Below are positions 1 through 64,000 of a stretch of DNA of 64,000 nt, piece after piece; positions within the stretch are counted from its first letter, which is position 1, and every line of letters starts with the position of its first letter. Both the position numbers and the translations under genes were made by a program. This DNA is from an uncultured Leptolinea sp. (lineage in GTDB: Bacteria > Chloroflexota > Anaerolineae > Anaerolineales > Anaerolineaceae). The notes beneath the pieces are model-generated. The model was given only the letters and a program-made list of their open reading frames with translations. It was not told the DNA's origin and did no database searches. The stretch is taken from NCBI GenBank assembly GCA_964420995.1, contig CAYQUX010000019.1:16323-80322 (forward strand), written 5' to 3'.

Positions 1-5
1 ACGAT

Positions 6-23
6 AACGTTATCGATAACGTT
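6..23. promoter_or_regulatory. 18-bp perfect palindrome AACGTTATCGATAACGTT about 95 bp upstream of araA; candidate operator
   Basis: Sequence read directly: AACGTTATC/GATAACGTT is self-complementary. The 10-mer cgataacgtt also occurs twice in direct orientation (2-11 and 14-23). It lies upstream of the araA start at 118, which has an AAGGA RBS. Confidence 0.4.
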
Positions 24-117
24 TTTGGAATGCTCTTTTCCATACTTCCTTATTAAGTTCTAATTTTAAAAATTGTATTGCTGGTCAATTCCTTGCGCCC
101 GTTCGAAAGGATTTCTG

Positions 118-1623
118 ATGAATTCATTGAAAAATTACGAGATTTGGTTTGTAACAGGCAGTCAGCATTTATATGGGCCGAAAACTCTCGAACAGGTTGC
201 AGATGATTCCCACAAAATTGCGGAACACTTAAATTCAAGCAGCAGTATCCCGGTGAAGGTGGTTTTCAAACCTGTTGTCAAAACGCCGTCCGAAATCCTG
301 GCTGTTTGCAAAGAAGCAAACAACAACAGCGCCTGTATCGGTCTGGTTTGTTGGATGCATACCTTTTCACCAGCAAAGATGTGGATTGCCGGACTTTCTT
401 CGTTAACCAAACCCTGGTGCCATCTTCATACCCAGTTTGGACGGGAAATTCCCTGGTCAGAGATCGATATGGATTTCATGAATCTCAACCAGTCGGCGCA
501 CGGCGACCGCGAATTTGGTTTCATTGGAACCCGAATGCGCCTGAACCGCAAAGTGATCGTTGGGCACTGGCAGGATAAAGATGTTGAACTCAAGCTGGGT
601 AGTTGGGCGCGTTCAGCCGCTGCCTGGGCGGATTCACAGGAAATGAAAGTCGCCCGGTTTGGCGATAATATGCGCGAAGTCGCCGTCACGGAAGGTAACA
701 AAGTTGGCGCGCAGATCCAACTGGGTTATTCCGTATATGGTTACGGCGTGGGTGACCTTGTAAAATTTGTCGACTCAATAACAGAAGATGATGTCGATAA
801 ACTGGTAGCTCGATATACCGAAGAATACCAGGTGTCAAAAGAGATTCTGCAAACAAAGATATTTACGTCATTACGCGAAGCGGCGCGGCTTGAATTGGGT
901 ATGCGCGCTTTCCTTGAAGAAGGAAATTTTAAAGCGTTTACGACAACATTCGAAGACCTGAATGGGATGAATCAGCTCCCGGGGCTGGCCTGCCAGCGCT
1001 TGATGAATGACGGATACGGGTTCGGCGCAGAAGGGGACTGGAAGACGGCCGCCCTGGTTCGTTCCATGAAAGTGATGGGGGCAGGGTTGCCGGGTGGCAC
1101 ATCCTTTATGGAAGATTACACCTATCACCTTCCGGAAAAGGGAACGGACTGTGTTCTTGGTGCCCACATGCTGGAAGTATGCCCTTCCATTGCCAGCGAT
1201 AAACCTTCGTTGCAGGTGTTCCCGCTTTCCATTGGCGGTAAATCTGATCCGGCCCGCCTGCTTTTCAGCACAAAAACCGGCCCGGCTTTGAATGCCAGCC
1301 TGATTGATATGGGCAATCGATTCCGACTGATCGTCAACGAAGTCGATGTTGTGCCGATTGAGAAACCCATGCCCAATTTGCCGGTTGCCCAGGCACTCTA
1401 GGTTCCCAAGCCCAATTTAAAAGTTGCTGCGGCTGCCTGGATTTACGCGGGCGGCGCGCATCACACCGGCTTCAGCCATGTGGTTACCACCGAGATGCTG
1501 CAGGACTTTGCCGAAATGGCCGATATTGAGTGCCTGCTGATCAATGAAAGCACAAACTTGAATGAGTTCAAAAAAGAACTGCGCTTCAACCATCTGTATT
1601 ACTCTCTCGCGAGAGGGCTATAA
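118..1623 (+). pseudogene. araA: L-arabinose isomerase (AraA) interrupted by an in-frame TAG at 1399-1401; otherwise intact, about 502 codons
   Basis: The N-terminus [12 protein letters not shown] is an AraA hallmark. Downstream of the TAG the same frame continues with [15 protein letters not shown]...[12 protein letters not shown], which is the AraA C-terminus. The TAG aligns with a conserved Trp (TGG) of E. coli AraA (ARALWKAQP versus AQAL*VPKP). The ORF track stops at 1401. Confidence 0.8.
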
Positions 1624-1695
1624 TTCCCCGAAGGATTTCTGGCTACGGACGGCCAGTTTCCAAAACGCAGTATAAATCAAAAAGGAGAAAGAGTA

Positions 1696-2787
1696 ATGAA
1701 GAACAAATCAATGCTTTTCATCACCGTATTGATGCTGGTTTCTGTGTTGTTCACCAGCGCTGCCAACTTTGCCCCCGCCCCCGCGGCCGTTGACACCAAG
1801 GGCATGTTGGTTGGTATCTCCATGCCCACCAAGTCATCCGAGCGCTGGATCTCTGATGGCGAGAGCATGAAGAAAGTCTTCGAGGAAATGGGTTACAAAG
1901 TCGACCTGCAGTTCGCTGAAGACGACATCCCCAATCAGATAGCCCAGATCGAAAGTATGGTTACCAAGGACGCCAAAGTCCTGATCATCGCCGCCATCGA
2001 CGGCAGCACCCTGTCTGACGTGCTGGCCAAAGCCAAGGAAAAAGGCGTTCTGGTCATGGCTTATGATCGCCTGATCACCAAGACCAAAGATGTCGACTAT
2101 TACTCCACCTTCGATAACTTCGGTGTCGGCGTTATCCAGGGTACCCAGATCATCGAAGGTCTTGGTTTGAAAGATGGCAAAGGCCCCTTCAATATCGAAC
2201 TGTTCGGCGGCTCCCCCGATGACACCAATGCCTTCTACTTCTATGATGGTGCCATGTCCGTACTGCAACCCTACATCGACAGCAAGAAACTGGTTGTTGT
2301 CTCCGGCCAGATGGGCATGGACAAAGTCTCCACCCTTCGCTGGGACGGCGCTGTTGCACAGGCCCGCATGGACAACCTGCTGAGCAAGAGCTATACCGAC
2401 AAACGTGTTGATGCCGTTCTGTCTCCGTACGATGGCCTCTCCCGCGGTATCATCTCCTCCCTCAAGGGTGTTGGATATGGAACCAAAGACCAGCCGTGGC
2501 CCGTGGTCACCGGTCAGGATGCTGAAGTTGCCTCCGTCAAAGCCATGATCGCCGGCGAACAGGCCTACACCGTCTTCAAAGATACCCGCGAACTGGCCAA
2601 ACAGACAGCCAAGATGGTTGATGCCGCTCTCAAGGGCGAAAAAGTAGAAATCAACGACACCAAGACCTACAACAACGAAGTCAAGATCGTTCCTTCCTAC
2701 CTGCTCACCCCCATCAGCATCGACATCAAGAACTACAAAGAAAAATTGGTTGACAGCGGTTACCTCAAAGCCGAAGACCTGAAGTAA
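1696..2787 (+). CDS. Periplasmic sugar-binding protein of a CUT2-type ABC transporter (PBP type I, ChvE/XylF-like), with signal peptide
   Basis: GGAG RBS and an N-terminal hydrophobic signal. Motifs across the protein are typical of the monosaccharide-binding PBP1 fold. It is followed by a double-NBD ATPase and a permease. Confidence 0.8.
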
Positions 2788-2802
2788 GATTTTCCTAATG
2801 AT

Positions 2803-2837
2803 GAGTGGAGGGAGACTCTCCCTCCACTCACTTTTTT
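2803..2837 (+). terminator. Rho-independent terminator after the binding-protein gene
   Basis: GAGTGGAGGGA-gact-TCCCTCCACTC stem-loop followed by a TTTTTT run. Confidence 0.6.
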
Positions 2838-2929
2838 CACGCGTAAATATGTTGTATAGTTGATAAAATGGCTCGACGGTCATTTTTATTTTTACAGAAA
2901 TCTTTACGAAAGATTCAAGGATGGGCTGC

Positions 2930-4471
2930 ATGTCTGATGTCATTTTGGAAATGCGTAATATCACAAAGACATACCCTGGCGTAAAGGCTCTGGATGATGT
3001 GAATTTCAGTGTCGAACGTGGCGAGATCCATGCCCTGGTTGGTGAAAATGGGGCCGGGAAATCAACGTTGATGAAAGTTTTGAGCGGTGTTATTCCTCAT
3101 GGCGAGTATACCGGCAATATTATCTTTGAAGGCAAAGAATGCCGTTTCAGCGATATCAAACATAGCGAAGATGTCGGTATTGTGATCATTCATCAGGAAC
3201 TGGCTCTTATTCCATTCTTATCCATTGCCGAGAATATTTTCCTGGGGAATGAATGTGAAAAAAACGGTGTAATAAACTGGCGTGAATCTTTTTTACGGAC
3301 CAGAGAACTATTAAAGAAAGTCGGGCTTAAGGAAACACCCGAAACACTCATTACAAATATTGGTGTTGGCAAGCAGCAACTGGTTGAAATTGCCAAAGCA
3401 CTCTCCAAAAAAGTTAAATTGCTAATTCTGGATGAGCCAACTGCCAGTCTCAATGAGAATGACAGTGAAGCTCTTCTTGACTTGCTTGTCGAATTGAAAA
3501 AACAGGGGATGACATCCATTTTGATCTCACATAAGATAGGTGAGGTTTCCAAGGTGGCCGATGTGATCACGATTTTGCGTGATGGCGCCACGATCGAGAC
3601 ACTGGATACCAGAAAAGACCAGGTTACGGAAGACCGAATTATTCGCGGCATGGTCGGACGCGATCTGACCCATCGCTTCCCACCGCGCACTCCGAAGATT
3701 GGCGACAAAATCTTTGAAATTACCGATTGGACTGTGTACCACCCCATTCATGATGACCGCAAGGTTGTGGATGGGGTTGATCTGGAGGTCCATAAGGGGG
3801 AAGTTATTGGTTTGTACGGATTGATGGGTTCCGGGCGCACAGAGCTTGCCATGAGCATCTTTGGTAAAGCCTACGGCCGACGCATAACCGGCAAGGCAAA
3901 AAAGAACGGCAAAGAGGTGGATCTTTCCAGCATCACCAAGGCAATCAAAAATGGGATTACGTACGCGACGGAAGACCGAAAAACATACGGCCTGGTTCTG
4001 ATCCAGGATATCAAGAACAACATTACTCTGGCCAACCTTGAAGATGTGTCTGATGGTCTGGTTGTCAACAAACGCCGCGAATTGAAGTCCACCATGGAAT
4101 ACCGGGGAAAGTTGAATATTAAGTGTTCCAGTATTCAACAGAAAACTCTGAACCTCTCCGGTGGGAACCAGCAGAAAGTCGTGTTGAGTAAATGGTTGTT
4201 TGCCAAACCCGAGATCTTATTCCTTGACGAGCCGACTCGCGGTATCGATGTTGGAGCGAAGTATGAGATCTACACCATCATTAACCAACTGGCCAGTGAA
4301 GGCAAAGCCATTATTCTGATCTCGTCCGAATTGCCGGAAATTCTTGGCGTTTGCGACCGGATCTACATTATGAATGAAGGCAAAATAGTTGGTGAAATGA
4401 AAGCCCAAGAGGCGACGCAGGAAAAAATCATGAAGTGCATCATGTCAGAACAAGAGGTGATGGTTAAATGA
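2930..4471 (+). CDS. Sugar ABC transporter ATP-binding protein with two fused NBDs (MglA/AraG/GguA-like)
   Basis: Two Walker A/ABC-signature sets are present (GENGAGKST ... LSGGNQQKV ... ILDEPT, and a second degenerate set). The ORF track starts at 2921, but the AGGA RBS spacing fits the ATG at 2930 better. Confidence 0.85.
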
Positions 4472-5631
4472 ATACCTTAAAGGATATGTTCAAGAATAAT
4501 ATTCGCTCCTACGGCATGTTGATCGCCCTGGTCGTCATTATGGGCTTCTTCCAGGTGTTGACTGAAGGTACACTTTTCAGGCCGGTCAATCTGACCAACC
4601 TTTTGCTGCAAAACAGCTATATCATCATCATGGCCATCGGTATGTTGTTGATCATCATCACTGGCTGGATTGACCTGTCTGTTGGACGGGTGGCCGGTTT
4701 TGTTGGGGCTGTTGCCGCAATCTTGCTGGTTGATTTTGATTTGAACGTATACCTGACCATGTTGATCTGCCTGATCGTTGGCGCAATAATCGGTGCCATG
4801 CAGGGATACTGGGTTGCGTTCCAGAAGATTCCTCCATTTATCGTCACCCTGGCCGGTATGTTAATATTCCGTGGTTTAACCCTGGCACTGTTAAACGGTA
4901 AATCCGTTGGGCCATTCCCGACAGAATTCCAGCAACTGGCTTCCGGTTTTATTCCCGATGTGTTCAACATGGAAGGTTTTCACCTGACCAGTGTGGTGCT
5001 TGGCGCCATCGGTTCCGCCTTCTTGATCTGGTTGGACATCCGCAACCGCAAGAATAACCAGAAATATGAGTTTGAAGTTTCACCAATACCATTCTTCATT
5101 GCCAAGAATGTGGTGATTACTGCCGCCATTATGGGGCTTTGCTGGCTGATGGCATCATACAAAGGCCTGCCCAATGTGATGATGTTGATGCTCGTTTTGA
5201 TTGTCATCTACACATTTGTTACCGATCAGACCGTGCTCGGCCGGCGCATTTACGCCATGGGTGGCAATGAGAAAGCCGCCCGTCTTTCCGGCGTCAACAC
5301 CCCGCGGCTGCTTTTCGCCACCTTCGTGAATATGGGTGTTCTTTCCGCCATTGCCGGTATGGTGTACGCGGCCCGTTTGAATTCGGCCACTCCCAAAGCT
5401 GGTGACGGTATGGAGTTGGACGTGATCGCGGCGTGCTACATCGGCGGCGCTTCAGCCAGCGGTGGTATCGGTACGGTCGTGGGCGCCATCATCGGAGCGT
5501 TCATTATGGGCGTTTTGAACAATGGTATGTCCATTATGGGTGTCAATATTGACTGGCAGCAGGTGATCAAGGGTCTCGTGCTGCTGTTCGCTGTTTTCTT
5601 TGATGTGTACAACAAGAACAAAAGTGGATAA
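4468..5631 (+). CDS. Sugar ABC transporter permease (GguB/AraH-like, CUT2 family)
   Basis: Polytopic membrane protein. Its ATG overlaps the ATPase stop (ATGA, 4468-4471), which suggests translational coupling. Confidence 0.8.
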
Positions 5632-5649
5632 TAATCCACTCCTGTAATG

Positions 5650-5688
5650 AAAAAGAGCAGGTAGAGGTTTCTGCCTGCTCTTTCGTTT
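5650..5688. terminator. Bidirectional hairpin terminator between convergent genes
   Basis: AAAGAGCAGG...CCTGCTCTTT stem with T-rich flanks, between the end of the + strand gene (5631) and the end of the - strand gene (5711). Confidence 0.5.
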
Positions 5689-5710
5689 AACCAACTGCTT
5701 TATGGGTTTA

Positions 5711-6991
5711 TCAGGCTTCCACAGGAGCCTCGGCGAGACTGGCGCCCAAAACCTTCAAATCTGGATGGTAGGACAGGATCAGGCCGAACAACACGACGAT
5801 CCCGCCAGAGAGGGTGAACATCATGGTCAGGTCCCATTTGCTCAATACGCCCGCCAGAGCCTGCGAAATCGGCACCAGACCGGTACTGGAGAAAGTGATC
5901 AGGCTCATCATGCGGCCGAGCATTTCTCTGGGTGTTTTGATCTGCATCCAGGTGAACATGAGGATGGCTACATACCCATTGGCCAGCCCGAGGATCAACA
6001 GGGAAGCGAAATCAATCCAGGTTGACGGCACAAACCCGAGGGACACAACACCAAGTCCGAAGGCGACTACAAAGAAAACCAGGATCATTTTTATAACTCC
6101 CGCACCCGGGCGGGGAAATGCTCCGGCAGCCAGTATTCCAGCCAGGTTCCCACCGGCAAACGCCGAAAGCAGGAGGCCATAGGCTACCGCCCCTTCCGGC
6201 AGCCGTTGGCTGGATAGAACCGGGATACCAACAAGCAGGGGACCCATGAGAAAGAAGTTGACAGACATCAAGACGATGAACACCAACCGAAGGGAGCGGT
6301 CTGTTACCAGATATTTAATACCTGTAAGAATGGATGCCCAGACAGATTCTTGATTTGTCTGCACCGCGATTCCTTTCGTTGAATGGATCAAAGCCAGGGT
6401 AACCGATGAGACCATGAACGTCAGGGCGTCAATAAGGAAGGCAAGGAAGATACCTGTGTTGGATCCGGCATAGTGACCGATGAGAATACCGGCAATTGTC
6501 GGGCCGACAAATCCGGCCAACTGGGTGATGCCCATGATGATGGAGTTGCCCGCCTGAAGGTCATCCTCTTCGACGATCATGGGGACAATGCTATTCTCTG
6601 CCGGGATGGCGAAACCGGCGACAATTCCAAAGGCAAGGCTGATCACATAAATCATCCAGATCTGGGCCGTACCGGTGAACACCAGCAATGCCATTATGGC
6701 TGTCAGAAAAAAGCGGATGATGCTGGCGGTTAACATGACCAGGCGGGGTGAAAGGCGGTCGGTAATGGCGCCGCCAAGGAGCATAAAGACAGCCCTTGGA
6801 ATGCCTCCCAGTGCCAGCACCGTTCCAAGAGCCATGGGGTCATTGGTAAGCTGCAGGACGAGCCAGGGCATGGCAATGAGGGTAAATTGGTCTCCCAGAA
6901 GGGATGTGGTTGCACCGGCAAAAAGAAGCCGGAAGTCGCGAAGTCCCATTACCTTCGCCATGGGATTTTGTTGGGTGTTTGAGTCAGTCAT
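5711..6991 (-). CDS. MFS transporter (EntS/DHA3-like efflux family)
   Basis: 12-TM MFS signature with the start LRDFRLLFAGATTSLLGDQFTLIAMPWLVL. The start is trimmed to MTDSN relative to the track ORF (7081). Confidence 0.75.
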   Translation of the reverse strand: MTDSNTQQNPMAKVMGLRDFRLLFAGATTSLLGDQFTLIAMPWLVLQLTNDPMALGTVLALGGIPRAVFMLLGGAITDRLSPRLVMLTASIIRFFLTAIMALLVFTGTAQIWMIYVISLAFGIVAGFAIPAENSIVPMIVEEDDLQAGNSIIMGITQLAGFVGPTIAGILIGHYAGSNTGIFLAFLIDALTFMVSSVTLALIHSTKGIAVQTNQESVWASILTGIKYLVTDRSLRLVFIVLMSVNFFLMGPLLVGIPVLSSQRLPEGAVAYGLLLSAFAGGNLAGILAAGAFPRPGAGVIKMILVFFVVAFGLGVVSLGFVPSTWIDFASLLILGLANGYVAILMFTWMQIKTPREMLGRMMSLITFSSTGLVPISQALAGVLSKWDLTMMFTLSGGIVVLFGLILSYHPDLKVLGASLAEAPVEA

Positions 6992-7007
6992 TTGATCACC
7001 TTTTCGT

Positions 7008-7814
7008 TTACTTATCGAAGAATAACGATTTGTTACAAAGAACAATAATGACGGCGAAAATACAGAGGATACCTGTTTCAATACATTTTGTAACCTGGGT
7101 AATACTTAATGCCTCCTGAGACAAATTAATGAAGAAGTGGAGTATGACCGCGGCGGAAATACTTCCGCGGTTTGATTTGCATATCCAACTGATGATGAAA
7201 GCAAGAGGAATAATTGACAGAAGAAAATTCGCGGCGAACCACGGGCTTTCCAGTCCAATTACGTTCTGATAACTCCCTTGTATGTAGAACATTGGAATGT
7301 GCCAGCCGGACCATAGCAGGGCAAAAATGAATGTTGCCCAAAAATAATCATATCTGGAGTGAAGACTATCCATGGCGTAGCTTCGCCAACCCAGTTCTTC
7401 AAATGTTGCCGCCAGGATTAGCACCACAAGGGTCGGGACCATGCCAATGGTAAACGAGAACCCTTCAGCGAATTGCAATTGTGCCGGATTTCCACCGATA
7501 AGGATGGATATGAAAGCTGCAATTAAGATGGCCACGGGTGTGATCAATAATGAGGGCAGGAAAGTACGTGGGTTGATCAGTGTTAAGTTGAACAAACGAT
7601 CTTTAAACGTCTGCCAGAGGTCATTGGAGTGGGATGATCTGATCATGTAAAGAGCGACCAGAAATGGGGCAAAAAGACCTGGGAGCATGAAAAGCAGGAA
7701 GATTTCTTCACCCCCGGGCTGATAACTTATCACGGCAGCAATAGACCAGGAAATATACGTAAGTAAATAGGTGATAGTAAAGAACTTTTTTGGTTTAAAG
7801 AGCGTAGCTTCCAT
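7008..7814 (-). CDS. CPBP-family (CAAX/Abi) intramembrane metalloprotease
   Basis: The FEELGWRSYA and HxxxN motifs of the CPBP family sit within a multi-TM protein. Confidence 0.7.
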   Translation of the reverse strand: MEATLFKPKKFFTITYLLTYISWSIAAVISYQPGGEEIFLLFMLPGLFAPFLVALYMIRSSHSNDLWQTFKDRLFNLTLINPRTFLPSLLITPVAILIAAFISILIGGNPAQLQFAEGFSFTIGMVPTLVVLILAATFEELGWRSYAMDSLHSRYDYFWATFIFALLWSGWHIPMFYIQGSYQNVIGLESPWFAANFLLSIIPLAFIISWICKSNRGSISAAVILHFFINLSQEALSITQVTKCIETGILCIFAVIIVLCNKSLFFDK

Positions 7815-7823
7815 CTTGATAGA

Positions 7824-8447
7824 TCACTTTCCCTGTTGGATTAAAAATTGAAATGAACCGGGCGCCGCGTTAAGTACTGATTCGATCAAACCTGGGAGTG
7901 CCATGGCGCGGCGCATCAAGTCTTCCTGTGTCCACTGGTAAATTCCGGTATCCAGCAGGAATTGCGCGGTAGTGAGTATTAATTCGGCGGCCTCCAGGGG
8001 ATGTTCCACGTGGAAGAGACCTTCGTCGCACCCCTGTTGGATGACCTGAGCGTAGAAGGGGGCGGAGCATTTGACGGCGGCGGCCATCATGGCGGCATGC
8101 ATGCCAGCGTTGCGCGGGTTATGGAGCTGGTGCATGATCTCGGGGTTTTCGTCGGCGATATCTCCGGCTGCTATTAATTGCTGAAGGCGATCCAGCGCGC
8201 TTCCTTCGGCGGACTCAACCACTTTCTGAAGGCGCTCTGCCACCTCAAAGGACATCTGGTCGATCACCGCTTCAAGCAATTCCTCTTTTGATTTGAAATA
8301 GTAGTAGATGGTTCCTTTGGCGATGCCCAGTTCTTCCATTACGTCCTGCATGGTCGTCTTCTCGTATTCACGGGTCTGGAAAAGCCGGCGGGCGGTCTGA
8401 ATAATTTCAGTCCTACGGGTTTCTGGGTTTTTCACGGTTCTTGTCAT
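7824..8447 (-). CDS. TetR/AcrR family transcriptional regulator
   Basis: The N-terminal HTH TRTEIIQTARRLFQTREYEKTTMQDVMEELGIAKGTIYYYFKSKEELL is the TetR signature. The start is trimmed to MTRTV. Confidence 0.8.
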   Translation of the reverse strand: MTRTVKNPETRRTEIIQTARRLFQTREYEKTTMQDVMEELGIAKGTIYYYFKSKEELLEAVIDQMSFEVAERLQKVVESAEGSALDRLQQLIAAGDIADENPEIMHQLHNPRNAGMHAAMMAAAVKCSAPFYAQVIQQGCDEGLFHVEHPLEAAELILTTAQFLLDTGIYQWTQEDLMRRAMALPGLIESVLNAAPGSFQFLIQQGK

Positions 8448-8465
8448 ATACTTTCGCTTTCCATG

Positions 8466-8519
8466 TGACCGACGGTCGGTCAATTGATGATAGTATAGCA
8501 TATGACTGACCGTCAGTCA
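8466..8519. promoter_or_regulatory. Two perfect 17-bp palindromes upstream of tetR; candidate TetR operators
   Basis: Sequence read directly: TGACCGAC-G-GTCGGTCA (8466-8482) and TGACTGAC-C-GTCAGTCA (8503-8519). They lie in the 5' region of the minus-strand tetR–CPBP–MFS operon. Confidence 0.5.
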
Positions 8520-8521
8520 AT

Positions 8522-8560
8522 AGGCAAATAAAAACCTGGTTGGAATAACCAACCAGGTTT
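8522..8560 (-). terminator. Rho-independent terminator of the aldehyde oxidoreductase gene
   Basis: AAACCTGGTTGG-aataa-CCAACCAGGTTT stem. On the minus strand it is followed by TTATTTG. Confidence 0.5.
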
Positions 8561-8579
8561 CAAGATGGAATTTCCCTTT

Positions 8580-11492
8580 TTATGATTTACTAAGTGCCCG
8601 CAATACCCGTTCTTTTGTGTATGGTAATTGCCGCATCCACACACCGGTTGCATTATGAATTGCGCTGGCTAAAGCCGGGGCAACGCCATCAATGGCTATT
8701 TCAGACACAGATTTTGCTCCAAATGGTCCGGTGGGTTCATCTGTCTGGACAAAAATTACGTCAGTGAGAGGCATATCGGAGGCGCGAGGGATTTTATACT
8801 TTGCGAGACTGGCATTTTGGGGTTGTCCATCTTCTGCAAAAAGCATTTCTTCTGAAAGAGCAAACCCAAGAGCCTGAGACATGCCTCCTTCCACCTGCCC
8901 GGATGCCGTAATCGGGTTTATGACCCTGCCACAATCAACAATCATTAACAGACGGTCTATTTTTATCTCACCGGTATCTGTATTCATTTCAATTTCAGCG
9001 AATTGTGCTGCTGTCGGGGGAGGGCTGACAGGGCTGAGATGTGATGCTGTTGCCATGATCTGATGCTGATTTTGCTGATGAAGACTGCTTAATCCAATTT
9101 CCTGAAGCGTAACCTGCCGCCCATCGGTTAATTTAACAGTACGATTTTCAAGGGTCAATGATTCTGTGTTGCTCATCTGGAGCATAAAAGCGGCCTGGTT
9201 CAAAAGTTGTGATTTTATCTCCAACGCGGCCTTAAGTACTGCTCCACCACTGATATACGTGGTGCTGCTGGCATAGGCGCCTTTGTCAAACGGCGTAAAA
9301 TCAGTATCCGACGAATAGACGATTATGTCTTCGAGTGGAACACTTAACACTTCAGCCGCTATCTGAGCCAGGATGGTATCAGAGCCAGTGCCAAGGTCTG
9401 TTGCGCCGACCAGTAAATTAAATGAGCCATCATCATTCATCTTTAATGTGGCTGCCGCCATGTCGAGGTTGGCGATTCCGCTGCCGTGCATAACTATGGC
9501 CATTCCCATTCCATGCCGGATGGGGCCAGATTGTTTTTCGTAAGCTTTTCTTTTCTCGTGGAAATTTGTCGCTTTCAAGCCAATCTCAACACAGGATAAA
9601 AAGCCGCTGGATTTCATCGCCTGTTTGACACCTGCGCGGCCTTCCCCTAATTTTTCGGACAGGTGCATATCTTCCCCAATTTCCAACCAATTTTTCTTCT
9701 TGAATTGCACCACATCCAGACCTAACTTTTCAGAGATTTCCTCCATGAGAACTTCTATCCCAAACTGACATTGCATGGCTCCATAACCCCGGAATGCGCC
9801 TGCTGGAGGGGTGTTGGTATAAACCACATCACAGACAAAACGTGAATTTGGGGGATTGTAAAGAGTAAGGCCTTTAAAACCGCCAACCATATTTACAGTA
9901 AGGCCATGCGTGCCATACGCGCCGGTATCTCCGATTAGATATAGTGATGCCGTAGTTACCTGATTACCTTTCACCCCTACTTTATACCGAATAATATTCG
10001 CGTGACGTGAACGTGAACTGAGGAATTCCTGACGGCGGGAATATTGCATGCGCACCGGCCGTTTTGTTTTTACTGAAAGCAATGAGCATAAATCTTCAAG
10101 CAAAATTTCCTGTTTATTTCCAAATCCCCCACCAATCCGCGGCTTGATCACTCTGATTTTCTTTACTGGCAAACCTACCAACGGGGCAATGATCCGTCGA
10201 ACATGAAATGGCACCTGTGTGCTGGTTCGTACGACCAGCCGGTCATCCTCATCCAGATATGTTATGCAAACATGGGGTTCCAAATGTACATGTTGTTGTT
10301 TGGGAGTACGATACTCGCCTTCAAATACATGGTCGGCCTCTTTAAACCCATTCTCAACATCACCCACTTCGGCTTCGATATGGTGAACTATATTATGTTC
10401 AGCATCGTAGATCCCTTCCGTATCCTTCTCGCTATGAACTTGTGGTGCCCCATCTTTCATCGCCTCTTCCGGGTCTACTACTGCAGGCAAAATCTCGTAT
10501 TCCACTTCAATTAGATTCAGCGCTTCGCGCGCAATTTCACTTGACTCCGCCGCCACAACGGCGACACGATCTCCAACATGGCGCACAGTATCATCCAGAA
10601 TAACCTGGTCATAAGGTTTGGGTTGTGGGTAACTTTGTCCGCCTGTGGCGTATTTGATGCGCGGGATATCGTTATGGGTTAGAACGGCGACGACACCGGG
10701 GAGCGCCTTTGCTCTGGTGGTGTCGATTCGAAGAATTCGCGCATGAGCGTGCGGACTGGTCAATAATTCCGCAAACAACATGCCTGGCAGAATAAAATCA
10801 TCTGTAAACACAGGCCGGCCCATGGCCAATTTTTTGGCGTCCACCTTTATTTCCGGGTGGCCGACCACACTGGTTTTGCTCATCTTTTCAGGTGTAAAAA
10901 CCAGCGGCGGCAACGGGTCCCTGTTGCCATCTTTACGAAAATATTCTTCCGGGATAATTACGTCTTCCATCTTTTCAGGAAGAACAACCGCAATATGCGA
11001 GAATGGTGGAATTTTTTCACCCCGAAGGTATGCTGCGGCTCTTTGTACGGCGTTAATACCTCGTACATAACCCGTACAACGACAGAGAACGGGGTCTAAT
11101 GCGTTACGGATTTCATGTTCGGTTGGATGGGTATTTTTATCCAGTAATGCCTTTGAGGATAATATGAAAGCCGGGGTGCAATACCCGCATTGAATGGCTC
11201 CAGTTTCCACGAATGCCTGTTGGATTGGGTCCAATTCACCCTTCTCTCCCAGTCCTTCTACTGTAATTATGCTGGTATTTGCCGCATCTTTTGCTTTTAT
11301 TTTGCAGCTTTTTACCGGTTTACCATTTATTAAAACGGTACAGGCTCCACATTCTCCATTTCCGCAGCCGAATTTTACGCTGAAGTATGATGCGGCACGT
11401 AGAGCATTAAGGAGTGTCTCTTCCGGATCTATTAAGAGGGTTTCTTTTTTATTATTAATTGTCAAATCAATTTCGATTTTTTGGGTGATCAT
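8580..11492 (-). CDS. Molybdopterin-dependent aldehyde oxidoreductase of the xanthine dehydrogenase family (MOP-like: 2Fe-2S domains fused to the MoCo-binding subunit, no FAD domain)
   Basis: The N-terminal plant-type and 4-helix 2Fe-2S motifs are present (GCGNGECGACTV; CGYCTP...CRCTGY), followed by a 750-aa MoCo large-subunit region. The layout matches Desulfovibrio MOP. Confidence 0.8.
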   Translation of the reverse strand: MITQKIEIDLTINNKKETLLIDPEETLLNALRAASYFSVKFGCGNGECGACTVLINGKPVKSCKIKAKDAANTSIITVEGLGEKGELDPIQQAFVETGAIQCGYCTPAFILSSKALLDKNTHPTEHEIRNALDPVLCRCTGYVRGINAVQRAAAYLRGEKIPPFSHIAVVLPEKMEDVIIPEEYFRKDGNRDPLPPLVFTPEKMSKTSVVGHPEIKVDAKKLAMGRPVFTDDFILPGMLFAELLTSPHAHARILRIDTTRAKALPGVVAVLTHNDIPRIKYATGGQSYPQPKPYDQVILDDTVRHVGDRVAVVAAESSEIAREALNLIEVEYEILPAVVDPEEAMKDGAPQVHSEKDTEGIYDAEHNIVHHIEAEVGDVENGFKEADHVFEGEYRTPKQQHVHLEPHVCITYLDEDDRLVVRTSTQVPFHVRRIIAPLVGLPVKKIRVIKPRIGGGFGNKQEILLEDLCSLLSVKTKRPVRMQYSRRQEFLSSRSRHANIIRYKVGVKGNQVTTASLYLIGDTGAYGTHGLTVNMVGGFKGLTLYNPPNSRFVCDVVYTNTPPAGAFRGYGAMQCQFGIEVLMEEISEKLGLDVVQFKKKNWLEIGEDMHLSEKLGEGRAGVKQAMKSSGFLSCVEIGLKATNFHEKRKAYEKQSGPIRHGMGMAIVMHGSGIANLDMAAATLKMNDDGSFNLLVGATDLGTGSDTILAQIAAEVLSVPLEDIIVYSSDTDFTPFDKGAYASSTTYISGGAVLKAALEIKSQLLNQAAFMLQMSNTESLTLENRTVKLTDGRQVTLQEIGLSSLHQQNQHQIMATASHLSPVSPPPTAAQFAEIEMNTDTGEIKIDRLLMIVDCGRVINPITASGQVEGGMSQALGFALSEEMLFAEDGQPQNASLAKYKIPRASDMPLTDVIFVQTDEPTGPFGAKSVSEIAIDGVAPALASAIHNATGVWMRQLPYTKERVLRALSKS

Positions 11493-11678
11493 AATAATTC
11501 CTTTTTCCCTGGAGTATCTACAAACAGAATCTTATTATGGCTTAAATCAATGGAAAGTATTAGTGGAAAAAATCATCAAATTGTAAATCTTTCGTAAGGT
11601 GGTGCTCATACAGGCGGGGTAATTGGAATATATGAACTTTTGGAACAATAGCAATTCTCTCAACCCTGTAATTAGATA

Positions 11679-11737
11679 TTGACATTTGCTCATAATCTGA
11701 TTAATATATCCGTAACGGATATATCCAATACGGATAT
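11679..11737 (+). promoter_or_regulatory. sigma70-like promoter (TTGACA-17-TAATAT) overlapped by two adjacent palindromes (ATATCCGT-A-ACGGATAT and ATATCC-aatac-GGATAT); candidate PadR operator
   Basis: Sequence read directly. It lies immediately upstream of the RBS and ATG (11754) of the padR-like gene. Confidence 0.5.
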
Positions 11738-11753
11738 AGAGAAAGGAAACCTC

Positions 11754-12104
11754 ATGACAGAATCAATAAACCCCGGACAACCCCTGACACCGGCCGTTTT
11801 CCATATCCTTATGGCTCTGGTCGATGGCGAGAAACACGGGTACTCCATCATGAAGAATGTGGAGAAACAGACCAATGGCAAAATGAAACTTGGACCCGGA
11901 ACATTGTATGGTTCTATCAAACGCATGCTGGCAGCAGGGCTGATCGAAGAGTTGGAAGAACGTCCTGATCCGCAGATGGATGATGAACGCCGCAGATACT
12001 ACCGATTGAGTTCCTCCGGACAGGCTGCTCTGGGTGAAGAATGCCAGCGGTTGAACGAAGCCGTCAAGGTTGCCCGTATCAAGCAGGTTTTGGTTTACGC
12101 ATAA
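11754..12104 (+). CDS. PadR family transcriptional regulator
   Basis: Winged-helix PadR signature HILMALVDGEKHGYSIMKNV...GTLYGSIKRM. The start is trimmed to MTESINP, which has an AAAGGAAA RBS. Confidence 0.8.
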   Translation: MTESINPGQPLTPAVFHILMALVDGEKHGYSIMKNVEKQTNGKMKLGPGTLYGSIKRMLAAGLIEELEERPDPQMDDERRRYYRLSSSGQAALGEECQRLNEAVKVARIKQVLVYA

Positions 12105-12117
12105 CGGGGAGAACAAC

Positions 12118-13509
12118 ATGAAAACTAATCAATGGATCAACGCTTCGCGCCGCTTGTTTAACTTGCTTATTCGTATTTACCCGCAGCAGCATCGTGCCGA
12201 TTACGCGGAATCAATGTCCCAGGTTTTCTCAGATCAATGCCGGGAAGCCTACCATGTTAATGGGCCGATGGGGATTCTTTCCCTCTGGATGCGTGTTCTG
12301 CCTGACCTGGGCTATACCGCCATCAGGGAACATATGAGTGTGCCGGGGGCTGCCTGGGGATTGCTCGAACCGGTGCCCAACGCGCCCCTACCGTGGAAAG
12401 GTATTCTGCTCATCCTGCTGCCGGGGTTGGTTTACCTGGTCAGTCAGATCGCGCAGTTGACCGGATCTCCCTGGTATCTAACAGTGTATTACCGGGCGGC
12501 TTTTGTGCTGATCATCCCGGTGATTATGGTCTGGGCAGTCACCCGGCGTTTCCCACTCTGGGGACTTATCCCGGTTGGTTTGCTCTTCCGGCTGGTCAAA
12601 GAGATCGGATACCAGTTCATTACCCTTCACCCTGGTGTATTTTCCACCAATCCATTCTTGAATACCATCCTTTCCATGGCCAGATTGGTGGAGAGCAACC
12701 TGTTCATACCATCGGCTCTGTTCCTGATTGCGAGTCTGATTCTGGCCATACGCTATTTCCGCAAGAATACATCAAACCGAAATGCAAAAGTCTGGCTCGG
12801 CATTTTTCTTTTGACCATGCTCGCCAGGGTTTTCTTCGACTTTTTTGCGTATATATTCACGGTTCCATTTTTGCTGGTGGCAGAAAAGGTACAGTCACCT
12901 GTATCTGATTGGATGAATGCCAGTATTCTGGAGCGTATCCCATTGGCGCTGGACATGTATGAACAGGCCGGGTTAATGGACATGCTGATTGCAAACGCTC
13001 AGTACTTGCTCTATAATGCGTCGGCTCTTATCCTGCTGATCTTTGTGGGGACCCTTTTCACGAAACGGCATGGCTTTTTCACCATATTCATCCTGGTGGG
13101 ATATTTCCTGCCGGCTATACTGGTTGGATTACCGACCGAAGTCCAGAACGATCCCGCGCAATTACTGCTTATCAGTCTGGCCGTGATTTTGTACAGATCA
13201 TTACTATCCCTTGTCGCTCCCATATGGATGTCGCGAACCAGGATGGTTAAGGGGAAACGCCGGGTGATACTGGTATGTATTGCGGTGTCCCTGGTTGTGC
13301 ATTTTGCTATGCAGTTTTACCCGATGTATGCCCAGTATCCCGAGAGTTTTCGAATTGACCTGTGGCAAATCTCCATTCTTTTAGATGAACTATTGCTTAT
13401 TGCAGGTTTTTTGCTGGGAATCGTGCTATATCAGGGAACTTCGCAAGAACCTGACACTCCTGAAATGGTGAAAGAAAGCCGCCTGAAACTCTCCCTGGAA
13501 AACTCATAA
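12118..13509 (+). CDS. Polytopic membrane protein, the usual partner of PadR (function unknown)
   Basis: Many TM helices. A GGGGAG RBS precedes the ATG at 12118. The track ORF starts at 12070. Confidence 0.6.
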   Translation: MKTNQWINASRRLFNLLIRIYPQQHRADYAESMSQVFSDQCREAYHVNGPMGILSLWMRVLPDLGYTAIREHMSVPGAAWGLLEPVPNAPLPWKGILLILLPGLVYLVSQIAQLTGSPWYLTVYYRAAFVLIIPVIMVWAVTRRFPLWGLIPVGLLFRLVKEIGYQFITLHPGVFSTNPFLNTILSMARLVESNLFIPSALFLIASLILAIRYFRKNTSNRNAKVWLGIFLLTMLARVFFDFFAYIFTVPFLLVAEKVQSPVSDWMNASILERIPLALDMYEQAGLMDMLIANAQYLLYNASALILLIFVGTLFTKRHGFFTIFILVGYFLPAILVGLPTEVQNDPAQLLLISLAVILYRSLLSLVAPIWMSRTRMVKGKRRVILVCIAVSLVVHFAMQFYPMYAQYPESFRIDLWQISILLDELLLIAGFLLGIVLYQGTSQEPDTPEMVKESRLKLSLENS

Positions 13510-13534
13510 GGAAATTTTTGGGAAGAATATTTTT

Positions 13535-13575
13535 GAGGAGACCGGTGATGACCCCGTCTCCTCTTTGATTCTTGT
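13535..13575. terminator. Hairpin terminator GAGGAGAC...GTCTCCTC followed by a T-run, between convergent genes
   Basis: Stem-loop plus TTTGATTCTTGTT read directly. Confidence 0.5.
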
Positions 13576-13600
13576 TCTACAGAACAGTATATTTATGTTT

Positions 13601-14026
13601 TTACAGACTAAATCGGGCGAGGATCGGCCACTGCTTGAGCAATAGAGCCGCGAGCAAAATCACATCCGCGCCAAAGCCGATGATAAAGAATGGGTGAAAA
13701 TAGACCACCAAAAGTAGAATGGAAAGCGCAGCCCCTGCCAGTGCGAAGTTGCGCCACCATTCGATGGGGATGATTATCCCAAGAACGGCCAACCCGGCCG
13801 CGATCAAAGCCAGTCCGGCCGCCAGCCAGAAGGTGCCCAGTCCGCGCGAGATGATTATGTTTTCAGAAGCGGATGGAACCAACAACCAGGATTGCCCCAG
13901 ATTGACCGGCCACCAGTTCATCCAGGCTGGATTGGCTGCTCCAGCGGAAGGTTTGAAACTGGCGGATGATTGGGCGGCTACAATCAAGCCGTGTATAACC
14001 AGTAGAATGCCGATGAAGATTTTCAT
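13601..14026 (-). CDS. Small hypothetical membrane protein (4 TM)
   Basis: Hydrophobic ORF. I did not recognise a family. Confidence 0.45.
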   Translation of the reverse strand: MKIFIGILLVIHGLIVAAQSSASFKPSAGAANPAWMNWWPVNLGQSWLLVPSASENIIISRGLGTFWLAAGLALIAAGLAVLGIIIPIEWWRNFALAGAALSILLLVVYFHPFFIIGFGADVILLAALLLKQWPILARFSL

Positions 14027-14296
14027 GTTTCCCGTCCCATTCTATTCTCAATTGTTCGAATATTACCCCCGGAGATTTGCGCTATAAGGTTATTTCATTG
14101 GTCATTGGGTTATGAATGGCCGGGCAATCTTTCAACCTTTGTTATACACCTGTTGCATGTTACACAGCAAAATATCAGAAAGCGACTTCTGTTGTATCGA
14201 AACATATAATAATCATGCTCCAATTGAGGCAAATTTAACATAAGAAGCCGGAATTCATCCGGCCTCCTGATTGAATCACGACCATTTTTTCAAACC

Positions 14297-16039
14297 TTAC
14301 GGTGTAAAAGCTGCCTTATCTGAGAATTGCCCAAATGTATTGCTTCCCAGAGAATAAGTGACAAAATACCAGACTTTCACCGGCTCACTCAGGGTGGCAA
14401 AATTGAAAGGCTCGTTCGGGATGCAGCTATAGGTTTTATTGCTGGAAAAAGGCTTGAACGGAATGGTCACTTCCTGATCGATCGGAATGGTCTTGTTGTA
14501 TCTGGCTTCCAGGACTGTGATTGGTATTTCTTTTTCATCCATTACAACGGCACTGGCGGAAACCGATTCGATGGCAAAGCTGCTCTTGTTGGCCAATTTT
14601 ACCCCGAAGACCACGTCATTCGCGTCGCCGGGAATGACCGTTGGGCCGACCTCAACACTGGTGGTTTCTGTAAGTGTTTTTTCATCCGGCAGCGCATCCG
14701 ACTTGATGGCAGTCAACCGGTAGGTGTTGACGGATGAGCTTTTCCGATCCAGCTCAATCATATCCAGCGATTTCGCGTTTGGCGGAAAATGCGCCGTGGA
14801 GACGGTTTTATTCAGTATCGCTTTATCATTTCCGATCAATGAGTTTTCAAAATAAACCTGAAGGGGTGAGCCAGATGTATTCTCCCAGACATTGATGATG
14901 GCAAACTTGTCATTTTGCGTGCATTCTTTGTTAGCCCATGAATACACCAATTTCATCTCTTTAATGGAGGAAGTGCCGGTGATCTGGTTGACTGGGAAGA
15001 GCACATTGTTCATAACATAGATGGAACCCAGCACCAGGAGCACCACGAAAACCAGCATGCCCAGCGCGCCGCTAATTAACCAGTAAAACTTGCGCTGTGT
15101 GGTTTCATCTCTGGAAGCCAGGCGGGCTTTCAGCACTTCAATTTCGCCGCTGATCTTCTCCAAAATGCGCTGCGCCGAATCGATCTGCCCATACGCCGCG
15201 TCCAGAGAAGTGGATACCGGCCGGGCGGCTTCCACAGCCGGTCCAAGTTGCAGACACATCTGCTGGATTTCCGCGGTGATCTCTTTGAATTTCTCATTGG
15301 CTGTCCGCAGGTCAGTCTGATGTGACGATATCCGGCTTTCCAGCGGCTGCGTGTCCGCTCTCTGTTCTGCCTGCAGGTCGGCAATCTGTCCTTCAAAGTC
15401 AGAAATTTGACCGGTCAGGTCCTGCAAGTCTGCTTTCAATGAACTGATTTCCACCTGTGCCGCGGCCATTTGATTGGAAGATTCAGCCAGTGCCGCCTGT
15501 GACGCGCGTATGGCATTGTTCAGGTTGGCTACGCGGACTTCCTTGTCGGGCATGGTCGAATCAGTGACTTGATCCAACTGGGAGCGCAACATGGAGATAT
15601 CTGAAGCGGTCTTTTTCTGTTGCTTTTGTGCCTGATTAAATCTGTCTTCGGCGTACCTAAAGGCGGTTCTGGCCTGGTTTGCCCGGGTTGCGGCAGTCTG
15701 TTTCTTTTGATTGATGGCGGCAATACGCTTTGCGTAATCAGTGCGAATCTGCCCGAGTTCATGGGAGATTTGCTGGATCTGCGCCTGGATTTCTTGAATC
15801 TCCTGTTTTACGCCAGAGCGTTCCTGCTCGGCTTCTTCCAACTCGGAGAATTCTGACTGGTAGGATGGATGATTTACCCGGTTATCCCAGGCAAGGCCGC
15901 CCAGGTTTTCCACCAGGCGGGTTTTTTGTTTCTCCACACGGGCGACATCTGAGTTCAATTTTATTAATTGAACCTGCCATTTACCTGACGAAAAGCCGGC
16001 CGTCAGGATGTCTTTTAATTCGGCAAAAAGGTCGTTCAT
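14297..16039 (-). CDS. Coiled-coil protein with a single TM helix and an extracytoplasmic C-terminal domain (hypothetical)
   Basis: The first 300 aa are a heptad-rich Q/A/E coiled coil. A TM follows (FYWLISGALGMLVFVVLLVLGSIYVM). The gene lies directly upstream of kinase 16076..18178 on the same strand. Confidence 0.55.
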   Translation of the reverse strand: MNDLFAELKDILTAGFSSGKWQVQLIKLNSDVARVEKQKTRLVENLGGLAWDNRVNHPSYQSEFSELEEAEQERSGVKQEIQEIQAQIQQISHELGQIRTDYAKRIAAINQKKQTAATRANQARTAFRYAEDRFNQAQKQQKKTASDISMLRSQLDQVTDSTMPDKEVRVANLNNAIRASQAALAESSNQMAAAQVEISSLKADLQDLTGQISDFEGQIADLQAEQRADTQPLESRISSHQTDLRTANEKFKEITAEIQQMCLQLGPAVEAARPVSTSLDAAYGQIDSAQRILEKISGEIEVLKARLASRDETTQRKFYWLISGALGMLVFVVLLVLGSIYVMNNVLFPVNQITGTSSIKEMKLVYSWANKECTQNDKFAIINVWENTSGSPLQVYFENSLIGNDKAILNKTVSTAHFPPNAKSLDMIELDRKSSSVNTYRLTAIKSDALPDEKTLTETTSVEVGPTVIPGDANDVVFGVKLANKSSFAIESVSASAVVMDEKEIPITVLEARYNKTIPIDQEVTIPFKPFSSNKTYSCIPNEPFNFATLSEPVKVWYFVTYSLGSNTFGQFSDKAAFTP

Positions 16040-16075
16040 GCGGACTCGCTTTCTGTGAAGAGCCGGGTACAGATA

Positions 16076-18178
16076 TTATTGCGGAGCGGAGAAAGAAGAA
16101 CCATCCGATCGGGTGATCTTTCCTGATTCCACCGGAATATTATAGATGATTTGATCATCGATCTTCATGGCGTAGAGCCCCGGTGTGAGATTGTAAACAA
16201 CCTGTCCAGAATTGTCTGTGGAATCAGTGAAGACGGTCCCGTCAGGCGCCGCGTAACCGGCTGCGTCTGGTTTCTGCGTATAAATCTTTACATACTTCCC
16301 TTTTATGGGTTGTCCGCTGGCATCTGTCAGCCCAATAACCAGTTGCCCCAGGTTAACGATCACCTGAGACGTCTGCCCGGGGCGAACAGCCACACTGGCC
16401 ATGCCATCCCTGTCGGTCGCGGTGCCCCAGTTGTACCCTGGAAGATCGCTGGCTATAAGATAATGACCGGGGGAAAGCAGAAAGCTGACCGTACCGGTAT
16501 TGTCTGTACTGTAGGAATTCACCTCATCACCGGCGACCCAGTTCCCGGCAATATCCTTCTTCTGGGTCCAAATTTTTACGTATTTATTATCCAATACAGT
16601 TTTGTCTGCCTGCAGGAAGCCGACAGTCAAGATTCCGAGCGATAACCTGACACGGGTCACCTGCCCGGCCTGCACGGGGACATCCGCCTGGCCTTTTACA
16701 TCACCGGCAGTTCCCCAGTTGTACCCGTAGAAGTTAGCCCTGACGATGAAATTTCCTGAGTCCAAATCAAATTCAGCCGTGCCAGCGTTGGATAGTGAAT
16801 CACTGTAAAGTTCACGGTCAATCACCCAGTTGCCCGACAGATCTTTCTTCTGACTGTAAACGCGAATGTAACCTTCACTGACCGGCTGGCCATTCCCATC
16901 ATTGACCATGAAAATCAGCTTTCCCTTTTCCGACCCGGAACTTTCCCCTGTCTGTTCAACCGAGACGCCCTTACCAATCAATTCTTCCAGCGGGCTGGAA
17001 TCTTCCGTTGGTGCCGCGGTGGGAAGGACGACTGCTTGGGCGGCGGCAGGTTCCGGAGCAGCTGCGGTATTTGTTGGTTTCGCCAAAGTGGGGGTATCCG
17101 CCGGTTTCGCGGGAATATCTGTGGGAATAAAAGCCGTGGGAGCCGCGGTTGGTTCGTCAGCTTCAGGAACCACCGGGGCTGTTGAATTTAATATTTCTGA
17201 AATGGGTGTGCCCCTGGATGATGCCGACGACGCTCCGCCAAGCGCATCCTTAATGACCTCCTGCCCGAAAAGGAAGAACCAAAAGGCGCCGCCGGTGATA
17301 AGCATGAGACTAACCACTACAGGAATAATGCAGCCCCATTTGACCTGTTTGGGCGGATTTTCAAGCGCGCGGGCAAAGGCGCCGGCGCTTTTGAAGCGCT
17401 TGTTGGGCTGTTTGCTGAGGGCTTTGAGTATAACCTTGCCCATCTCGCGGGAGATGCCGGAGTTTGAACGGCCGGGGTCCGCCGGCTGCTGTTGTTTGTG
17501 AGCCATCATGTAGCCCATGAGGCTGTCGGCTTCGAAGGGAGTCTTGCCGGTGAACAACTCGTACGCGATGATACCCAGCGAGTAGATATCGGCGGCGGGA
17601 CCGCTGCTCGAACCCATGGCCTGTTCGGGGGACATATATTTGGCTGTACCCATGCCCACCGATTTGGAGGATTGCCCGATGCTTGAAAGAGCGGCATGCG
17701 CCAGACCGAAATCCACCAGGTGGATGTTGCCGCTGTTGTCGACCAGAATGTTGTCCGGCTTTACGTCGCGGTGCACGATCTTTTTGGCATGAGTGGCATC
17801 CAGCGCGGAGGCGATCTGGGTGATGATGTTCAATTTCTGCTGGACCGTGAGGTTCTTGTTGACGGCCATCACTTTGGAGAGCGGTTGGCCGTCAATATAT
17901 TCCATGGCGATATACAACCGGCCGGAAACCTGATCCACCTCGTACACCTTGACGATGTTCGGGTGGTTCAGTTTCTCGATCAGGTGGGCTTCATTGGCGG
18001 CTTTGTTGATGAAGCTCATGTCGCTCATCAGCCCCTGATGCAGTACTTTTAACGCGACATGGCGGTTTTTTTCTGTATCAAGAGCTTTGAAGACTTCCCC
18101 GAAACCCCCATCACCGATCTTGGCGATGAGGCGGTATTTCCCGAACATTGGTGCGTTTTGTGTGGCCGGTGATTCCAT
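16076..18178 (-). CDS. Ser/Thr protein kinase with TM helix, Pro/Ala/Thr-rich linker and three C-terminal internal repeats (β-sandwich, carboxypeptidase-regulatory/Cna-B-like)
   Basis: Hanks motifs GDGGFGEV, HRDVKPDNIL, DFG and SPE are present. The repeats are GNWV...DSTDNTGTV...GYNWGTA (three times). GGGAGA RBS. Confidence 0.85.
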   Translation of the reverse strand: MESPATQNAPMFGKYRLIAKIGDGGFGEVFKALDTEKNRHVALKVLHQGLMSDMSFINKAANEAHLIEKLNHPNIVKVYEVDQVSGRLYIAMEYIDGQPLSKVMAVNKNLTVQQKLNIITQIASALDATHAKKIVHRDVKPDNILVDNSGNIHLVDFGLAHAALSSIGQSSKSVGMGTAKYMSPEQAMGSSSGPAADIYSLGIIAYELFTGKTPFEADSLMGYMMAHKQQQPADPGRSNSGISREMGKVILKALSKQPNKRFKSAGAFARALENPPKQVKWGCIIPVVVSLMLITGGAFWFFLFGQEVIKDALGGASSASSRGTPISEILNSTAPVVPEADEPTAAPTAFIPTDIPAKPADTPTLAKPTNTAAAPEPAAAQAVVLPTAAPTEDSSPLEELIGKGVSVEQTGESSGSEKGKLIFMVNDGNGQPVSEGYIRVYSQKKDLSGNWVIDRELYSDSLSNAGTAEFDLDSGNFIVRANFYGYNWGTAGDVKGQADVPVQAGQVTRVRLSLGILTVGFLQADKTVLDNKYVKIWTQKKDIAGNWVAGDEVNSYSTDNTGTVSFLLSPGHYLIASDLPGYNWGTATDRDGMASVAVRPGQTSQVIVNLGQLVIGLTDASGQPIKGKYVKIYTQKPDAAGYAAPDGTVFTDSTDNSGQVVYNLTPGLYAMKIDDQIIYNIPVESGKITRSDGSSFSAPQ

Positions 18179-18311
18179 GGTTGTTGTTCTCCCACTTTTT
18201 TCTGGTTTTTACTTTTCAGATTGAAGATTGTTTATAAGGAGGAAACATGTTTCATTTATTAGAAAGAGTCAGGTCTGGTAGATTAATACCTGATTTATCC
18301 CATCTTCCATA

Positions 18312-19826
18312 TTAGCACCCTCGCCCACGCCACTCACATAATGGAGTGGGCGAGGGGATAAGATACATGATCGTAAGCCGGTCGTTTTTGTAAATCTCCT
18401 TTTGTGATTCTTTAAGAACCAGCTTAACCCGTACCAATTGTTTATCCTTCAACTGGGGAACATCGCAAAATATTCTTTCCGGGTGGTCTTTGTATTTAAC
18501 TAAGCAGGGATATTCTTTGCCATCGATTAATGCGACGATTTCCGGGTAATCTCCAATATCCAGCATGCGGAATACCAGACTGAAAATCTTTCCTGTAAGA
18601 TCATAGGTGGAGATTAGTTCCACCCGGGAAAAATTCAATGTAGGTTTCGGGGTGGCCTCTTTTGTCGGAGTCCCTGTAGGAAAAATGATTTCCCCGCTCG
18701 CAATAGCTGAATACGGAGATAATGTAGGTGCGTTTGCCACGTACTCAGCAACACCTTCCGTTTTGATGGCCGCAATGGTTGCCTCGTTCAATGCTTTGTT
18801 TATTTGTATCTCTCGGGCGGTTGTTGTGGGGTGAGACCCGGTGTCTATTTTGATGGAATTAAGGATTTTGCCTTCAGCCCACAGACAGAATCCCGAAATG
18901 ATGATGAAGCCGGCGGCGGCAAATAACAGGCTCTTTTTTCTGTTAGAGGATTTTTTTATTACCTGAGGTGTGGCGGGAGAGGTGTTTTCTGATGATCTCA
19001 ACCCGCTCCGTAGTTCCTGCATGGCGCGATATCCATTCCAGGGACGATCCCCGGCTTTCTCGGAAAGCATGCGCCCGACAAGGTCATTCAACCATACCGG
19101 CACGGTTGGATTGAGACTCATCAATCGTGTTCCGGGTTCCAGTGATTTGTAATTGCGGCCGGTCAACATCTCAAAGATCAACAGTCCCAGGGTGTAGATA
19201 TCCGACGCGGGGCGCAAGTAGGCGCCTGTGGTCTCCTGCTCCGGGCTCATATAAGCCGGTGTGCCGGGATGCGTTTTGGCCACGCTGAGCTGCGAGCGCA
19301 TGCTGGCGCCGCCCGGAACCTGCGCCAGTCCCAGGTCAGCTACTTTCGCTTTACCCTGAGCGTCAAACAGAATGTTTGAAGGTTTCAGGTCGCGATGGAT
19401 GATATCTTTTCCGTGCAGGGCAGCGAGGCCTTCGGCGACATCAATGGCAATCTTGACGGTTTCTTCAACGCTAAAGGCTGTACCGTTTTCGGCCGCCTGT
19501 TCCATGCGTTGCTTTAAATTCCCGCCCGGCGCGTACTCCATGATCAGATAGAGAATCTTTTTCTCTTCCTGGAAGTCATACACCCTGATCAGATAGGGGT
19601 TATCAAACCATTCCATCAGTTGCGATTCCTGGCGGAAGCGGTTGCGGTAATCATTGTAGTCAGAACTGCCAATACCCGATTCGTCGTGCTGTAAGACCTT
19701 GATGGCGCGTTTGCCATTCAACTCTGTATGGGTGGCCAGATATACTTCCCCAAATGTCCCCAACCCGATACTTTTTTCAATACGGTAATACTTAAGAATT
19801 ACATCGTTTTCATTGAAATTTTTCAT
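18312..19826 (-). CDS. Ser/Thr protein kinase; sixth member of the NEND-IVL paralog family, with TM and a C-terminal domain of unknown fold
   Basis: The N-terminus FNENDVILKYYRIEKSIGLGTFGEVYLAT...RAIKVL...HRDLKPSNILFD...ADLGLAQ is 60-70% identical to the kinases at 35702-54236. Confidence 0.85.
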   Translation of the reverse strand: MKNFNENDVILKYYRIEKSIGLGTFGEVYLATHTELNGKRAIKVLQHDESGIGSSDYNDYRNRFRQESQLMEWFDNPYLIRVYDFQEEKKILYLIMEYAPGGNLKQRMEQAAENGTAFSVEETVKIAIDVAEGLAALHGKDIIHRDLKPSNILFDAQGKAKVADLGLAQVPGGASMRSQLSVAKTHPGTPAYMSPEQETTGAYLRPASDIYTLGLLIFEMLTGRNYKSLEPGTRLMSLNPTVPVWLNDLVGRMLSEKAGDRPWNGYRAMQELRSGLRSSENTSPATPQVIKKSSNRKKSLLFAAAGFIIISGFCLWAEGKILNSIKIDTGSHPTTTAREIQINKALNEATIAAIKTEGVAEYVANAPTLSPYSAIASGEIIFPTGTPTKEATPKPTLNFSRVELISTYDLTGKIFSLVFRMLDIGDYPEIVALIDGKEYPCLVKYKDHPERIFCDVPQLKDKQLVRVKLVLKESQKEIYKNDRLTIMYLIPSPTPLCEWRGRGC

Positions 19827-19878
19827 TACTATCCCCGGTTAATAAAAATCCATGGAAGGATATTATACCCAAACTGGT

Positions 19879-21897
19879 TTAAGACTCGTTTGTAATCTCT
19901 ATCTCACTCATTACCATGTCTCCCACCTCCACACGGATGGGTTCATCTTTGAAACCTTTCAGCTTGATCTTCCCCTTGACCATGTCGCCGGCTTTTATGG
20001 TGATTGGCGCGGGTGTGGCCAGTATTTTCCCGGTGAAGAAATGCCGGAAGGGTTCTCCGCGTTCTTTTCGATCCACACATTCAACGCACACATCCAATTG
20101 GTTCTCCAACCGGGTGGGGGTGATGTTCATGGTAAGGTGCCACCAGCGGTTGGCAGGAATTTCCTGCTGCGGGTCGGCTGAGAAATGCACGGAATGCAGC
20201 AGGGTGCCGCCCACATGTACATCAATGTTGCGCGCCGGGGCGCGGCCGGTATTCTTGATGCGCAGGGTGATTTCACCGCTTTCATGCTGGATTAAGGTCG
20301 GGTTGGTAGCCAGTTCCAGGCACAGATAGGGCAAAGGTGACAGCGCTCCCGCCCTGTTGCGCATTTTTTCCGCCGCTTCCGACTGATTATCCTGGTCCAG
20401 TACGTCCGCCGCGAGCAGGCAGTAGAAAGCCGCCCGACCGGGATCGCGGATACTCCATATCTGTGAAGCCTTCTCGTAACCATCCGCGGCGCGCTGGCGT
20501 TCTCCCACGCCCTGCCACAGGCGGGCGCCCCATTCAGGTTCATACTCCCGCTCCCAATTCTCGTTCGCTTTTTCGAGAAGAGAAATTCGTTTATCTATGT
20601 CCAGGCTCCATTGCGCCTGCAGGACATATTGTTCGGCGGCATCCCGCGGTTGATTATGGGCATCGAGCATTTGCGCCGCCCACATATGCTGTCCGCCATG
20701 GAAGGGCATGCTCCATAAACGCCCGCCGGGTTCGCCAATGGGATTGGTGCTGCGCGTAGAGAATAGCACCCGGTCATTGTGCCTGAGCAGGTTCCCACAA
20801 ATGGACCAGTGCATGCTGGAAGATTCACCGTACTGCCAGATGATCTCCCCGGAGTCAATGTTCAAACCGTACGTTTGACCGTGAGAATCTCCGCAAATCA
20901 GCAGTGCGTCATTCCAGATGAGCGGACGAACCATCACCGTGCCGCCCAGGTTGGTTTGCCACTCAATTTCGCCGGTTTGCCGGTTCAGGCAGCGCATTTG
21001 ATGATCTCCCGCGCCAAAGAACAGGTGGTTGCCAGATAGCGCGAGTCCACCCAGGCGAATGACGGAATTTTTTGAATTGACTCCTTCGAATGTCCAGGCG
21101 ATCTTCCCGGTTGAATCGACCGCATAAAGATGACCATGGTCATCGCTGGTATACAGCAGGGAACCACCGGGAACCAGAAGGTCTGTGAGATAAACGTGAT
21201 CGCTGGCGGTAAATATGGAGGAGTAGTTTTTCCCCTGTATCCGCAGAACCTGACCGGGACGTGTTCCCGTGGCCAGATAAAACGTATTGTTATTATGAAT
21301 CAAAAATTTCTGTGGGGGATTTAGACGGGGAGTGGTATCCCAGTGGCAGATGGATCCGCCCTTTCGACCGGCTGGATTGATGCTGACAATAGAGCCATCG
21401 CTAACAGCGCAGTAGGCCCACTCTGTGTTGAATGAAACAATCTTGGGCGTGACCGGGTAGGGGAAATCGTACGACCAGGCCAGTTCAAAATCCCTGTTGA
21501 ATACCAGCATGCGGGCCGGATCCGGCGCGCGCCGCCCGGTTAACTGAAGAATCCAATCGCCGAAAATGACTGGTGAGCCGATGGCCGGTCGGTCAAGGGG
21601 GAATTTCCAGATCGTCTCCTGCGTATCGGTATCCAGACACATCAATCCGCCCTCGGGAAGACCGATGGTGACTTCGTCGCTGTACCGGTTCCACGCGGCC
21701 AATACCCTGGTACTTCCCATCTCAGTCAACCCGACCGGTTTGCCGGGAAGGTTGACTTGCCAATCAGGGGTGAGCGGCGGCTTGATCAGGCGACGTTTTT
21801 CGCGCGCTGTGCCGCAGATCGGGCAGGCGGGCGCGGCCGGAGGATAATATGACAGACAATTTGTGCAAAAAAGGGAAGGAATGGATTTCTCGGTCAT
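19879..21897 (-). CDS. Zinc-ribbon / PQQ-like β-propeller / TPR-like / CARDB-like multidomain protein
   Basis: N-terminal CxxC...CxxC. Repeated TGEIEWQ/SGEIIWQ/TQETIWKF propeller blades. A helical repeat region. A C-terminal β-sandwich motif (ITLRIKNTGRAPARNIDVHV). It is a paralog of 25583..28312. Confidence 0.65.
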   Translation of the reverse strand: MTEKSIPSLFCTNCLSYYPPAAPACPICGTAREKRRLIKPPLTPDWQVNLPGKPVGLTEMGSTRVLAAWNRYSDEVTIGLPEGGLMCLDTDTQETIWKFPLDRPAIGSPVIFGDWILQLTGRRAPDPARMLVFNRDFELAWSYDFPYPVTPKIVSFNTEWAYCAVSDGSIVSINPAGRKGGSICHWDTTPRLNPPQKFLIHNNNTFYLATGTRPGQVLRIQGKNYSSIFTASDHVYLTDLLVPGGSLLYTSDDHGHLYAVDSTGKIAWTFEGVNSKNSVIRLGGLALSGNHLFFGAGDHQMRCLNRQTGEIEWQTNLGGTVMVRPLIWNDALLICGDSHGQTYGLNIDSGEIIWQYGESSSMHWSICGNLLRHNDRVLFSTRSTNPIGEPGGRLWSMPFHGGQHMWAAQMLDAHNQPRDAAEQYVLQAQWSLDIDKRISLLEKANENWEREYEPEWGARLWQGVGERQRAADGYEKASQIWSIRDPGRAAFYCLLAADVLDQDNQSEAAEKMRNRAGALSPLPYLCLELATNPTLIQHESGEITLRIKNTGRAPARNIDVHVGGTLLHSVHFSADPQQEIPANRWWHLTMNITPTRLENQLDVCVECVDRKERGEPFRHFFTGKILATPAPITIKAGDMVKGKIKLKGFKDEPIRVEVGDMVMSEIEITNES

Positions 21898-22137
21898 GGT
21901 TCAACGTCACTTTATCGCGGGGATTCGGATGGGCGGAAAGGATTACCTGTGTTGAACGACGCTCTGCCGGGCTGTGTGAGTACGTTGTTGTTCAAGCTGG
22001 AGCCCGGATTATCCTGATTTGGATGGAAAAAATGTACAAATATTTCAATAATTGTAAACATAATCAGGATAACTGGCAACCAGCGGACTGAATTTGTTGC
22101 CTGCCAACACTGAAATTATTATACACAACTTGTCCAA

Positions 22138-22200
22138 TGTACACAATAGTACAAATTATCACTTGACAAGGTGATTAAAATTATGTACTATTTTGTACAT
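22138..22200 (+). promoter_or_regulatory. Promoter TTGACA(22163)-17-TACTAT with two GTAC-type palindromes (TGTAC-acaata-GTACA and ATGTAC-tatttt-GTACAT, the second overlapping the -10)
   Basis: Sequence read directly. It lies upstream of the first gene of the long plus-strand operon, in the divergent intergenic region. Confidence 0.45.
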
Positions 22201-22228
22201 AAGGGGTTCGCAACTGAATGAGGTGTTA

Positions 22229-23464
22229 ATGAGCGATCCAAAGTCTGATCCTGAATACTTGAAAATTGGTGAAGCCGCCCGTTTCCTGGGTGTTAATCCG
22301 CGGACGATCTACCGGCGAGTCTGGAGCGGTGAACTACCGGCTGCTCGAATAGGCGGTTTGTATTTCATTCGCAAATCAGATCTCCAGGCACTTTTATCAC
22401 AACGCCAGCCTGAAACACCCGAAGAAACAGCATTGAACGCGGAACCCTTGAAGTGTTCCCTGTGTTACCGTTTGCTTTCCAGTGATAGTCTGATCGGCGA
22501 AGTGTGCAGCGCGGATGGATGTCAGGAGATCATCTGTGTGGACTGTGTGTCCAAAGGATTTCATTACTGTTCGCGGCATTTGCCATCCCTTGAACAACGT
22601 CTGGCGGAAGCGGAACAGCGCTACCGCAATGGTCAAATCTCCATGCTGGTCAGGGCCAGTTCGGCTCGGTTGCGTGAGCTTAATTTCCTCAACCGCCTGC
22701 GCACCCGCCTGCAATCCATGAATTCTCTCCTGCACCCTGTGACCGGAGAAGTGATTGATGTGCCCGATTGGTCGGCTATTCTTGAACAGGGAGACAGCCG
22801 CGCCGAGGTGATGCACCTGCTCGGGAAAGTGGTCATCGGTACCGATACGCTTTCCAGAACGCCGCTCAATACCTGGCTGACGGGAAGCCCCGCGCTGCCC
22901 AAAGGCGCCAGGGGGGTGCCGGTGCGCATCGAGATGCGTGTTCTCAGCCGGCTGACTGAAATGGTACAGAATGGCTACGACAGCCGCCCCATGAAGGAGG
23001 AAGACCTTGTTCCCCTGCTGACGCGCTATTCAGACGAAACACGCCAGGATATGGAAGTACGGCTGATCGTGCTGGCTTCCGTGACCGGTTGGGACGAAAC
23101 CGCCCGCATGGTGGTACAGGGATTGGCCGGAGAAAAGGTCCGGCTGCCCTTTGCTCAACGCTCTATGATGCTCTATCTTTTTGACCTTGAAAAAGGCGAC
23201 CTGATCTTTAACACGCAGGATGAACGCACCCGGCGGTACGCGGAATTGTTTGTTCCCACCCTGCCCACGGAAGAACTGGATGAGGTCAAAGTGGCGATTG
23301 AAAAAGAGATGGTGGTGTACGATAGTCTCACCCTTGAAAATGCCGTGCAGGATCTGTCGTATTCCCGTTCTCAAATTGAAATGGCTTTTGAACGCCTGGC
23401 TTCCACCGGGCGCTATACCCTGGTCCAGCTTCCCAATCTGGGGCTGACCATCGCACGCAAATAA
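22229..23464 (+). CDS. HTH (MerR/excisionase-type) DNA-binding protein with a Cys-rich zinc-finger and a C-terminal domain of unknown function
   Basis: The N-terminus YLKIGEAARFLGVNPRTIYRRVWSGELPAARIGGLYFIRKSDL is HTH_17-like. The Cys-rich motif is CSLC...CSADGC...CVDC...C. The start is trimmed to MSDPKS. Confidence 0.6.
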   Translation: MSDPKSDPEYLKIGEAARFLGVNPRTIYRRVWSGELPAARIGGLYFIRKSDLQALLSQRQPETPEETALNAEPLKCSLCYRLLSSDSLIGEVCSADGCQEIICVDCVSKGFHYCSRHLPSLEQRLAEAEQRYRNGQISMLVRASSARLRELNFLNRLRTRLQSMNSLLHPVTGEVIDVPDWSAILEQGDSRAEVMHLLGKVVIGTDTLSRTPLNTWLTGSPALPKGARGVPVRIEMRVLSRLTEMVQNGYDSRPMKEEDLVPLLTRYSDETRQDMEVRLIVLASVTGWDETARMVVQGLAGEKVRLPFAQRSMMLYLFDLEKGDLIFNTQDERTRRYAELFVPTLPTEELDEVKVAIEKEMVVYDSLTLENAVQDLSYSRSQIEMAFERLASTGRYTLVQLPNLGLTIARK

Positions 23465-23479
23465 AACCTTCTGGAGGAA

Positions 23480-24181
23480 ATGGACATGGTTGAGAGAAAG
23501 ACGATTGTTGATTTTGGACTGAACGTGCTGCGCGACCTGTTGAACAACACAGGGAAATCACAACCCGCGCCTGAAGCCGTAAAGAAGATGAAGCTGGAAG
23601 AAATTCCTCTTGATACCCTGAAGAAGGAAAGAACCATCCTGGAACAGGAAGAAAAGAAAACACTCACCCGTCTGCGCGAATTGGAAGCCCGCAAACGCCA
23701 GTTGTTCAGCGAAGGTGTGCAGGGAAACATCAGCGATCGTGAGCAGACTGTTCTGGCCCGCAAGATCAAAGAGATGGATTCGGAGGTTGCCGGGTTGGAC
23801 ACCGTCCTTCAGGTCCTGTCCAAACAAATGCGCGTGCTTACCGGTCTTGTTCAGGTCAAAGAACGCTCACTTCTTCTCTCACCCAACAGCAGCACCATCC
23901 TTTCCCAGTTGAACATGGATGATGTGCTTACTTACGTGAACATGGCCAGTGCGGACGGTGAATTCCAGATCAACAAGTTCGATGACCTGTTGCGTGCCAT
24001 GGATATGAACAATTCCATCGCTCCGGAATTCAAGGAAGAAGCCGATGTTCTGGAGATCAAGAAAGCCATGCAGCGCGCCCGTGAAGCCGGGGAACATATG
24101 GAAGAAAAGATTGATGAAGAGTTGAAATCTCTTCAAGAGAAAAAAGCCCAATCCGGGTTGGAAAACAACTTAACCGACTGA
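23480..24181 (+). CDS. Snf7/ESCRT-III-like (PspA/Vipp1 superfamily) coiled-coil protein
   Basis: 233 aa. The N-terminal half is basic and the C-terminal half acidic, with helices α1/α2 matching the ESCRT-III hairpin pattern (LEQEEKKTLTRLRELEARKRQL ... ARKIKEMDSEVAGLDTVLQVLSKQMRVL). An acidic helix follows (MDDVLTYVNMA...). The gene is 37 bp upstream of a MIT-AAA ATPase. The true start may be the second ATG (23486), given the GGAGGA RBS spacing. Confidence 0.5.
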   Translation: MDMVERKTIVDFGLNVLRDLLNNTGKSQPAPEAVKKMKLEEIPLDTLKKERTILEQEEKKTLTRLRELEARKRQLFSEGVQGNISDREQTVLARKIKEMDSEVAGLDTVLQVLSKQMRVLTGLVQVKERSLLLSPNSSTILSQLNMDDVLTYVNMASADGEFQINKFDDLLRAMDMNNSIAPEFKEEADVLEIKKAMQRAREAGEHMEEKIDEELKSLQEKKAQSGLENNLTD

Positions 24182-24218
24182 AACCCGGTAATTACTCTGT
24201 GATATTTAAGGGGACTCT

Positions 24219-25412
24219 ATGCCCGTAGACCTTGGAGACATGGCATTCGCTGAATACAAACGCGCGCTAAAGAGGGCGGAGGATGCGCAGCGCAAAGGCG
24301 CGACCATTGAGGCGGCGTCATCATTCCGGCAATGCGCAGAACTGTACCGCCAGTACGCCAACGCAAGCGGTGATCCGGCGACAAAGCAACAACGCCTCAA
24401 GAAGGTGCAATTTCTTCTGGACAGGGCGAAGTCTCTTGACCCCATGCCGGCCAACCAGAAACCCGCCTCACCGCGGCAGACAACCGCGCCGATATCCACT
24501 GAGGCGGCAAACGCGGATGATTATGAAAGTGAAGTAATGAATCTCGTCCAGAAAACGAGTATTCGCTGGGACGAAATCGGCGGTCTGGAGGATACCAAGA
24601 ACGCCATCAAATCCGCTTACGGTCTTGCGTTAGCCAAAAAACCGCAAGGTGTTCAGATCAGCGGATGGCGCAATGTGCTCCTGTTTGGCCCTCCGGGAAC
24701 CGGTAAGACACTGCTGGCGGCTGCCACAGCGGGCAGTCTGGATGCCACCTTCTTTAATGTCAAGGTCAGTAATGTGCTTTCCAAATACTTTGGTGAAAGC
24801 AGCAAGCTGGTAAGCGCCCTTTATGCCGCCGCACGCAGGCACAGCCCGGCTGTCATCTTTCTGGATGAGTTTGAATCCCTCACCCCGCCGCGCGGTTCAG
24901 GGGAAAGCGGCGCGGAAAGGCGCATCGTCAGCACTCTGCTCGCTGAATTGGATGGTCTGGCGACTAAAGAGGACGAGAGTTTCATCCTTACCATGGGCGC
25001 CACGAATGTGCCCTGGCTGCTTGATTCGGCCATCCTGAGTCGCTTTCAACGCCGCATCTATGTCCCATTGCCGGATGACGCCGCGCGCGAAGCCATCCTG
25101 AACATCCACCTGACCCGGCAGGGGCACAAGACCGATCAACCGATCAGTGAATGGGTGCGGCAGACCGGCGGGTATTCCGGCCGGGAGATCGAACAGATCT
25201 GCCAGACAGCCATTGGGCAGATGACTCAGCGCACCAACCCGAATTTGCTGGACCTGGTGGATAAAGGGCAGGCTGCAGTGCGCGATTATGAGATCAAGGT
25301 GGAGCCGCTGAGGGCCGATGACCTGCAGGCCGCATTAAAGCAAATCCACCCTGTGGCCAACGCTGACATGCTGCGCCGCTATGATGACTGGACGCGCAAG
25401 GCGGATGATTGA
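24219..25412 (+). CDS. Vps4-like AAA+ ATPase (meiotic clade) with an N-terminal MIT domain
   Basis: MIT-like three-helix N-terminus (AFAEYKRALKRAEDAQRKG...AELYRQYA...LKKVQFLLDRAKSL). The AAA core GPPGTGKT is present. FFNVKVSNVLSKYFGESSKLV, GATNVPWLLDSAILSRFQRRIYVPLPD and the C-terminal helix DLQAALKQIHPVANADMLRRYDDWTRK match Vps4/katanin hallmark segments nearly residue-for-residue. Confidence 0.85.
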   Translation: MPVDLGDMAFAEYKRALKRAEDAQRKGATIEAASSFRQCAELYRQYANASGDPATKQQRLKKVQFLLDRAKSLDPMPANQKPASPRQTTAPISTEAANADDYESEVMNLVQKTSIRWDEIGGLEDTKNAIKSAYGLALAKKPQGVQISGWRNVLLFGPPGTGKTLLAAATAGSLDATFFNVKVSNVLSKYFGESSKLVSALYAAARRHSPAVIFLDEFESLTPPRGSGESGAERRIVSTLLAELDGLATKEDESFILTMGATNVPWLLDSAILSRFQRRIYVPLPDDAAREAILNIHLTRQGHKTDQPISEWVRQTGGYSGREIEQICQTAIGQMTQRTNPNLLDLVDKGQAAVRDYEIKVEPLRADDLQAALKQIHPVANADMLRRYDDWTRKADD

Positions 25413-25582
25413 TAATTACCCGGCATTATCGGGTACTTAAAAGGAAGCCAGAGAGAGTTTCGCATGGATGCAAATGGTACGAAAGTGTACAGGCAACAAT
25501 TCGGACATACAGGGATATTACCAGGTAGGGTATACCCTGTTCGTACTAACCGATTAATTCTTGATAAATAGGAAAATCACCG

Positions 25583-28312
25583 GTGACTTCGTCGATCTTC
25601 TGCAGTCAATCTCATTTAATGCTTGATGCCTCCATATGCCCGGTTTGCGGTTGGGTGCGCCCGACCTCCGGTTCCGCCGGAAAACCGTTGTGGGGACCTC
25701 TATCGCTGAATGCTGAGCTTGGCGCTCCCGGCAGAGGTAGCTACATCTCGATGGAAGCTTCTGGTGATATTTTCCTAGTTCCCCTTGCAAACGGCGGATT
25801 GGCGGGTATACGCCAATCCGCCGGTATGGAACTGTGGCGCAAGACCTTTGAGCCGGGGTATCATATGCGCGGTCTCGCGTCAGACGGCGCCCGCGTTCTG
25901 GGAGCCCTGTGTGATGAACGCTCACTCATGGAAGCCGGCAATGGAAAACTGGTCTCCATCAATCCGGATACCGGTGAAATTCAGACCGTCTGGCAGGGTG
26001 ATTCCCACTCCATGAGTCTGCCGGTGATCTCAGGGGAATCTATTTTCCTCAGAAGTTCTTCCAATACGTTATTCGCGCTATCGCGAGATGCAACCCCGCG
26101 GGTAATCTGGCAAAAGAAGCTGCAATCGTGGCTTCCATTACCCCCTTTGGTGACGAATGGACTGGTAATTGTATGTGACGGCCAGGCCATGCAAAATTCC
26201 TTTTATCTTGCGGCTTATCGCGTGGATAACGGGCAGGAAGTCTGGCGGGAAACTGTCAGAGGCATCCTTGCCAATCCGCCGGTGGCAGTCAACCAAATGC
26301 TGGCTTATGGCGATAACCGGGATCACGGCATCACGGCCCGGGAAACAGCCAGTGGAAGACAACTCTGGCAAAAAGAGTTTAACCGGGTGTACAGCAATCA
26401 GGCGGCATACAACGGTGTGATTTATTTCGCAAACCGCGGGAACAATGATCCAACGGCTGTGGACCATTACCAGCTCACAGCGCTGCGTGCGGGTGACGGC
26501 GGTGAAGCCTGGCGGATCAACCTGCCGGTGCGCGCCAGCCGCGTTATTTTTCTTGAACCGAACCTTCTTCTACTGGGCAGCGATAAAGGCCATCTGCTGG
26601 CTGTTGACATAACCACCCGGCAAATCCTGTGGGATTATTCCCTGGGTTCCGAGAATGACCCTCTGCGTACAGATCTGCTGATATCGCAGGGTGTCATTAT
26701 GGCCGGCACCTACAGCGGTCAATTGACGGCCATCCGGGTTACCGAACCGGCAGCCCTCCCGGTGGACGCGGAAACCGCGCTGCGCGAAGGCCGCATCCGT
26801 GAAGGCGCCGAGGCGCTGGCCTTGCAGGGTGAGTACGAACGTTCTGCGCAGTTCTTTATTGACCCATTGGGAGAGCCCGAGAAAGCCATTGCCCTGTATG
26901 CGCATGGCGGTCTGCCCGGTAAAGCTGCCCGGCTGGCATTTGACCTTGGACAGCACGACCGGGCGTTGAAGTTTTACCGCGACGCGGGCGACCGGCAGGG
27001 TCAGGCTGTTTGTCTGGAAAAAATGGGCAGTGAACTGGAAGCGGCCGCTCTGTGGCTTGAACTGGGCGATGATCTGCGCGCCGCCGGATTGTTTGAAAAT
27101 GCTGGCGAACCGGTTAAAGCCTGGGAGATCTACCGCCGGCTGAATCGCGTAGATGATGCCAACCGCCTGGCGGAACACCTGCCCGCGGATTTGCGCTCCA
27201 TTGAAACATTGGAAAACAGCGGATTGTTTACCGAAGCCGCTCAACTGGCTTTGCGCGCCGGTCTATTTGAACGAGCCGTGCGGCTCTATCAAAAAGCCGG
27301 AGACACAGAGGGGGAATATTCCGCGCTGCGGGTTATGAACCGAAATGCTCCTGAAGAATGGAGCCTTACCCGCCAGATTGAAACCAGCCGTTCGCGGGGC
27401 TTGTTTGATGAAGAATCGGAAGCCTGGTCGCGGTTGAACAATCTGCTGGAATCTGCCGGACGAAAACCATTGGAGCATTTTGAGAACGCTGGAAACGCGT
27501 ATAGACGCGCCGCCCAACAGGCTGAAGTACGGGAAGGCGCGAACCACGAAAAGATGGCTAGGCTGTATGAAAATGCCGGTGAGTGGTTCGCCAAAGCGTA
27601 TCGGGATGCGGATTATCAAACCTGCCGCGAGAAGGTCATTTTGTACCGGAGACTTCCGGAAATCACCCTGACCGGCCGGGCGGAAAAGGAATTCAGGGAA
27701 ACTGAATTCAATGAAATTGAGCTGCGGATCACCAACATAGGCTCCGGCGTGGCCATTGATATTCATTTGAATTTTGATGAATCGCGCTTTGAGGTGGATT
27801 GCCCGTCTGCCGGGAGGCACATTGACCATTTGAACGCGGGTGATACGATCTGCGTGCGACCGTCCCTTTGCCCTCGCCCGGGTCAGCGCGGACTTGTTCC
27901 TTTCACTGTGAAATATTCCTGGGAAGACATTCGAAATAATCCTTACAGCGGCTCCGCAAACACCCAGGTTAATGTCAAACGTCTGGTTGAATCGGGCAGC
28001 GGCTCATCCGTACCGCAAACGGTGATCTACCAGGGCCCCGTGTATACCAGTCAGGGCGAGATGAATATTGCCGGCGATAAGATCGTCAATGGCAACGATG
28101 TGACAGGCGATTATCTGGATAACGGCGCGCAGAAAGGCGACCGGGTGGAGATCATACATGGCAGCAGCAGCACGCTCCGCGTCCGTTCAGATGACGAATC
28201 CGGCTCGAATACCAGGGAAACGCTTCCCTGCGTGAAGTGTTCGCTGCCTGTCTCTCAAACCGATAAATTTTGCACAGCCTGCGGCGCACCCAGCCCATGG
28301 AACAAGGATTGA
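25583..28312 (+). CDS. Zinc-ribbon / PQQ-like β-propeller / TPR-like / CARDB-like protein with a C-terminal zinc ribbon (paralog of 19879..21897)
   Basis: CPVCGW N-terminus. Propeller blades (TGEIQTVWQ, NGQEVWRE, SGRQLWQKEF, GGEAWRIN, TRQILWDY). Helical repeats. The CARDB-like motif IELRITNIGSGVAIDIHL. C-terminal CVKCS...CTACG. Confidence 0.65.
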   Translation: MTSSIFCSQSHLMLDASICPVCGWVRPTSGSAGKPLWGPLSLNAELGAPGRGSYISMEASGDIFLVPLANGGLAGIRQSAGMELWRKTFEPGYHMRGLASDGARVLGALCDERSLMEAGNGKLVSINPDTGEIQTVWQGDSHSMSLPVISGESIFLRSSSNTLFALSRDATPRVIWQKKLQSWLPLPPLVTNGLVIVCDGQAMQNSFYLAAYRVDNGQEVWRETVRGILANPPVAVNQMLAYGDNRDHGITARETASGRQLWQKEFNRVYSNQAAYNGVIYFANRGNNDPTAVDHYQLTALRAGDGGEAWRINLPVRASRVIFLEPNLLLLGSDKGHLLAVDITTRQILWDYSLGSENDPLRTDLLISQGVIMAGTYSGQLTAIRVTEPAALPVDAETALREGRIREGAEALALQGEYERSAQFFIDPLGEPEKAIALYAHGGLPGKAARLAFDLGQHDRALKFYRDAGDRQGQAVCLEKMGSELEAAALWLELGDDLRAAGLFENAGEPVKAWEIYRRLNRVDDANRLAEHLPADLRSIETLENSGLFTEAAQLALRAGLFERAVRLYQKAGDTEGEYSALRVMNRNAPEEWSLTRQIETSRSRGLFDEESEAWSRLNNLLESAGRKPLEHFENAGNAYRRAAQQAEVREGANHEKMARLYENAGEWFAKAYRDADYQTCREKVILYRRLPEITLTGRAEKEFRETEFNEIELRITNIGSGVAIDIHLNFDESRFEVDCPSAGRHIDHLNAGDTICVRPSLCPRPGQRGLVPFTVKYSWEDIRNNPYSGSANTQVNVKRLVESGSGSSVPQTVIYQGPVYTSQGEMNIAGDKIVNGNDVTGDYLDNGAQKGDRVEIIHGSSSTLRVRSDDESGSNTRETLPCVKCSLPVSQTDKFCTACGAPSPWNKD

Positions 28313-28318
28313 TCATTT

Positions 28319-29788
28319 ATGGAATCCAAAACAATCGGGCGGTATCAATTGGAAGAGTTTCTTGGTGAAGGGGCTTTTGCTGAAGTCTACAAAGCCACCG
28401 ACACCATGTTGAAACGTCCGGTAGCGTTGAAGCTGCTCAAGAGTTCGCTGCTGGCGGACCGGGAAGCCTTCAGCCGGTTTGTGCAGGAAGCTCAGGCAGC
28501 GGCCGGATTGACTCACCCGCACATTGCCTGGGCATGGGATTTGGGCGAGGCCGATGGACGCTGTTTTATAGCCATGCGTTTTATTGATGGGAAACCTCTT
28601 GACCGAATAATTAAAGAAAAAGGTGCGCTTCCCTGGGATGAGGCCTTGCGCATCGCGAGTGAAATTGGCGACGCGTTGCAGGCTGCGCATGACCGTGGAT
28701 TGGTTCATCGCGACGTAAAGCCGCAGAATATCATCATAAGCCCAACCGAAGGGGCGGTATTGACCGATTTCGGTCTTGTCAAGGCGGTTGAGGCTACTGG
28801 GTCACTCACACGCACCGGCGCGATGATCGGAACACCCCAATACATGGCTCCCGAAATTTGGGAAGGTAAACCAGCCAGCCCGGCTTCCGACCAGTACGCT
28901 CTTGCCTGCGTTTTGGTGGAGATGCTCAGCGGGCATAGTCCGTTTGAAGCACCCACACCGGTGGCGGTGATGAAGCGTGTCTTTGAGGGTCCACAATTTC
29001 CAAAAAATCTGGAAAGAAATGTTCCAACTGAAATATTGGAAATACTAATTAAAGTGTTATCTGCAAAACCTGAAAATCGATACCCATCAATTCGACAGTT
29101 TATTAAAGTATTTACGGAATCTGAGAAATCAAGATTCCAACCGTCAAATAATATCGCTTTTGACATAATGAAACCTGAATTGCAACCTGACGAGAACTAT
29201 AAAAAAGCGAATAAGTATTATAAATTGGGTGATAAGTTGCTATTGGCTGGCAGATACAACGAAGCCATAAAACAATACTCGGAAGCTATAAGACTGGACC
29301 CCCTGAATGTTGAGTATTTATATGCCAGAGGAGATTGTTTTAACCATGTTGGGGACTATGACTCTGCAATTATCGACCTTAATTTGGCGATCGAAATACT
29401 CCCGATTATTGCCGATTTATTTTTCTGCAGAGGTATAAGCTATAAGGCGAAAGGTAATTTCGAACAGGCCATTTCCGATTTTACCCGGGGGTTAAAAATA
29501 AACCCAAAAGACGATTCTGGTTATTGGATGCGTGGTAATTGTTTTATGCAATTAGATAAAAAAAATAGCCAAGATCCGTATAAAGGTTTGAATCCGGTTG
29601 CCGGATTTTACCAAAATAAACCGTATGTACTGGCCATTAGTGATTTCGATAAATCTATAAAATTATGCCAGAAGAAGGGTGAATATTACTGGGACCGAGG
29701 TCTGGCATATCATGCCAGTGGCAATAGAACTGAAGCTGAAGAAAATTTCAGAAAAGCAAAAATACTTGGATACAAGCCAGAACAATAA
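28319..29788 (+). CDS. Ser/Thr protein kinase with C-terminal TPR repeats
   Basis: Hanks motifs (GEGAFAEVYKA, HRDVKPQNII, DFG, APE). The C-terminus has TPR units (AIKQYSEAIRLDPLNVEYLYARGDCF...). Confidence 0.85.
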   Translation: MESKTIGRYQLEEFLGEGAFAEVYKATDTMLKRPVALKLLKSSLLADREAFSRFVQEAQAAAGLTHPHIAWAWDLGEADGRCFIAMRFIDGKPLDRIIKEKGALPWDEALRIASEIGDALQAAHDRGLVHRDVKPQNIIISPTEGAVLTDFGLVKAVEATGSLTRTGAMIGTPQYMAPEIWEGKPASPASDQYALACVLVEMLSGHSPFEAPTPVAVMKRVFEGPQFPKNLERNVPTEILEILIKVLSAKPENRYPSIRQFIKVFTESEKSRFQPSNNIAFDIMKPELQPDENYKKANKYYKLGDKLLLAGRYNEAIKQYSEAIRLDPLNVEYLYARGDCFNHVGDYDSAIIDLNLAIEILPIIADLFFCRGISYKAKGNFEQAISDFTRGLKINPKDDSGYWMRGNCFMQLDKKNSQDPYKGLNPVAGFYQNKPYVLAISDFDKSIKLCQKKGEYYWDRGLAYHASGNRTEAEENFRKAKILGYKPEQ

Positions 29789-29823
29789 AATCTGACAGCA
29801 GATCAACAGCGCAGGAAAATTAA

Positions 29824-31170
29824 ATGAATTCACTCGACGAACAAAAAAATGCCTTTGAGCAAAAACTTCAAAATGTGCGCGACAGCCATAAAGAGAACCT
29901 GGATAATGACCTGGCTGCCATGCGCGCCCGGCTGATCAAGGAAACGCCGAAGGTTGATTCCATCCCTGAAAAGGTCCTGCGCTGGCTGTCATCGCTGGAT
30001 GTTTCCCGAGCGCCGGCCGCGACAGCCGGACAGCCGGTATCCGCGCGACTGGAAATGGGCGGCAGCACCCCGTTGCGTGAAGTGGATGAGTTCTTCCAGA
30101 AGGAATTTCAGACCTTCACATACCTGTCTTCCAGCCTGATGGCCTACCCGACGGTGTTCTGCGAAACACTGGAAGAATTCTTCGGTGTGCTCATTAAAGA
30201 TATGAACGTTTCCCCCATTGCCCGTCAAACGGAATTGAACCGCATGATCGCCGAGGCACGCGAGACGGCGGAGAAAACCAACGGGGGCGGCATTTTCGGT
30301 GTCAACCTGCCGGGGCAGGGCTGCTACCTCAACGGCTGGTTGTTTGCGTATGGAAGCGGACTTCCACCGGCGCAGGTCAAGGACAATGCGGAATATCTGC
30401 CACACATTCTAATGACCGCCGCGCATGAGAAGCTGGGGCATGGTTTCCTGGCGGAATGCAGCGCGCTGGGAGAGGCCAAATCACGTCTCGGTTTGACGTT
30501 GGTGGATGTGGCGCAGCGCTTCGGTATGCGCGCCGCGGACGATCCCCTGTCCAGTCTGCGCCAGCAGCAGAACAACCTGATCTTCTCCGCGTCACAGTTG
30601 TTGGAAGAAGGTTGGGCCACCTGGGTGGAAAGTTACCTGGGCAGCCGCCTGTGGCAGAAATCCCACCCGCACCATTCGGGTGACGCTTTGGTCAAGGCCT
30701 GCCAGAATCTGCCGACTGACCTCGAAAACCGCAATGAGATTCAGGAGACGTTATTGGCCGCTCTGGTCTTTCTGTTGGGAAACGAACCGGCTGATGTGTA
30801 CCGCCTGCTCTGGGCGGTGAATGTGATCAACACGCTGGGAGCGGAACTGGATGATTACTTCTTCGAAGCGGTTGGTCAACCTTTGCGCTACTGTGTGGGT
30901 GAATTAATGTACTGGCGCATTGAGGCCCAATTGGGCGCGCTTTGCGTGCCTTATGCCGGCCTGATCGCCGCCAATGTGTCCATCGATCCGGACAAGATCA
31001 GTTTGAGTGATTTGCAGACGGTAATGAACAACGATCCGCGTCTGCACCCCGATGCGCGATTGGCTGCCATCGCCCGGCTGAACTCCGACAAGAAAAATGA
31101 TGTTCCCGGTATGGCACGCCTGGTGGAACAACAACTCAGCTTTTCCGTCCCACCCCGGTTACTGCGTTAA
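29824..31170 (+). CDS. Hypothetical protein with an HExxH motif (HEKLGHGF); possible zinc metallopeptidase-like
   Basis: A single HExxH motif. I did not recognise a family. Confidence 0.4.
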   Translation: MNSLDEQKNAFEQKLQNVRDSHKENLDNDLAAMRARLIKETPKVDSIPEKVLRWLSSLDVSRAPAATAGQPVSARLEMGGSTPLREVDEFFQKEFQTFTYLSSSLMAYPTVFCETLEEFFGVLIKDMNVSPIARQTELNRMIAEARETAEKTNGGGIFGVNLPGQGCYLNGWLFAYGSGLPPAQVKDNAEYLPHILMTAAHEKLGHGFLAECSALGEAKSRLGLTLVDVAQRFGMRAADDPLSSLRQQQNNLIFSASQLLEEGWATWVESYLGSRLWQKSHPHHSGDALVKACQNLPTDLENRNEIQETLLAALVFLLGNEPADVYRLLWAVNVINTLGAELDDYFFEAVGQPLRYCVGELMYWRIEAQLGALCVPYAGLIAANVSIDPDKISLSDLQTVMNNDPRLHPDARLAAIARLNSDKKNDVPGMARLVEQQLSFSVPPRLLR

Positions 31171-31199
31171 CGAAACAACTTTATTAAAAGGAAGATAGC

Positions 31200-32801
31200 A
31201 TGGAAAATAATTCCTCTGCCAATAACAAAGTGCTGGACGCGGCTCGCGTGGTTCTTGTCCAGGAATTGTCGGGGTGGCTCTCTAAAACAATCGACGTTCC
31301 GCCTTCATTCAAAGGTGTCGTCATCCGTCCGGATGGAACGGCGGAGACCCTCAACCCGGGCAGGCACTCCCTTCTCTCGGCGGCCGATCGTCTGTCCGGT
31401 CAGGGTGCGGGGCTGAAAGTTGGACTGGTACCGGCGGAGCCATTCACCGCGCGGATCGCCACCCCGTATGTACTCAGCGGGGATGATGTGCTCATGGATG
31501 TCGAGGTGACTTTTCTGGTACGTGTGGTAGACGCCCCGCGTTACTTCAACCATCAGGTCATTCCGCAGGGTGAAATGAAAGCGGGTCAGGTTGACCTGAG
31601 CGGAGAGACCGTTCAGGTATCCGTTGCCCAATTGGTGCGCCGTTATGCCGCCGCCGATCTGATCCACGGATTGCCCACCTACGCCCTGGCCGATGGATTA
31701 CAGCAATGCCTGTCCGCGGCGCTGCATGATCAGGGTTTGCAGGTGGAAGGCGTCCAGATGATCGCCTTTTCCCGCTCGGATGACCGAGTCAAAGTGGCGG
31801 AAAAGGTCATGAAGCTGGAGCAGAGCCTTCAGGATATTGAATTGCAGAAGAAGATGGCGACTGTGGAATCGCAGGCGCAAATGGATGATTTCATCCACCA
31901 GATCGAACCGGATTTGAAGGATGCCATCGGGTTGCGGCCGATTGTCCAAGAAAAAACAGTCAACCAGGCAGAGAAACCGGTCGGAGTGAATCCTCTACAG
32001 GCCGTACAGGGTTGGATCCAGAACCAATCCAAAAAGACAGGCGCTGGTCTACCCTGGCGTTTGACTGATCTATTCCAGAAGAAAGACCCTGAACTTGCGA
32101 TGCACAAGACCTACCGTTCGCCGCGCAACTGGTGGGTACGCCGCACCATCTGGATCGCAGTCCTGTGGATATTCGGGATCGGAGTTACGTACTGGATGGT
32201 GACCGGATTGAAACAGGAAATGCGCGGTGATATTCTGTACGGGTTCCTTACCGGTTTCTGGCTTTTCCTGCTGCCGGCGATCTTCGGCGAGATCAAAAAA
32301 CTCATCGAAAAACGCGAAACGATCACCCAGGCGATCTGGAATCTGCCCAGCGCGACCTACCTGGAACAGGTGGTCGGGGGGGACAGGAAACGGGCAGACC
32401 GCCTGGTGCGCGAACAATGCACCATGGAATTGGAACGCAGCCACGGCATGCTGGAGGATATCGTCACCCGGTTGTACAATGCAGGCAACACGGATGAAGC
32501 ATTAAGTGTGCGGGATCTGCGCCATAAATTTGAAACTGCCCTGGAAAAACTGGCCCAATCTGATTTTGGCGTGCCGGCCTACCTGGGTGAGATCAAAGTC
32601 AGCAGCATGGCCTGGGACCGCATGTTGGATTATGATGACGGTCTGCTGGGTTACGCGGGCGCCATCAGCCAGCAGGTATACAACGCCCAGCAGGCTTTAA
32701 GTAAAGTAAACGGCCTGCCCGGCCGGCAAAGTATTGAACAGCGTCTGGATGATTTCCTTTACCGCTTTGGCGGGCGCTCTCAGGTATTGAAAAACCAGTA
32801 A
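31200..32801 (+). CDS. SPFH/band-7 domain membrane protein
   Basis: The N-terminal SPFH-like pattern (GVVIRPDGTAETLNPGRH ... VLMDVEVTFLVRVVDAPRYF ... GLQVEGVQMIAFSRSDDRVKVAE) is followed by a coiled coil and two TM helices. Confidence 0.5.
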   Translation: MENNSSANNKVLDAARVVLVQELSGWLSKTIDVPPSFKGVVIRPDGTAETLNPGRHSLLSAADRLSGQGAGLKVGLVPAEPFTARIATPYVLSGDDVLMDVEVTFLVRVVDAPRYFNHQVIPQGEMKAGQVDLSGETVQVSVAQLVRRYAAADLIHGLPTYALADGLQQCLSAALHDQGLQVEGVQMIAFSRSDDRVKVAEKVMKLEQSLQDIELQKKMATVESQAQMDDFIHQIEPDLKDAIGLRPIVQEKTVNQAEKPVGVNPLQAVQGWIQNQSKKTGAGLPWRLTDLFQKKDPELAMHKTYRSPRNWWVRRTIWIAVLWIFGIGVTYWMVTGLKQEMRGDILYGFLTGFWLFLLPAIFGEIKKLIEKRETITQAIWNLPSATYLEQVVGGDRKRADRLVREQCTMELERSHGMLEDIVTRLYNAGNTDEALSVRDLRHKFETALEKLAQSDFGVPAYLGEIKVSSMAWDRMLDYDDGLLGYAGAISQQVYNAQQALSKVNGLPGRQSIEQRLDDFLYRFGGRSQVLKNQ

Positions 32802-32824
32802 CAACCATACATCAGGAGGATAAA

Positions 32825-35098
32825 ATGGTCTTGAATATCTTCGCCAAGAAATGCCCGAAATGCGGTAAACCGGTAAAGAATGACGCCCGTTTTTGCGGTG
32901 AGTGCGGTCAACCCCTGGGGGGCGGAATAGTCAAATGCGCGGTGTGCAACACAGACAACAGCTCGGACGCGGCGTATTGCAAGAGCTGCGGCCGGCCGCT
33001 GGCTGAAAACTCTGTCGCTGAGATCCAGCGGCACCACTGGGCGCGAAAAGAGAACGATTTTGCCATCCGCATGGAATCCAATGACCTGCCTGGCCTGCTG
33101 CGAAAAGGTTTGATCATCGAGCCCGGGTTGAACGCTCTGCTTATTGAACGCGGCATCACCAAGGGGACCATCCCTTCGGGCACCTATATTCTCGAACGGC
33201 CGGAACAGAAACTGTGGGACTGGCTGACCACCGGCATACCGGAACGCGCCACCCTTTTATTGGTTGAAGTGACCCCCACCGAGTTGATCTTCAACCTGGG
33301 CGGGCGTTTCACCAGCGATCCGCTGCCCATCGGCATGAACATACGCATGCAGGTCGAAGTGGCCGAGCCGGGTAAATTCATCATCAACCTGCTCAAAGGC
33401 CGCGAACGGCTGACCAAGGAAGACCTGCGCGAGTACCTGTACCCCGAAGTTGTGGCCGCGGCTGACCAGTGGCTGCGCGGGCATTCCCTGAAGGAATTAG
33501 CCGAAAACCCGGCCGTGAAGAACCAGCTGGATATCGCCCTGGAAGAGACTATGAAAAAGACCTTCCAACAGGTTGGTCTGGTGTTCAAGAATATTCGCGC
33601 CGTTGAACTGAACCTGGAACCCTACGACAAGATCAAGGGTGTGCGCGGCAAAATCGCCCTGCTGAACATGTCTTCCAGCGTTGATCTCGAATACCGCAAG
33701 ATGGAAGCCTCCAGCGAATCCGAAGCCTGGAAGATCGAAGAACAGGTGAAGCTGCAGCGCGCGCAGGAAGAAGCCGATCTGCGCAAGAACTGGGGCGAGA
33801 TCCAGAAATCAAACATTCTCGAAGACCTGGCGGAAGAGACCCGCAAGGTGGAGAAGGAAGAATCGCGCGTTGAACTGTTCCAGCGCATGCGCACCGCGGT
33901 GATGAGCGACAAGATGAATGATGTTCGCTCGGAAGCCGATTTTGAAGAGTTTATGAATGAGGTTGACCAGCGCAAATTGCTGGGCCAGAAAGAACGCGAA
34001 GACCTGATCCGCGCCTGGAAGGACGAAGGCGAAGACCATGACCGCGCGCGCGCCAAAATGATCGCCCGCGCGGATGTGGAGCAGGAATACGAACTGCGCG
34101 CGCTGAAGGCCAAACTCTTGTTCGGTGAAGATGAAACCAGGGCAGACAGCGAAATCGCCATTGCCCGCAAGCGCGCTGATTTCTCCTTTGAAATGACCTT
34201 CCGGAATGCCGAACAGGAACTACAGCTTGCACAAAAACGCACGGAGATCGAACGGGCGCGCCAGCAGGCGGCGGAAGACCAGCGTATCCGCGAGATCGAG
34301 ATACGGCAAAAAGAACGGGCTGGCGAGATCAACGCCGACCAGGCTGAAGCCATGATGGGGCTGGAAGTATTAAAGTCAATGAAAGAAATTCACCGGCTTG
34401 ACGCGGAAGAACGGTTACGCGCGGAACGTGAAGATTTGTTGGAACGCGCGAAGGCCATGCATCTCATCGAAATTGAAAAAATGCAGGTTTCATCCACCAT
34501 TGAAATCGACCGCATCAACGCGCTGGCCGCCCTGGCCCCTGAAGCATTGATCTCCGTCTCCGGGCCGGAACAGGCGCGCCTGTTGGCCGACCTGAAGAAA
34601 ACGGAAGCTCTAAAGGGAATGAGTGAAGACCAGATTCTGGCTATGTCTGCCAAGGATTCCCCCGAACTGGCCAAAGCCTTCCAGGAAAAATTCGCGGCCA
34701 TTGCTGCCGGCAAAGCCAGCGAAGAGGTCAAAGCCATGTATGAGCGGCTGGTGGCGGATAAGGACGCGTACCTGCGGCAATCCCGTGAAGATGCCGAGAG
34801 ACACACGAAGGACGTCAGCGCGGCATGGGAACGGGCTGCCGACCAGTCCACGCATGCCATGGACACCATGGCGGACGTAGCCAAATCCTTCGCGCAGGGT
34901 TCGGGTTCAAGCCAGCCGCCGATCATCATCAACACACCATTCGGCGGTGGCGGGCCGACTGTGGTTTCAGGTCCGGGCAGCCAGCAGGGAACGCGGTCCA
35001 CATCGGAGACTAAAATGTGCCCGCAGTGCGGCCGCTTCGTCCCGGTGGATTCAAAACACTGCGAGCATTGCGGCAAGAAGTTTGACGGAATGGATTAG
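32825..35098 (+). CDS. Flotillin-like SPFH protein flanked by zinc ribbons, with a long E/A/R-rich coiled coil
   Basis: N-terminal double CxxC (CPKCG...CGECG; CAVCN...CKSCG). SPFH-like core (GTIPSGTYILERPEQ...LLLVEVTPTELIF...). A coiled coil of about 350 aa. C-terminal CPQCG...CEHCG. Confidence 0.6.
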   Translation: MVLNIFAKKCPKCGKPVKNDARFCGECGQPLGGGIVKCAVCNTDNSSDAAYCKSCGRPLAENSVAEIQRHHWARKENDFAIRMESNDLPGLLRKGLIIEPGLNALLIERGITKGTIPSGTYILERPEQKLWDWLTTGIPERATLLLVEVTPTELIFNLGGRFTSDPLPIGMNIRMQVEVAEPGKFIINLLKGRERLTKEDLREYLYPEVVAAADQWLRGHSLKELAENPAVKNQLDIALEETMKKTFQQVGLVFKNIRAVELNLEPYDKIKGVRGKIALLNMSSSVDLEYRKMEASSESEAWKIEEQVKLQRAQEEADLRKNWGEIQKSNILEDLAEETRKVEKEESRVELFQRMRTAVMSDKMNDVRSEADFEEFMNEVDQRKLLGQKEREDLIRAWKDEGEDHDRARAKMIARADVEQEYELRALKAKLLFGEDETRADSEIAIARKRADFSFEMTFRNAEQELQLAQKRTEIERARQQAAEDQRIREIEIRQKERAGEINADQAEAMMGLEVLKSMKEIHRLDAEERLRAEREDLLERAKAMHLIEIEKMQVSSTIEIDRINALAALAPEALISVSGPEQARLLADLKKTEALKGMSEDQILAMSAKDSPELAKAFQEKFAAIAAGKASEEVKAMYERLVADKDAYLRQSREDAERHTKDVSAAWERAADQSTHAMDTMADVAKSFAQGSGSSQPPIIINTPFGGGGPTVVSGPGSQQGTRSTSETKMCPQCGRFVPVDSKHCEHCGKKFDGMD

Positions 35099-35114
35099 TA
35101 AAAGAGGGGATGGA

Positions 35115-35537
35115 ATGACCATGAAATTCAAAAACAGCTTTGTTTTGATCAGCCTGATGCTGGCGCTGGGTTTCGCCGGACTGATCGGTGGGCAGGTATT
35201 CGCGCAGGATGCCACAACCACACCGGATACTTCAATCAGTGTTTTGGAGCAGACCAGCGGACCGGCGACGCAAGTCCCCACGGCCGAACCGACTCTAGCG
35301 GTTACAGAGTCCGCGCCGGCGACGGAAGTACCGTCAACTCCGGCTGCCCCAAAATCATACTGGACGCTGGCGTTGGGCATCGCCCTTCTGGGAGTTTTCC
35401 TGTACGCGTATGCCCGGCGCTGGTCGAACAAACCAAAGCCGGCGGCGGAACGCTGTGCGCGTTGCGGTTTTGACCTGACCGGCAAGGCAGGTCCCTGCCC
35501 GCAATGCGGAAGCACGAGGCGTCTGCCGAAGGTGTAA
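35115..35537 (+). CDS. Small secreted/TM protein with a C-terminal zinc ribbon
   Basis: AGAGGGG RBS and the ATG at 35115. It has a signal/TM, a Thr/Pro-rich segment, a second TM, and CARCG...CPQCG. Confidence 0.55.
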   Translation: MTMKFKNSFVLISLMLALGFAGLIGGQVFAQDATTTPDTSISVLEQTSGPATQVPTAEPTLAVTESAPATEVPSTPAAPKSYWTLALGIALLGVFLYAYARRWSNKPKPAAERCARCGFDLTGKAGPCPQCGSTRRLPKV

Positions 35538-35566
35538 GGCTTCCAAAATTTGTCTAGTCCTGACTG

Positions 35567-35603
35567 CTTCCCCATAGGTTTGTCACTATGGGGAAGTACT
35601 TTT
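35567..35603 (+). terminator. Rho-independent terminator closing the 22.2-35.5 kb operon
   Basis: CTTCCCCATAG-loop-CTATGGGGAAG followed by TACTTTTGT. Confidence 0.5.
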
Positions 35604-35701
35604 GTCACTACTATTCATTATGTAAAATACATGGTGGTAAATGGTATTAAAATAGTATTAGATTCAAAAACACTCAATCCCGTGACTTAAGGCAGGCAAC
35701 T

Positions 35702-37906
35702 GTGGGGAATTTTAACGAAAACGACATAGTTCTTGATAACTACCGGATTGAGCGGAGTATCGGTCAGGGGGCTTTTGGGGAAGTCTATCTGGCGACGGAT
35801 ACCGGACTGAATGGCAAGCGTGCCATCAAAGTGCTGCTGCGCGATGATATTGGTGTGGGCAGTTCGGATTACAACGATTACCGCAACCGTTTCCGCCTGG
35901 AAGCCCAGTTGATGGAATGGTTCAACAATCCACATATCATCCGGGTGTACAACTTCCTGGAAAAGGACAATGTACTTTATTTGATCATGGAGTATGCCGG
36001 AGGCGGCAGCCTGAAACATCGCATGGATCAGGCAAAGAAGGACAGCAGTGTCCTTTCGATAGACGAATCCGTCAAGATCGCCCTGAATATCGCAGAAGGG
36101 CTGTCAGCCCTGCATGCCAAGGATGTCATCCACCGCGACCTGAAACCTTCCAACATCCTATTTGACGCGGAAGGCAACGCCAAGGTAGCGGATCTGGGTC
36201 TGGCGCAGGTTCCCGGCGGACCCAGCCTGCGCTCGCAATTGAGTATCCCGGTTCCCCACCCGGGCACACCGGCATACATGAGCCCCGAGCACGCCAACAG
36301 CTCCAACTACCTTACCCCGGCTTCTGATATCTACTCCCTCGGGTTGATTCTGTTCGAGATGATTACCGGGCGAAATTTCAAGACATTACGGCCAGGTACA
36401 CGGTTAAGTGGGATTATGCCCTCGGCGCCCGGGTGGCTGGATGGTCTGGTATCCCGCATGCTGTCTGAGAATATAAAAGACCGCCCCTGGGACGGCACGG
36501 AAACAGCCGAATTATTACGCGAAGGGTTGGTGAAGCTGGACAAGGCCCAGGCAGAAAAACAAAAAACAGCGGATACCGTGAATGTTGCTGATGATTCGGA
36601 AATGCGTAAGAAGGCGGAGGAGGCTGAACGAGCCCACCGAAAAGAAGAGATCAGGCAACTGGAAGCACAGTGCAAGGTAGCCATTCAAAACCAGGATTGG
36701 AACGCAGCCAATCGTGTGATCAAAACATTGAAGGGGATGGGGAATGATGGCCAATCTGCGGCAGAACTTTGCCAGGCCGATCTGGATAACAGCAGGAAAA
36801 AGACCAGGTCATCGGATTCCGTCTGGAAAAAATTTAGGTGGTTGGGAATTCTTGCTGTTACACTGATTATATTAACAATTATTATAGTAAATTGGCCAGC
36901 TCAACCGGTAATACCAACGGCGGTGCCAGTGTCAGAGGTTCCGGCTGCCCCTATTGCTACTGTCGAATATCATGAACCTACTCTTGAACCTGTTGCCCCT
37001 GCTGCCGCTGCTCCTGACCCCAAAGAAAGTAAGAAATTCACGTATCAAGACATGACCATGTGTTTCCCACAAATGGGGGCGGAAAGTTCCTGGCGGGAAG
37101 CCAACACGGCATCTTTTAAAGAGACAGCAGCCAAGCTGGGTGTTGGTTTGATCTTTTCGGACGCGCAGCAAAAGCAGGAAAATCAGATAGCTGCCATGCG
37201 AGCCTGCATCGCCCAGGGCGTGAGCGTCATCGCGTTGCCGCCGATAGTCCAGGATGGTTGGGAATCAGTGTTACAGGAAGCCAAAGACGCGGCAATACCT
37301 GTGATCATCATTGACCGCGCTGTATCTGCAGATCCGTCTCTCTTTGCTGCCCATATTGGCTCTGACATGGTAATTGAGGGGGAAAAGGCTGGCTCTGAGA
37401 TGAACAAACTGCTTCCCAACGGCGGAAAAATTGTTGAATTGAGAGGCACCGATGGCTCAGGTGCTGCTGTTGGTCGCGCAAATGGCTTTAGAAATACTCT
37501 CAATTCAAATATTCAGATGATTGACACACAGACAGCCAATTTCAATCGAACTGAAAGCAAACCTGCCATGGCAGCAATGCTAAAAAAGTATGGGAAATCC
37601 ATAAATGGATTGTTTTCCCATAACGATGATATGACCATGGGTGCCATTGCCGCGCTTAGAGCAGCCGGTTTCAAACCCGGGGATGTTAAGATCGTTTCTG
37701 TTGACGGAAACAAAGAGGCATTTCAGGCTTTGATGGACGGTTGGATTTCGGCAGAAGTGGAATGCAGTCCCATGATAGGACCACAGGCCATGGAAACCGC
37801 TCTGAAGGTTCTCAATGGCGAGCCGGTGGATCAGTATATTTTGACTAATGAAGGTGTTTTTTACCCTGATCAGGCAAGAGGATTGATTTCCACCCGGCAA
37901 TATTAG
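35702..37906 (+). CDS. Ser/Thr kinase – coiled coil – TM – extracellular PBP type I (LacI/ribose-binding-like) sugar-binding sensor domain
   Basis: GTG start (MGNFNEND...). Kinase motifs with DLG. The C-terminal 300 aa are a periplasmic-binding-protein type I fold (VIIIDRAV ... SHNDDMTMGAIAALRAAG ... VSVDGNKEA). Confidence 0.85.
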   Translation: MGNFNENDIVLDNYRIERSIGQGAFGEVYLATDTGLNGKRAIKVLLRDDIGVGSSDYNDYRNRFRLEAQLMEWFNNPHIIRVYNFLEKDNVLYLIMEYAGGGSLKHRMDQAKKDSSVLSIDESVKIALNIAEGLSALHAKDVIHRDLKPSNILFDAEGNAKVADLGLAQVPGGPSLRSQLSIPVPHPGTPAYMSPEHANSSNYLTPASDIYSLGLILFEMITGRNFKTLRPGTRLSGIMPSAPGWLDGLVSRMLSENIKDRPWDGTETAELLREGLVKLDKAQAEKQKTADTVNVADDSEMRKKAEEAERAHRKEEIRQLEAQCKVAIQNQDWNAANRVIKTLKGMGNDGQSAAELCQADLDNSRKKTRSSDSVWKKFRWLGILAVTLIILTIIIVNWPAQPVIPTAVPVSEVPAAPIATVEYHEPTLEPVAPAAAAPDPKESKKFTYQDMTMCFPQMGAESSWREANTASFKETAAKLGVGLIFSDAQQKQENQIAAMRACIAQGVSVIALPPIVQDGWESVLQEAKDAAIPVIIIDRAVSADPSLFAAHIGSDMVIEGEKAGSEMNKLLPNGGKIVELRGTDGSGAAVGRANGFRNTLNSNIQMIDTQTANFNRTESKPAMAAMLKKYGKSINGLFSHNDDMTMGAIAALRAAGFKPGDVKIVSVDGNKEAFQALMDGWISAEVECSPMIGPQAMETALKVLNGEPVDQYILTNEGVFYPDQARGLISTRQY

Positions 37907-38030
37907 CGATTGACGCTTGGAGTAATCTTCAATTGGTGTTGGTTATTTGAACCATCCTGAATTCCCAACACGTTTTTTGGATAAATATGTACTAAACTGA
38001 ATCAAATATCAAATCCGGCAGGGAGAAAAT

Positions 38031-40313
38031 ATGGGAAAGTTCAATGAAAAAGACATCATACTGGAAAATTGCCGGATCGAAAAAAGCATTGGGCAGGGCT
38101 CCTTTGGGGAAGTGTACCTGGCCACGAACACTGGAGTAAACAGCAAACGGGCTATCAAAGTGCTGCTGCATGATGAAATCGGTCTGGGCAGTACGGATTA
38201 TTTGCGCTACCAAAAACGCTTCCGTCAGGAATCTCAGTTGATGGCTTGGTTTAGCAATCCCCATCTGATCCGAGTGTACGACTTCCGGGAAGTGGATAAT
38301 ACACTTTACCTGGTTATGGAATATGCCGCCGGGGGAAGTCTCAGGCAGAAGATGGACCAGACCAAGGTAAACGGGCGGAATTTTTCTCCCGAAGAAACTG
38401 CCCGAATTGGAATAGATATTGCTGAAGGTTTGGCCGCATTGCACGCCAAAGATGTTATTCACCGTGACCTGAAGCCGTCCAATATTTTGTTTGATTCGGA
38501 TGGGCAGGCCATTGTGGCTGACCTCGGTCTGGCTCAAGTGCCAGGTGGACCAAGTTTGCGGTCAGAGTTGAGCAATCCCCCTCCGCATCCTGGCACACCG
38601 GCCTATATGAGTCCGGAACATTCCAATTCGAACATATATCTGACGCCTCCGTCGGATGTGTACGCGTTGGGGATAATCCTATTTGAAATGTTGACCGGAC
38701 GCAACCCCAAGATGCTACCTCCTGGAACGTCCTTACGGAGTCAACTCCCGACCGCGCCGGAATGGTTGGATGACCTTTTAACGCGTATGCTGGATAAAGA
38801 TCCAGAAAAACGCCCCTGGGACGGTGAAAAAACGGCTGTTGAATTGCGTAAGGGTTTGGCTGAAGAGATTGAAAAAAAGAAAAAACATGATGATGAGAAG
38901 AAAATTGACGGTCCCAACCAGGAAGATCGCCTGGAAAAGGAAATCCTTCTCTATGTAGAACAGGGCATGACCGCCATAAGATTGAAAGACTGGTCGGCTG
39001 CCCGACGGGTTATCGATGTATTGAGGGGATTGGGGGATAAAGGTGTAAACGCATCAAACCGAATAGAAGCGTTGATACAACCACCTAAACCACCACTACC
39101 ATGGAAAAAATACATGTGGGTTATGATTGCGGGGTTGGCAATGATCGCATTAATATTTGCAATCCAAAACCTTCCCTGGCCACACTCGAATCAAGCCACT
39201 CCAACTGTATCAACGGTAGAACCTACAATATCTCAACTCTCTACAGCCCCCATTATCAAACCGTCAGCAACGTCCAACAAGCCTGTCATAGCTCCATCTG
39301 GTCAGAAGATCAAAATCGGACTGTCATTTTCTGATTTCGCGACCGAACGCTGGACGAATGAGAACGCCCTGCTTCATACACTGCTCGAAGCCAAAGGGTA
39401 CGAAGTGATCACAACCGATGCCAAAGGTAATGCCAGTGTTCAAAATAGCCAGATTAATAATCTGGTTGCCAAAGGAGCAAAAGGCCTGATCATTTTGGCG
39501 CAGGATGGAGACGCCATTGTTCCAGCTGTGGAAAAAGCAGCCAATGCTGGTGTTACAGTAGTAGCTTATGACCGTTTGATCAAAACCTCAAAAATTGGCG
39601 CCTATGTTTCATTTAATAATGTTGAAGTTGGGAATCAACAGGCTGCAGGTATATTGAAAGCGCTGGATATTGACGGGGGTAAATGGACGAAACAAAACCC
39701 GGCAAAAATAGCCTTACTGGCGGGTAGTCCTGTCGATAATAACGCCGTTCTTTTCCGGAAAGGTCAGACGGATATTCTACAGAAATATATCGATTCCGGT
39801 CTTGTGAAAATTGTTGGCGACAAATGGGTTGAAAACTGGGACCCGGCCGATGCAACAAAACAGATGGAAAGCATAATCGCCAATCAGGGGAAAAAGATTG
39901 ATGGCGTGGTGGCTTCCAACGATGGTACCGGACTGGCAGCCCTTGAGGTCTTGAAATCCCATGGATTACGGGTACCTGTCTCCGGACAGGATGCCACGGC
40001 GGACGGGTGTAATTCTATCGTTAAGGGTGAATTGACAATCACGGTCTTTAAAGATTTCCGAAAATTGGCGCCTAATGCTGTCGAAGTTATGGACACATTG
40101 TTACAGGGAAAAGAACTGACTGCTCTAAAAGACTATTCCTTATCTGAATTGACATCAGGCAAAGTTACAACAGGCACTGTGAAATGCCTGTTTATTCCAG
40201 TTGTACCAGTAACAAAAGATAATATCTACGAAGTAATCGTTAAAAGCGGATTCCAATCATATGTAGATGTTTATCGTGATATTCCGAGCGGTCAGGCGCC
40301 CCCTGTGCCGTAG
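38031..40313 (+). CDS. Ser/Thr kinase – TM – extracellular ChvE/XylF-like PBP1 sugar-binding domain (paralog of the ABC binding protein at 1696..2787)
   Basis: Kinase motifs. The C-terminal domain aligns with the ABC binding protein over its full length (IGLSFSDFATERW / [12 protein letters not shown]; VSGQDATADGCNSIVKGELTITVFKD / [26 protein letters not shown]). Confidence 0.85.
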   Translation: MGKFNEKDIILENCRIEKSIGQGSFGEVYLATNTGVNSKRAIKVLLHDEIGLGSTDYLRYQKRFRQESQLMAWFSNPHLIRVYDFREVDNTLYLVMEYAAGGSLRQKMDQTKVNGRNFSPEETARIGIDIAEGLAALHAKDVIHRDLKPSNILFDSDGQAIVADLGLAQVPGGPSLRSELSNPPPHPGTPAYMSPEHSNSNIYLTPPSDVYALGIILFEMLTGRNPKMLPPGTSLRSQLPTAPEWLDDLLTRMLDKDPEKRPWDGEKTAVELRKGLAEEIEKKKKHDDEKKIDGPNQEDRLEKEILLYVEQGMTAIRLKDWSAARRVIDVLRGLGDKGVNASNRIEALIQPPKPPLPWKKYMWVMIAGLAMIALIFAIQNLPWPHSNQATPTVSTVEPTISQLSTAPIIKPSATSNKPVIAPSGQKIKIGLSFSDFATERWTNENALLHTLLEAKGYEVITTDAKGNASVQNSQINNLVAKGAKGLIILAQDGDAIVPAVEKAANAGVTVVAYDRLIKTSKIGAYVSFNNVEVGNQQAAGILKALDIDGGKWTKQNPAKIALLAGSPVDNNAVLFRKGQTDILQKYIDSGLVKIVGDKWVENWDPADATKQMESIIANQGKKIDGVVASNDGTGLAALEVLKSHGLRVPVSGQDATADGCNSIVKGELTITVFKDFRKLAPNAVEVMDTLLQGKELTALKDYSLSELTSGKVTTGTVKCLFIPVVPVTKDNIYEVIVKSGFQSYVDVYRDIPSGQAPPVP

Positions 40314-40398
40314 ACTTGTTTATGGTTTCTATGATGTCTACGGGATACCTATGAAGAAAAGCTTCTTAAGATAAACCAGAGATATTGACCTTCCCGGC

Positions 40399-42177
40399 AT
40401 GAGAAACAAGGACAACATTATGGAGACAAAATCATTTGGCAAGTACGAATTACTGGAGAAACTCGGCACCGGCGCGACCGGGGAGGTCTACCACGCGCGG
40501 GATACCCAGCTCGGCCGGGATGTTGCCCTGAAATTTTTCAAACCTGCACTGGTTTCCGACCCGGATTCCTTCCAACGCTTCATGCTCGAGGCGCGGTCAT
40601 CCGCCAGCCTTTTTCATAGCAATATCGCCACCGTGTTTGATATGGGGGAAGTGGAAGGGCGTTACTTCCTTGCCATGCAATATATTGACGGCAGATCGCT
40701 GGACGACATCCTCAAATCAGATGGACCTCTCACAGTGGATGAGACAGTCCGAATGGCAAAGCAGATTGCATCCGCGTTGGACTATGCCCACCAGCAGGGT
40801 TTTCTGCACCGGGATGTTAAACCGGGGAACATCCTGCAGGATAAAAAAGGGGATTTCTTCCTCACGGACTTTGGCCTGGCCAAAGCCATGATGTCGACCG
40901 GCCTGACAAGTCACACGGGCGCCGTACTCGGCACACCACCGTATATCCCCCCCGAGATCTGGCTGGGTGAAGCGGCTTCTCCGGCGTCTGACCAGTACGC
41001 GCTGGCCTGTGTAGTTTATGAATGCCTGTCTGGAAAGCTGCTCTTTCCGGGTGAAAACACGCCGGCCATTATGACCCGGCATGTGCTCAAGGGCCCAGAA
41101 GGATTGGAATCGTTGCCCGCGACCATTCCAGCGCATATACAAAAGGGTCTGGAACGGGCGCTTTCACGGAATTCGGATAAACGCTTCGTTTCAGCAACCG
41201 AATTTGCCTCCGCGCTTGATAAACATGTGGAAAAACCGCAGCCTGAAAAGCCAAAAAAGTCGGTTCTTCCATGGCTTGTTCCCGTTGGGTTGATCACTTT
41301 GGCGGTTCTGGGATATTCAATTTTTCGGTTATTGCCCGGGGAGGAACACCCGCCAATCAATCCATCACAAAAACCGACCGAAATGGCCATCAGTCCACAG
41401 ACCCAGATTCCTCAAGTAGAAAATACGATTTTTCCCACAAAAAATTCGCCCCTGAGTTCTCCCAGGATTAACAACACAAGGAAACGCGTTAATGATGGCA
41501 TGATGATGGTGTATGTCCCTGCCGGGGAATTCACCATGGGTAGTTATGCTGGAGATGAAGATGAGAAGCCTGAACATAAAGTCACACTGCCAGCCTACTG
41601 GATTGATCAAACCGAAGTAACCAATAAAATGTTTTTTATTTGCGTAAGCAATGGGAGGTGCCAGCCTCCCGTAAATATTCGTTCAAATACCCGTGATGGT
41701 TATTATAGCTATAACGCTTATGATAATTACCCAGTAATCAATATAAATTGGGAGCAGGCAAGAGTTTATTGCGACTGGGCGGGAGGGAGGTTGCCTGATG
41801 AATCGGAATGGGAAAAAGCAGCCAGAGGTGTGGACAGCCGGATTTACCCCTGGGGGAACCAGGATGCAGATATATCTCTGGCGAACTTCGTTATATCAGA
41901 TTTAGGTGATACATCTGTTGTTGGAAGCTATAACAGTGGTCAAAGTCCCTATGGTGTTTATGATATGGCCGGTAATGTTTGGGAATGGGTTTCCAGTTCT
42001 TATCTTCCTTACCCCGGGATTAATTATGTTGCTTTTCCATTTGATTCCAGGAAAAAAATCATCAGGGGTGGTTCATGGAATGATTATGATCATTATATTC
42101 GTACGACACATCGAAATGGAAAAGATCCGTCTGATTTTGGTCTAGACATAGGATTCAGATGTATGGTCCCCGAATAA
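40399..42177 (+). CDS. Ser/Thr kinase – TM – extracellular FGE-sulfatase (SUMF1/formylglycine-generating enzyme-like) domain
   Basis: Kinase motifs (HRDVKPGNIL, DFG). C-terminal FGE-sulfatase motifs (GEFTMGS..., RVYCDWAGGRLPDESEWEKAARG, GNVWEWVSS, RGGSW). Confidence 0.85.
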   Translation: MRNKDNIMETKSFGKYELLEKLGTGATGEVYHARDTQLGRDVALKFFKPALVSDPDSFQRFMLEARSSASLFHSNIATVFDMGEVEGRYFLAMQYIDGRSLDDILKSDGPLTVDETVRMAKQIASALDYAHQQGFLHRDVKPGNILQDKKGDFFLTDFGLAKAMMSTGLTSHTGAVLGTPPYIPPEIWLGEAASPASDQYALACVVYECLSGKLLFPGENTPAIMTRHVLKGPEGLESLPATIPAHIQKGLERALSRNSDKRFVSATEFASALDKHVEKPQPEKPKKSVLPWLVPVGLITLAVLGYSIFRLLPGEEHPPINPSQKPTEMAISPQTQIPQVENTIFPTKNSPLSSPRINNTRKRVNDGMMMVYVPAGEFTMGSYAGDEDEKPEHKVTLPAYWIDQTEVTNKMFFICVSNGRCQPPVNIRSNTRDGYYSYNAYDNYPVININWEQARVYCDWAGGRLPDESEWEKAARGVDSRIYPWGNQDADISLANFVISDLGDTSVVGSYNSGQSPYGVYDMAGNVWEWVSSSYLPYPGINYVAFPFDSRKKIIRGGSWNDYDHYIRTTHRNGKDPSDFGLDIGFRCMVPE

Positions 42178-42245
42178 AATCTTTTTGCCTTATTCCCATG
42201 GATAACATTCGTCTGAGTTATTAAAAATATAGCAAGGAATAAATC

Positions 42246-43874
42246 ATGCCCTTCACCTCACTCGGCAATTACACCATCATCGCACAGATCGGCCGCGGCG
42301 GTTTTGGCACAGTCTACCGCGCCTATGACACAGTTCTGGACGTGGATAGGGCCATTAAAGTGCTCCACCCGCAATTGAACGCCGCGCCGGAATTTATCGA
42401 ACGCTTCCGGCGTGAGGCCATGATCATGGCGCGGCTGGAACATCCCAACATTGTGCCAGTCTACGAATTTGGTGAGGCGCAGGGATATTACTACCTGGTG
42501 ATGAAATATCTGCCGACTGGTTCGCTGAAGGATGTGCTGGCCAAATCCGGCCGGCTGCCATTTGCCCGGGCGCTGGACATCCTGCGGCAGATCGGCGCGG
42601 CATTGGATTTCGCCTACTCCCGCCCAGAAAAGCTGATCCACCGGGATATCAAACCGGGCAACATCCTGTTTGATAAAGATCCTCATGGCGGGCGGGAGTA
42701 CATCGCCCGGCTGGCGGATTTTGGTTTCGCCCGCGCGTTGCGCGAATCGGGCAGCATCTCAACCAGCATCAGCGGCGGGCTGATCGGAACGCCAGCCTAC
42801 ATGGCGCCGGAGATCTGGCGGGATAAACAATACACACGCGCCGCGGATGTTTACAGCCTGGCTTGCCTGTTCTTTGAAATGATCACCGGCAAAGTCCTTT
42901 TTGTGGGTGACAGCCCGGCGGTTGTGATGACCCACCACGTGTTGGACGGACCGCGATTGCCGGGTGAATGGCCGCAGGGAATTCCTGCCGGTGTGGAGAG
43001 TGTTTTTCTAAAAGCGCTATCTCAGGAACCGGCTGAACGCTATCCATCTGTGAGCGGTTTTGTCGTGGCACTGCAAAATCTACAATCTGATGGTTCTTCC
43101 AATCTTCAGACAGGTTCATCCAGCCGGCAAGCTTCACGATCAACGATTGCCGGAGACCCCGGGCAGAAGCCGCGGGCAATCACTTCGAACGCGCGATCGG
43201 GATTATCACAATGGTTGGCTGGCGGTCTGGGGGCTGTGGCTGCCCTGGCTTTTATTATTTGGGGATTGATGAACCTGATGGGCAGGTCCTCCGGCAATAC
43301 CCTGCAACCAACCCCAACTCTGACAGCCGAGACGCGGTTGGAATCTGGCATCACGACCAATCCGACTAAGACGGCCTTGCCGATGGCGGCGCTTCCACCC
43401 ACGGCTATCCCGCCGAAACAACCAACAGCCGCGAAACAGGCAGCCCTGCCAACAATGACAACCGCTCCCACTGCTACCCCGGATACGTTGCCCCGCACCT
43501 CCAATTTCATGGCCTGTCTGACGGCCTGCGAGGGTGACAGGGACCGGAATATTAAGACATTCCCGTCCGATATCCAGAAGATCTACCTTGAATGGGATTA
43601 TGAGAATTTCCCGAAGGGTTCGCGTTACATTCGTGAGTGGAATGTTAATGGGTCTCTCTGGGCGCGCTATGATTGCACATGGAATGGGTCGATGAATGGC
43701 ACTGAAACGCGGGTGACATTGACGGATCCAGCCGGGCTTGACTCCGGGTTGTGGACATTATCCATTATTGTGGATGATAAAGTGGCCATGCTGCAGAGTT
43801 TCGAGGTGTCTGGCAACCGGCATAATGGCGACCCTCCGGTTTATTTTGACTCCTGCTATGGGAAGTTGAATTAA
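42246..43874 (+). CDS. Ser/Thr kinase – TM – extracellular domain of unknown fold
   Basis: Hanks motifs (GRGGFGTVYRA, HRDIKPGNIL, DFG, APE), a TM (VAALAFIIWGLMNL), a Pro/Thr linker, and a 140-aa C-terminal domain. Confidence 0.85.
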   Translation: MPFTSLGNYTIIAQIGRGGFGTVYRAYDTVLDVDRAIKVLHPQLNAAPEFIERFRREAMIMARLEHPNIVPVYEFGEAQGYYYLVMKYLPTGSLKDVLAKSGRLPFARALDILRQIGAALDFAYSRPEKLIHRDIKPGNILFDKDPHGGREYIARLADFGFARALRESGSISTSISGGLIGTPAYMAPEIWRDKQYTRAADVYSLACLFFEMITGKVLFVGDSPAVVMTHHVLDGPRLPGEWPQGIPAGVESVFLKALSQEPAERYPSVSGFVVALQNLQSDGSSNLQTGSSSRQASRSTIAGDPGQKPRAITSNARSGLSQWLAGGLGAVAALAFIIWGLMNLMGRSSGNTLQPTPTLTAETRLESGITTNPTKTALPMAALPPTAIPPKQPTAAKQAALPTMTTAPTATPDTLPRTSNFMACLTACEGDRDRNIKTFPSDIQKIYLEWDYENFPKGSRYIREWNVNGSLWARYDCTWNGSMNGTETRVTLTDPAGLDSGLWTLSIIVDDKVAMLQSFEVSGNRHNGDPPVYFDSCYGKLN

Positions 43875-43983
43875 ACAAGTTGTCGCAAAGTCCCTCTTTT
43901 GTAAAGAAATGCGGTCGAATAACCACACTATTACCATGATAAAATTAATGAAATTGGTGATAATTCATGATGTGGAGTAACCT

Positions 43984-44860
43984 GTGGGGCGATTTGCTGA
44001 AAACGACATCATTCTAAAGAATTACCGTATCGAGAAAAGCATCGGTCAGGGTGCTTTTGGCGAAGTTTACCTGGCGACGCACCTCGGGTTGAACGGCAAG
44101 CGCGCCGTCAAGGTGCTGCTGCGCGACGAGATCGGCATGGGCAGTTCGGACTACGACGAATACCGCAACCGCTTCCGCCAGGAATCGCAGTTGATGGAGT
44201 GGTTCAAGCACCCCAATGTTGTCACCGTCTACGATTTTCAGGAGGAAGATGGCGTTCTCTTCCTGGTGATGGAATACGCGACGGGCGGCAACCTGCAGAA
44301 AAAGTTGGAAATCGCGCGGCGTGAGAATGAGCGCTTTACGGTTGATGAAGTCGTGCGCGTGGGTATAGACATTGCGGAGGGGTTATCCGCGTTGCATGCC
44401 AAGGATGTGGTCCACCGCGACCTGAAGCCGTCGAACATATTGTTTGACGTGGACGGGCGCGCCAAGGTGGCTGACCTGGGACTGGCACAGGTGCCGGGCG
44501 GGGCGAGCATGCGCTCGCAGTTGAGCATTCCCAAGCCACACCCGGGCACGCCTGCCTACATGAGCCCCGAGCAGGAGATCGCCGGTTCTTACCTGCGGCC
44601 GGCATCGGATGTGTATGCGCTTGGATTGATCCTGTTTGAAATGCTGGCCGGACGGAGCTACAAGAATATCCGGCCGGGAACCCTGATAAAGTCACTGGCT
44701 CCGGGTGTGCCGGACTGGTTTGATGAGCTATTGCGTAGGATGCTGGCGGAGTCGCCTAAAGACAGGCCATGGGACGGCGCAGAGGCAGTCAATGAACTGC
44801 GTACCGGGCTGGCTGCCGGCGATGAAAAGATGCGGGAAGCCCGCGAGAAAGCGCGTTTGG
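43984..44860 (+). repeat. Copy 1 of an ~880-bp near-identical direct repeat (the kinase-domain coding region). Copies 2 and 3 are at 47034..47910 and 50889..51760.
   Basis: Long runs of identical nucleotides are visible by eye (e.g. 44171-44340 versus 47221-47390). The third copy is more diverged. Confidence 0.7.
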
Positions 44861-47016
44861 AGACAGAAGAACGCGCCCGGCTCGAAGCAGAAGAACACGA
44901 GCGGAGGGTAGAGGCAGAAAAAGCCCGCCGTGAGGAAGAAGAGCGTGTTCGCCTGGCCGCGGAAAAGAAAGCGCGTTTGGAAGCGGAAGAACGCGCGCGG
45001 CGGGAAGCGGCAGAGAAAGTCCGTCGTGAGGAAGAGGAGCGAATTCGTCTGCAGAGGGTGGAAAAAATCCGGCTGGAGACGGAAGCCCGGGAAAAACGTG
45101 AAGCAGAGAAAGAACGCGTCCGGCTTGAAGCACTGGAGAAATCGCGCAAGGAAGCGGAAGAACGCGCCAAACGTGAAGCAGAGATCAACGCAGAAAAAGA
45201 ACGCGTCCGGCTTGCCGCGCTTGAGAAAACGCGTAAAGAAGCAGAGGAACGCGCCCGCCAGGAAGCCGAGGAAAAAACCCGGTTGGACGAACAGATCCGT
45301 GAGCTGGAAAAACAGGGCACGGAAGCCTGTGAAACCGGTAATTGGGAAACCGCGCGGCAAACCATCAAATCTTTGAAGAGACTCGGAAAAGACGGCCATG
45401 CCGCGGCTGCCCGGATTAAACCCCTGATCAAAGATACCCGAGAGCCAATCTGGAAGAAATATGGCTGGGCGTTTGGATTATTTGTGGTTTTTACGGTTGG
45501 TGCGATCCTCTGGCTGATGGGATTATTCCCAACCGGAAGTCAACCCATCACCACCGCGACCGGTGCGGTGGTATCGAGTGGCGGAACACAGTCTGCCACA
45601 GCTGGACGTGTGGCCAGTGCCACAGCCCCGGTTTTGCCGACGTTCCCGGCAGATTTTACGGCCACAGCCGCCATGTCAAAGATGCCGGCGGGATTCAGCG
45701 GCACGTTGATCGAATACACAACCCAATCCGGTGATACGCTGGAAAGTATTGCCGCCAAATTTGCGGAAGACGCGGATTTGATCGCAAAGATCAATAACCT
45801 GTCTGGCGCGATCAGTGCCGGGCAAAAAATACTGGTTCCTTTACCGGTTTCGATCACCCCGGTTGCTGCAGGGGTGACCAGTACACCAATTTTTACAGAA
45901 GTACCAACTATGGGTATTCCTGACGGGGCAGGTAATACCCCGAATAATGAACCGTTACCAACAGTGGGTATTCCAACAGAGGTCAGCAATAAACCCATGC
46001 CTCCCAATGGAACCAAAATTGGGCTCTCCTTTGGCGATCTCCAGTCGCAACGCTGGAAGGATGTGGATTCCCAACTCAAGGAACTATTTGCGGGTAAAGG
46101 TTATGAAGTCATCTCCATGGAAGCTAATTACGACACCAAAATGCAGGAATACCAGATCGAAACCATGGTTTCCCAGGGCATCAAAGGCTTGATCGTCATC
46201 GCTGAAGACGGCGACGCTGCTGTGACCGCTGTTGAGAAAGCTGCTGAAGCCGGTGTCAAGGTGCTGGCTTACGACCGGGTGATTCAAACAGCGAGAGTTT
46301 CTGCCTACCTCGGTTTTGATCAGATCCAGATTGGATACCTTCAGGCAACAGCCATATTAAATGAGTTGAATATTGACAGCGGAAAATGGTCTGCGTCAAA
46401 TCCGGCAAAAATCGTTCTGCTGGGTGGAAGTCCCACAGATCCTGCGGCACAACGTTTTCGTCAGGGTCAATCCAATGCATTGGATAAATATTATAAATCG
46501 GGTGTAGTAAAAATTGTTCAGGACCAATGGGTGGAAAACTGGGATCCTGCTAAAGCGCAAAACCTGATGGAGACTGTTATTGTTGCCACCGCCGGGAAGT
46601 TCGACGGGGTGATCGCGTCAAATGATGGTACAGCTCTGGGTGCGGTTCAAGCCATGAAAGCTGCCAAAATATCAGTACCAATCAGCGGGCAAGACGCCAC
46701 GGCGGATGGATGTAATTCCATTCTCAAGGGTGAATTAACAGCAACCATTCTCAAAGACGTTCGCCTGATGCCGGTAAAAGCATATGAAATTATGGAGACT
46801 TTACTGACAGGTGGGAGCAATAAAGACCTGAAGAATTATCCGCTGTCCAAATTGACCAGCCAGGAAAACCTGACGGGAGAAATTCCGGTATTGTTTATCC
46901 CTCCTGTGACAATCACCAAAGACAATATCTATGATGCCATTGTGAAAAGTGAATGGCAGTATTACGATGACGTGTACCGGGATATCCCTGACAATCTTCG
47001 TCCCCCGAAGCCATAA
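43984..47016 (+). CDS. Ser/Thr kinase – E/R-rich repeat coiled coil – TM – LysM – PBP1 sugar-binding sensor domain
   Basis: GTG start. The kinase domain is nearly identical to those at 47034 and 50889. LysM motif YTTQSGDTLESIAAKFAEDADLIAKINNL...GQKILVP. The C-terminal PBP1 domain is homologous to that of 38031 and to the binding protein at 1696. Confidence 0.85.
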   Translation: MGRFAENDIILKNYRIEKSIGQGAFGEVYLATHLGLNGKRAVKVLLRDEIGMGSSDYDEYRNRFRQESQLMEWFKHPNVVTVYDFQEEDGVLFLVMEYATGGNLQKKLEIARRENERFTVDEVVRVGIDIAEGLSALHAKDVVHRDLKPSNILFDVDGRAKVADLGLAQVPGGASMRSQLSIPKPHPGTPAYMSPEQEIAGSYLRPASDVYALGLILFEMLAGRSYKNIRPGTLIKSLAPGVPDWFDELLRRMLAESPKDRPWDGAEAVNELRTGLAAGDEKMREAREKARLETEERARLEAEEHERRVEAEKARREEEERVRLAAEKKARLEAEERARREAAEKVRREEEERIRLQRVEKIRLETEAREKREAEKERVRLEALEKSRKEAEERAKREAEINAEKERVRLAALEKTRKEAEERARQEAEEKTRLDEQIRELEKQGTEACETGNWETARQTIKSLKRLGKDGHAAAARIKPLIKDTREPIWKKYGWAFGLFVVFTVGAILWLMGLFPTGSQPITTATGAVVSSGGTQSATAGRVASATAPVLPTFPADFTATAAMSKMPAGFSGTLIEYTTQSGDTLESIAAKFAEDADLIAKINNLSGAISAGQKILVPLPVSITPVAAGVTSTPIFTEVPTMGIPDGAGNTPNNEPLPTVGIPTEVSNKPMPPNGTKIGLSFGDLQSQRWKDVDSQLKELFAGKGYEVISMEANYDTKMQEYQIETMVSQGIKGLIVIAEDGDAAVTAVEKAAEAGVKVLAYDRVIQTARVSAYLGFDQIQIGYLQATAILNELNIDSGKWSASNPAKIVLLGGSPTDPAAQRFRQGQSNALDKYYKSGVVKIVQDQWVENWDPAKAQNLMETVIVATAGKFDGVIASNDGTALGAVQAMKAAKISVPISGQDATADGCNSILKGELTATILKDVRLMPVKAYEIMETLLTGGSNKDLKNYPLSKLTSQENLTGEIPVLFIPPVTITKDNIYDAIVKSEWQYYDDVYRDIPDNLRPPKP
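44830..45300 (+). repeat. Low-complexity in-frame GAA/GCG/CGC-rich tandem repeats encoding an (E-E-R-A-R-L-E-A) coiled-coil linker
   Basis: Periodic EERARLEAEE / EAEERARREAAEK units. Similar shorter tracts occur at ~47880-48170 and ~51730-52010. Confidence 0.6.
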
Positions 47017-47033
47017 CAGATGAGAATCCTACT

Positions 47034-49721
47034 ATGAGCCGATTCACTGAAAATGACATTGTTCTGAAAAACTACCGCATCGAGAAAAGCATCGGTCAGG
47101 GTGCGTTTGGCGAGGTGTACCTGGCAACCCACCTCGGATTGAATGGGAAACGTGCAATCAAGGTGTTGTTGCGCGACGAGCTCGGCATGGGCAGTTCGGA
47201 CTATGACGAGTACCGCAACCGCTTCCGTCAGGAATCGCAGTTGATGGAGTGGTTCAAGCACCCCAATGTTGTCACCGTCTACGATTTTCAGGAGGAAGAT
47301 GGCGTTCTCTTCCTGGTGATGGAATACGCGACGGGCGGCAACCTGCAGAAAAAGTTGGAAATCGCGCGGCGTGAGAATGAGCGCTTTACGGTCGATGAAG
47401 TCGTGCGCGTGGGGATAGACATAGCCGAAGGACTGTCCGCGCTGCATGCCAAGGATGTGGTCCACCGCGACCTGAAACCGTCGAACATCCTGTTTGACGC
47501 GCAAGGCCGCGCCAAGGTGGCTGACCTGGGGCTGGCGCAGATACCGGGCGGGGCGAGCATGCGCTCGCAGTTGAGCATTCCCAAACCGCACCCCGGTACA
47601 CCGGCGTACATGAGCCCCGAGCAGGAGCTTGCCGGTTCCTACCTGCGGCCGTCATCCGATGTGTACGCGCTGGGTCTGGTGCTATTTGAATTGTTGACCG
47701 GACGGAGCTATAAGAATTTGAGACCGGGCACCCGGTTGAATGCACTGGTACCTTCATCACCAGATTGGCTGGACGATCAACTGGCCAGAATGCTGGCGAA
47801 AGAAGCCGATAATCGCCCATGGGATGGCGCGGAAACAGTTCAGGAACTGCGCAAAGGTTTGAAACTGGGTGATCTACAGATGCGAGAAGCGCGAGAAATA
47901 GCCCGGCAGGAAGAAGAGGAACGCGCCCAAATCGAATCTATGGAGAAAGCCCATCGGGAAGAAGAAGAACGCGACCGGCTGGCGGAACAAGAGAAAGCGC
48001 GCCTTGAAACAGAAGAACGTGCGAGGCGGGAAGAGGCAGAAAAAATACGCCATGAGGAAGAAGAACGGATCCGATTGGCGAATATGGAAAAGACCCGGCT
48101 GGAGTTGGAGGAACGCGCAAGAAAGCTGGCCGAAGCGAAATCAATCAGGGAACGAGAAATCAAGGACCTGGAAGAACAGGTTCGGATCGCTATTATTGCG
48201 GATGATAAAACTCAGGCAGAAAAAGCGCTGGTTGCTCTACGGAAATTGGGAGATGAGGGGCGAGCAATTGCCAGAAACCTGAGTTCGGAATATGGAACAA
48301 AAAACAATACTTCGAAAAAATATTGGTTGATAGGCTCGCTTTGCCTGTTTTTACTTGTATTGATAGGCATATTTTGGATCAATGCTAAGCCATCCGATTC
48401 ATTGGGCACATCAATGATTGTTGGTACACTTCAAAATTCACCAACACCAGTGACTAGTGTCCCAACAGAATTTCATGAGAGCAAAGTTTCATCCAGTCTT
48501 GAATTAGCTTTTTCTGGAAAATTCAAAGGTAGTACTGTTACTATTGCCGGTCCTTTTAGCGACAATGATGCCGTCAAATTTGATGAATCCCTCAAAAGTT
48601 TCGAAGATAAAACCGGAATTGACATTCAATACTTCGGTTCAAAAGATTTCGAAGCCTCCATCGGTAGTGCCATTGAAGGCAACAATCCCCCCGATATCGT
48701 CGATTTCCCTCAGCCGGGCCTCCTATCTTATTTCGCCCAGAAGGGCAAAGTCATTGACCTGGCCAATTTCATGGACATGAAGAAACTGCAAGCCAATTAC
48801 ATCCAGTCCTGGATCGATATGGGAACCATGGAAGGACCCAAGGGTCCGATTCTGGCTGGTATCTGGGGCCGAGTAAATGGCAAGAGCATTGTCTGGTATC
48901 CCAAAAAGGCCTTCGACGAAGCCGGTTATAACGTTCCGAAGACCTGGGACGAATTGATGAAATTGACCGATAAGATCAAGGCTGATGGCGATACCCCTTG
49001 GTGTGTCGGAATTGAATCCGGCGCAGCCACTGGTTGGGTTATGACAGATTGGATCGAGGAATTACTGTTACGCACCACCAGTCTGGAAAATTATGACAAA
49101 TGGGTGAAAGGTGAATTGAAATTCTCCTCCCCTGAAGTCAAGAATGCCGTCCAGAAAGTCTCTGACCTTTGGTTCACAGAAGGCAACGTTTACGGCGGCC
49201 GCAAATCCATTGCCACAACCGCATTTGGTGATACCCCCAAACCCATGTTCGAAAATCCTCCAAAGTGCTGGCTGCATAAACAAGGCAACTTTATTACAGC
49301 TTTCTTCCCAAATGAAGCCAAAGCCGGTGTGGATTTTGACTTCTTCTATCTGCCCGGAATCGATGAAAAATACGGGAAACCCGTTCTGGTGGCCGGCGAT
49401 ATCTATGCCATGTTCAATGACCGCCCTGAAGTTCGTGCCGTCATGGAATACTTCTCAACCGGTGCTTCTGTGGAAGGATGGGTGAAAGCCGGTGGTGCCA
49501 TTTCTCCGCACAAAGATTCCAAACTGGAATGGTACACCAATGATGTTGACCGTGGCATTGCCAAGATGATCCAAGATGCCACCTCTGTCCGTTTCGATGG
49601 CTCTGACCAAATGCCGGGTGCTGTAGGTGCTGGTTCATTTTGGAGAGAGATGACCTCCTATGTCAGCGGAAGCATTAATATGGATACTGCGGTTAAGAAA
49701 ATTGATGAGTCATGGCCGTAA
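47034..49721 (+). CDS. Ser/Thr kinase – coiled coil – TM – extracellular solute-binding protein family 1 (CUT1 sugar binding protein-like) domain
   Basis: ATG start 17 bp after the preceding kinase. The C-terminal 430 aa look like SBP_bac_1 (…DTPWCVGIESGAATGWVMTDWIEELLL…). Confidence 0.85.
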   Translation: MSRFTENDIVLKNYRIEKSIGQGAFGEVYLATHLGLNGKRAIKVLLRDELGMGSSDYDEYRNRFRQESQLMEWFKHPNVVTVYDFQEEDGVLFLVMEYATGGNLQKKLEIARRENERFTVDEVVRVGIDIAEGLSALHAKDVVHRDLKPSNILFDAQGRAKVADLGLAQIPGGASMRSQLSIPKPHPGTPAYMSPEQELAGSYLRPSSDVYALGLVLFELLTGRSYKNLRPGTRLNALVPSSPDWLDDQLARMLAKEADNRPWDGAETVQELRKGLKLGDLQMREAREIARQEEEERAQIESMEKAHREEEERDRLAEQEKARLETEERARREEAEKIRHEEEERIRLANMEKTRLELEERARKLAEAKSIREREIKDLEEQVRIAIIADDKTQAEKALVALRKLGDEGRAIARNLSSEYGTKNNTSKKYWLIGSLCLFLLVLIGIFWINAKPSDSLGTSMIVGTLQNSPTPVTSVPTEFHESKVSSSLELAFSGKFKGSTVTIAGPFSDNDAVKFDESLKSFEDKTGIDIQYFGSKDFEASIGSAIEGNNPPDIVDFPQPGLLSYFAQKGKVIDLANFMDMKKLQANYIQSWIDMGTMEGPKGPILAGIWGRVNGKSIVWYPKKAFDEAGYNVPKTWDELMKLTDKIKADGDTPWCVGIESGAATGWVMTDWIEELLLRTTSLENYDKWVKGELKFSSPEVKNAVQKVSDLWFTEGNVYGGRKSIATTAFGDTPKPMFENPPKCWLHKQGNFITAFFPNEAKAGVDFDFFYLPGIDEKYGKPVLVAGDIYAMFNDRPEVRAVMEYFSTGASVEGWVKAGGAISPHKDSKLEWYTNDVDRGIAKMIQDATSVRFDGSDQMPGAVGAGSFWREMTSYVSGSINMDTAVKKIDESWP

Positions 49722-49899
49722 AACTTTAGCTTATTGCCATCCATTAATACTACCTTTTTAAGTATTTATGATAATTATCATTGAATAATGTCATAATAAA
49801 AGGGAACCATATCGAAAAAAAGATTAGCATGCGGTGTTTGACGATATGTAGATGATCGAAATAGTCACCAGATGTTAAGAATTTTCCCTTTACTTGAAC

Positions 49900-50706
49900 C
49901 TAGGAAATGAGCTTCAAGTATTTCAAGATACTCACTGAGATCTTCTGCGCCTCAATCCCATTGGCGAATCCATCCGGATTGCTGGTCTCAAGGTTGGTAG
50001 CAAAGAAATAAACGTTGTCCTTCGTTTCCAGCCAGCCTACAAACCAACCCTGGTATTTATCTACCCTGACCACTGATCCGGTTTTTCCGCGCAGGGTGTA
50101 GGTATCCGTCTTTTCCTGGATGATCAGGTCTTTTACAATGGTCATGCTGCGTTCTGAGAAGGGCAGTTTACCCGTATACAATCGTTTCAGGAATTCAACC
50201 TGCTGATCGGCGGAAATTCGCAGACTGCCGTCCAACCAGAAGGAATCCAGGTTTCCAGAAATATCTTTATTCCCATAACCGACCGCATCCACATAATGCT
50301 GGATATTCTCTTTTCCCACCCGGCGGGCCAGTTCCTGAAAATACCAGACCACTGAATATTGAACGGCACTCTTCAGGGTATGATCCCGATTCCATTCGGG
50401 CACCTGGTAGTGCGTGCCATCCCATTGGATCACATAATTTTCGTCAGGGATCACCCCGGTTTCCAGGCCAATCATGGCATTCATGATCTTGAAAGTGGAG
50501 GCAGGCAGAAATCCTTCCGCGCAGCGTTCAGGGTTGTAGCGGATGTAATGGTTGGCCTTTTGATCGAAGAGGACAAAAGCGCTGTCCCGGCCATGAAAAA
50601 ATGTGCCCAGATCGGACCGGATTTCAGAAGTAGGTTCAACTGCTGTCCGAATGCAAGCACTTGTGGAAACTAAAATTATTAGGAGTATTTGAAAGTAAGG
50701 TTTCAT
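49900..50706 (-). CDS. Class D (OXA-type) β-lactamase with signal peptide
   Basis: All class D motifs are present: STFK (PASTFKI), SxV (SAV), YGN (GYGNKD), KTG (RGKTGS), WxxG (WFVGWLE). It is about 268 aa with an N-terminal signal, and has AT-rich flanks. Confidence 0.8.
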   Translation of the reverse strand: MKPYFQILLIILVSTSACIRTAVEPTSEIRSDLGTFFHGRDSAFVLFDQKANHYIRYNPERCAEGFLPASTFKIMNAMIGLETGVIPDENYVIQWDGTHYQVPEWNRDHTLKSAVQYSVVWYFQELARRVGKENIQHYVDAVGYGNKDISGNLDSFWLDGSLRISADQQVEFLKRLYTGKLPFSERSMTIVKDLIIQEKTDTYTLRGKTGSVVRVDKYQGWFVGWLETKDNVYFFATNLETSNPDGFANGIEAQKISVSILKYLKLIS

Positions 50707-50888
50707 TTTTCCCCAGTGTAATACTATCGATCATTCCACCGGAGTATACTGCCATTGAATAAAATAAAGAAAAACTGATTATGGCAGACCAATTAGTGTC
50801 TGAATATGATGATAAATTATTCAAAAAAATTTCCATATAACCATGATAAAATTATTATTATTAAATTCATCCCGGTAGGGAGCTTCTT

Positions 50889-53800
50889 GTGGGGCGATTC
50901 GCTGAAAATGACATTGTTCTAAAAAACTACCGGATCGATAAAAGTATAGGCACGGGCGCTTTTGGCGAGGTGTACCTGGCAACGCACCTGGAGTTGATTG
51001 GCAAGCGCGCCATCAAGGTGCTGCTGCGCGATGAGATCGGTATGGGCAGCTCGGATTATGACGAGTATCGCAACCGCTTCCGTCAGGAATCGCAGTTGAT
51101 GGAGTGGTTCAAGCACCCCAATGTGGTCACCGTCTATGATTTTCAGGAAGAAAACAACATCCTCTTCCTGGTGATGGAATACGCGGCAGGTGGAAATTTA
51201 CAGAAAAAGTTGGAAACCGCGCGACGTGAGAATGAGCGCTTTACGATTGATGAAGTGGTTCGTTTGGGGATTGACATCGCGGAAGGACTGTCCGCGCTGC
51301 ATGACAAAGATGTGATCCACCGCGACCTGAAGCCGTCAAACATATTGTTTGACGCGGAAGGGCATGCCAAGGTGGCTGACCTGGGGCTGGCGCAGATACC
51401 GGGTGGGGCGAGTATGCGCTCGCAATTGAGCATTCCCAAACCGCATCCGGGCACACCGGCCTACATGAGCCCCGAGCAGGAAACTGCCGGTTCATACCTG
51501 CGGCCATCATCGGATGTGTACGCGCTGGGTCTGGTGCTGTTTGAATTGCTGACTGGACGGAGTTATAAGAATTTGAGGCCGGGCACCCGGTTGAAAGCAT
51601 TGGTACCTTCATCACCAGATTGGCTGGACGATCAACTGGCCAGGATGTTGGCGAAAGAAGCCGATGATCGCCCATGGGACGGTTCAGAGGTTGCTAGTGA
51701 ATTGCGCGCCGGGCTGGAACTCGGTGATAAACAGGTACGGGAAGCGCGAGAAAAAGCCCGTCAGGAAGAAGATGAACGCGCCCGGATCGAAGCTCTGGAG
51801 AAAGTCCACCGTGAAGAGGAAGAACGAGCCCGATTGGCCGCGGATGAAAAAGTGCGCCTGGAAACAGAAGAACACACCCGTCGCGAGGCTGAAGAGAAGA
51901 TCAAGCGAGAGGAAGAAGAGCGCATCCGATTGGTGAATTTGGAAAAGACCCGGCTGGAGATGGAGGAACGCGCAAGAAAGCAGGCCGAAGCGAAATTTAT
52001 CAGGGAACGAGAAATCAAGGACCTGGAAGAACAGGTTCGGAATGCTATCCAAGTTGGAGATAAAACTCAGGCAGAAAAAGCACTGGCTAGTCTACGGAAA
52101 ATGGGAGATGAGGGGCAGGCAATTGCCAGAAACCTGAGTTTGGAATATGGAACCAAGAACAATACCTGGAAGAAATACTGGTGGGTAATTGTCGCTGGGA
52201 TTATCACCCTGGCGGTCATTATGATCATTTATTCGGGTAGTTTGGTGAATAACTCAAATGACGCAATGAAAGATGTGACTGATACTCCGGTCGAGAATAC
52301 GATACAAGCCACTTCTCCCAACCTTGCGACTTCAGTCGCGTCGGTTTCAAAAGCAACTGTGAAGAACCCTGACACCATCACCTTCATCACCGGTGCAGGT
52401 GAACCTGAGACTCTTGATCCCGCCTGGACCTATGAAACCGCAGGTTCCACAGTCGAATTGAATATATATGAAGGCTTGACCTTTTTCAAACGTGAAAAGA
52501 CGGATGAATTTATCCCGGCTTTGGCGACCGATTGGAAAACCAGCAAAGATGGCCTGACCTGGACTTTCAATATACGCAGGGATGTAAAATTCCACGCTGG
52601 CGGAACACTTGAACCCCATGATGTTGCCTACACTGCCCAGCGCGCGTTTCTTCAGGGCCGCACCGATGGCTGGCAGTGGATTCTCTACGAAGCCTTCTTT
52701 GGTCCGGATATGGCCATGGCAGGTATCAAAGATTTTGCTGTGGAATACATCAAACCAGCCAATGCGAGTGAAGCTCCGAAATTTGAAGATCTGAAAGCCG
52801 AAAGTTTGGTAAAAGTCTGCGAAGATATCAAGACCAGGATCGTGGCTGATGACGCCGCCGGTACTGTAACCTACAAATTCAACCAACCCGTTCCCTGGCT
52901 GCTCGCTCTGACATCACAGCAATACTTGGGTGGGATCCTTGATCAGGAATGGATGGCGAAAAATGGCGATTGGGATGGGGATTGCGCCACCTGGACTAAG
53001 TTAGCCGATCCAGCTGCCGAGAAAACCATTCTTTTCAATAAAGCCAACGGTACCGGTCCCTACAAACTGGATCACTGGACTCCCGGGGGCGAGATAGTTA
53101 TGACCGCCAATGAGAATTACTGGCGCAAAGAACCCATGTGGGAAGGCGGTCCCAGCGGTATAGCCAGCATCAAACGTGTTGTAATAAAGAATATTGACGA
53201 ATGGAATACCCGACTCTCCATGCTTAAATCCGGCGAGGCGGATGAGATATACACTCCCCCTCAGTACCGCAAAGAACTCGAACCATTAGCAAGACAGACA
53301 TGTGGAATCGATGAAAAGACCTGCAAAGATGACAAAGCCGATGGATACCTGACCTTCTACCGCAACCTCCCCATTGCTGCCATCACCCCTGCCCAGTTCA
53401 ACTGGCAAATCAATGTTGAGGATAGTAATCCGCATGTGGGTTCCGGAATTCTCGATGGCAAAGGTATTCCTGCCAAATTCTTCAGCGATATCCACATCCG
53501 CAAGGCTTTCTCCGCCTGCTTCAACTATGATGCTTTTATAGAAAGCGCTCTTGACGGGGAAGGCCATCAAGCCCAGGGACCAATTCCCCAGGGTATGATG
53601 GGTTACCTGAAAGATCAAGCTCCTATGAACAAATATGACCCGGTCAAATGCGCGGAAGAATTCAAACTTGCCGATCTTGATGGCGATGGCAAACCTGCCG
53701 GCAATGACAATAATGATGTCTGGAACACTGGCTTCATGATGCAGATCGCCTACAACGAAGGAAATGACACCCGCCGAATAGCATCTGAAATTCTGAAAAC

Positions 53801-54236
53801 TGGTGTGGAAACAGCCAATCCGAAATTCTCAATCCAGGTTCTCTCCATGCCCTGGCCTACTCTGCTTGAAACTCGACGACAGGGAAAGTTGCCTTTATAT
53901 GTTGGTGGTTGGGTGGAAGACTATCATGATCCGCATAATTGGGTAAATCCATTCCTTTACTCACAGGGTGCTTACAGTCGAATAGTTAATATGACAGATA
54001 CTTATAAGAAGAAATATGATGATCTTATTTTCCTGGGCGCAAAAGCGACCGGAAACACAGAGCGTACTCCAATCTATGAACAAATTCAGAAAGAATCACA
54101 GGAAGATGCTGTGGGTATCTGGATGTACCAGCCATTGGAAGGTTATCCCTTCCAGTCCTGGATCAATGGATTTTATTTCAATCCTGCCTACGGAAATCCG
54201 GAATATGGGTGGATTTATTCCTTGTCAAAGGGATAA
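50889..54236 (+). CDS. Ser/Thr kinase – coiled coil – TM – extracellular solute-binding protein family 5 (DppA/OppA-like) domain
   Basis: GTG start. SBP_bac_5 hallmarks (ITFITGAGEPETLDPAWTYETAGSTVELNIYEGL ... TWTFNIRRDVKFHAGG...). Confidence 0.85.
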   Translation: MGRFAENDIVLKNYRIDKSIGTGAFGEVYLATHLELIGKRAIKVLLRDEIGMGSSDYDEYRNRFRQESQLMEWFKHPNVVTVYDFQEENNILFLVMEYAAGGNLQKKLETARRENERFTIDEVVRLGIDIAEGLSALHDKDVIHRDLKPSNILFDAEGHAKVADLGLAQIPGGASMRSQLSIPKPHPGTPAYMSPEQETAGSYLRPSSDVYALGLVLFELLTGRSYKNLRPGTRLKALVPSSPDWLDDQLARMLAKEADDRPWDGSEVASELRAGLELGDKQVREAREKARQEEDERARIEALEKVHREEEERARLAADEKVRLETEEHTRREAEEKIKREEEERIRLVNLEKTRLEMEERARKQAEAKFIREREIKDLEEQVRNAIQVGDKTQAEKALASLRKMGDEGQAIARNLSLEYGTKNNTWKKYWWVIVAGIITLAVIMIIYSGSLVNNSNDAMKDVTDTPVENTIQATSPNLATSVASVSKATVKNPDTITFITGAGEPETLDPAWTYETAGSTVELNIYEGLTFFKREKTDEFIPALATDWKTSKDGLTWTFNIRRDVKFHAGGTLEPHDVAYTAQRAFLQGRTDGWQWILYEAFFGPDMAMAGIKDFAVEYIKPANASEAPKFEDLKAESLVKVCEDIKTRIVADDAAGTVTYKFNQPVPWLLALTSQQYLGGILDQEWMAKNGDWDGDCATWTKLADPAAEKTILFNKANGTGPYKLDHWTPGGEIVMTANENYWRKEPMWEGGPSGIASIKRVVIKNIDEWNTRLSMLKSGEADEIYTPPQYRKELEPLARQTCGIDEKTCKDDKADGYLTFYRNLPIAAITPAQFNWQINVEDSNPHVGSGILDGKGIPAKFFSDIHIRKAFSACFNYDAFIESALDGEGHQAQGPIPQGMMGYLKDQAPMNKYDPVKCAEEFKLADLDGDGKPAGNDNNDVWNTGFMMQIAYNEGNDTRRIASEILKTGVETANPKFSIQVLSMPWPTLLETRRQGKLPLYVGGWVEDYHDPHNWVNPFLYSQGAYSRIVNMTDTYKKKYDDLIFLGAKATGNTERTPIYEQIQKESQEDAVGIWMYQPLEGYPFQSWINGFYFNPAYGNPEYGWIYSLSKG

Positions 54237-54376
54237 ATCTGATCGCTAATTATAGAAAATGTTGTGAGTGAAATCTTCCATTATCATCTCATCCCTTTAA
54301 TCATTTAAACCAAAACGAATATAAAAACATAGGCCGGTTGAAGGGACCAACCAGCCTATTCAATTTATCTTACTAC

Positions 54377-55378
54377 TTAATGAATCGCTGCAAATGAAAT
54401 TGCCACCATCCCTTTCTTCTCGCCGCTTTCCACATAGCGGTGCGCTTCGGCAGACTGTTCCATGGGGAAAACCCGGTCCACAATGGCTTTGATCTTTCCC
54501 GCTTCGATCCATTCTTTAACGGTCAGCAGATCTTCCAGGCTGCCCGGCGCCATGGCGCAGATCAACTTTTTATCAGAACGGGAGGAGAAGAGCATTTGCA
54601 GAAGATGTTTCATCTTGAAGCTGGCGCACAGGTGAATACCGCCCGGTTTTAGAACCTTCTTGCATTTGGAGATGTTTCCCCGACCGAGCACATCAAAGAT
54701 CAGGTCGTACGTTTCAGTGGATTGGGTGTACTCCTCGCGGGTGTAGTCAATCACCCGGTCAGCTCCCAGGGCTTTAACGTAATCCAGGCGGTTTGTGCCG
54801 CACACGCCGGTGACTTTTGCCCCCATAGCTTTGGCGATCTGTACCGCCGCAGCACCCATCCCGCCGGACGCCCCGATAATCAACACGTTCTGCCCTGATT
54901 TAATACCCGCTTTGTGCAATATATGAAAGGCCATGATGGAACCGTACGGCAGAACCGCCGCTTCTTCAAAGCTGATATTCGCCGGTTTCAACGCCATGAC
55001 CTCTTCCTGGGGAACCTTCAGTAGTTTGGCGTAGGCGCCCATCTTCTGGCCAAGGTATCCGAAGACCGCGTCACCGATCTTGTATTTGGTCACCTGGCTG
55101 CCGGTTTTTTCCACCACGCCCGAGAATTCACTCCCCAAAATATGGATGTTTGGTTGTTTCAGGCCAAAACTGAATTTGGCCATGACCCAGATAAGAAAAG
55201 GCATATTGAATTGCCGGGGGGTGATGTTCTTGAAATTACGCGCGGCCAGATCGCCATAATTAACCGAGGTGGCGTGCACTTTGATCAATACATCGTTCTC
55301 TCCCGGGACAGGATTGTTCACATCCCTGGTATGCAAGACATCAGGTGATCCAAATTTTTCGAGATAAATTGCTTTCAT
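54377..55378 (-). CDS. Zinc-type/MDR-superfamily NAD(P)H:quinone oxidoreductase-like dehydrogenase
   Basis: MKAIYLEKFGSPDVL... N-terminus, GASGGMGAAAVQIAK Rossmann motif, and an AAGGAG RBS. The track ORF starts 7 codons earlier. Confidence 0.75.
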   Translation of the reverse strand: MKAIYLEKFGSPDVLHTRDVNNPVPGENDVLIKVHATSVNYGDLAARNFKNITPRQFNMPFLIWVMAKFSFGLKQPNIHILGSEFSGVVEKTGSQVTKYKIGDAVFGYLGQKMGAYAKLLKVPQEEVMALKPANISFEEAAVLPYGSIMAFHILHKAGIKSGQNVLIIGASGGMGAAAVQIAKAMGAKVTGVCGTNRLDYVKALGADRVIDYTREEYTQSTETYDLIFDVLGRGNISKCKKVLKPGGIHLCASFKMKHLLQMLFSSRSDKKLICAMAPGSLEDLLTVKEWIEAGKIKAIVDRVFPMEQSAEAHRYVESGEKKGMVAISFAAIH

Positions 55379-55420
55379 TTTTCGCTCCTTCATATCCATC
55401 TATTAAAGAGATTTACTTCT

Positions 55421-56104
55421 TCACAGAATCGGTTGGGACTGTTTTTCAAGTCGTTCGAAGCCTTTGAAAATCAGCCAGAATCCCATAAACACCTCGTTCA
55501 GGATGATCGGCAATGCCAGGATCATGGATGTAACCAGGTCTAATTTGATGAAAAGGTTGATGATATTTACGGCTAAAATTCCGCCGGTGGCTAATAATCC
55601 CCAGATCGCAATGAAGCGTGGAAGCAAACGGGTATGATATAGCGCGGAATACAATAACAGAGCGCCCAGGCAAAAGAAAAGCGGCACCAAAAGGGAGGAT
55701 ATGGCAGTTCGTTGTACATAAGCCGCGTGAAGAATCACCTGCCGGGACGAGTACTCAATTCCAGCCGGGTTTTCTGCCAGCAATAACACACTCAGCGGGC
55801 TAAGGGTCATAAAACTGCACGCCCCCGCTTCCAAAGTGCGCAGAACCAGATAGCCGTAGGCGGTCTTTTGGTGGAACACGTTCAAAATGGGCTGCATGTA
55901 AACAGCGATGCCAATCACGCACAGGGTGTTTACCAGTTCCAGGATAATACCGACTGACAACAGGAATCGGCTGGCTGCTGCAGCCCCCAACGGATCTGGT
56001 GCCGTCACCACCGGTTCGATAAAACCGGCGCCAATCAAACTGCCGGCCATCGCGACAAGGAAAAACAATCCGATCATGGTTGAATCAGATATTGAGGTTT
56101 TCAT
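55421..56104 (-). CDS. DUF4386-like polytopic membrane protein
   Basis: Hydrophobic protein, paralogous to 57113..57796. The start is trimmed to MKTSIS and is uncertain. Confidence 0.5.
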   Translation of the reverse strand: MKTSISDSTMIGLFFLVAMAGSLIGAGFIEPVVTAPDPLGAAAASRFLLSVGIILELVNTLCVIGIAVYMQPILNVFHQKTAYGYLVLRTLEAGACSFMTLSPLSVLLLAENPAGIEYSSRQVILHAAYVQRTAISSLLVPLFFCLGALLLYSALYHTRLLPRFIAIWGLLATGGILAVNIINLFIKLDLVTSMILALPIILNEVFMGFWLIFKGFERLEKQSQPIL

Positions 56105-56129
56105 TTGAACCTTTTTATTCTTTTCCATA

Positions 56130-57116
56130 TCATGCCAACTTTCTTTCATCACTAACTGAACCGGAGGTGATCCGGATCGCCACATTCCCCTTTTTATGGC
56201 CCAGCGCCACGTACCGGTGAGCTTCCGCCATGTTTTCGAGGAGATACACCCGGTCAATGACCGGTTTGAATTGACCGGCTTCAATAAGACCGGTTAAAAA
56301 TTCAAGCTCAGAAGCCTTCAGGTTTGCCGGGCGGAGTCCCGCGGCCATCATCAAGGCTTTCTTTCCGCTTCTGTTCACGGGCAGTGCCATTTGAAGCAGA
56401 ATATCCAGAGAAGGACCAGTGGAAAGATAGATTCCGTCTGCCGTCAGGGAGGATTTGCATGTTGAGAAAGAGAGCTTGCCGACGGTATCAAAGATGATGT
56501 CGAAGGTTTGCCCGGAAAGGGTAAAGTCTTCCTTCTGGTAGTCGATTACCTGATCGGCTCCAAGGGCTTTCACCCATTCCAAATTTGACGCGCTGCACAC
56601 GGCTGTGACCATTGCCCCAAAGTATTTTGCCAGTTGCACGGCGGCAGATCCAACTGAACCTGACGCGCCGTAGACCAGTACCCGCTGCCCGCGCTTGATA
56701 TGTCCCCTGTCACGCAGGTAGGGAAGTGCCGTCAGAGCACCATTGGGGATAACAGCCGCCTCTTCAAACGTGAGGTTGACCGGTTTATTGGCCAGTGCCG
56801 CATTTTCCGGCATACATTTGTACTCCGCGTAGGCGCCAAAAAGATCAAATCCATATACTTCGTCGCCCGGTTTGAAACGGGTTACCTGGCTGCCGACGGC
56901 TTCGATCACGCCGGCCAGCTCCTGACCCAGAATGGGATGAGTTGGTTTAAAAAGTCCATTGAAACCGGGGGCGGAACGCATGTCGGGGTCCTCTTTGACC
57001 ACCGACGTTGCCTTGATCTGAATGAGTACTTCATTGTTTTTCGGTTGCGGTTTTTCCACGTCCTCAAAATGCAGGACTTCTGGAGAGCCAAACTTCGTGT
57101 AGACAATGGCTTTCAT
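56130..57116 (-). CDS. Zinc-type/MDR-superfamily quinone oxidoreductase-like dehydrogenase (second copy)
   Basis: MKAIVYTKFGSPEVL..., GASGSVGSAAVQLAK, and an AAAGAGG RBS. The start is trimmed from the track ORF (57188). Confidence 0.75.
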   Translation of the reverse strand: MKAIVYTKFGSPEVLHFEDVEKPQPKNNEVLIQIKATSVVKEDPDMRSAPGFNGLFKPTHPILGQELAGVIEAVGSQVTRFKPGDEVYGFDLFGAYAEYKCMPENAALANKPVNLTFEEAAVIPNGALTALPYLRDRGHIKRGQRVLVYGASGSVGSAAVQLAKYFGAMVTAVCSASNLEWVKALGADQVIDYQKEDFTLSGQTFDIIFDTVGKLSFSTCKSSLTADGIYLSTGPSLDILLQMALPVNRSGKKALMMAAGLRPANLKASELEFLTGLIEAGQFKPVIDRVYLLENMAEAHRYVALGHKKGNVAIRITSGSVSDERKLA

Positions 57117-57796
57117 TGGAGAACCTCTTTCCTTTCGGTTGCCGCAGGCAAGACCTTCAACATGACAATTCCCAGAGAGATAGACCATACGACCATTCCC
57201 AATCCAAAGGCGAACTGCAAAAAGGGAATTTGCATCAGGGCAGGAATAAGGGTGAGCATACCGAGAACACTGAGGCAGATTCCGGACAGTGAAATAAATC
57301 GCGGGAGTCTACCGTTTCGAAGCGCAGCGATGCTGATGAGCAATACCCAGATGCTTCCGATCAACTCGTTACCACTGGTAATCCCGATCTCCACCGCCTC
57401 CAGAATGGTCCAGGCGGTAGAGGTTATTGCCGGGTCTTTGACGTACAACTCAGCTATGACGCGAAAATCATTCAGCATGAGGTTAGCGCTGGCGATGATC
57501 AAGCCAGCCCAGATCAGACCGAACACTGCGCCTATCTCCACAAGGAATGATGAATGTGATTTCAGCAGATGGTACAACGCCAGCGCGAGAACCACGACGG
57601 ATATGGCGGATCCCCAGTAGCAGATGAGTATCCAGCAGTTCATCAAGAACATATTGTTCTTTACGAATTCGAAATAATAGAGTGGATCACTGCCCATGAC
57701 TGGAAAGATCCATATGACGGCCATGACGATGCCTGCAAGGTAGGCGAAAGCATGGGCCAGAGCGGCGATGCCGCCTGCCTTTTGATACGTATTCAT
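57113..57796 (-). CDS. DUF4386-like polytopic membrane protein (second copy)
   Basis: Hydrophobic, similar to 55421..56104. Confidence 0.5.
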   Translation of the reverse strand: MNTYQKAGGIAALAHAFAYLAGIVMAVIWIFPVMGSDPLYYFEFVKNNMFLMNCWILICYWGSAISVVVLALALYHLLKSHSSFLVEIGAVFGLIWAGLIIASANLMLNDFRVIAELYVKDPAITSTAWTILEAVEIGITSGNELIGSIWVLLISIAALRNGRLPRFISLSGICLSVLGMLTLIPALMQIPFLQFAFGLGMVVWSISLGIVMLKVLPAATERKEVLQ

Positions 57797-57833
57797 TTGT
57801 AGACTCCTTTTTCTAACTTACTATCCTGCTAAC

Positions 57834-58052
57834 TTATTTGTCACTCTCGTACGAGAATACTTTTTCCAGAGGTTCACCGAATGCCAGGGCAATACGGAAG
57901 GCGAGTTCCAGTGAAGGGGAGTACTTGTCTTTTTCCATCGAGATGATCGTCTGGCGGGTGACGCCCACCTTGTCCGCCAGGTCCTGCTGGGTCATCTCGC
58001 CGTGCAAAAAGCGCAGTGTGCGGATGTTGTTGTGGATACGGTTCTGGTCCAT
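57834..58052 (-). CDS. XRE (Cro/CI-type) HTH transcriptional regulator
   Basis: [46 protein letters not shown] is a classic HTH_3. Confidence 0.8.
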
Positions 58053-58053
58053 C

Positions 58054-58617
58054 TCAAAAACCTCTATGGTACATGCGGTTTTGAATGATGCCCCAGGTCA
58101 ATTGCATGGCAAAGAACGACAGGATGAAGCCGTTGAACATAACCCAGGCGGGCAGCCCAAAGGCGGCCAGCGCCATGCTGATAATGAATCCGACAAAGAA
58201 AACATAGCTGCCAATCACGGTGCTTCTTTGATCGATCAATTTGTCCAGTTCATCCTCTTTTTCAGGGATGCGGTCTGTGGCGATAATTGACAGGGCGATG
58301 TTGAACAGGATCATGATCAGGATGTTGGCTCCGATCTGGATACCGATCAGCTTCAGGAAGACGCCAGCCCAGAAGGACAACTCATTCGCGCTTGTCAGGG
58401 TGCCTGACCGAAGCATATTTGTGATGAAAATGATGTACCCGATGAAAATCAAAACAACACAGCCAAGCTGTACCAGCGATTGTTTCTCCTGGAAGGTCAT
58501 GCTGTCTTCTTCAGGGTTGGCGTTTTCAGGGTGTCCAAGATTGCTCATAGTATCCTCGTGTAGTAAAAATGATTTGACAAAATGTAATATAACTTGTTCA
58601 TATAGTAACAAATACAT
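58054..58617 (-). CDS. Membrane protein encoded immediately upstream of the XRE regulator (hypothetical)
   Basis: 4-5 TM helices. Its stop abuts the XRE start. Confidence 0.5.
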
Positions 58618-59477
58618 TACATAATGTCAAGTATTTCTTACATTCTCGTAATAATTCACAGATGTAATAACGTCAGGATATGTTTAATCTTTGAAAAATG
58701 ATATAAAGCACCCTTATATGGATTTTTCTCATCCATTCTCCTACCCTTAACAATCTTCCAAATTGTCAGAACCTGAATGTAGGCGGCTATTGCCCGTTTC
58801 AACTCAGGATAGGATTAACCACGAATACCCCGGATATATTGGTATGCCGAGGTTTTTGGCCACAGTAGATTGACTGGTTGGGAACTTATTGCGGAGCCGA
58901 CGGGAGACGCGTTTTTACCGCTGCTGCTGCCATGGGAATCGAGCCAAACGTCAGGATTCCAGTTTCGCAACATTATTCGTTGCTTGTTTCTGCCGGATTA
59001 TTTTGTCCCTGCCAGAAGCGGCCAATCACTTCTTGTTATTTGCCAAAAAAAGTGACAGAAAAATCTCCTGTGAGGCCATTGGAGTTTCACGGAATCACCC
59101 TTAAATCTCTTGGTTACGTCACAGCAACGCCCATCAAGGGATTCATTATTAACATCGGCATTTCGGGTACAGCCATGGCCCCATTTGGTTCAAGCCTTCA
59201 CCATGTTGTCCGTAAAAGGCACATGGACAGACATTGTTGCGGCAGCATTTGATGACTAAATATCCATACACCCACCCGCATACTTCGCTCAAATACGCGT
59301 AAAAGGTGGTCGAGTCAAATCTTCCTGAAGGTCTACCCGACAATCCTGAAATAATTCCTGATCATAAGCAGGCAAAACTGATCAGTAAAAACACCGGAAG
59401 AATGGAACAGGAAAATTGAATCCGGGCTGGCGACAAATTTAAATCGATCTGATAATAAATTTAGGCGGCGTGATTAT

Positions 59478-59873
59478 TCACGCCGTCACCCAGCGTATGG
59501 CTGCTGCCAGGTTTGTAAATACCTTTACGCGCGATCCGTAGTTATTGCTTAAAGTCTCATAGAATGCCATTGCTTTTGATGCGCCAACATCTTCATTGAT
59601 CACAATAGCCTGAAGTAGCTGCTGATATATGTTTCCATATTTCGCGGCGTATTCCGCCTGAAGTTTCTGGATTTTTACCAGTTCTTCTGACTTAATCGTA
59701 ATAGTCGCTTTTCGTATATCCTCCACCATTCTGAAACATTGGTTATGCTCAACGGCCAGCATAATTCTAGGCGCGAATTTGTTTATGGTTTCCAGATCAT
59801 AAATCCCGTCAAATGTAAACAATAAATAGTCTTTTCCCGGCTCAAAAACTTCATGAACTATGGATAGTGACAT
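59478..59873 (-). CDS. Hypothetical protein (131 aa)
   Basis: The ORF has a downstream hairpin (GGCGGCGTGA-ttatt-CACGCCG). I did not recognise a family. Confidence 0.35.
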   Translation of the reverse strand: MSLSIVHEVFEPGKDYLLFTFDGIYDLETINKFAPRIMLAVEHNQCFRMVEDIRKATITIKSEELVKIQKLQAEYAAKYGNIYQQLLQAIVINEDVGASKAMAFYETLSNNYGSRVKVFTNLAAAIRWVTA

Positions 59874-60083
59874 TCTTCCTCACAAATTCTCGTGCATCAA
59901 CAATAAATTATTTCGCTCTATCTGTTCTGGGTAGTGCAGATAGAATCAATTCAGAAAGATCAATCTATTCAATTGTTATTATCGTATTAACCTCAGATTT
60001 CTTAACCGGGTTGCCACAATTAGTAGACAGCCTGATTTCTTATGATGATGCTCTCGGGCATATTATGGGTACGCAATCAATAA

Positions 60084-61049
60084 TTGCGGTATCATGTATG
60101 GCATATTCTTTTGTCAACAGAGGGAGAATCTGTTTTGGCCCGCAGACGTGAATTGACCTGGTATGAATGGGCAAATCATTTAATCGGTGGCTGGATGGAT
60201 ATACCGAAAAATACGATCCTTTCCTTCACCAGAGCCCGCGCACCCCAGGCCGCTGCCAGTCTGGCGTACTATGCCATCCTCTCTCTTTTTCCTCTATTGC
60301 TGATCATCATTGTTGGCGGCAGTTATTTCCTTGACAGCCAGCAGGTTTATGCCAATGTTGTGCGTTTCTTTCGAGAAGCCATTCCAATTTCCCAAAATTG
60401 GATCGAGGAAATTCTCAAACAGGTGCTCGCCACGCGCGGCCGCGCCGGATTGTTCAGTCTTGTTGCTCTGTTATGGTCGGCATCCGGTTTTTTTACCAAC
60501 CTGGTTTATAACATTGATCTCGCCTGGCCGGATATTAAGCAGCGGAATTATTTCGAAAAGCGTCTGATCGGTCTGGGCATGATCGTTGCCTTCACCTTGC
60601 TGCTGGCATTTTCCATGATTTTCGAAAGTGTCGTCAACCTGATTCCAATGGTTGAAATGCCACACATCTCCTTCGGAAATATCGATCTTTTTCGGGTTTT
60701 TTCCAGTCTGGTCTCTTTTATCACCAGTTTCCTTCTTTTCCTGGCATTGTATTACTGGGTGCCCAATGCCAATCTGCCGTTCAGGGCATCCTTTTGGGGC
60801 GCCTTGATCTCGTCTGTTGCCTGGAAAGTTGTCACGGAAGGCTTTAATTGGATGCTGCGTAGCGGCCTGGCAGATTACAAGGTGGTCTATGGATCGCTTG
60901 GAACCATTATTTCTTTCCTTTTCATGATCTATCTGGTCTCATTGATTATTTTATTTGGAGCCCATCTGTGTGCCGCATTGGACCATTGGGAAGATGTACA
61001 CAAACGGAAAAAGAGCAAACGCCGTCCTGAATCGCCTCCAGGGATTTAA
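60084..61049 (+). CDS. YihY/BrkB family membrane protein
   Basis: AAASLAYYAILSLFPLLLIII... pattern with 6 TM. The exact start is uncertain. Confidence 0.65.
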   Translation: MRYHVWHILLSTEGESVLARRRELTWYEWANHLIGGWMDIPKNTILSFTRARAPQAAASLAYYAILSLFPLLLIIIVGGSYFLDSQQVYANVVRFFREAIPISQNWIEEILKQVLATRGRAGLFSLVALLWSASGFFTNLVYNIDLAWPDIKQRNYFEKRLIGLGMIVAFTLLLAFSMIFESVVNLIPMVEMPHISFGNIDLFRVFSSLVSFITSFLLFLALYYWVPNANLPFRASFWGALISSVAWKVVTEGFNWMLRSGLADYKVVYGSLGTIISFLFMIYLVSLIILFGAHLCAALDHWEDVHKRKKSKRRPESPPGI

Positions 61050-61063
61050 GTCCTGGAGAACCT

Positions 61064-61309
61064 TCAACTGTTGTAATACGGCCACATCCCTTCGACCGCT
61101 TGCTTGGCCATTGATAGATCGCAGTTCGTCAATAAACGATAAATTCTTATAGCTTCAATTTTATTGCCTTTTTGGATGGCGGCGCATAATTCTGGATTTT
61201 CATTGATGTTTGTGTCATGCGGGATGTTCCAGTGGTCGAACAGAAAATCAATTCGTTTTTCGAGTTCACTGACACGTTCCTGTAAATGGCGGATCGATTC
61301 GTCTTCCAT
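61064..61309 (-). CDS. Small hypothetical protein with a ribosomal L7/L12 C-terminal-like segment
   Basis: AAIQKGNKIEAIRIYRLLTNCDLSMAKQAVEG resembles the L7/L12 CTD fold family (DUF-type small proteins). Confidence 0.35.
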   Translation of the reverse strand: MEDESIRHLQERVSELEKRIDFLFDHWNIPHDTNINENPELCAAIQKGNKIEAIRIYRLLTNCDLSMAKQAVEGMWPYYNS

Positions 61310-61468
61310 AATTCCCTCCCGTTCTTTTCATTTATTCTTTTATCATAAACACATTTCAGATCAAAAGTTCAACTATTTAACAGTCAAAGATGCTCCCTTG
61401 AAACATTGCTCTCGAGTTGGTTTTTTGTTTATAATCAACCAGGTTGTTTGAAAATTGGTGAGGTCAAA

Positions 61469-62248
61469 TTGGCAGGGAAGGCGAGCAAACTTGGACTGGC
61501 TCTGGGTGGGGGAGTTGTACTGGGCGCGGCACATATAGGTGTCCTGCGTGCCATTGAAGAAGCCAATATTCACATTGATTATGTCACCGGTACCAGTGTG
61601 GGCGCGTTGATTGCCGCCCTGTATGCCTTTGGCAAACCGCTCGAAGAGATCGAGAAAATTGCCATGGATTTGGAGTGGTTGGATACCGCCAGTCTGGCAC
61701 TTTCGCAATACGGGCTGCTTTCCAATCAAAAACTGGGCGGTATCGTGCGAGATATTCTGGGTGATGTCAACTTTGGCGATGCGAAAATTCCCCTTGGAAT
61801 GGTGGCATCTGATGTGGTGAGTGGTGAGCGGGTCAGGCTCACCCGCGGGAAAGTAGCCGATGCGGTTATGGCCAGTTCATGTATCCCCGGAATCTTTAAT
61901 CCTGTCCGCATACGGGGGAAAATGCTGATCGATGGGGGGTTGCTGGAGAATGTGCCCATCATATTGGCGCGGGAAATGGGCGCAAACAGTATTATTGCGG
62001 TGGACCTGTTCACAGCCAGTCATTCACACCGGGCACCGGATAACCTCGTTGATCTGTTGTTGAACACCTATTATTCCGCCATGCGTAATGCCGCCCGGCC
62101 TCAAAACAAATTTGCCGATGTGTTGATCACACCGGATCTTTCGGAGTTTAATTTATTGAACACTGATCAAATCCCCGCACTTATTCAAGCCGGGTATAAA
62201 ACAGCAGTTGAGATATTACGAAACCTGGAAAAAAGACCGCCGATCTAA
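61469..62248 (+). CDS. Patatin-like phospholipase
   Basis: GGGVVLGAAHIGVL (oxyanion), GTSVG (GxSxG) and DGG motifs. The probable TTG start has a GGTGAGG RBS. The track ORF (61406) contains a TATAAT-like box at ~61428 that is more likely the promoter. Confidence 0.7.
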   Translation: MAGKASKLGLALGGGVVLGAAHIGVLRAIEEANIHIDYVTGTSVGALIAALYAFGKPLEEIEKIAMDLEWLDTASLALSQYGLLSNQKLGGIVRDILGDVNFGDAKIPLGMVASDVVSGERVRLTRGKVADAVMASSCIPGIFNPVRIRGKMLIDGGLLENVPIILAREMGANSIIAVDLFTASHSHRAPDNLVDLLLNTYYSAMRNAARPQNKFADVLITPDLSEFNLLNTDQIPALIQAGYKTAVEILRNLEKRPPI

Positions 62249-62913
62249 ACTTTTAGGGTGGGCATTTTAAAAACCAGTTGGACTCCCCATATTCCAAACT
62301 GGATGATATTTCCATTCTGCAGGTAATAACTTTCGCCCGGATTCACTTCCGCGCCATTGAGGAACGTGCCATTGGTCGCCTTAAGGGGGCGCAAAATATA
62401 GCCCATATCTGTTTTGATAATCTCGGCATGCCTGCGAGATGATATAAAAAGATACTTTTCCAGATCCGTCAGATCAACATCCACGGCATTGTTTTCATCA
62501 TGGCGGCCAATAACCGTGGTGGGATCTTTTAAAGGAAAAACGGCGCCTTTCATACTGATGAGGCTGGGTGTGTTGACCGGTATGCTTTCCCAGAACGGCA
62601 GGGGGCCGCGGACCAATGAGGTTATGTCCTGTTCGCGCAGTTCGGCTGTGGCTGCGGCTTTTAACCTGGGTGGCGTTATAAAAATGGTTTGAAAATTTTC
62701 GATCCCAATCTGGTCCAACGAAAGATTCTGATTCAAATCCTGGTTTTCGAACGATAATGTGTAGGTCAGGTCCTGATTGTTGGATTTTGTCGGCCAGTGC
62801 AGTGTTTTGAGGATTTCAGGGATCAGCGCAGATATGGGTTGATCTCCTGGTAATTCAAGTGCGATGCCATCATTAAACGCCACCGATCGAAGGGTGATTA
62901 TTTTCTTTTGCAT
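62245..62913 (-). CDS. FHA-domain protein with an N-terminal ubiquitin-like/YukD-like region
   Basis: C-terminal FHA (TVIGRHDENNAVDVDL...SRRHAEI...NGTFLNG). Confidence 0.6.
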   Translation of the reverse strand: MQKKIITLRSVAFNDGIALELPGDQPISALIPEILKTLHWPTKSNNQDLTYTLSFENQDLNQNLSLDQIGIENFQTIFITPPRLKAAATAELREQDITSLVRGPLPFWESIPVNTPSLISMKGAVFPLKDPTTVIGRHDENNAVDVDLTDLEKYLFISSRRHAEIIKTDMGYILRPLKATNGTFLNGAEVNPGESYYLQNGNIIQFGIWGVQLVFKMPTLKV

Positions 62914-63157
62914 CTTGAGTCCCTTCCAGCAATAGAACCCATTTAAAGGATAATAGTAACCGCGACGTGGATAATATTATTGTACTCTCTTTATCATTTT
63001 GCATTGCAAGTATCAGGCCCAATCTTTTGATTTTGATGGTATTTATGAGGATTTAATATCGCCGTCTTTATTCGGCTTTTGGTTCTACCTGATAAACTAT
63101 AGATACCTGTCACAATTGTGGATAGGACTATTCCTCCTTCCCATGGAATGCAGAAAG

Positions 63158-64000
63158 ATGAAGATCACGATATTTAGCGCTGGCTCTCGTGGAGACATTC
63201 AACCCTGTGTCGCGCTCGGGGTTGGTTTGCGGGCAGCCGGGTATCACGTCTGCCTTGCCGTGCCGGCGAACTTTGCCAGTTTTGTTCGTGAACACAACCT
63301 GGATGTTTTTCCATTGCGCGGTGATGTCCAGCAGATCATGGGCAGCCCTGAAGCGCGCAAATTTCTGGAAAAGGGTGGGAATAACCCGATCCGCGCCATT
63401 AACACCATGCGAAGATTGATCGCGCCGGTGATCAGGGAGATGATCAGTGACGCGTTTGAAGCCTGCAAAGATGCGGATGCGTTAATCTGCCTGGGGGTTT
63501 TCAGCCCGATCGGCCGATCTTTCGCGGAAGCCCTGAGATTGCCCCTCATAAATATTGAACCAACCCCGTTACTGCCTACCCGCTCTTTTCCGGCGCCATC
63601 CTGGCCCATCCAACGGGATCTTGGTGGTATGCATAATTACCTGTCAGGCCTGATCATGCTGTATTCCATCTGGTTGTGGTATGCGCCGTTTGTAAAGGAA
63701 TTTAGAAGAGCGAAGGGGTTGCTGGATGAAACAGCCCGCTATTTTTATAAATCCCTCAGAGAAACTCCCATGCTGGGTGCTTACAGCTCAACTGTGATCC
63801 CGAAACCGCCCGACTGGCCGGGCTCCCTGCATGTCACCGGTTATTTTGAACTGGAAAATGCCGCTGGCTGGCAGCCGCCTGAAGCTCTTGAGACGTTCCT
63901 TAACGCGGGCGATCCGCCAGTCTATATCGGATTTGGCAGCATGTTCAGCAGCAATCCGGCTGAGTTGGTCAACCTGGTCGAAGAAGCCTTGGAGATGTGC
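63158..64000 (+). CDS. GT1-family (MGT/UDP-glycosyltransferase-like) glycosyltransferase, 5' partial (runs off the window)
   Basis: MKITIFSAGSRGDIQPCVALGVGLRAAGYHV is the GT1 N-terminal signature. The reading frame stays open to position 64000. It is not in the ORF track because it has no stop. Confidence 0.65.
   Translation, partial: MKITIFSAGSRGDIQPCVALGVGLRAAGYHVCLAVPANFASFVREHNLDVFPLRGDVQQIMGSPEARKFLEKGGNNPIRAINTMRRLIAPVIREMISDAFEACKDADALICLGVFSPIGRSFAEALRLPLINIEPTPLLPTRSFPAPSWPIQRDLGGMHNYLSGLIMLYSIWLWYAPFVKEFRRAKGLLDETARYFYKSLRETPMLGAYSSTVIPKPPDWPGSLHVTGYFELENAAGWQPPEALETFLNAGDPPVYIGFGSMFSSNPAELVNLVEEALEMC

What the first reader, a model, noticed from the sequence alone, without database searches (positions are those of the whole stretch)
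1399..1401. In-frame amber codon (TGG to TAG at a conserved Trp) splits an otherwise intact araA
Read-through translation in the same frame restores the complete AraA C-terminus, about 74 more residues including the conserved [10 protein letters not shown] block. The TAG aligns with a Trp of E. coli AraA. The cause could be a sequencing error, a very recent nonsense mutation that inactivated arabinose catabolism, or a suppressed stop. Both the downstream gene context (the arabinose ABC transporter) and the upstream RBS are intact.
Basis: seen in the sequence. Interest (0 to 1): 0.6.

Follow-up and report, generated by a model that had tools for sequence, protein, structure and literature searches.

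The report
Recent amber nonsense mutation in araA
A single G-to-A change has turned an invariant tryptophan codon of the arabinose isomerase gene into a stop codon in an uncultured Leptolinea-like bacterium. The intact version of the same gene is found in sister sequencing runs, so this is an ordinary, very young loss-of-function variant and not a sequencing error or a recoded stop.

Summary
araA (118..1623, +) has an in-frame TAG at 1399-1401 (codon 428). Reading through it restores a complete AraA that scores 826 bits against the NCBIfam equivalog (cutoff 622). The TAG sits where 120 of 120 homologues, E. coli AraA (W429) and Geobacillus AraA all have Trp.

Public per-run assemblies settle the cause. 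Contigs with the TAG, 100% identical to the window, occur in at least six runs (ERR4515096/97, ERR4519282, ERR4529291, ERR4539293, ERR4549758). Three neighbouring runs (ERR4519283/84/86) carry contigs that are identical over up to 11.9 kb except for G at window 1400 (TGG). So this is a real G->A nonsense SNP, W428*, present alongside the intact allele. It is extremely recent: the two alleles show no other difference, and the 73 downstream codons show the same purifying-selection signature as the upstream part.

The truncated product lacks His449 (E. coli His450, a metal ligand) and about a third of the C-terminal domain, so it should be inactive. TAG ends five other genes in the window at their expected C-termini. 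No other gene is split, and I found no tRNA and no recoding signal. This is an ordinary pseudogenising polymorphism of low interest.

The parts
1..21 (.). 3' part of an operator-like palindrome (CGGTAACGATAAC/GTTATCGATAACG). It extends 5 nt upstream of the window. A LacI-family regulator gene lies divergently upstream, outside the window.
   Evidence: inverted repeat L001 9879-9904 = window -5..21; LacI-family regulator at L001 8388-9422. The operator function is inferred.
106..111 (+). Shine-Dalgarno-like AAAGGA, 6 nt before the araA start codon
   Evidence: sequence read directly
118..1398 (+). araA codons 1-427, the part translated from the TAG allele. Contains AraA_N, AraA_central and the first ~100 positions of Arabinose_Iso_C. 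Includes Glu305, Glu332 and His350 (E. coli Glu306, Glu333, His350).
1399..1401 (+). Amber codon TAG = W428*. The polymorphic base is 1400: A in the window, G in the intact allele.
1402..1623 (+). araA codons 429-501 plus TAA. Untranslated in the TAG allele and still undecayed. Contains the AGGAHHT motif.
1462..1464 (+). Codon for His449, aligned with E. coli AraA His450. It lies after the stop and before the first possible in-frame restart codon (GTG 1480).
   Evidence: The role of His450 as an active-site metal ligand comes from my knowledge of the E. coli AraA structure literature. The general point of 'two acidic residues and two histidines' is in PMC12842569.
1696..2787 (+). ChvE-type multiple-monosaccharide ABC transporter substrate-binding protein, intact
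   Evidence: NF040907, 541 bits, cutoff 460
2802..2830 (+). 13-bp hairpin followed by a T-run, between the binding-protein and ATPase genes (terminator- or attenuator-like)
   Evidence: consensus scan only
2921..4471 (+). GguA-type ABC transporter ATPase, intact. Relatives start 3 codons later.
   Evidence: NF040905, 863 bits, cutoff 810
4468..5631 (+). GguB-type ABC transporter permease, intact
   Evidence: NF040906, 581 bits, cutoff 450

Best explanation
A real and very recent G->A transition at window position 1400 changed the invariant Trp428 codon (TGG) of araA to an amber stop. The mutant allele and the intact allele coexist in the same, otherwise near-clonal, population of an uncultured Leptolinea-like Anaerolineae bacterium. 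The window carries the mutant allele. Shown: the SNP is real, TAG is the derived state, and nothing else differs between the alleles. Inferred: translation ends at codon 427. The product lacks the last 74 residues, which hold about a third of the C-terminal domain and His449, the counterpart of the fourth active-site metal ligand of E. coli AraA. Cells with this allele therefore lack L-arabinose isomerase activity, apart from whatever trace arises from ordinary leaky termination. Whether the loss is neutral, hitch-hiking or selected cannot be told from these data.
For: (1) TAG is in frame and the read-through product is a complete AraA (NCBIfam equivalog 826 bits, cutoff 622). (2) The position is Trp in 120 of 120 homologues, in E. 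coli (W429) and in Geobacillus, so TAG is derived. (3) The exact 427-aa product is on 8 Logan contigs. Contigs from ERR4519282, ERR4529291, ERR4539293, ERR4549758, ERR4515096 and ERR4515097 contain the A and match the window 100%. (4) The exact 501-aa Trp version is also in the collection, on contigs from ERR4519283, ERR4519284 and ERR4519286. These differ from the window and from L001 by one base only, G at 1400, over 1.7, 5.7 and 11.9 kb. (5) The G allele is not an assembly mix-up with the nearest relative found. The closest other lineage recovered is only about 85% identical in DNA and differs at 1395, 1396, 1398, 1404, 1407 and 1410, so it could not form a simple SNP bubble. (6) There is no decay downstream. 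Against the sister lineage, codons 429-501 show 24 synonymous-only and 5 amino-acid-changing differences, against 145 and 30 for codons 1-427. Amino-acid identity to the closest homologue is 93.2% downstream and 92.7% upstream. (7) His449 (E. coli His450) lies between the stop and the first possible in-frame restart codon at 1480. (8) TAG works as a terminator here. Five other genes end in TAG just after their last Pfam domain, and no other gene in about 45 is split.
Against: The provenance and independence of the ERR45xxxxx runs are unknown, and paper searches found nothing. They could be replicates or time points of one reactor or enrichment, and the window's assembly may come from the same reads. 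No read-level allele frequencies are available. Loss of enzyme activity is inferred from homology and was not measured. A suppressor tRNA elsewhere in the genome cannot be excluded, because only about 74 kb of this genome was available.
Confidence: 0.86

Rival explanations
1. Sequencing or assembly artefact: the true sequence is TGG everywhere and the A at 1400 is an error carried into the consensus.
For: A single-base difference is the smallest possible discrepancy. The runs may share a library or a platform bias. One contig that the look-up listed as carrying the 427-aa product (ERR4534291, L003/L101) actually ends at 1399 and does not contain the A.
Against: The A is in the consensus of at least six separately assembled runs, while three other runs of the same accession series give G, with every other base identical. 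A random error would not reach consensus repeatedly. A systematic error would be expected in all runs.
Confidence: 0.03
2. The amber codon is decoded, by a suppressor tRNA, pyrrolysine or TAG reassignment, or by efficient programmed read-through, so a functional full-length AraA is still made.
For: The downstream 73 codons are fully intact. The mutant allele is the commoner one among the contigs found. Only about 74 kb of the genome could be searched for tRNAs.
Against: An otherwise identical TGG allele exists, so the TAG is a new mutation and not a conserved recoding site. All 120 homologues have Trp. TAG ends five other genes at their expected C-termini, and read-through would add 0-49 residues to them. 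No other gene is interrupted by TAG. There is no tRNA in the window or in 10 kb upstream. There is no Rfam match in the window, and the RNA downstream of the stop folds no better than shuffles (z = -1.08). Intact downstream codons are expected anyway for a mutation this young.
Confidence: 0.04
3. A refinement of the best explanation, not an alternative to it. The nonsense allele is kept or driven up by selection. Possible reasons are saving the cost of an unused pathway, avoiding toxic sugar-phosphate build-up if later steps are limiting, or leaving arabinose use to neighbouring cells or species.
For: The TAG allele was recovered from more runs than the TGG allele (at least 6 against 3), on a background with no other differences. 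No araB or araD lies next to araA here or in the sister lineage. The transporter handles several monosaccharides, so it stays useful without araA. That E. coli araD mutants are arabinose-sensitive and are rescued by araA, araB or araC mutations is my own recollection and was not checked here.
Against: Run counts are not allele frequencies, and the runs may not be independent. One SNP in a near-clonal population is equally well explained by drift or hitch-hiking. There is no second, independent inactivating mutation in araA or in the transporter genes that would suggest convergence.
Confidence: 0.12

Closest known systems
L-arabinose isomerase AraA (EC 5.3.1.4), e.g. E. coli K-12 b0062 (PDB 2AJT/2HXG) and Geobacillus kaustophilus AraA (PDB 4R1O)
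   Same: The read-through or TGG-allele product is 58% identical to E. coli AraA over its full length. It gives E = 1e-208 to 4r1o. It has all three Pfam domains and passes the NCBIfam equivalog cutoff. Residues aligned with E. coli Glu306, Glu333, His350 and His450 are present.
   Different: In the window's allele, codon 428 is a stop. The encoded product is 427 aa and lacks the His450 equivalent and the C-terminal 74 residues.
Classical amber (nonsense) mutations and young unitary pseudogenes in bacterial catabolic genes
   Same: A single transition turns TGG into TAG. The rest of the gene and the operon are intact. The intact ancestral allele is still present in the population.
   Different: Seen in an uncultured Anaerolineae population from public run assemblies, not in a laboratory strain. 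The phenotype was not measured.
TAG recoding systems (pyrrolysine decoding, amber-suppressor tRNAs, TAG-reassigned genetic codes)
   Same: An in-frame TAG inside a conserved enzyme gene, with an intact reading frame after it.
   Different: TAG is used as an ordinary terminator in neighbouring genes. It is not conserved at this site, and only one gene is affected. No tRNA or recoding element was found in the DNA available.
Agrobacterium-type ChvE-GguAB multiple-monosaccharide ABC transporter (downstream genes)
   Same: All three downstream proteins exceed the NCBIfam equivalog cutoffs for ChvE, GguA and GguB.
   Different: The AraG and AraH models score well below their cutoffs (504 against 689 and 194 against 378).

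Membership tests
L-arabinose isomerase AraA (NCBIfam NF002795 equivalog; Pfam PF02610 + PF24856 + PF11762) | Full-length match to the equivalog model above its curated cutoff | tested here: met
   The Trp-allele / read-through product P0122 scores 826.2 bits against a cutoff of 622, covering model positions 1-498 of 499.
L-arabinose isomerase AraA (NCBIfam NF002795 equivalog; Pfam PF02610 + PF24856 + PF11762) | N-terminal, central and C-terminal AraA domains in order | tested here: met
   PF02610 at 7-174, PF24856 at 177-323, PF11762 at 327-471, all with E < 1e-63.
L-arabinose isomerase AraA (NCBIfam NF002795 equivalog; Pfam PF02610 + PF24856 + PF11762) | Active-site residues corresponding to E. 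coli Glu306, Glu333, His350 and His450 | tested here: met
   Pairwise alignment with E. coli K-12 AraA gives Glu305, Glu332, His350 and His449. This holds only for the read-through or TGG product. The role of these residues comes from the literature (PMC11172353 and PMC12842569; His450 from my own knowledge).
L-arabinose isomerase AraA (NCBIfam NF002795 equivalog; Pfam PF02610 + PF24856 + PF11762) | Uninterrupted reading frame that encodes the full-length enzyme, in the window's own allele | tested here: not met
   TAG at codon 428 (1399-1401). The window's copy is an araA pseudogene allele. The TGG allele in ERR4519283/84/86 meets this feature.
L-arabinose isomerase AraA (NCBIfam NF002795 equivalog; Pfam PF02610 + PF24856 + PF11762) | Isomerase activity on L-arabinose | not testable with these tools
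   Needs an enzyme assay or complementation.
Stop-codon recoding or reassignment of TAG (suppressor tRNA, pyrrolysine, alternative code) | TAG rarely or never ends genes, and in-frame TAGs recur in conserved genes | tested here: not met
   Five other genes end in TAG within 3-65 residues (at most 27 in four of them) after their last Pfam domain. No other split gene was found among about 45 in the window.
Stop-codon recoding or reassignment of TAG (suppressor tRNA, pyrrolysine, alternative code) | The in-frame TAG is conserved at the site among relatives | tested here: not met
   Trp in 120 of 120 homologues. TGG in the same strain background and in the sister lineage.
Stop-codon recoding or reassignment of TAG (suppressor tRNA, pyrrolysine, alternative code) | A tRNA with a CUA anticodon (and pylS/BCD for pyrrolysine) in the genome | tested here: inconclusive
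   No tRNA in the 64-kb window or in the 10 kb upstream. The rest of the genome was not available.
Stop-codon recoding or reassignment of TAG (suppressor tRNA, pyrrolysine, alternative code) | A recoding RNA signal next to the stop | tested here: not met
   No Rfam family reaches its threshold in the window. The 111 nt around and after the stop fold with z = -1.08 against shuffles.
Recent nonsense pseudogene / segregating loss-of-function allele | A premature stop relative to orthologues, with the intact ancestral allele identified in the same lineage | tested here: met
   one base differs over up to 11.9 kb.
Recent nonsense pseudogene / segregating loss-of-function allele | The truncation removes parts needed for function | tested here: met
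   Loss of Pfam PF11762 positions after residue 427 and of His449. The functional consequence is inferred.
   AraG 504.5 bits against cutoff 689. AraH 193.8 against 378. ChvE, GguA and GguB are all above their cutoffs.

The most novel reading that the evidence does not exclude
The amber allele is not just a neutral accident. It may be a selected, possibly leaky, loss or reduction of arabinose isomerase that is kept alongside the intact allele in a natural Anaerolineae population. That would be a snapshot of adaptive gene loss or metabolic division of labour. Less likely, it could be rescued by an unrecognised suppressor tRNA elsewhere in the genome.
Probability: 0.1. Interest if true: 0.35.

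Novelty: already known. Interest (0 to 1): 0.12.

Why it matters
It matters mainly for annotation. This araA copy should be flagged as a nonsense pseudogene allele. Metabolic reconstructions of this MAG should not count arabinose catabolism as present without noting that the population is polymorphic. It also shows that per-run public assemblies can tell a real nonsense SNP from an error without access to reads. It reveals no new mechanism.

Tried and rejected
- **Whole-code reassignment of TAG:** rejected. TAG ends five other well-supported genes and no other gene is split.
- **Cross-species assembly chimera:** I considered that the TGG contigs might arise from bubble-popping with a co-occurring sister species. 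Rejected, because the nearest other lineage recovered differs at six positions within 10 nt of the SNP.
- **Split-enzyme rescue by re-initiation:** rejected. The first in-frame start after the stop is GTG 1480, downstream of the His449 codon at 1462-1464.
- **Source genome:** the 442-aa product from the TTG 73 start is not in the gene-position index, although it is listed as an NCBI protein on a 93,775-bp contig. The genome-contig scan returned only relatives (best 80%, a Leptolinea sp. MAG), not the source.
- **Exact-pattern scan of JGI metagenome contigs across the SNP:** no match.
- **Paper searches for the run accessions:** nothing useful, so sample provenance is unknown.
- **ERR4534291 as evidence:** its contig ends at 1399, which fits a graph branch at 1400. 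I do not count it for either allele, because breaks in conserved segments are common in these assemblies (at 1458-1467 and at 2013).

Full report
**1. The observation**

The + strand of the window has an ORF that starts at ATG 118. It is preceded by AAAGGA at 106-111 and stops at TAG 1399-1401. The same frame then continues for 73 sense codons to TAA 1621-1623 and encodes ...[24 protein letters not shown]...SLARGL.

With the stop masked, the 501-aa product has three Pfam domains: AraA_N, AraA_central and Arabinose_Iso_C. The last of these (residues 327-471) spans the stop. The product aligns end to end with solved L-arabinose isomerases (E = 1e-208 to 4r1o; E = 6e-194 to E. coli 2ajt).

The stop aligns with Trp in every comparison made:
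- Geobacillus AraA
- W429 of E. coli K-12 AraA
- W in 120 of 120 database homologues

**2. Is the TAG real?**

The exact 427-aa truncated product is on record on 8 contigs of Logan per-run assemblies. Six runs have contigs that contain the A at 1400 and match the window 100% over the overlap: ERR4519282, ERR4529291, ERR4539293, ERR4549758, ERR4515096 and ERR4515097. Two of these contigs are reported as present in four samples each.

One contig that the look-up listed (ERR4534291) ends at 1399, one base before the SNP. It is not evidence for either allele.

The full-length protein with Trp at 428, otherwise identical, is also in the collection (P0122). It is encoded on contigs from ERR4519283, ERR4519284 and ERR4519286. 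These contigs differ from the window, and from the TAG contig L001, by a single base: G instead of A at window 1400. This holds over 1.7, 5.7 and 11.9 kb.

The nearest other lineage I could find (P0123/P0001, 93% amino-acid identity) is only about 85% identical in DNA. It differs at 1395, 1396, 1398, 1404, 1407 and 1410. The TGG contigs therefore cannot be an assembly mixture with that relative.

A consensus-level A in several runs, and a consensus-level G in others on an identical background, indicates a true polymorphism and not a sequencing error. One caveat remains. I could not find where the runs come from, so they may be replicates or time points of a single system.

**3. Direction and age of the change**

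Every outgroup has TGG, so TAG is the derived state. The change is a G->A transition.

The two alleles show no other difference. Against the sister lineage, the 73 codons after the stop show 24 synonymous-only and 5 amino-acid-changing differences. Codons 1-427 show 145 and 30, which is the same ratio. Identity to the closest homologue is 93.2% downstream and 92.7% upstream.

The downstream segment has therefore not evolved as non-coding DNA for any detectable time. The mutation is very young.

**4. Consequence (inferred)**

Alignment with E. coli AraA places Glu305, Glu332 and His350 before the stop and His449 after it. These correspond to E. coli Glu306, Glu333, His350 and His450.

The literature describes the AraA active site as two acidic residues plus two histidines around a divalent metal (PMC12842569; Glu306 and Glu333 in PMC11172353). 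The assignment of His450 as the fourth residue is from my own knowledge of the E. coli structure work.

The truncated product also loses about a third of the C-terminal domain. The first in-frame start codon after the stop is GTG 1480, beyond the His449 codon (1462-1464), so a re-initiated fragment could not supply that residue. The TAG allele should therefore be a null, apart from ordinary low-level leakiness.

**5. Is the stop decoded?**

I found nothing to suggest so:
- Five other genes in the window end in TAG: 32825-35098, 35702-37906, 38031-40313, 49900-50706(-) and 62245-62913(-). Each ends 3-65 residues after its last Pfam domain, and read-through would add 0-49 residues.
- About 45 genes were inspected and none is split by TAG or by any other stop.
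- There is no tRNA gene in the window, in the 10 kb upstream, or at the sister locus.
- No Rfam family reaches its threshold in the window.
- The RNA around and after the stop folds no better than shuffled controls (z = -1.08).
- The coexisting TGG allele shows that the TAG is a fresh mutation, not a conserved recoding site.

A suppressor tRNA elsewhere in the genome cannot be excluded, because only about 74 kb of this genome was available.

**6. Context**

Homologues with names come from Leptolinea sp. and other Anaerolineae MAGs. The source is an NCBI contig of 93,775 bp, which I could not retrieve by name.

Upstream, outside the window, lies a divergent LacI-family regulator gene. A palindrome, CGGTAACGATAAC/GTTATCGATAACG, overlaps the window start.

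The three genes downstream of araA exceed the NCBIfam equivalog cutoffs for ChvE, GguA and GguB, the multiple-monosaccharide ABC transporter. They fall well below the cutoffs for AraG and AraH. All three genes are intact.

No terminator-like site lies between araA and the binding-protein gene. A strong hairpin with a T-run follows the binding-protein gene. The sister lineage has the same gene order and an intact araA. No araB or araD is adjacent in either.

**7. Verdict**

This is a real, very recent amber nonsense mutation (W428*) in araA. It coexists with the intact allele in a near-clonal, uncultured Leptolinea-like population, and it most likely abolishes arabinose isomerase in the cells that carry it. 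It is an ordinary kind of event.

Sequencing error and suppression are unlikely. Whether the loss is neutral or selected remains open. The run counts (at least 6 with TAG, 3 with TGG) are not allele frequencies. Interest is low.

Noticed in passing
window 16079-54236: A dense cluster of about ten Ser/Thr protein kinase genes. Six carry C-terminal extracellular-type ligand-binding domains: Peripla_BP_4 at 35702-37906, 38031-40313 and 43984-47016; SBP_bac_1 at 47034-49721; SBP_bac_5 at 50889-54236; FGE-sulfatase at 40399-42177. These kinase-solute-binding-protein fusions look like an expanded sensor family.
   Followed up: no
window 2013/2014 and 1458-1467: Logan contigs from several runs stop at the same places: at 2013 in L002, L004 and L005, and at 1458-1467 in L097-L100. 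Both sites lie in segments that are very conserved among Leptolinea relatives (binding protein ~97% identical to the sister lineage; AGGAHHT motif). The likely cause is assembly-graph branching with co-occurring relatives, not further variants.
   Followed up: partly
window 1399 (contig L003/L101, ERR4534291): A contig ends exactly one base before the SNP, as expected if both A and G occur at 1400 in that run. It was listed as encoding the 427-aa product only because the contig ends there.
   Followed up: partly
window 1-21 (L001 9879-9904): A near-perfect palindrome, CGGTAACGATAAC/GTTATCGATAACG, about 100 nt upstream of araA. It lies between araA and a divergent LacI-family regulator gene and is probably that regulator's operator.
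   Followed up: partly
window 1696-5631: The transporter downstream of araA is ChvE/GguA/GguB-like (multiple monosaccharides) and not AraFGH. A 13-bp hairpin with a T-run (2802-2830) separates the binding-protein gene from the ATPase gene.
   Followed up: yes
window 1471-1473 (araA codon 452): This lineage has His in the GFSHVV motif, where eight of the closest relatives inspected have Gln (GFSQVV). Both the TAG and the TGG alleles carry it, so it predates the nonsense mutation.
   Followed up: partly
window 8580-11492 (-): A 970-aa fusion of a 2Fe-2S domain with a molybdopterin-binding xanthine-dehydrogenase/aldehyde-oxidase-type subunit sits between TetR and PadR regulator genes. It is absent from the otherwise syntenic sister locus L088, where the TetR and PadR genes are adjacent.
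   Followed up: no

Follow-up and report, generated by a model that had tools for sequence, protein, structure and literature searches.

The window analysed here, the whole stretch of 64,000 nucleotides from an uncultured Leptolinea sp., opens on an arabinose locus whose genes all lie on the + strand:

73..1623, + strand: araA (L-arabinose isomerase); NCBIfam NF002795, 719 bits, model positions 1-427 of 499
1696..2787, + strand: ChvE-type multiple-monosaccharide ABC-transporter substrate-binding protein (SBP), 363 aa; NCBIfam ChvE equivalog
2921..4471, + strand: GguA, ATPase subunit of the ChvE/GguAB importer; scores 863 bits on the NCBIfam GguA equivalog (cutoff 810)
4468..5631, + strand: GguB, permease subunit of the ChvE/GguAB importer; scores 581 bits on the NCBIfam GguB equivalog (cutoff 450)

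The araA frame is interrupted by an in-frame TAG at 1399..1401, leaving an ORF of 73..1401 and a same-frame continuation of 73 codons to 1623. Downstream of araA, the SBP belongs to Peripla_BP_4 (Pfam E 6e-62), passes the NCBIfam ChvE model NF040907 from end to end (541.1 bits where 460 are required, covering model positions 1-324 of 324), and is 72% identical to ChvE of A. tumefaciens (3URM; E 3e-152). Its N-terminus bears a hydrophobic signal or anchor (aa 4-26) without a lipobox Cys, and, as is characteristic of ChvE, it is encoded with its GguA and GguB. By its sequence, 1696..5631 is an ordinary chvE-gguA-gguB multiple-monosaccharide ABC importer that follows araA. The SBP probably serves to bring in L-arabinose, and also galactose and xylose, to be fed into catabolism; ChvE itself binds arabinose and galactose tightly (Kd 0.47 and 0.13 uM) and xylose weakly (17 uM; PMC8050422 Table 1). 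Base composition gives no sign of horizontal acquisition of the operon, the GC content of the locus (0.48-0.49) being close to that of the rest of the window.

The receptor-kinase array

Between 35.7 and 54.2 kb, the window carries an array of predicted receptor kinases, designated K1 to K7:

35702..37906, + strand: K1, receptor Ser/Thr kinase with a YtfQ-like (furanose-type) PBP1 ectodomain (Pfam Pkinase and Peripla_BP_4)
38031..40313, + strand: K2, receptor Ser/Thr kinase with a XylF-type ectodomain (Pfam, NCBIfam, AF2, Foldseek)
40399..42177, + strand: K3, receptor Ser/Thr kinase with an FGE-sulfatase (SUMF1-like) ectodomain (Pfam)
42246..43874, + strand: K4, receptor Ser/Thr kinase (Pfam kinase domain only; transmembrane helix, TM, at aa 323-346)
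43984..47016, + strand: K5, receptor Ser/Thr kinase with LysM and XylF-type domains (Pfam, NCBIfam, alignment)
47034..49721, + strand: K6, receptor Ser/Thr kinase with an SBP_bac_1 (CUT1 carbohydrate-type) ectodomain (Pfam)
50889..54236, + strand: K7, receptor Ser/Thr kinase with an SBP_bac_5 (oligopeptide/oligosaccharide-type) ectodomain (Pfam)

K2 and K5 are, as predicted from their translations, single-pass Hanks-type Ser/Thr kinases composed of a cytoplasmic kinase, a helical stalk, one TM helix, and an extracellular domain. Both match Pfam Pkinase (E 1.8e-46 for K2 and 1.5e-44 for K5), and the motifs GQGSFGEV (GxGxxG), RAIKVL (AIK), HRDLKPSN (HRD), DLG, and SPE are legible in translation. 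In K2, the kinase (aa 1-290) is followed by a helical juxtamembrane segment, the TM helix (aa 360-382; 39108..39176), an S/T/P-rich linker, and the XylF-type ectodomain (aa 425-760; 39303..40313). In K5, the kinase domain leads into a Glu/Arg/Lys-rich helical linker of about 160 aa and a TM helix (aa 493-518; 45460..45537), beyond which lie a LysM domain (aa 578-619; 45715..45840) and the XylF-type ectodomain (aa 676-1010; 46009..47016). The two sensor domains share 54% identity.

Five members of the array (K1, K2, K5, K6, and K7), together with a gene at 18312..19826, have kinase domains that are 62-90% identical, followed by a helical stalk and one TM helix; K6 and K5 agree at 87% of kinase positions, and K7 and K6 at 90%. 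The kinase domain of K3 falls in a different paralog group (28% identity to K2). What differs along the array is the ectodomain, mostly of a transporter type: YtfQ-like, XylF-like twice, SBP_bac_1, and SBP_bac_5. K1, with its single TM at aa 377-404, finds its best NCBIfam model in YtfQ (260 bits, under the 510-bit cutoff) and its best PDB match in mycobacterial YtfQ (6HB0; E 8e-69), while the ectodomain of K6 gives weak PDB matches to the sugar-binding lipoproteins 3VXB and AcbH, and that of K7 matches DppA-type proteins in the PDB. No Pfam family matched the C-terminal ectodomain of K4. In a related metagenome, a syntenic array carries other ectodomains, Peripla_BP_6 and WD40 among them. Seen across these sequences, the array has the appearance of a set of nutrient-sensing receptor kinases that arose through ectodomain swapping.

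Ancestry of the K2 and K5 sensors

The original prediction regarded the arabinose-locus SBP as a full-length paralog of the K2 and K5 ectodomains, and much of what it described is readily recovered. The ORFs lie exactly where it placed them, and the sequences contain, letter for letter, the motifs that it quoted (12 protein letters / IGLSFSDFATERW / IGLSFGDLQSQRW, and the xxGQDA...KD strings). The alignment is borne out by BLASTP, covers the whole mature protein, and goes far beyond chance: 32% identity with K2 over 365 columns (SBP 9-356, K2 400-741; E 1.4e-41) and 29% with K5 over 337 columns (SBP 36-362, K5 676-997; E 4.2e-34). K1, the other PBP1-bearing kinase, yields only a weak match (E 6e-4 over 72 residues), and the SBP gives no BLASTP match to K3, K4, or K6. 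The resemblance goes beyond a generic fold with a non-conserved pocket, because all three domains share the central residues of the sugar pocket (R16, W17, D90, R91, D135, W169, D222, and K242 in E. coli XylF numbering).

It is nonetheless a different subfamily to which the sensors are closest. Their best NCBIfam family is XylF (TIGR02634), at 273 bits for K2 and 241 for K5, against 211 and 173 bits on the ChvE model, where the cutoff is 460. Both stay under the XylF equivalog cutoff of 389.55 bits, on a scale where the two-domain Leptolinea XylF of a xylFGH-xylA operon scores 580 bits over its two domains, or about 290 each. The solved structures closest to the sensors by sequence are XylF 3M9W and 4YWH (E 1e-55), and a Foldseek search with an AF2 model of the K2 ectodomain (pLDDT 96) places XylF 4YWH, 3MA0, and 3M9W (E about 1e-32, TM 0.85-0.92) ahead of ChvE (E 1.7e-27). 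Anaerolineae lipoprotein XylF proteins are 58-67% identical to the K2 sensor and 52-61% to that of K5, against 32% and 30% for the SBP of the window. In a neighbour-joining tree of 27 sequences, 100 of 100 bootstraps recover an Anaerolineae XylF clade that includes K2 and K5, 99 of 100 unite all XylF, and 100 of 100 hold together a ChvE clade that includes the SBP. The kinase-fused XylF domains were also considered as a monophyletic group, which appeared in 0 of 100 bootstraps of that tree.

These comparisons bear directly on the proposal that the ectodomains are paralogs derived from the arabinose-locus SBP and sense the sugars imported by ChvE/GguAB, as a covalent version of ChvE-VirA. Homology along the full length (E 1e-41 and 4e-34), a shared pocket core, and the weak binding of D-xylose by ChvE (PMC8050422 Table 1) all speak for it, but the proposal is very unlikely to be right, given the far higher identity to transporter XylF, the separate clades at 99-100% bootstrap, and the agreement of family models and structure search in preferring XylF. 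Positions related to specificity divide along the same line: residue 196 is N in XylF, K2, and K5 and Y in ChvE and the SBP, W165 is replaced by M, and a ChvE-specific 7-residue insertion before W169 is lacking in K2 and K5. Furthermore, the SBP locus and the kinases stand 35 kb apart with unrelated genes between, nothing in the sequence of the window links them functionally, and there is no indication of a VirA-like partner or a signalling role for the ChvE of the window. The idea of a signalling branch recruited from a transport SBP thus stands in its general form, in that the ectodomains clearly descend from ABC-transporter binding proteins; the donor, however, would be XylF and not the neighbouring ChvE. 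The likeness between SBP and kinases comes from membership in one protein family, as two CUT2 sugar-binding subfamilies, and it reads only as old, ordinary family-level homology. The sequence comparisons support instead the derivation of the K2/K5 ectodomains from the Anaerolineae lineage of XylF, the SBP of the D-xylose transporter.

In other Anaerolineae, lipoprotein XylF relatives of K2 and K5 belong to xylFGH-xylR-xylA operons; one of them (P0003, Leptolinea sp. HRD-7) is accompanied by an ABC ATPase, an ABC permease, a ROK regulator, and xylA, the ATPase having xylose-type XylG as its best model (684 bits, slightly under the cutoff of 699) and xylA reaching 526 bits where TIGR02631 requires 447. 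In GTDB, the 25 closest loci (L006-L030) are likewise XylF genes, transporter-linked wherever the contig runs beyond the gene. None of them is fused to a kinase in this species-representative scan, among whose recovered genomes the window's own is not found, and the XylF-kinase fusion would therefore be rare. In a search of 1.84 billion representatives, kinase-only matches dominate the best 150, and at least two fused clusters occur (the K5 representative and P0127). XylF as a stand-alone secreted or lipid-anchored transport protein, encoded with xylG/xylH, is not what K2 and K5 present: their XylF-type domains are fused C-terminally to Pkinase and one TM, their neighbours are other kinases, and no transporter genes were found beside them among the window ORFs, xylGH not being adjacent.

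The tethered XylF domains could still serve transport by docking on a XylGH importer encoded elsewhere, with the kinase reporting engagement or flux. The similarity of K2 to transporter XylF (up to 67%) equals that among those proteins themselves, and K2 has the C-terminal tail "DVYRDIP..PP.P" that is common to the Anaerolineae XylF proteins; several binding domains per transporter are moreover normal in Anaerolineae, since their XylF proteins are tandem two-domain lipoproteins. We nevertheless consider such a role improbable: the kinases lack adjoining transporter genes, no kinase is attached at any transporter-linked locus examined, and the same chassis also bears ectodomains of other than transporter type, an FGE-sulfatase in the window and WD40 in the relative, which fits a generic sensor role. 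The best overall explanation, and a fairly likely one, is a ChvE importer alongside separate, XylF-derived receptor kinases, K2 and K5, within an ectodomain-swapping array.

Predicted ligands and signalling

K2 keeps the sugar pocket of XylF complete. Twelve of 12 pocket positions (E15, R16, W17, D90, R91, D135, N136, N137, W169, N196, D222, and K242) carry the residue of E. coli XylF both in K2 and in its ortholog P0002; we take these, N136 apart, to be the D-xylose contacts of E. coli XBP (3MA0). The list reportedly goes back to the E. coli XBP structure paper of Sooriyaarachchi et al. from 2010; the numbering was matched on the 3M9W alignment and the conservation pattern checked. At an overall identity of 38%, full agreement at 12 positions would arise by chance with a probability of about 1e-5. 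Because all of these positions are kept, D-xylose, bound directly, is the most likely predicted ligand of K2. In K5, by comparison, part of the XylF pocket has changed (E15Q, N136P, N137A), and the domain probably recognises something else or is differently tuned, its predicted ligand being uncertain owing to these three changes and the extra LysM domain. The expectation that the kinases sense the same class of sugar that the transporter imports consequently holds only loosely, with ChvE tight on arabinose and galactose, K2 predicted to bind D-xylose, and K5 altered in its pocket.

Other kinase-fused relatives have pocket changes of their own: P0025 (E15V, R16Y, W17L, N136F), P0029 (R91C, N137S), and P0031 (W17L, N137S). 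In the group P0037-P0041 the pocket is severely degenerate. With the pockets of P0025, P0029, P0031, and K5 damaged, a fused XylF domain is no guarantee of xylose binding. Such substitutions and decay, along with the LysM domain of K5, would accord with fused domains that are decaying or repurposed scaffolds, no longer binding monosaccharides and regulated otherwise, for example through clustering or cell-wall contact via LysM. There is little to be said for this with respect to K2, where every pocket position persists, as it does in P0002, despite 28% divergence between the two (72% identity) and 62% from E. coli XylF, and where structure prediction assigns the fold very high confidence; we hold the scaffold explanation to be highly doubtful.

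How binding might be relayed is inferred by analogy. On binding sugar, the Venus-flytrap ectodomain of K2 or K5 would shut its two lobes together; this closure may then alter how receptor dimers pair or are oriented across the single TM helix and coiled stalk, and the altered dimer could switch trans-autophosphorylation and substrate phosphorylation.

Several known systems share parts of this design. The ectodomain of K2 is of the same subfamily and fold as E. coli XylF/XBP (3M9W, 3MA0) and the Anaerolineae lipoprotein XylF proteins (e.g., Leptolinea sp. HRD-7 hrd7_05930). Those transport proteins are free or lipid-anchored, and the Anaerolineae ones are tandem pairs, whereas K2 and K5 each have one XylF-type domain as the C-terminal ectodomain of a single-pass Ser/Thr kinase. 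In ChvE-VirA of Agrobacterium tumefaciens, a CUT2 sugar-binding protein likewise informs a membrane kinase, but as a separate SBP touching a histidine kinase; the sensor of K2 and K5 is fused, XylF-type, and coupled to a Hanks-type Ser/Thr output. According to the summary in PMC8050422, XylFII-LytS of Clostridium beijerinckii (5XSJ) employs a XylF-like protein dedicated to signalling, which senses D-xylose and whose ligand drives receptor oligomerisation; it is a non-covalent complex of SBP and histidine kinase that acts on a response regulator, in contrast to the fused Ser/Thr kinases K2 and K5. 5XSJ is absent among the best 50 structural matches of K2. K2 and K5 may thus work like SBP-dependent two-component systems without being members, given that they have no separate SBP docking on a histidine kinase.

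Covalent attachment has a precedent in BT1754 of Bacteroides thetaiotaomicron (2X7X, "SENSOR PROTEIN"), where a PBP1 sugar-binding domain is part of a membrane sensor kinase. Its ligand is fructose, its output is that of a histidine kinase/response-regulator hybrid, and its sensor, which sequence search links to the SBP, K1, and K2 (E 4e-9 for K2), is more distant from K2 than XylF is. Eukaryotic natriuretic-peptide receptors combine an ANF_receptor PBP1 ectodomain, a single TM, and a kinase-homology domain. Like these receptors, the PASTA kinases PknB and PrkC are single-pass proteins with an extracellular ligand domain and a cytoplasmic kinase-fold domain; natriuretic-peptide receptors, however, bind peptides and signal via guanylate cyclase, and PASTA domains bind muropeptides with a fold unrelated to the K2/K5 ectodomain. 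For PknB and PrkC, ligand-dependent dimerisation is the accepted model (PMC6213207). The only characterised control of a bacterial Ser/Thr kinase by an SBP is GlnH-GlnX-PknG of Actinobacteria (PMC8050422), which differs in that three separate, unfused proteins relay the signal, the SBP is an amino-acid binder whose fold belongs to another class, and the kinase is soluble.

A characterised Ser/Thr kinase with a fused sugar-binding protein was not found in the literature searched (reviews of SBP-receptor interactions and of Ser/Thr kinase architectures). More tentatively, and with a little less than even confidence, the sequences suggest that 35.7-54.2 kb may be a diversifying receptor-kinase locus of Leptolinea-like Anaerolineae, in which one kinase-stalk-TM chassis repeatedly captures ABC-transporter binding domains, and K2 the first bacterial Hanks-type kinase with a defined small-molecule nutrient ligand (D-xylose) on a covalently fused, transporter-type SBP. 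If so, these bacteria would possess a panel of direct nutrient receptors that signals through Ser/Thr phosphorylation and not through two-component systems.

Such kinases also matter for annotation: pipelines label them "D-xylose transport system substrate-binding protein", and the predicted transport capacity of such MAGs would be inflated as a result of this mislabelling. The activators of bacterial Ser/Thr kinases are mostly unknown, and K2, a rare member with a predictable activating signal, offers a concrete predicted ligand, D-xylose, that is testable because its ectodomain is an almost unaltered xylose-binding protein. More broadly, the array suggests that some Chloroflexota sense sugars and oligomers via receptor kinases made of transporter parts, in parallel with eukaryotic Venus-flytrap receptors and with Bacteroides histidine kinases that carry a fused PBP.

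Architecture of the receptor-kinase array

At least 10 Hanks-type Pkinase genes reside in the window, within 16076..54236, seven of which, the receptor Ser/Thr kinase (STK) genes K1–K7, are arranged head to tail or almost so. Five of the window kinases carry substrate-binding protein (SBP) ectodomains of ABC transporters, from three Pfam families (Peripla_BP_4 three times, SBP_bac_1, and SBP_bac_5).

Kinase genes of the array, with the basis of each assignment
35702..37906, K1: YtfQ-like PBP1 ectodomain (best PDB match 6HB0, E 8e-69)
38031..40313, K2: 760 aa (ORF listing); XylF-like ectodomain (family models, structure matches)
40399..42177, K3: FGE-sulfatase ectodomain (Pfam)
42246..43874, K4: ectodomain without Pfam match (Pfam)
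43984..47016, K5: 1010 aa, GTG start (ORF listing); LysM and XylF-like ectodomain (Pfam)
47034..49721, K6: SBP_bac_1 ectodomain (Pfam, PDB matches)
50889..54236, K7: SBP_bac_5 ectodomain (Pfam, PDB matches)

The kinase domains of K1, K2, K5, K6, K7, and gene 18312..19826 form one paralog group at 62–90% identity; those of K3 and K4 fall outside it, in other groups (27–46%). K7 is a 1115-aa kinase whose SBP_bac_5 domain is of the Dpp/Opp type. The C-terminal part of K4 (aa ~400–542), with no Pfam match, bears Cys and Trp-rich motifs ('CTWNGSMNGTE', 'CYGKLN'), and this ectodomain may constitute a new sensor domain. Next to the array, we recognised neither a phosphatase nor an FHA protein nor any gene of sugar catabolism.

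A locus from JGI metagenome 3300048599 (L086, 1..22274) is syntenic with 24219..49721 of the window. Common to both is an upstream block of an AAA ATPase, a 447-aa unknown protein, a Band_7/SPFH protein, a double zinc ribbon, and a small ORF, which might be functionally tied to the array kinases. The L086 kinases are, in order, STK-YtfQ-like, STK-XylF-like (P0002, an ortholog of K2 at 72% identity), STK-WD40, STK-Peripla_BP_6, STK-SBP_bac_1, and STK-Peripla_BP_4, such that WD40 and Peripla_BP_6 kinases take the place of the window's FGE-sulfatase and unknown-ectodomain kinases. The array locus is kept between relatives while its ectodomains turn over.

K2 and K5 both begin with an N-terminal Pkinase domain (Pfam) with intact kinase motifs, and each has one strongly hydrophobic segment between kinase and binding domain (K2 aa 360–382, K5 aa 493–518), which defines a topology of cytoplasmic kinase, single transmembrane (TM) helix, and extracellular binding domain. 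Between the kinase domain and TM helix of K5 (~44836..45349) run ~160 aa of Glu/Arg/Lys/Ala-rich repeats ('EERARLEAEE...'), with equivalent stretches in K6 (~47900..48200) and K7; these spacers resemble a single alpha-helix or coiled coil, and the K1 and K2 linkers are far shorter. After the binding domain, K2 (40260..40313) and K5 (46960..47016) end in a 'DVYRDIPxxxxPPxP' tail that is found on every Anaerolineae XylF domain and as the interdomain linker of two-domain lipoproteins; E. coli XylF and ChvE have no such tail.

XylF-type sensors and a ChvE-type transport protein

It was originally suggested, from full-length similarity, that the K2 and K5 ectodomains were recruited from the 363-aa binding protein of the arabinose locus (the window SBP) and sense the class of sugar that the transporter imports. 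All three open reading frames exist (1696..2787, 38031..40313, and 43984..47016), the quoted motif strings occur in them as written, and the full-length similarity is genuine: by BLASTP, window SBP residues 9–356 match K2 400–741 at 32% identity over 365 columns (E 1.4e-41), and K5 is matched at 29% over 337 columns (E 4.2e-34). Pfam assigns Peripla_BP_4 to all three proteins alike.

Finer classification places the kinases elsewhere. On the xylF model TIGR02634, K2 and K5 score 273 and 241 bits, against 211 and 173 bits on the ChvE model. By sequence, the K2 ectodomain matches E. coli XylF (3M9W, E 1e-55) and 4YWH better than ChvE (E 1e-40); its AlphaFold2 model (mean pLDDT 96) retrieves 4YWH, 3MA0, and 3M9W (E ~1e-32, TM 0.85–0.92), with ChvE next (E 1.7e-27). 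In a 5.8-billion-protein database, its nearest relatives are Anaerolineae lipoproteins of 718–740 aa, built from two nearly identical XylF-like domains. The K2 and K5 sensors are 58–67% and 52–61% identical, respectively, to the Anaerolineae transporter XylF domains, 36–39% to E. coli-type XylF, and 30–32% to the window SBP. By neighbour joining, K2, K5, and Anaerolineae XylF form one clade (100/100 bootstraps), joined by E. coli-type XylF in 99/100; ChvE, 4WWH, and the window SBP make up a clade of their own in 100/100. The K2 and K5 ectodomains are XylF-type, not ChvE-type. Since family models, structures, identities, and tree all separate the two, the resemblance between SBP and kinases is an old XylF–ChvE subfamily divergence with no local duplication, and their paralogy is ordinary; the same evidence disfavours the window SBP as ectodomain donor.

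In Leptolinea sp. HRD-7, a XylF-like lipoprotein gene is followed by genes for an ABC ATPase (top model xylose-type XylG, 684 bits, slightly below the cutoff of 699), an ABC permease, a ROK-family regulator, and a xylose isomerase (526 bits on TIGR02631, cutoff 447), a set that reads as a xylose utilisation operon. The tandem XylF domains are almost identical within each lipoprotein (L001 8001..10223 of AP024710.1, P0006, P0016, P0022), which suggests recent or concerted duplication; P0042 has a single XylF domain and a C-terminal extension of ~400 aa in place of the pair.

The arabinose-locus protein is a textbook ChvE. It scores 541 bits on the NCBIfam ChvE model (equivalog cutoff 460), is preceded by araA (719 bits) and directly followed by GguA (863 bits, cutoff 810) and GguB (581 bits, cutoff 450), and shares 72% identity with Agrobacterium tumefaciens ChvE (3URM) and 61% with the mycobacterial homolog 4WWH. 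Its 90%-identity cluster includes an annotated Leptolinea sp. MAG protein, consistent with the Anaerolineae affiliation of all close kinase relatives. Its signal region (1696..1780) lacks a lipobox cysteine, in contrast to the Anaerolineae XylF lipoproteins; an uncleaved signal anchor might hold it at the surface of this presumably monoderm Chloroflexota cell. Within araA (73..1623), an in-frame TAG at 1399..1401, at what we take from the E. coli AraA sequence to be a conserved Trp, is followed by 73 final codons in the same frame. It could be a nonsense mutation, pseudogene, population variant, or sequencing error, and bears on the functionality of the locus.

Sugar pocket and distribution of the fusion

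Pocket positions follow E. coli XylF numbering, verified against the 3M9W alignment. To what we take to be the ligand contacts in 3MA0 (E15, R16, W17, D90, R91, D135, N137, W169, N196, D222, and K242) we added N136, giving twelve positions. All twelve are identical among K2, P0002, E. coli XylF, 4YWH, and the Leptolinea transporter XylF proteins, a conservation pattern that stands on its own. The pocket core of R16, W17, D90, R91, D135, N137, W169, D222, and K242 recurs in the window SBP and ChvE, which depart in Y at 196, M at 165, P at 195, L at 199, and a 7-residue insertion ahead of W169. These departures, with the XylF-type assignment, disfavour the reading that kinases and transporter respond to the same sugars. 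We read K2, from its sequence, as a predicted D-xylose binder, and ChvE as having its own, broader specificity; the Agrobacterium protein binds arabinose at 0.47 uM, galactose at 0.13 uM, and xylose at 17 uM (PMC8050422, Table 1).

K5 carries E15Q, N136P, and N137A, and other kinase-fused relatives have eroded pockets as well (P0025, E15V/R16Y/W17L; P0029, R91C; P0031, W17L). In our view, K5 and some of these have diverged towards a different ligand or a different way of being regulated. A decayed scaffold is plausible for K5 and not for K2, whose pocket is intact, and as an overall account is highly improbable.

XylF–kinase fusions seem to be rare. The 25 loci nearest to the K2 ectodomain among GTDB species representatives (54–60% identity, all from Chloroflexota) encode XylF and have xylG/xylH behind them wherever the contig continues, several also with a ROK regulator and xylA; none of the 25 has a kinase attached. 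It is unlikely that the K2 ectodomain is itself a tethered transport domain, docking on a XylGH importer encoded elsewhere while the kinase reports engagement. A handful of fused forms were seen in large protein collections (P0002, P0025, P0029, P0031, P0127, and the K5 cluster), and because they do not cluster (monophyly in 0/100 neighbour-joining bootstraps), several fusion or exchange events are suggested. In a separate set of kinases (P0036–P0041), the domains branch closer to ChvE. P0036 (1090 aa, ENA metagenome), a Ser/Thr kinase with two CUT2 domains in tandem that lie nearer ChvE than XylF, has an almost intact, XylF-like pocket (N196 included); here a kinase took up a sugar SBP independently.

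Proposed signalling model and relation to known sensors

With K2 as a xylose sensor, xylose would close the two lobes of the ectodomain, closure would alter how the receptors pair across the one TM helix and the helical stalk (in K5, K6, and K7 a Glu/Arg/Lys-rich segment of ~160 aa), and the altered pairing would change kinase trans-autophosphorylation. Eukaryotic receptors with a PBP1 ectodomain offer one analogy. Two others are the PASTA kinases, whose dimerisation is ligand-induced (PMC6213207), and XylFII–LytS, where xylose induces a heterotetramer (PMC8050422).

The XylF–kinase architecture is present in databases, automatically annotated as xylose transport protein. Sensors that incorporate a binding-protein fold are familiar, from BvgS-type Venus-flytrap kinases, class C GPCRs, and natriuretic-peptide receptors to the BT1754 hybrid sensor. 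The periplasmic domain of BT1754 (2X7X) can be detected by sequence as a relative of the window SBP, K1, and K2. Free SBPs that signal to histidine kinases are likewise known, as in ChvE–VirA and XylFII–LytS. The sole Ser/Thr kinase case in a review of SBP signalling is the indirect GlnH–GlnX–PknG relay (PMC8050422), and the STK reviews examined and the 2025 STK atlas make no mention of sugar-SBP ectodomains. The architecture is moderately interesting in that a bacterial Ser/Thr kinase gains a predicted, testable small-molecule ligand.

Follow-up and report, generated by a model that had tools for sequence, protein, structure and literature searches.

Single-pass receptor Ser/Thr kinases of a Leptolinea-like Chloroflexi bacterium that carry complete solute-binding proteins as outside sensors in five genes

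Introduction

Bacterial proteins that join a Ser/Thr kinase to a solute-binding protein (SBP) have been catalogued since 2005 (Krupa and Srinivasan, PMC1262709), and include an S. coelicolor kinase with an extracellular solute-binding protein of the Glu/Gln type and a Nostoc kinase with an ANF-receptor domain. Co-occurrence of SBP_bac_3 and Pkinase domains is also recorded in actinomycetes (PMC13293324). Literature searches found ligand-dependent kinase signalling demonstrated for no member of this class. Five array genes of the locus described here fall within it, each encoding an N-terminal kinase, one transmembrane (TM) helix and a C-terminal SBP in a single open reading frame. They share with the kinases of PMC1262709 the order of parts, N-terminal Hanks kinase, membrane span and SBP or Venus flytrap, which in both cases is predicted from sequence alone. 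The architecture class is thus already known, and four features set the present genes apart: SBPs of other and several classes (CUT2-type Peripla_BP_4, SBP_bac_1, SBP_bac_5, LysM plus PBP), the amplification of one kinase chassis in an array, a demonstrable recent capture of transport SBPs, and an ER/K spacer with a conserved juxtamembrane module.

The PASTA receptor kinases PknB and Stk1 resemble these proteins in being single-pass, with a cytoplasmic kinase and an ectodomain that binds ligand. Their activation is presumed to proceed by ligand-dependent localisation or dimerisation leading to trans-autophosphorylation. PknB has been called a receptor kinase (PMC6069109). Unlike the PASTA kinases, the present family contains no PASTA domain (Pfam) and scores 175-203 bits against the NCBIfam model PknB_PASTA_kin (NF033483), whose cutoff is 450.

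In the GlnH-GlnX-PknG system of mycobacteria and corynebacteria, extracellular Asp/Glu is sensed as a nutrient by an SBP, and an FHA protein becomes phosphorylated on Ser/Thr as the output (PMC6069109, PMC8050422); a 2021 review named it the sole characterised SBP-stimulated Ser/Thr kinase. The work is divided there among three separate proteins, namely an SBP that is a free lipoprotein, a membrane transducer with a four-helix bundle, and a kinase that is soluble, whereas here SBP and kinase occupy one polypeptide with a single TM helix. Recruitment of a transport-type fold for signalling is also seen in a Bacteroides hybrid two-component system with a periplasmic sugar-binding sensor (PDB 2x7x, which is among the PDB matches of the sensor search), and free SBPs act on VirA (in the case of ChvE) or on chemoreceptors (PMC8050422). 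One sensor of the present family, that of gene 38031, is related to ChvE and XylF, but in the Bacteroides, VirA and chemoreceptor cases the output is a histidine kinase or chemoreceptor and not a Hanks kinase. Venus kinase receptors (PMC4026697) and natriuretic-peptide receptors follow an analogous design, in which an extracellular PBP-like flytrap is linked by one TM helix to an intracellular kinase or kinase-like domain. In these eukaryotic receptors, which signal as dimers, flytraps of the ANF-receptor type are joined to tyrosine kinases or guanylate cyclases, and the homology shown here goes no further than the shared superfamilies.

The Gene Family and Its Surroundings

The window is the whole 64-kb stretch of DNA that was analysed. 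An earlier note, made from the same DNA, had claimed six open reading frames with a common N-terminal kinase; all are present, five on the + strand (35702, 38031, 43984, 47034, 50889) and one on the - strand (18312), and the N-terminal motif and Pkinase domain are common to 6/6 (Pfam 152-159 bits vs cutoff 31.7). Genes are named by the first coordinate given below.

18312-19826, - strand: 504 aa, the kinase subfamily's sixth member; TM aa 299-317 after a short linker; orphan ectodomain of 185 aa
35702-37906, + strand: receptor Ser/Thr kinase, 734 aa; kinase about aa 1-280, then charged linker and juxtamembrane module; TM aa 378-396 (nt 36833-36889); YtfQ/RbsB-like Peripla_BP_4 sensor aa 445-734 (nt 37034-37903)
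38031-40313, + strand: receptor Ser/Thr kinase, 760 aa; TM aa 361-379 (nt 39111-39167); disordered tether aa 380-425; XylF/ChvE-like Peripla_BP_4 sensor aa 425-760 (nt 39303-40310)
40399-42177, + strand: receptor kinase of another lineage, FGE-sulfatase ectodomain (Pfam)
42246-43874, + strand: receptor kinase of another lineage, ectodomain without Pfam match
43984-47016, + strand: receptor Ser/Thr kinase, 1010 aa; ER/K-rich helix of ~170 aa; TM aa 497-515 (nt 45472-45528); LysM aa 578-619 (nt 45715-45840); XylF-like Peripla_BP_4 aa 679-1010 (nt 46018-47013)
47034-49721, + strand: receptor Ser/Thr kinase, 895 aa, young chimera; chassis aa 1-431; unique TM and tether aa 431-485 (TM nt 48324-48380); complete mature SBP_bac_1 aa 486-895 (nt 48489-49718)
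49900-50706, - strand: class D beta-lactamase/transpeptidase-like gene between 47034 and 50889 (Pfam Transpeptidase, E 4e-42)
50889-54236, + strand: receptor Ser/Thr kinase, 1115 aa, young chimera; chassis aa 1-431; unique TM and tether (TM nt 52185-52241); complete mature SBP_bac_5 aa 492-1115 (nt 52362-54233)

The five + strand genes had been described as tandem, but the array is broken by two unrelated kinases and by the beta-lactamase-like gene, which lies outside the kinase family. The kinase domains of 40399 and 42246 are only 37-43% identical to those of the family. An FHA-domain gene is located at 62245-62913 of the window, and no phosphatase gene or proven substrate gene was found within the 64 kb.

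Kinase Domain and Paralogue Divergence

All six genes encode one distinct Hanks-kinase subfamily (PF00069) in which the catalytic motifs are intact. The motifs GQGAFGEV, AIKVL, RFRQE, HRDLKPSN, DLG and SPE, which stand for the Gly-rich loop, beta3 Lys, alphaC Glu, HRDxKxxN, DFG and APE, are invariant within the family, according to an alignment with a PknB landmark sequence. DLG is the Leu variant of DFG, and this substitution, together with subfamily-specific insertions and one deletion in the alignment, distinguishes the family from PknB and Stk1. The kinases are assumed, from motif conservation alone, to be catalytically competent. The kinase domain of 18312 is 64-67% identical to those of the other members.

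The kinase domains of 43984, 47034 and 50889 are the most alike, at 84-90% protein and 82-87% DNA identity. This trio had been called nearly identical at the nucleotide level and the expansion recent, and the first description does not hold while the second finds no support: dS among the three is 0.54-0.81, the other pairs are saturated, only a single run of 164 nt is exact, and 35702 and 38031 have counterparts of the same architecture in another genome (sensors 70-71% identical).

44179-44342, + strand: exact 164-nt repeat, identical to 47229-47392, covering kinase codons ~66-120

Across codons 60-125, around this repeat, dS falls to 0.05, vs 0.6-1.3 in the flanks. The repeat is interpreted as a gene-conversion tract, an assembly effect being less likely. 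Omega of the kinase domain is 0.06-0.13; with values far below 1 in kinase and sensor alike, the receptors are under purifying selection.

Linker, Membrane Span and Topology

Each of the five array genes encodes exactly one strong hydrophobic helix preceded by K/R residues, so that a topology with the kinase inside and the SBP outside fits. Architecture, topology signals and SBP fold bear out the modular protein that had been proposed, in which one TM helix connects a Hanks kinase in the cytoplasm with an SBP outside it. The terms "one-component" and "periplasmic" that accompanied that proposal are loose; this is a single-polypeptide receptor kinase, and the free SBPs of this lineage are lipoproteins. 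Lipoprotein SBPs of this kind fit a monoderm envelope.

The charged linker between kinase and membrane had been taken for a coiled coil. Its best heptad a/d occupancy is just 0.16-0.25, which makes a canonical coiled coil unlikely, and the linker instead resembles a single ER/K helix that leads into a conserved juxtamembrane module. The spacer varies widely in length, from about 30 to 170 residues. In 43984 it is composed of 31% E, 20% R and 13% hydrophobic residues, has an i/i+4 salt-pair density of 0.38 and is encoded by tandemly repeated DNA.

44878-45270, + strand: DNA tandem repeats with periods of 96 and 87 nt, coding the ER/K-rich helical spacer of 43984 (TRF)

The juxtamembrane module comprises ~45 residues with three predicted helices and WKKYWW at its end, and is kept both in this genome and in the related metagenome contig L081. 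Beyond the TM helix follows a disordered, Ser/Thr/Pro-rich tether.

Sensor Domains

Pfam annotation agrees with the sensor types proposed for the array: Peripla_BP_4 in 35702, 38031 and 43984, LysM in 43984, SBP_bac_1/8 in 47034 and SBP_bac_5 in 50889, with E values of 1e-15 to 1e-58. The SBP profiles are matched over nearly their full models (Peripla_BP_4 1e-44 to 1e-50, SBP_bac_1 3e-15, SBP_bac_5 1.5e-57). There are four sensor types and not five, because the sensors of 38031 and 43984 are the same SBP type (54% identical).

Sequence matches in the PDB include XylF, YtfQ and DppA. The sensor of 35702 matches YtfQ structures 6hbd/2vk2 at E about 1e-68 and scores 257 bits against NCBIfam YtfQ (cutoff 510); that of 38031 matches 3m9w at E 1e-55 and scores 270 bits against xylF TIGR02634 (cutoff 390). 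The sensor of 43984 reaches 237 bits against the same xylF cutoff of 390, and that of 50889 reaches 81 bits against DppA (cutoff 1005). None of the sensors reaches the NCBIfam equivalog cutoffs for XylF, ChvE, YtfQ or DppA/OppA, and ligand assignments are therefore guesses at the level of class. In the AlphaFold (AF2) model of 38031, helices span residues 297-346, the TM helix lies at 362-379, the tether has pLDDT 22-35 and the sensor pLDDT about 90. The two-lobe alpha/beta SBP fold, tested for 38031 only, was recovered by Foldseek as a match to the E. coli xylose-binding protein 3m9w (TM 0.91, rmsd 2.1 A). The C-terminal domain of 18312, which had been listed as of unknown fold, has no Pfam match and no homologues at E <= 1e-3.

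Chimeric Origin of 47034 and 50889

From residue 1 to the TM helix, 47034 and 50889 are 79% identical in amino acid sequence, and their DNA is 85.6% identical over gene nt 7-1294. Past the TM helix, the two align with distinct free SBPs of ABC transporters from sister Leptolinea genomes, at 80-92% aa and 79-86% nt identity. The sensor of 47034 is 84-92% identical in protein and 81-86% in DNA to free SBPs of Leptolinea MAGs, with dS about 0.9-1.0, and these relatives are found in LacI-SBP-permease-permease-GH13 operons. The protein homology begins at the mature N-terminus of the free SBPs, and the DNA match ends at the stop codon. For 50889, the best 120 homologues of the sensor lack a kinase domain without exception, every one being a free SBP_bac_5 protein (612-711 aa long, 59-82% identical); they include an ABC SBP of L. 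tardivitalis (80%) and the protein P0121 (82%), which sits in an Opp-type operon.

In both chimeras, homology to the free SBPs sets in at the mature N-terminus or only a few residues away from it. The lipobox of the free relatives of the 50889 sensor is replaced in the fusion, and no signal peptide or lipobox is present at the fused SBP N-terminus, where kinase, linker, TM helix and tether have taken their place. Chassis and SBP are separated by ~180 nt of unique in-frame sequence, encoding the TM helix and tether, that matches neither parent. A duplicated kinase-linker module was thus joined to a copy of an ordinary transport SBP. The proposal of sensor swapping on a common kinase module now rests on alike chassis with different free-SBP relatives beyond the TM helix, which is stronger evidence than the earlier note had offered. 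Omega between sensors and free SBPs is 0.05-0.11, and among free orthologues 0.12-0.14. Full-length searches found no full-length counterpart of either fusion.

An Array in a Related Genome

In L081, 10 members of this kinase subfamily stand in tandem, and their sensors are PBP4, WD40, Peripla_BP_6/ANF, SBP_bac_1, LysM plus PBP4, or none; the array is thus conserved in a second genome. Comparison of kinase and sensor domains, which had been suggested as a way to reveal domain shuffling, groups the kinase domains by genome block and not by sensor type. The counterpart of 35702 in L081 (J422) has a sensor 70% identical, while the counterpart of 38031 (J2710) is 81% identical in the kinase and 71% in the sensor. 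Among the 150 proteins that best match 38031 in a library of 1.84 billion representatives, this kinase is paired with an XylF-like PBP in about four only.

Proposed Mechanism and Alternative Readings

The reading that we favour, and consider probable, is that these proteins are N-in single-pass receptor kinases, built from a common chassis and a captured SBP, in which ligand regulates phosphorylation. The parts run from Hanks kinase through ER/K spacer, juxtamembrane module, TM helix and disordered tether to a surface SBP. A new receptor would arise when a duplicated kinase-spacer-module chassis fuses with a copy of a transport SBP already resident in the cell. The signal peptide and lipobox of that SBP would give way to a TM helix and tether, and paralogous kinase domains would later trade sequence by gene conversion. 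As to ligand identity, ligand-dependent kinase regulation and substrates, we infer the following. A fused SBP would bind the same solute class as its free relative: for 47034 this is probably an oligosaccharide of alpha-glucan type, for 50889 a ligand of peptide type, and for 38031, 43984 and 35702 a monosaccharide, either pentose or hexose. Given the disorder of the tether, transmission across the membrane by a rigid piston movement is improbable. Ligand binding would more likely alter self-association or partner docking of the closed SBP. The changed association may then alter trans-autophosphorylation of the kinase and, through it, phosphorylation of cytoplasmic targets such as FHA-domain proteins. 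Against this reading stand the long disordered tether and the single TM helix, which offer no obvious route for allosteric coupling, the sensor scores below the equivalog cutoffs, and the failure to find a phosphatase or proven substrate gene in the window.

The fused SBP might instead still dock on cognate ABC permeases encoded elsewhere, with the TM helix replacing the lipid anchor, so that the kinase is brought to the loaded transporter, where it would report or regulate flux instead of working as a receptor on its own. The sensors of 47034 and 50889 have stayed close to transport SBPs, with purifying selection at least as strong, which is consistent with such coupling to transport, as is the resemblance of the fusion's flexible tether to the flexible A/P-rich tether of the free lipoproteins; disorder in the tether also speaks against direct conformational coupling. 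However, no ABC permease or ATPase gene adjoins any of the five receptor genes, and the sole ABC system in the window (1696-5631) has a ChvE-type SBP only 29-32% identical to the fused sensors. We regard this alternative as rather unlikely. A related proposal, also tentative and in our estimate unlikely, is that the chassis is an evolvable platform that repeatedly captures SBPs of the cell's own ABC importers, the docked SBP allowing the kinase to read transporter occupancy or flux. This would be a bacterial "transceptor" logic operating by Ser/Thr phosphorylation, in which the ER/K helix would determine how far the kinase can reach. Were this the case, the operon context of the free paralogue could predict the ligands of a whole group of bacterial Ser/Thr kinases.

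The SBP folds could also have been exapted to bind envelope or cell-cell cues such as glycan fragments, and not nutrients, and to control filament growth or division as PASTA kinases do. A LysM domain precedes the PBP in 43984 and in the relatives J19844 and P0006, and WD40, FGE-sulfatase, Bmp and orphan ectodomains occur on the same kinase subfamily, which implies that nutrient sensing is no general property of the family. For the older sensors of 35702 and 38031, moreover, the nearest free SBPs found reach no more than about 56-59% identity. The young sensors, in contrast, show no faster protein evolution after fusion, which argues against a change of ligand, and we consider exaptation improbable.

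Reliability of the Sequence

Short-read assemblies break at these very genes because the kinase regions contain exact repeats, 31 to 179 nt long, and the exact proteins of 47034 and 50889 have no record elsewhere, as would be the case if the fusions were chimeric misassemblies across repeats, or pseudogenes. This explanation is very improbable, given that every reading frame is intact (734-1115 codons), omega is far below 1, the signal peptide of the free SBP is precisely missing, the same architectures recur in a second genome, and the unique ~180 nt between chassis and SBP goes beyond what a misjoin would create.

Independent k=31 Logan contigs end 30 nt into the 164-nt repeat, at 44208, and independent assemblies gave no confirmation of the joins in the repeated kinase region (~44208-44534, 47214-48186, 51069-52041). 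The assembler may have interchanged the first ~65 codons of these two genes, 43984 and 47034. The flanks, on the other hand, are reproduced by Logan contigs from independent runs, which are 100% identical to the window over 28031-44208 and 49511-51098. The exact protein of 35702 was found on 10 contigs and that of 38031 on 12, the Logan contigs again matching the window at 100%, and the 43984 protein is identical to the database protein P0001. Logan contig L172 confirms the 3' end of 47034 and the order of this end, the beta-lactamase-like gene and the 5' end of 50889 at 100% identity, in at least 20 samples.

A Subfamily of Receptor-Like Kinases Within a Kinase Island

Ten genes with a Pkinase domain lie in the 16-54 kb part of the window, and six of the ten, named here by start coordinate like the other genes, constitute a single subfamily. 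The kinase genes of this island, and a further gene lying among them, are:

16076: Pkinase gene
18312, minus strand: subfamily kinase
28319: Pkinase gene with TPR
35702, plus strand: subfamily kinase with a YtfQ-like Peripla_BP_4 sensor (PDB 6hbd, E 1e-68)
38031, plus strand: subfamily kinase with a XylF/ChvE-like Peripla_BP_4 sensor (PDB 3m9w, E 1e-55)
40399: kinase of another lineage, with an FGE-sulfatase ectodomain
42246: kinase of another lineage
43984, plus strand: subfamily kinase with LysM and a XylF-like Peripla_BP_4 sensor (54% identity with the 38031 sensor)
47034, plus strand: subfamily kinase with an SBP_bac_1/8 sensor (sugar-binding lipoprotein 3vxb, E 8e-12)
49900-50706, minus strand: class D beta-lactamase/transpeptidase-like gene, between receptor kinases 47034 and 50889
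50889, plus strand: subfamily kinase with an SBP_bac_5 sensor (DppA-like, E 2e-21)

The kinase domains of the six members are 64-90% identical to one another but only 34-43% identical to those of 40399, 42246, and 16076, and the N-terminal motif by which an earlier note had defined the family is common to all six. In an alignment with PknB as landmark, the catalytic motifs are all present, with DLG replacing DFG, and a 4-residue insert after β3, an insert after αD, and an 11-residue C-lobe deletion are specific to the subfamily. NCBIfam matches to antiphage and lanthipeptide kinases score far under cutoff and were rejected as generic kinase-domain similarity. The genes from 35702 to 50889, previously described as five in tandem, are non-contiguous, since 40399, 42246, and the beta-lactamase-like gene intervene. 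Metagenomes scanned with the kinase alignment yielded just about six members of the subfamily, whose sensors were FGE-sulfatase domains or unknown, and no further fusions to a solute-binding protein (SBP). Database matches assign the contig to a Leptolinea-like Anaerolineae genome: three proteins of the window have identical NCBI-derived entries, and several of its parts have their nearest relatives in Leptolinea MAGs and L. tardivitalis. In window scans for promoters and terminators, the signal was no better than in shuffled sequence.

Domain Architecture and Sensors

Each array protein contains one hydrophobic helix (Kyte-Doolittle >2) preceded by Lys/Arg, which implies that the kinase is inside and the C-terminus outside. 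The transmembrane (TM) segment on which the membrane receptor reading depends is thus present in all five array proteins, and their C-terminal parts are full-length SBP domains according to Pfam. The SBP fold predicted for these domains was supported by AlphaFold2 and Foldseek, a fold test covering 38031 only. The 38031 model, built from a 10-sequence alignment (mean pLDDT 76), contains a two-lobe sensor (pLDDT ~90), a disordered tether (380-425), a TM helix, and helices at 297-346, and its sensor superimposes on the E. coli xylose-binding protein with a TM score of 0.91 and an rmsd of 2.1 Å. These parts add up to a predicted receptor kinase, with the kinase inside and the SBP outside.

The charged region that follows the kinase had been called a coiled coil but does not resemble a canonical one, with heptad a/d occupancy of 0.16-0.25 at best. 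It consists of 28-31% Glu and 18-20% Arg, with hydrophobic residues making up just 13-18%, and the density of opposite-charge i/i+4 pairs is 0.31-0.38; an ER/K single α-helix fits this region better. Spacer length varies across the family from ~30 to 170 residues, and the 43984 spacer is encoded by DNA tandem repeats with periods of 96 and 87 nt. An ER/K-type spacer that is repeat-encoded and variable in length is a possible tuning element. Between spacer and membrane lies a conserved module of ~45 residues (LE.QG..A....DW.aAr..i..Lk.lG.dG..AA, then a WKKYWW end), which the members carrying an SBP share both here and in a second genome; a Pfam search with it gave no match, even at E ≤ 1.

Because every sensor scores under the NCBIfam equivalog cutoff, only ligand class can be suggested. 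The 18312 ectodomain (aa 318-504) is an orphan sensor domain, which lacks a Pfam match and gave no homologues with E ≤ 1e-3 when 5.8 billion clusters were searched by word index. When 38031 was searched against 1.84 billion representative proteins, only ~4 of the best 150 matches joined this kinase to a XylF-like periplasmic binding protein (PBP), a combination that is rare, and the nearest free SBPs were 56-59% identical. Two "two-stretch" top matches of the representative search, P0241 and P0304, were rejected as kinase fusions, being actually tandem double PBPs. Some of the closest relatives of the XylF-like sensor (P0241, P0304, and P0249) are two-Peripla_BP_4 proteins and a kinase-free LysM+Peripla_BP_4 protein, and the LysM-PBP unit may also exist on its own. 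At 73-5631, the window also encodes a canonical free-standing sugar system, consisting of L-arabinose isomerase, a ChvE-equivalog SBP (541 bits vs a cutoff of 460), an ABC ATPase, and a permease. This free ChvE-type SBP (1696-2787) was ruled out as donor of the XylF-like fused sensors, to which it is just 29-32% identical.

Capture of Transport SBPs by 47034 and 50889

Between residue 1 and the TM start, the 47034 and 50889 proteins have 79% identity (85.6% in DNA, over gene nt 7-1294); past that point they share nothing. Free SBPs of 442-443 aa from two Leptolinea MAGs have 84-86% identity (81-82% nt) with the 47034 sensor (aa 486-895), and that of a third, which is cut by a contig end, has 92% (85.6% nt). 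These free SBP genes lie in a cluster of the order LacI, SBP, permease, permease, GH13 alpha-amylase family. At the protein level, homology to the free SBP starts at its mature N-terminus; at the DNA level, the match extends as far as the stop codon. When 5.8 billion clusters were searched with the 50889 sensor, the best 120 homologues were without exception stand-alone SBP_bac_5 proteins (59-82% identity), none with a kinase; the best of them belongs to an Opp-type operon that also encodes two ATPases and two permeases, and an L. tardivitalis ABC SBP in this set is 80% identical. The free SBPs are lipoproteins whose lipobox and Ala/Pro tether have been swapped in the fusion for ~60 unique residues, comprising the TM and a Ser/Thr-rich tether, unlike either parent.

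Both chimeras appear to be lineage-specific, because full-length searches gave no counterpart of either fusion. Synonymous divergence (dS) between the 47034 sensor and the free Leptolinea SBPs is 0.87-1.05, compared with 0.46-0.60 among free orthologues, and the two chimeras are not brand new. The corresponding omega values are 0.05-0.11 and 0.12-0.14; purifying selection is the same or stronger, which argues that binding function has been retained. SBP_bac_1 proteins of the type that 47034 captured are 70-76% identical between Anaerolineae and many Spirochaetes MAGs (locus L020 and other loci), an unusual cross-phylum conservation that suggests horizontal spread of this transporter.

Possible Mode of Signaling

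The solute class bound by a fused SBP would probably be that of the free relative. Since two of the sensors nearly equal SBPs of GH13 (alpha-glucan-type) or Opp-type operons, candidate ligands can be named and are testable on ectodomains. Ligand may change self-association or partner docking and so alter trans-autophosphorylation, a route favored over a rigid conformational relay given the disordered tether and the single TM helix. No PP2C phosphatase was found among the window ORFs scanned. A candidate kinase target is encoded near the end of the window:

62245-62913, minus strand: 222-aa protein whose C-terminal part is an FHA domain; it may read phospho-Thr or be a substrate of the kinases

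The main rival explanation keeps the tethered SBP in the service of an ABC transporter, with the kinase reading out or regulating transport. The near identity of fused sensors to transport SBPs and the resemblance of the tether to that of a lipoprotein lend it some weight; the array, however, has no adjoining ABC genes, and we regard a transport-coupled role as unlikely relative to that of a receptor.

Receptor Kinases in a Second Genome and the Age of the Family

A related array is present on a second metagenome contig:

L081, 1-22805 (JGI 3300048599): tandem array of ten kinases belonging to this subfamily

Their sensors are PBP4, PBP4, WD40, Peripla_BP_6/ANF-receptor, SBP_bac_1, PBP4, none (in three members), and LysM+PBP4, and two more subfamily members are located outside the array. 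The WD40 C-terminal domain comes after a predicted TM helix. The fusions in 38031 and 35702 are old, because L081 has counterparts with the same architecture (sensor 71% and kinase 81% identity for 38031; 70 and 69% for 35702). The SBP_bac_1 sensors of 47034 and of J10001, the L081 member bearing this domain, are without a BLAST match at E ≤ 1e-5 and were therefore considered independent captures rather than equivalents, as were the sensors of 50889 and P0017. The LysM-PBP sensors of the two genomes are just 27% identical. Kinase domains group by genome block, not by sensor type, which argues for repeated chassis duplication (of kinase, spacer, and module) with independent sensor acquisition, on which gene conversion appears to be overlaid.

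The three most similar kinase domains had been thought nearly identical and the expansion recent. Their DNA identity is 82-87%, with dS of 0.54-0.81, and every other kinase pair in the family is at or close to synonymous saturation. The kinase DNA of the trio contains a single exact tract of 164 nt (44179-44342 = 47229-47392), within which dS is 0.05, compared with 0.6-1.3 in the flanks, and several shorter patches of 90-96% identity. Tract and patches carry the apparent signature of gene conversion between paralogues, and it is to this process, not to a recent burst, that they point.

Reliability of the Sequence

Logan contigs (L167-L173), which are independent k=31 assemblies of several sequencing runs, match the window at 100% identity across 28031-44208 and 49511-51098. 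As k=31 predicts, they break off exactly 30 nt inside exact kinase-gene repeats (44208, 51098), and L172 and L173 begin at 49511 and 49768, which are extra assembly break points. This agreement confirms the flanks and the reality of the repeats; joins within the repeated kinase regions lie outside Logan coverage. Exact-protein look-ups gave no match for 47034, 50889, or P0001 (identical to 43984), likely because k=31 assemblies break within these genes. Chimeric misassembly of the fusions is very unlikely, because the TM and tether segments are unique and in frame, signal peptides are lost precisely, omega is far below 1, and the same architectures occur again in another genome.

Relation to Known Systems

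Identification of the stimuli of bacterial Ser/Thr kinases has been called an outstanding question (PMC6069109), and just one characterized SBP-stimulated kinase, a three-protein system, has been listed (PMC8050422). A Streptomyces coelicolor kinase with an extracellular SBP and a Nostoc kinase with an ANF-receptor were catalogued in 2005 (PMC1262709), and SBP_bac_3 co-occurs with Pkinase in actinomycetes (PMC13293324). The kinase-SBP architecture is therefore already known, and the locus adds no new principle; its design is analogous to that of eukaryotic Venus kinase receptors (PMC4026697). Literature searches turned up no account of a Chloroflexi locus in which an amplified chassis has captured transport SBPs. 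The locus is unusually clean and open to experiment because candidate ligands are readable from free paralogues, and it offers a clear natural example of receptor birth by chassis duplication, capture at the mature N-terminus of a binding domain, and partial homogenization by gene conversion.

Other Genes Around the Array

In the product of the beta-lactamase-like gene, a hydrophobic stretch at the N-terminus ends in Cys, and the motifs STFK, YGN, and KTG are present; the exact protein and its flanks were found again on a Logan contig seen in at least 20 samples. Two PQQ-type beta-propeller proteins, one with a zinc ribbon (19879-21897, 25583-28312), are interleaved with the kinases, and the region 14297-54236 also encodes an AAA ATPase (24219), an SPFH/Band-7 protein (31200), a double-zinc-ribbon protein (32825), an HTH_17 protein (22193), and a long coiled-coil membrane protein (14297). 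Just downstream of the array, on the minus strand (54377-57796), a zinc-type alcohol dehydrogenase gene paired with a DUF4386 membrane-protein gene occurs twice in succession, which looks like a local tandem duplication.
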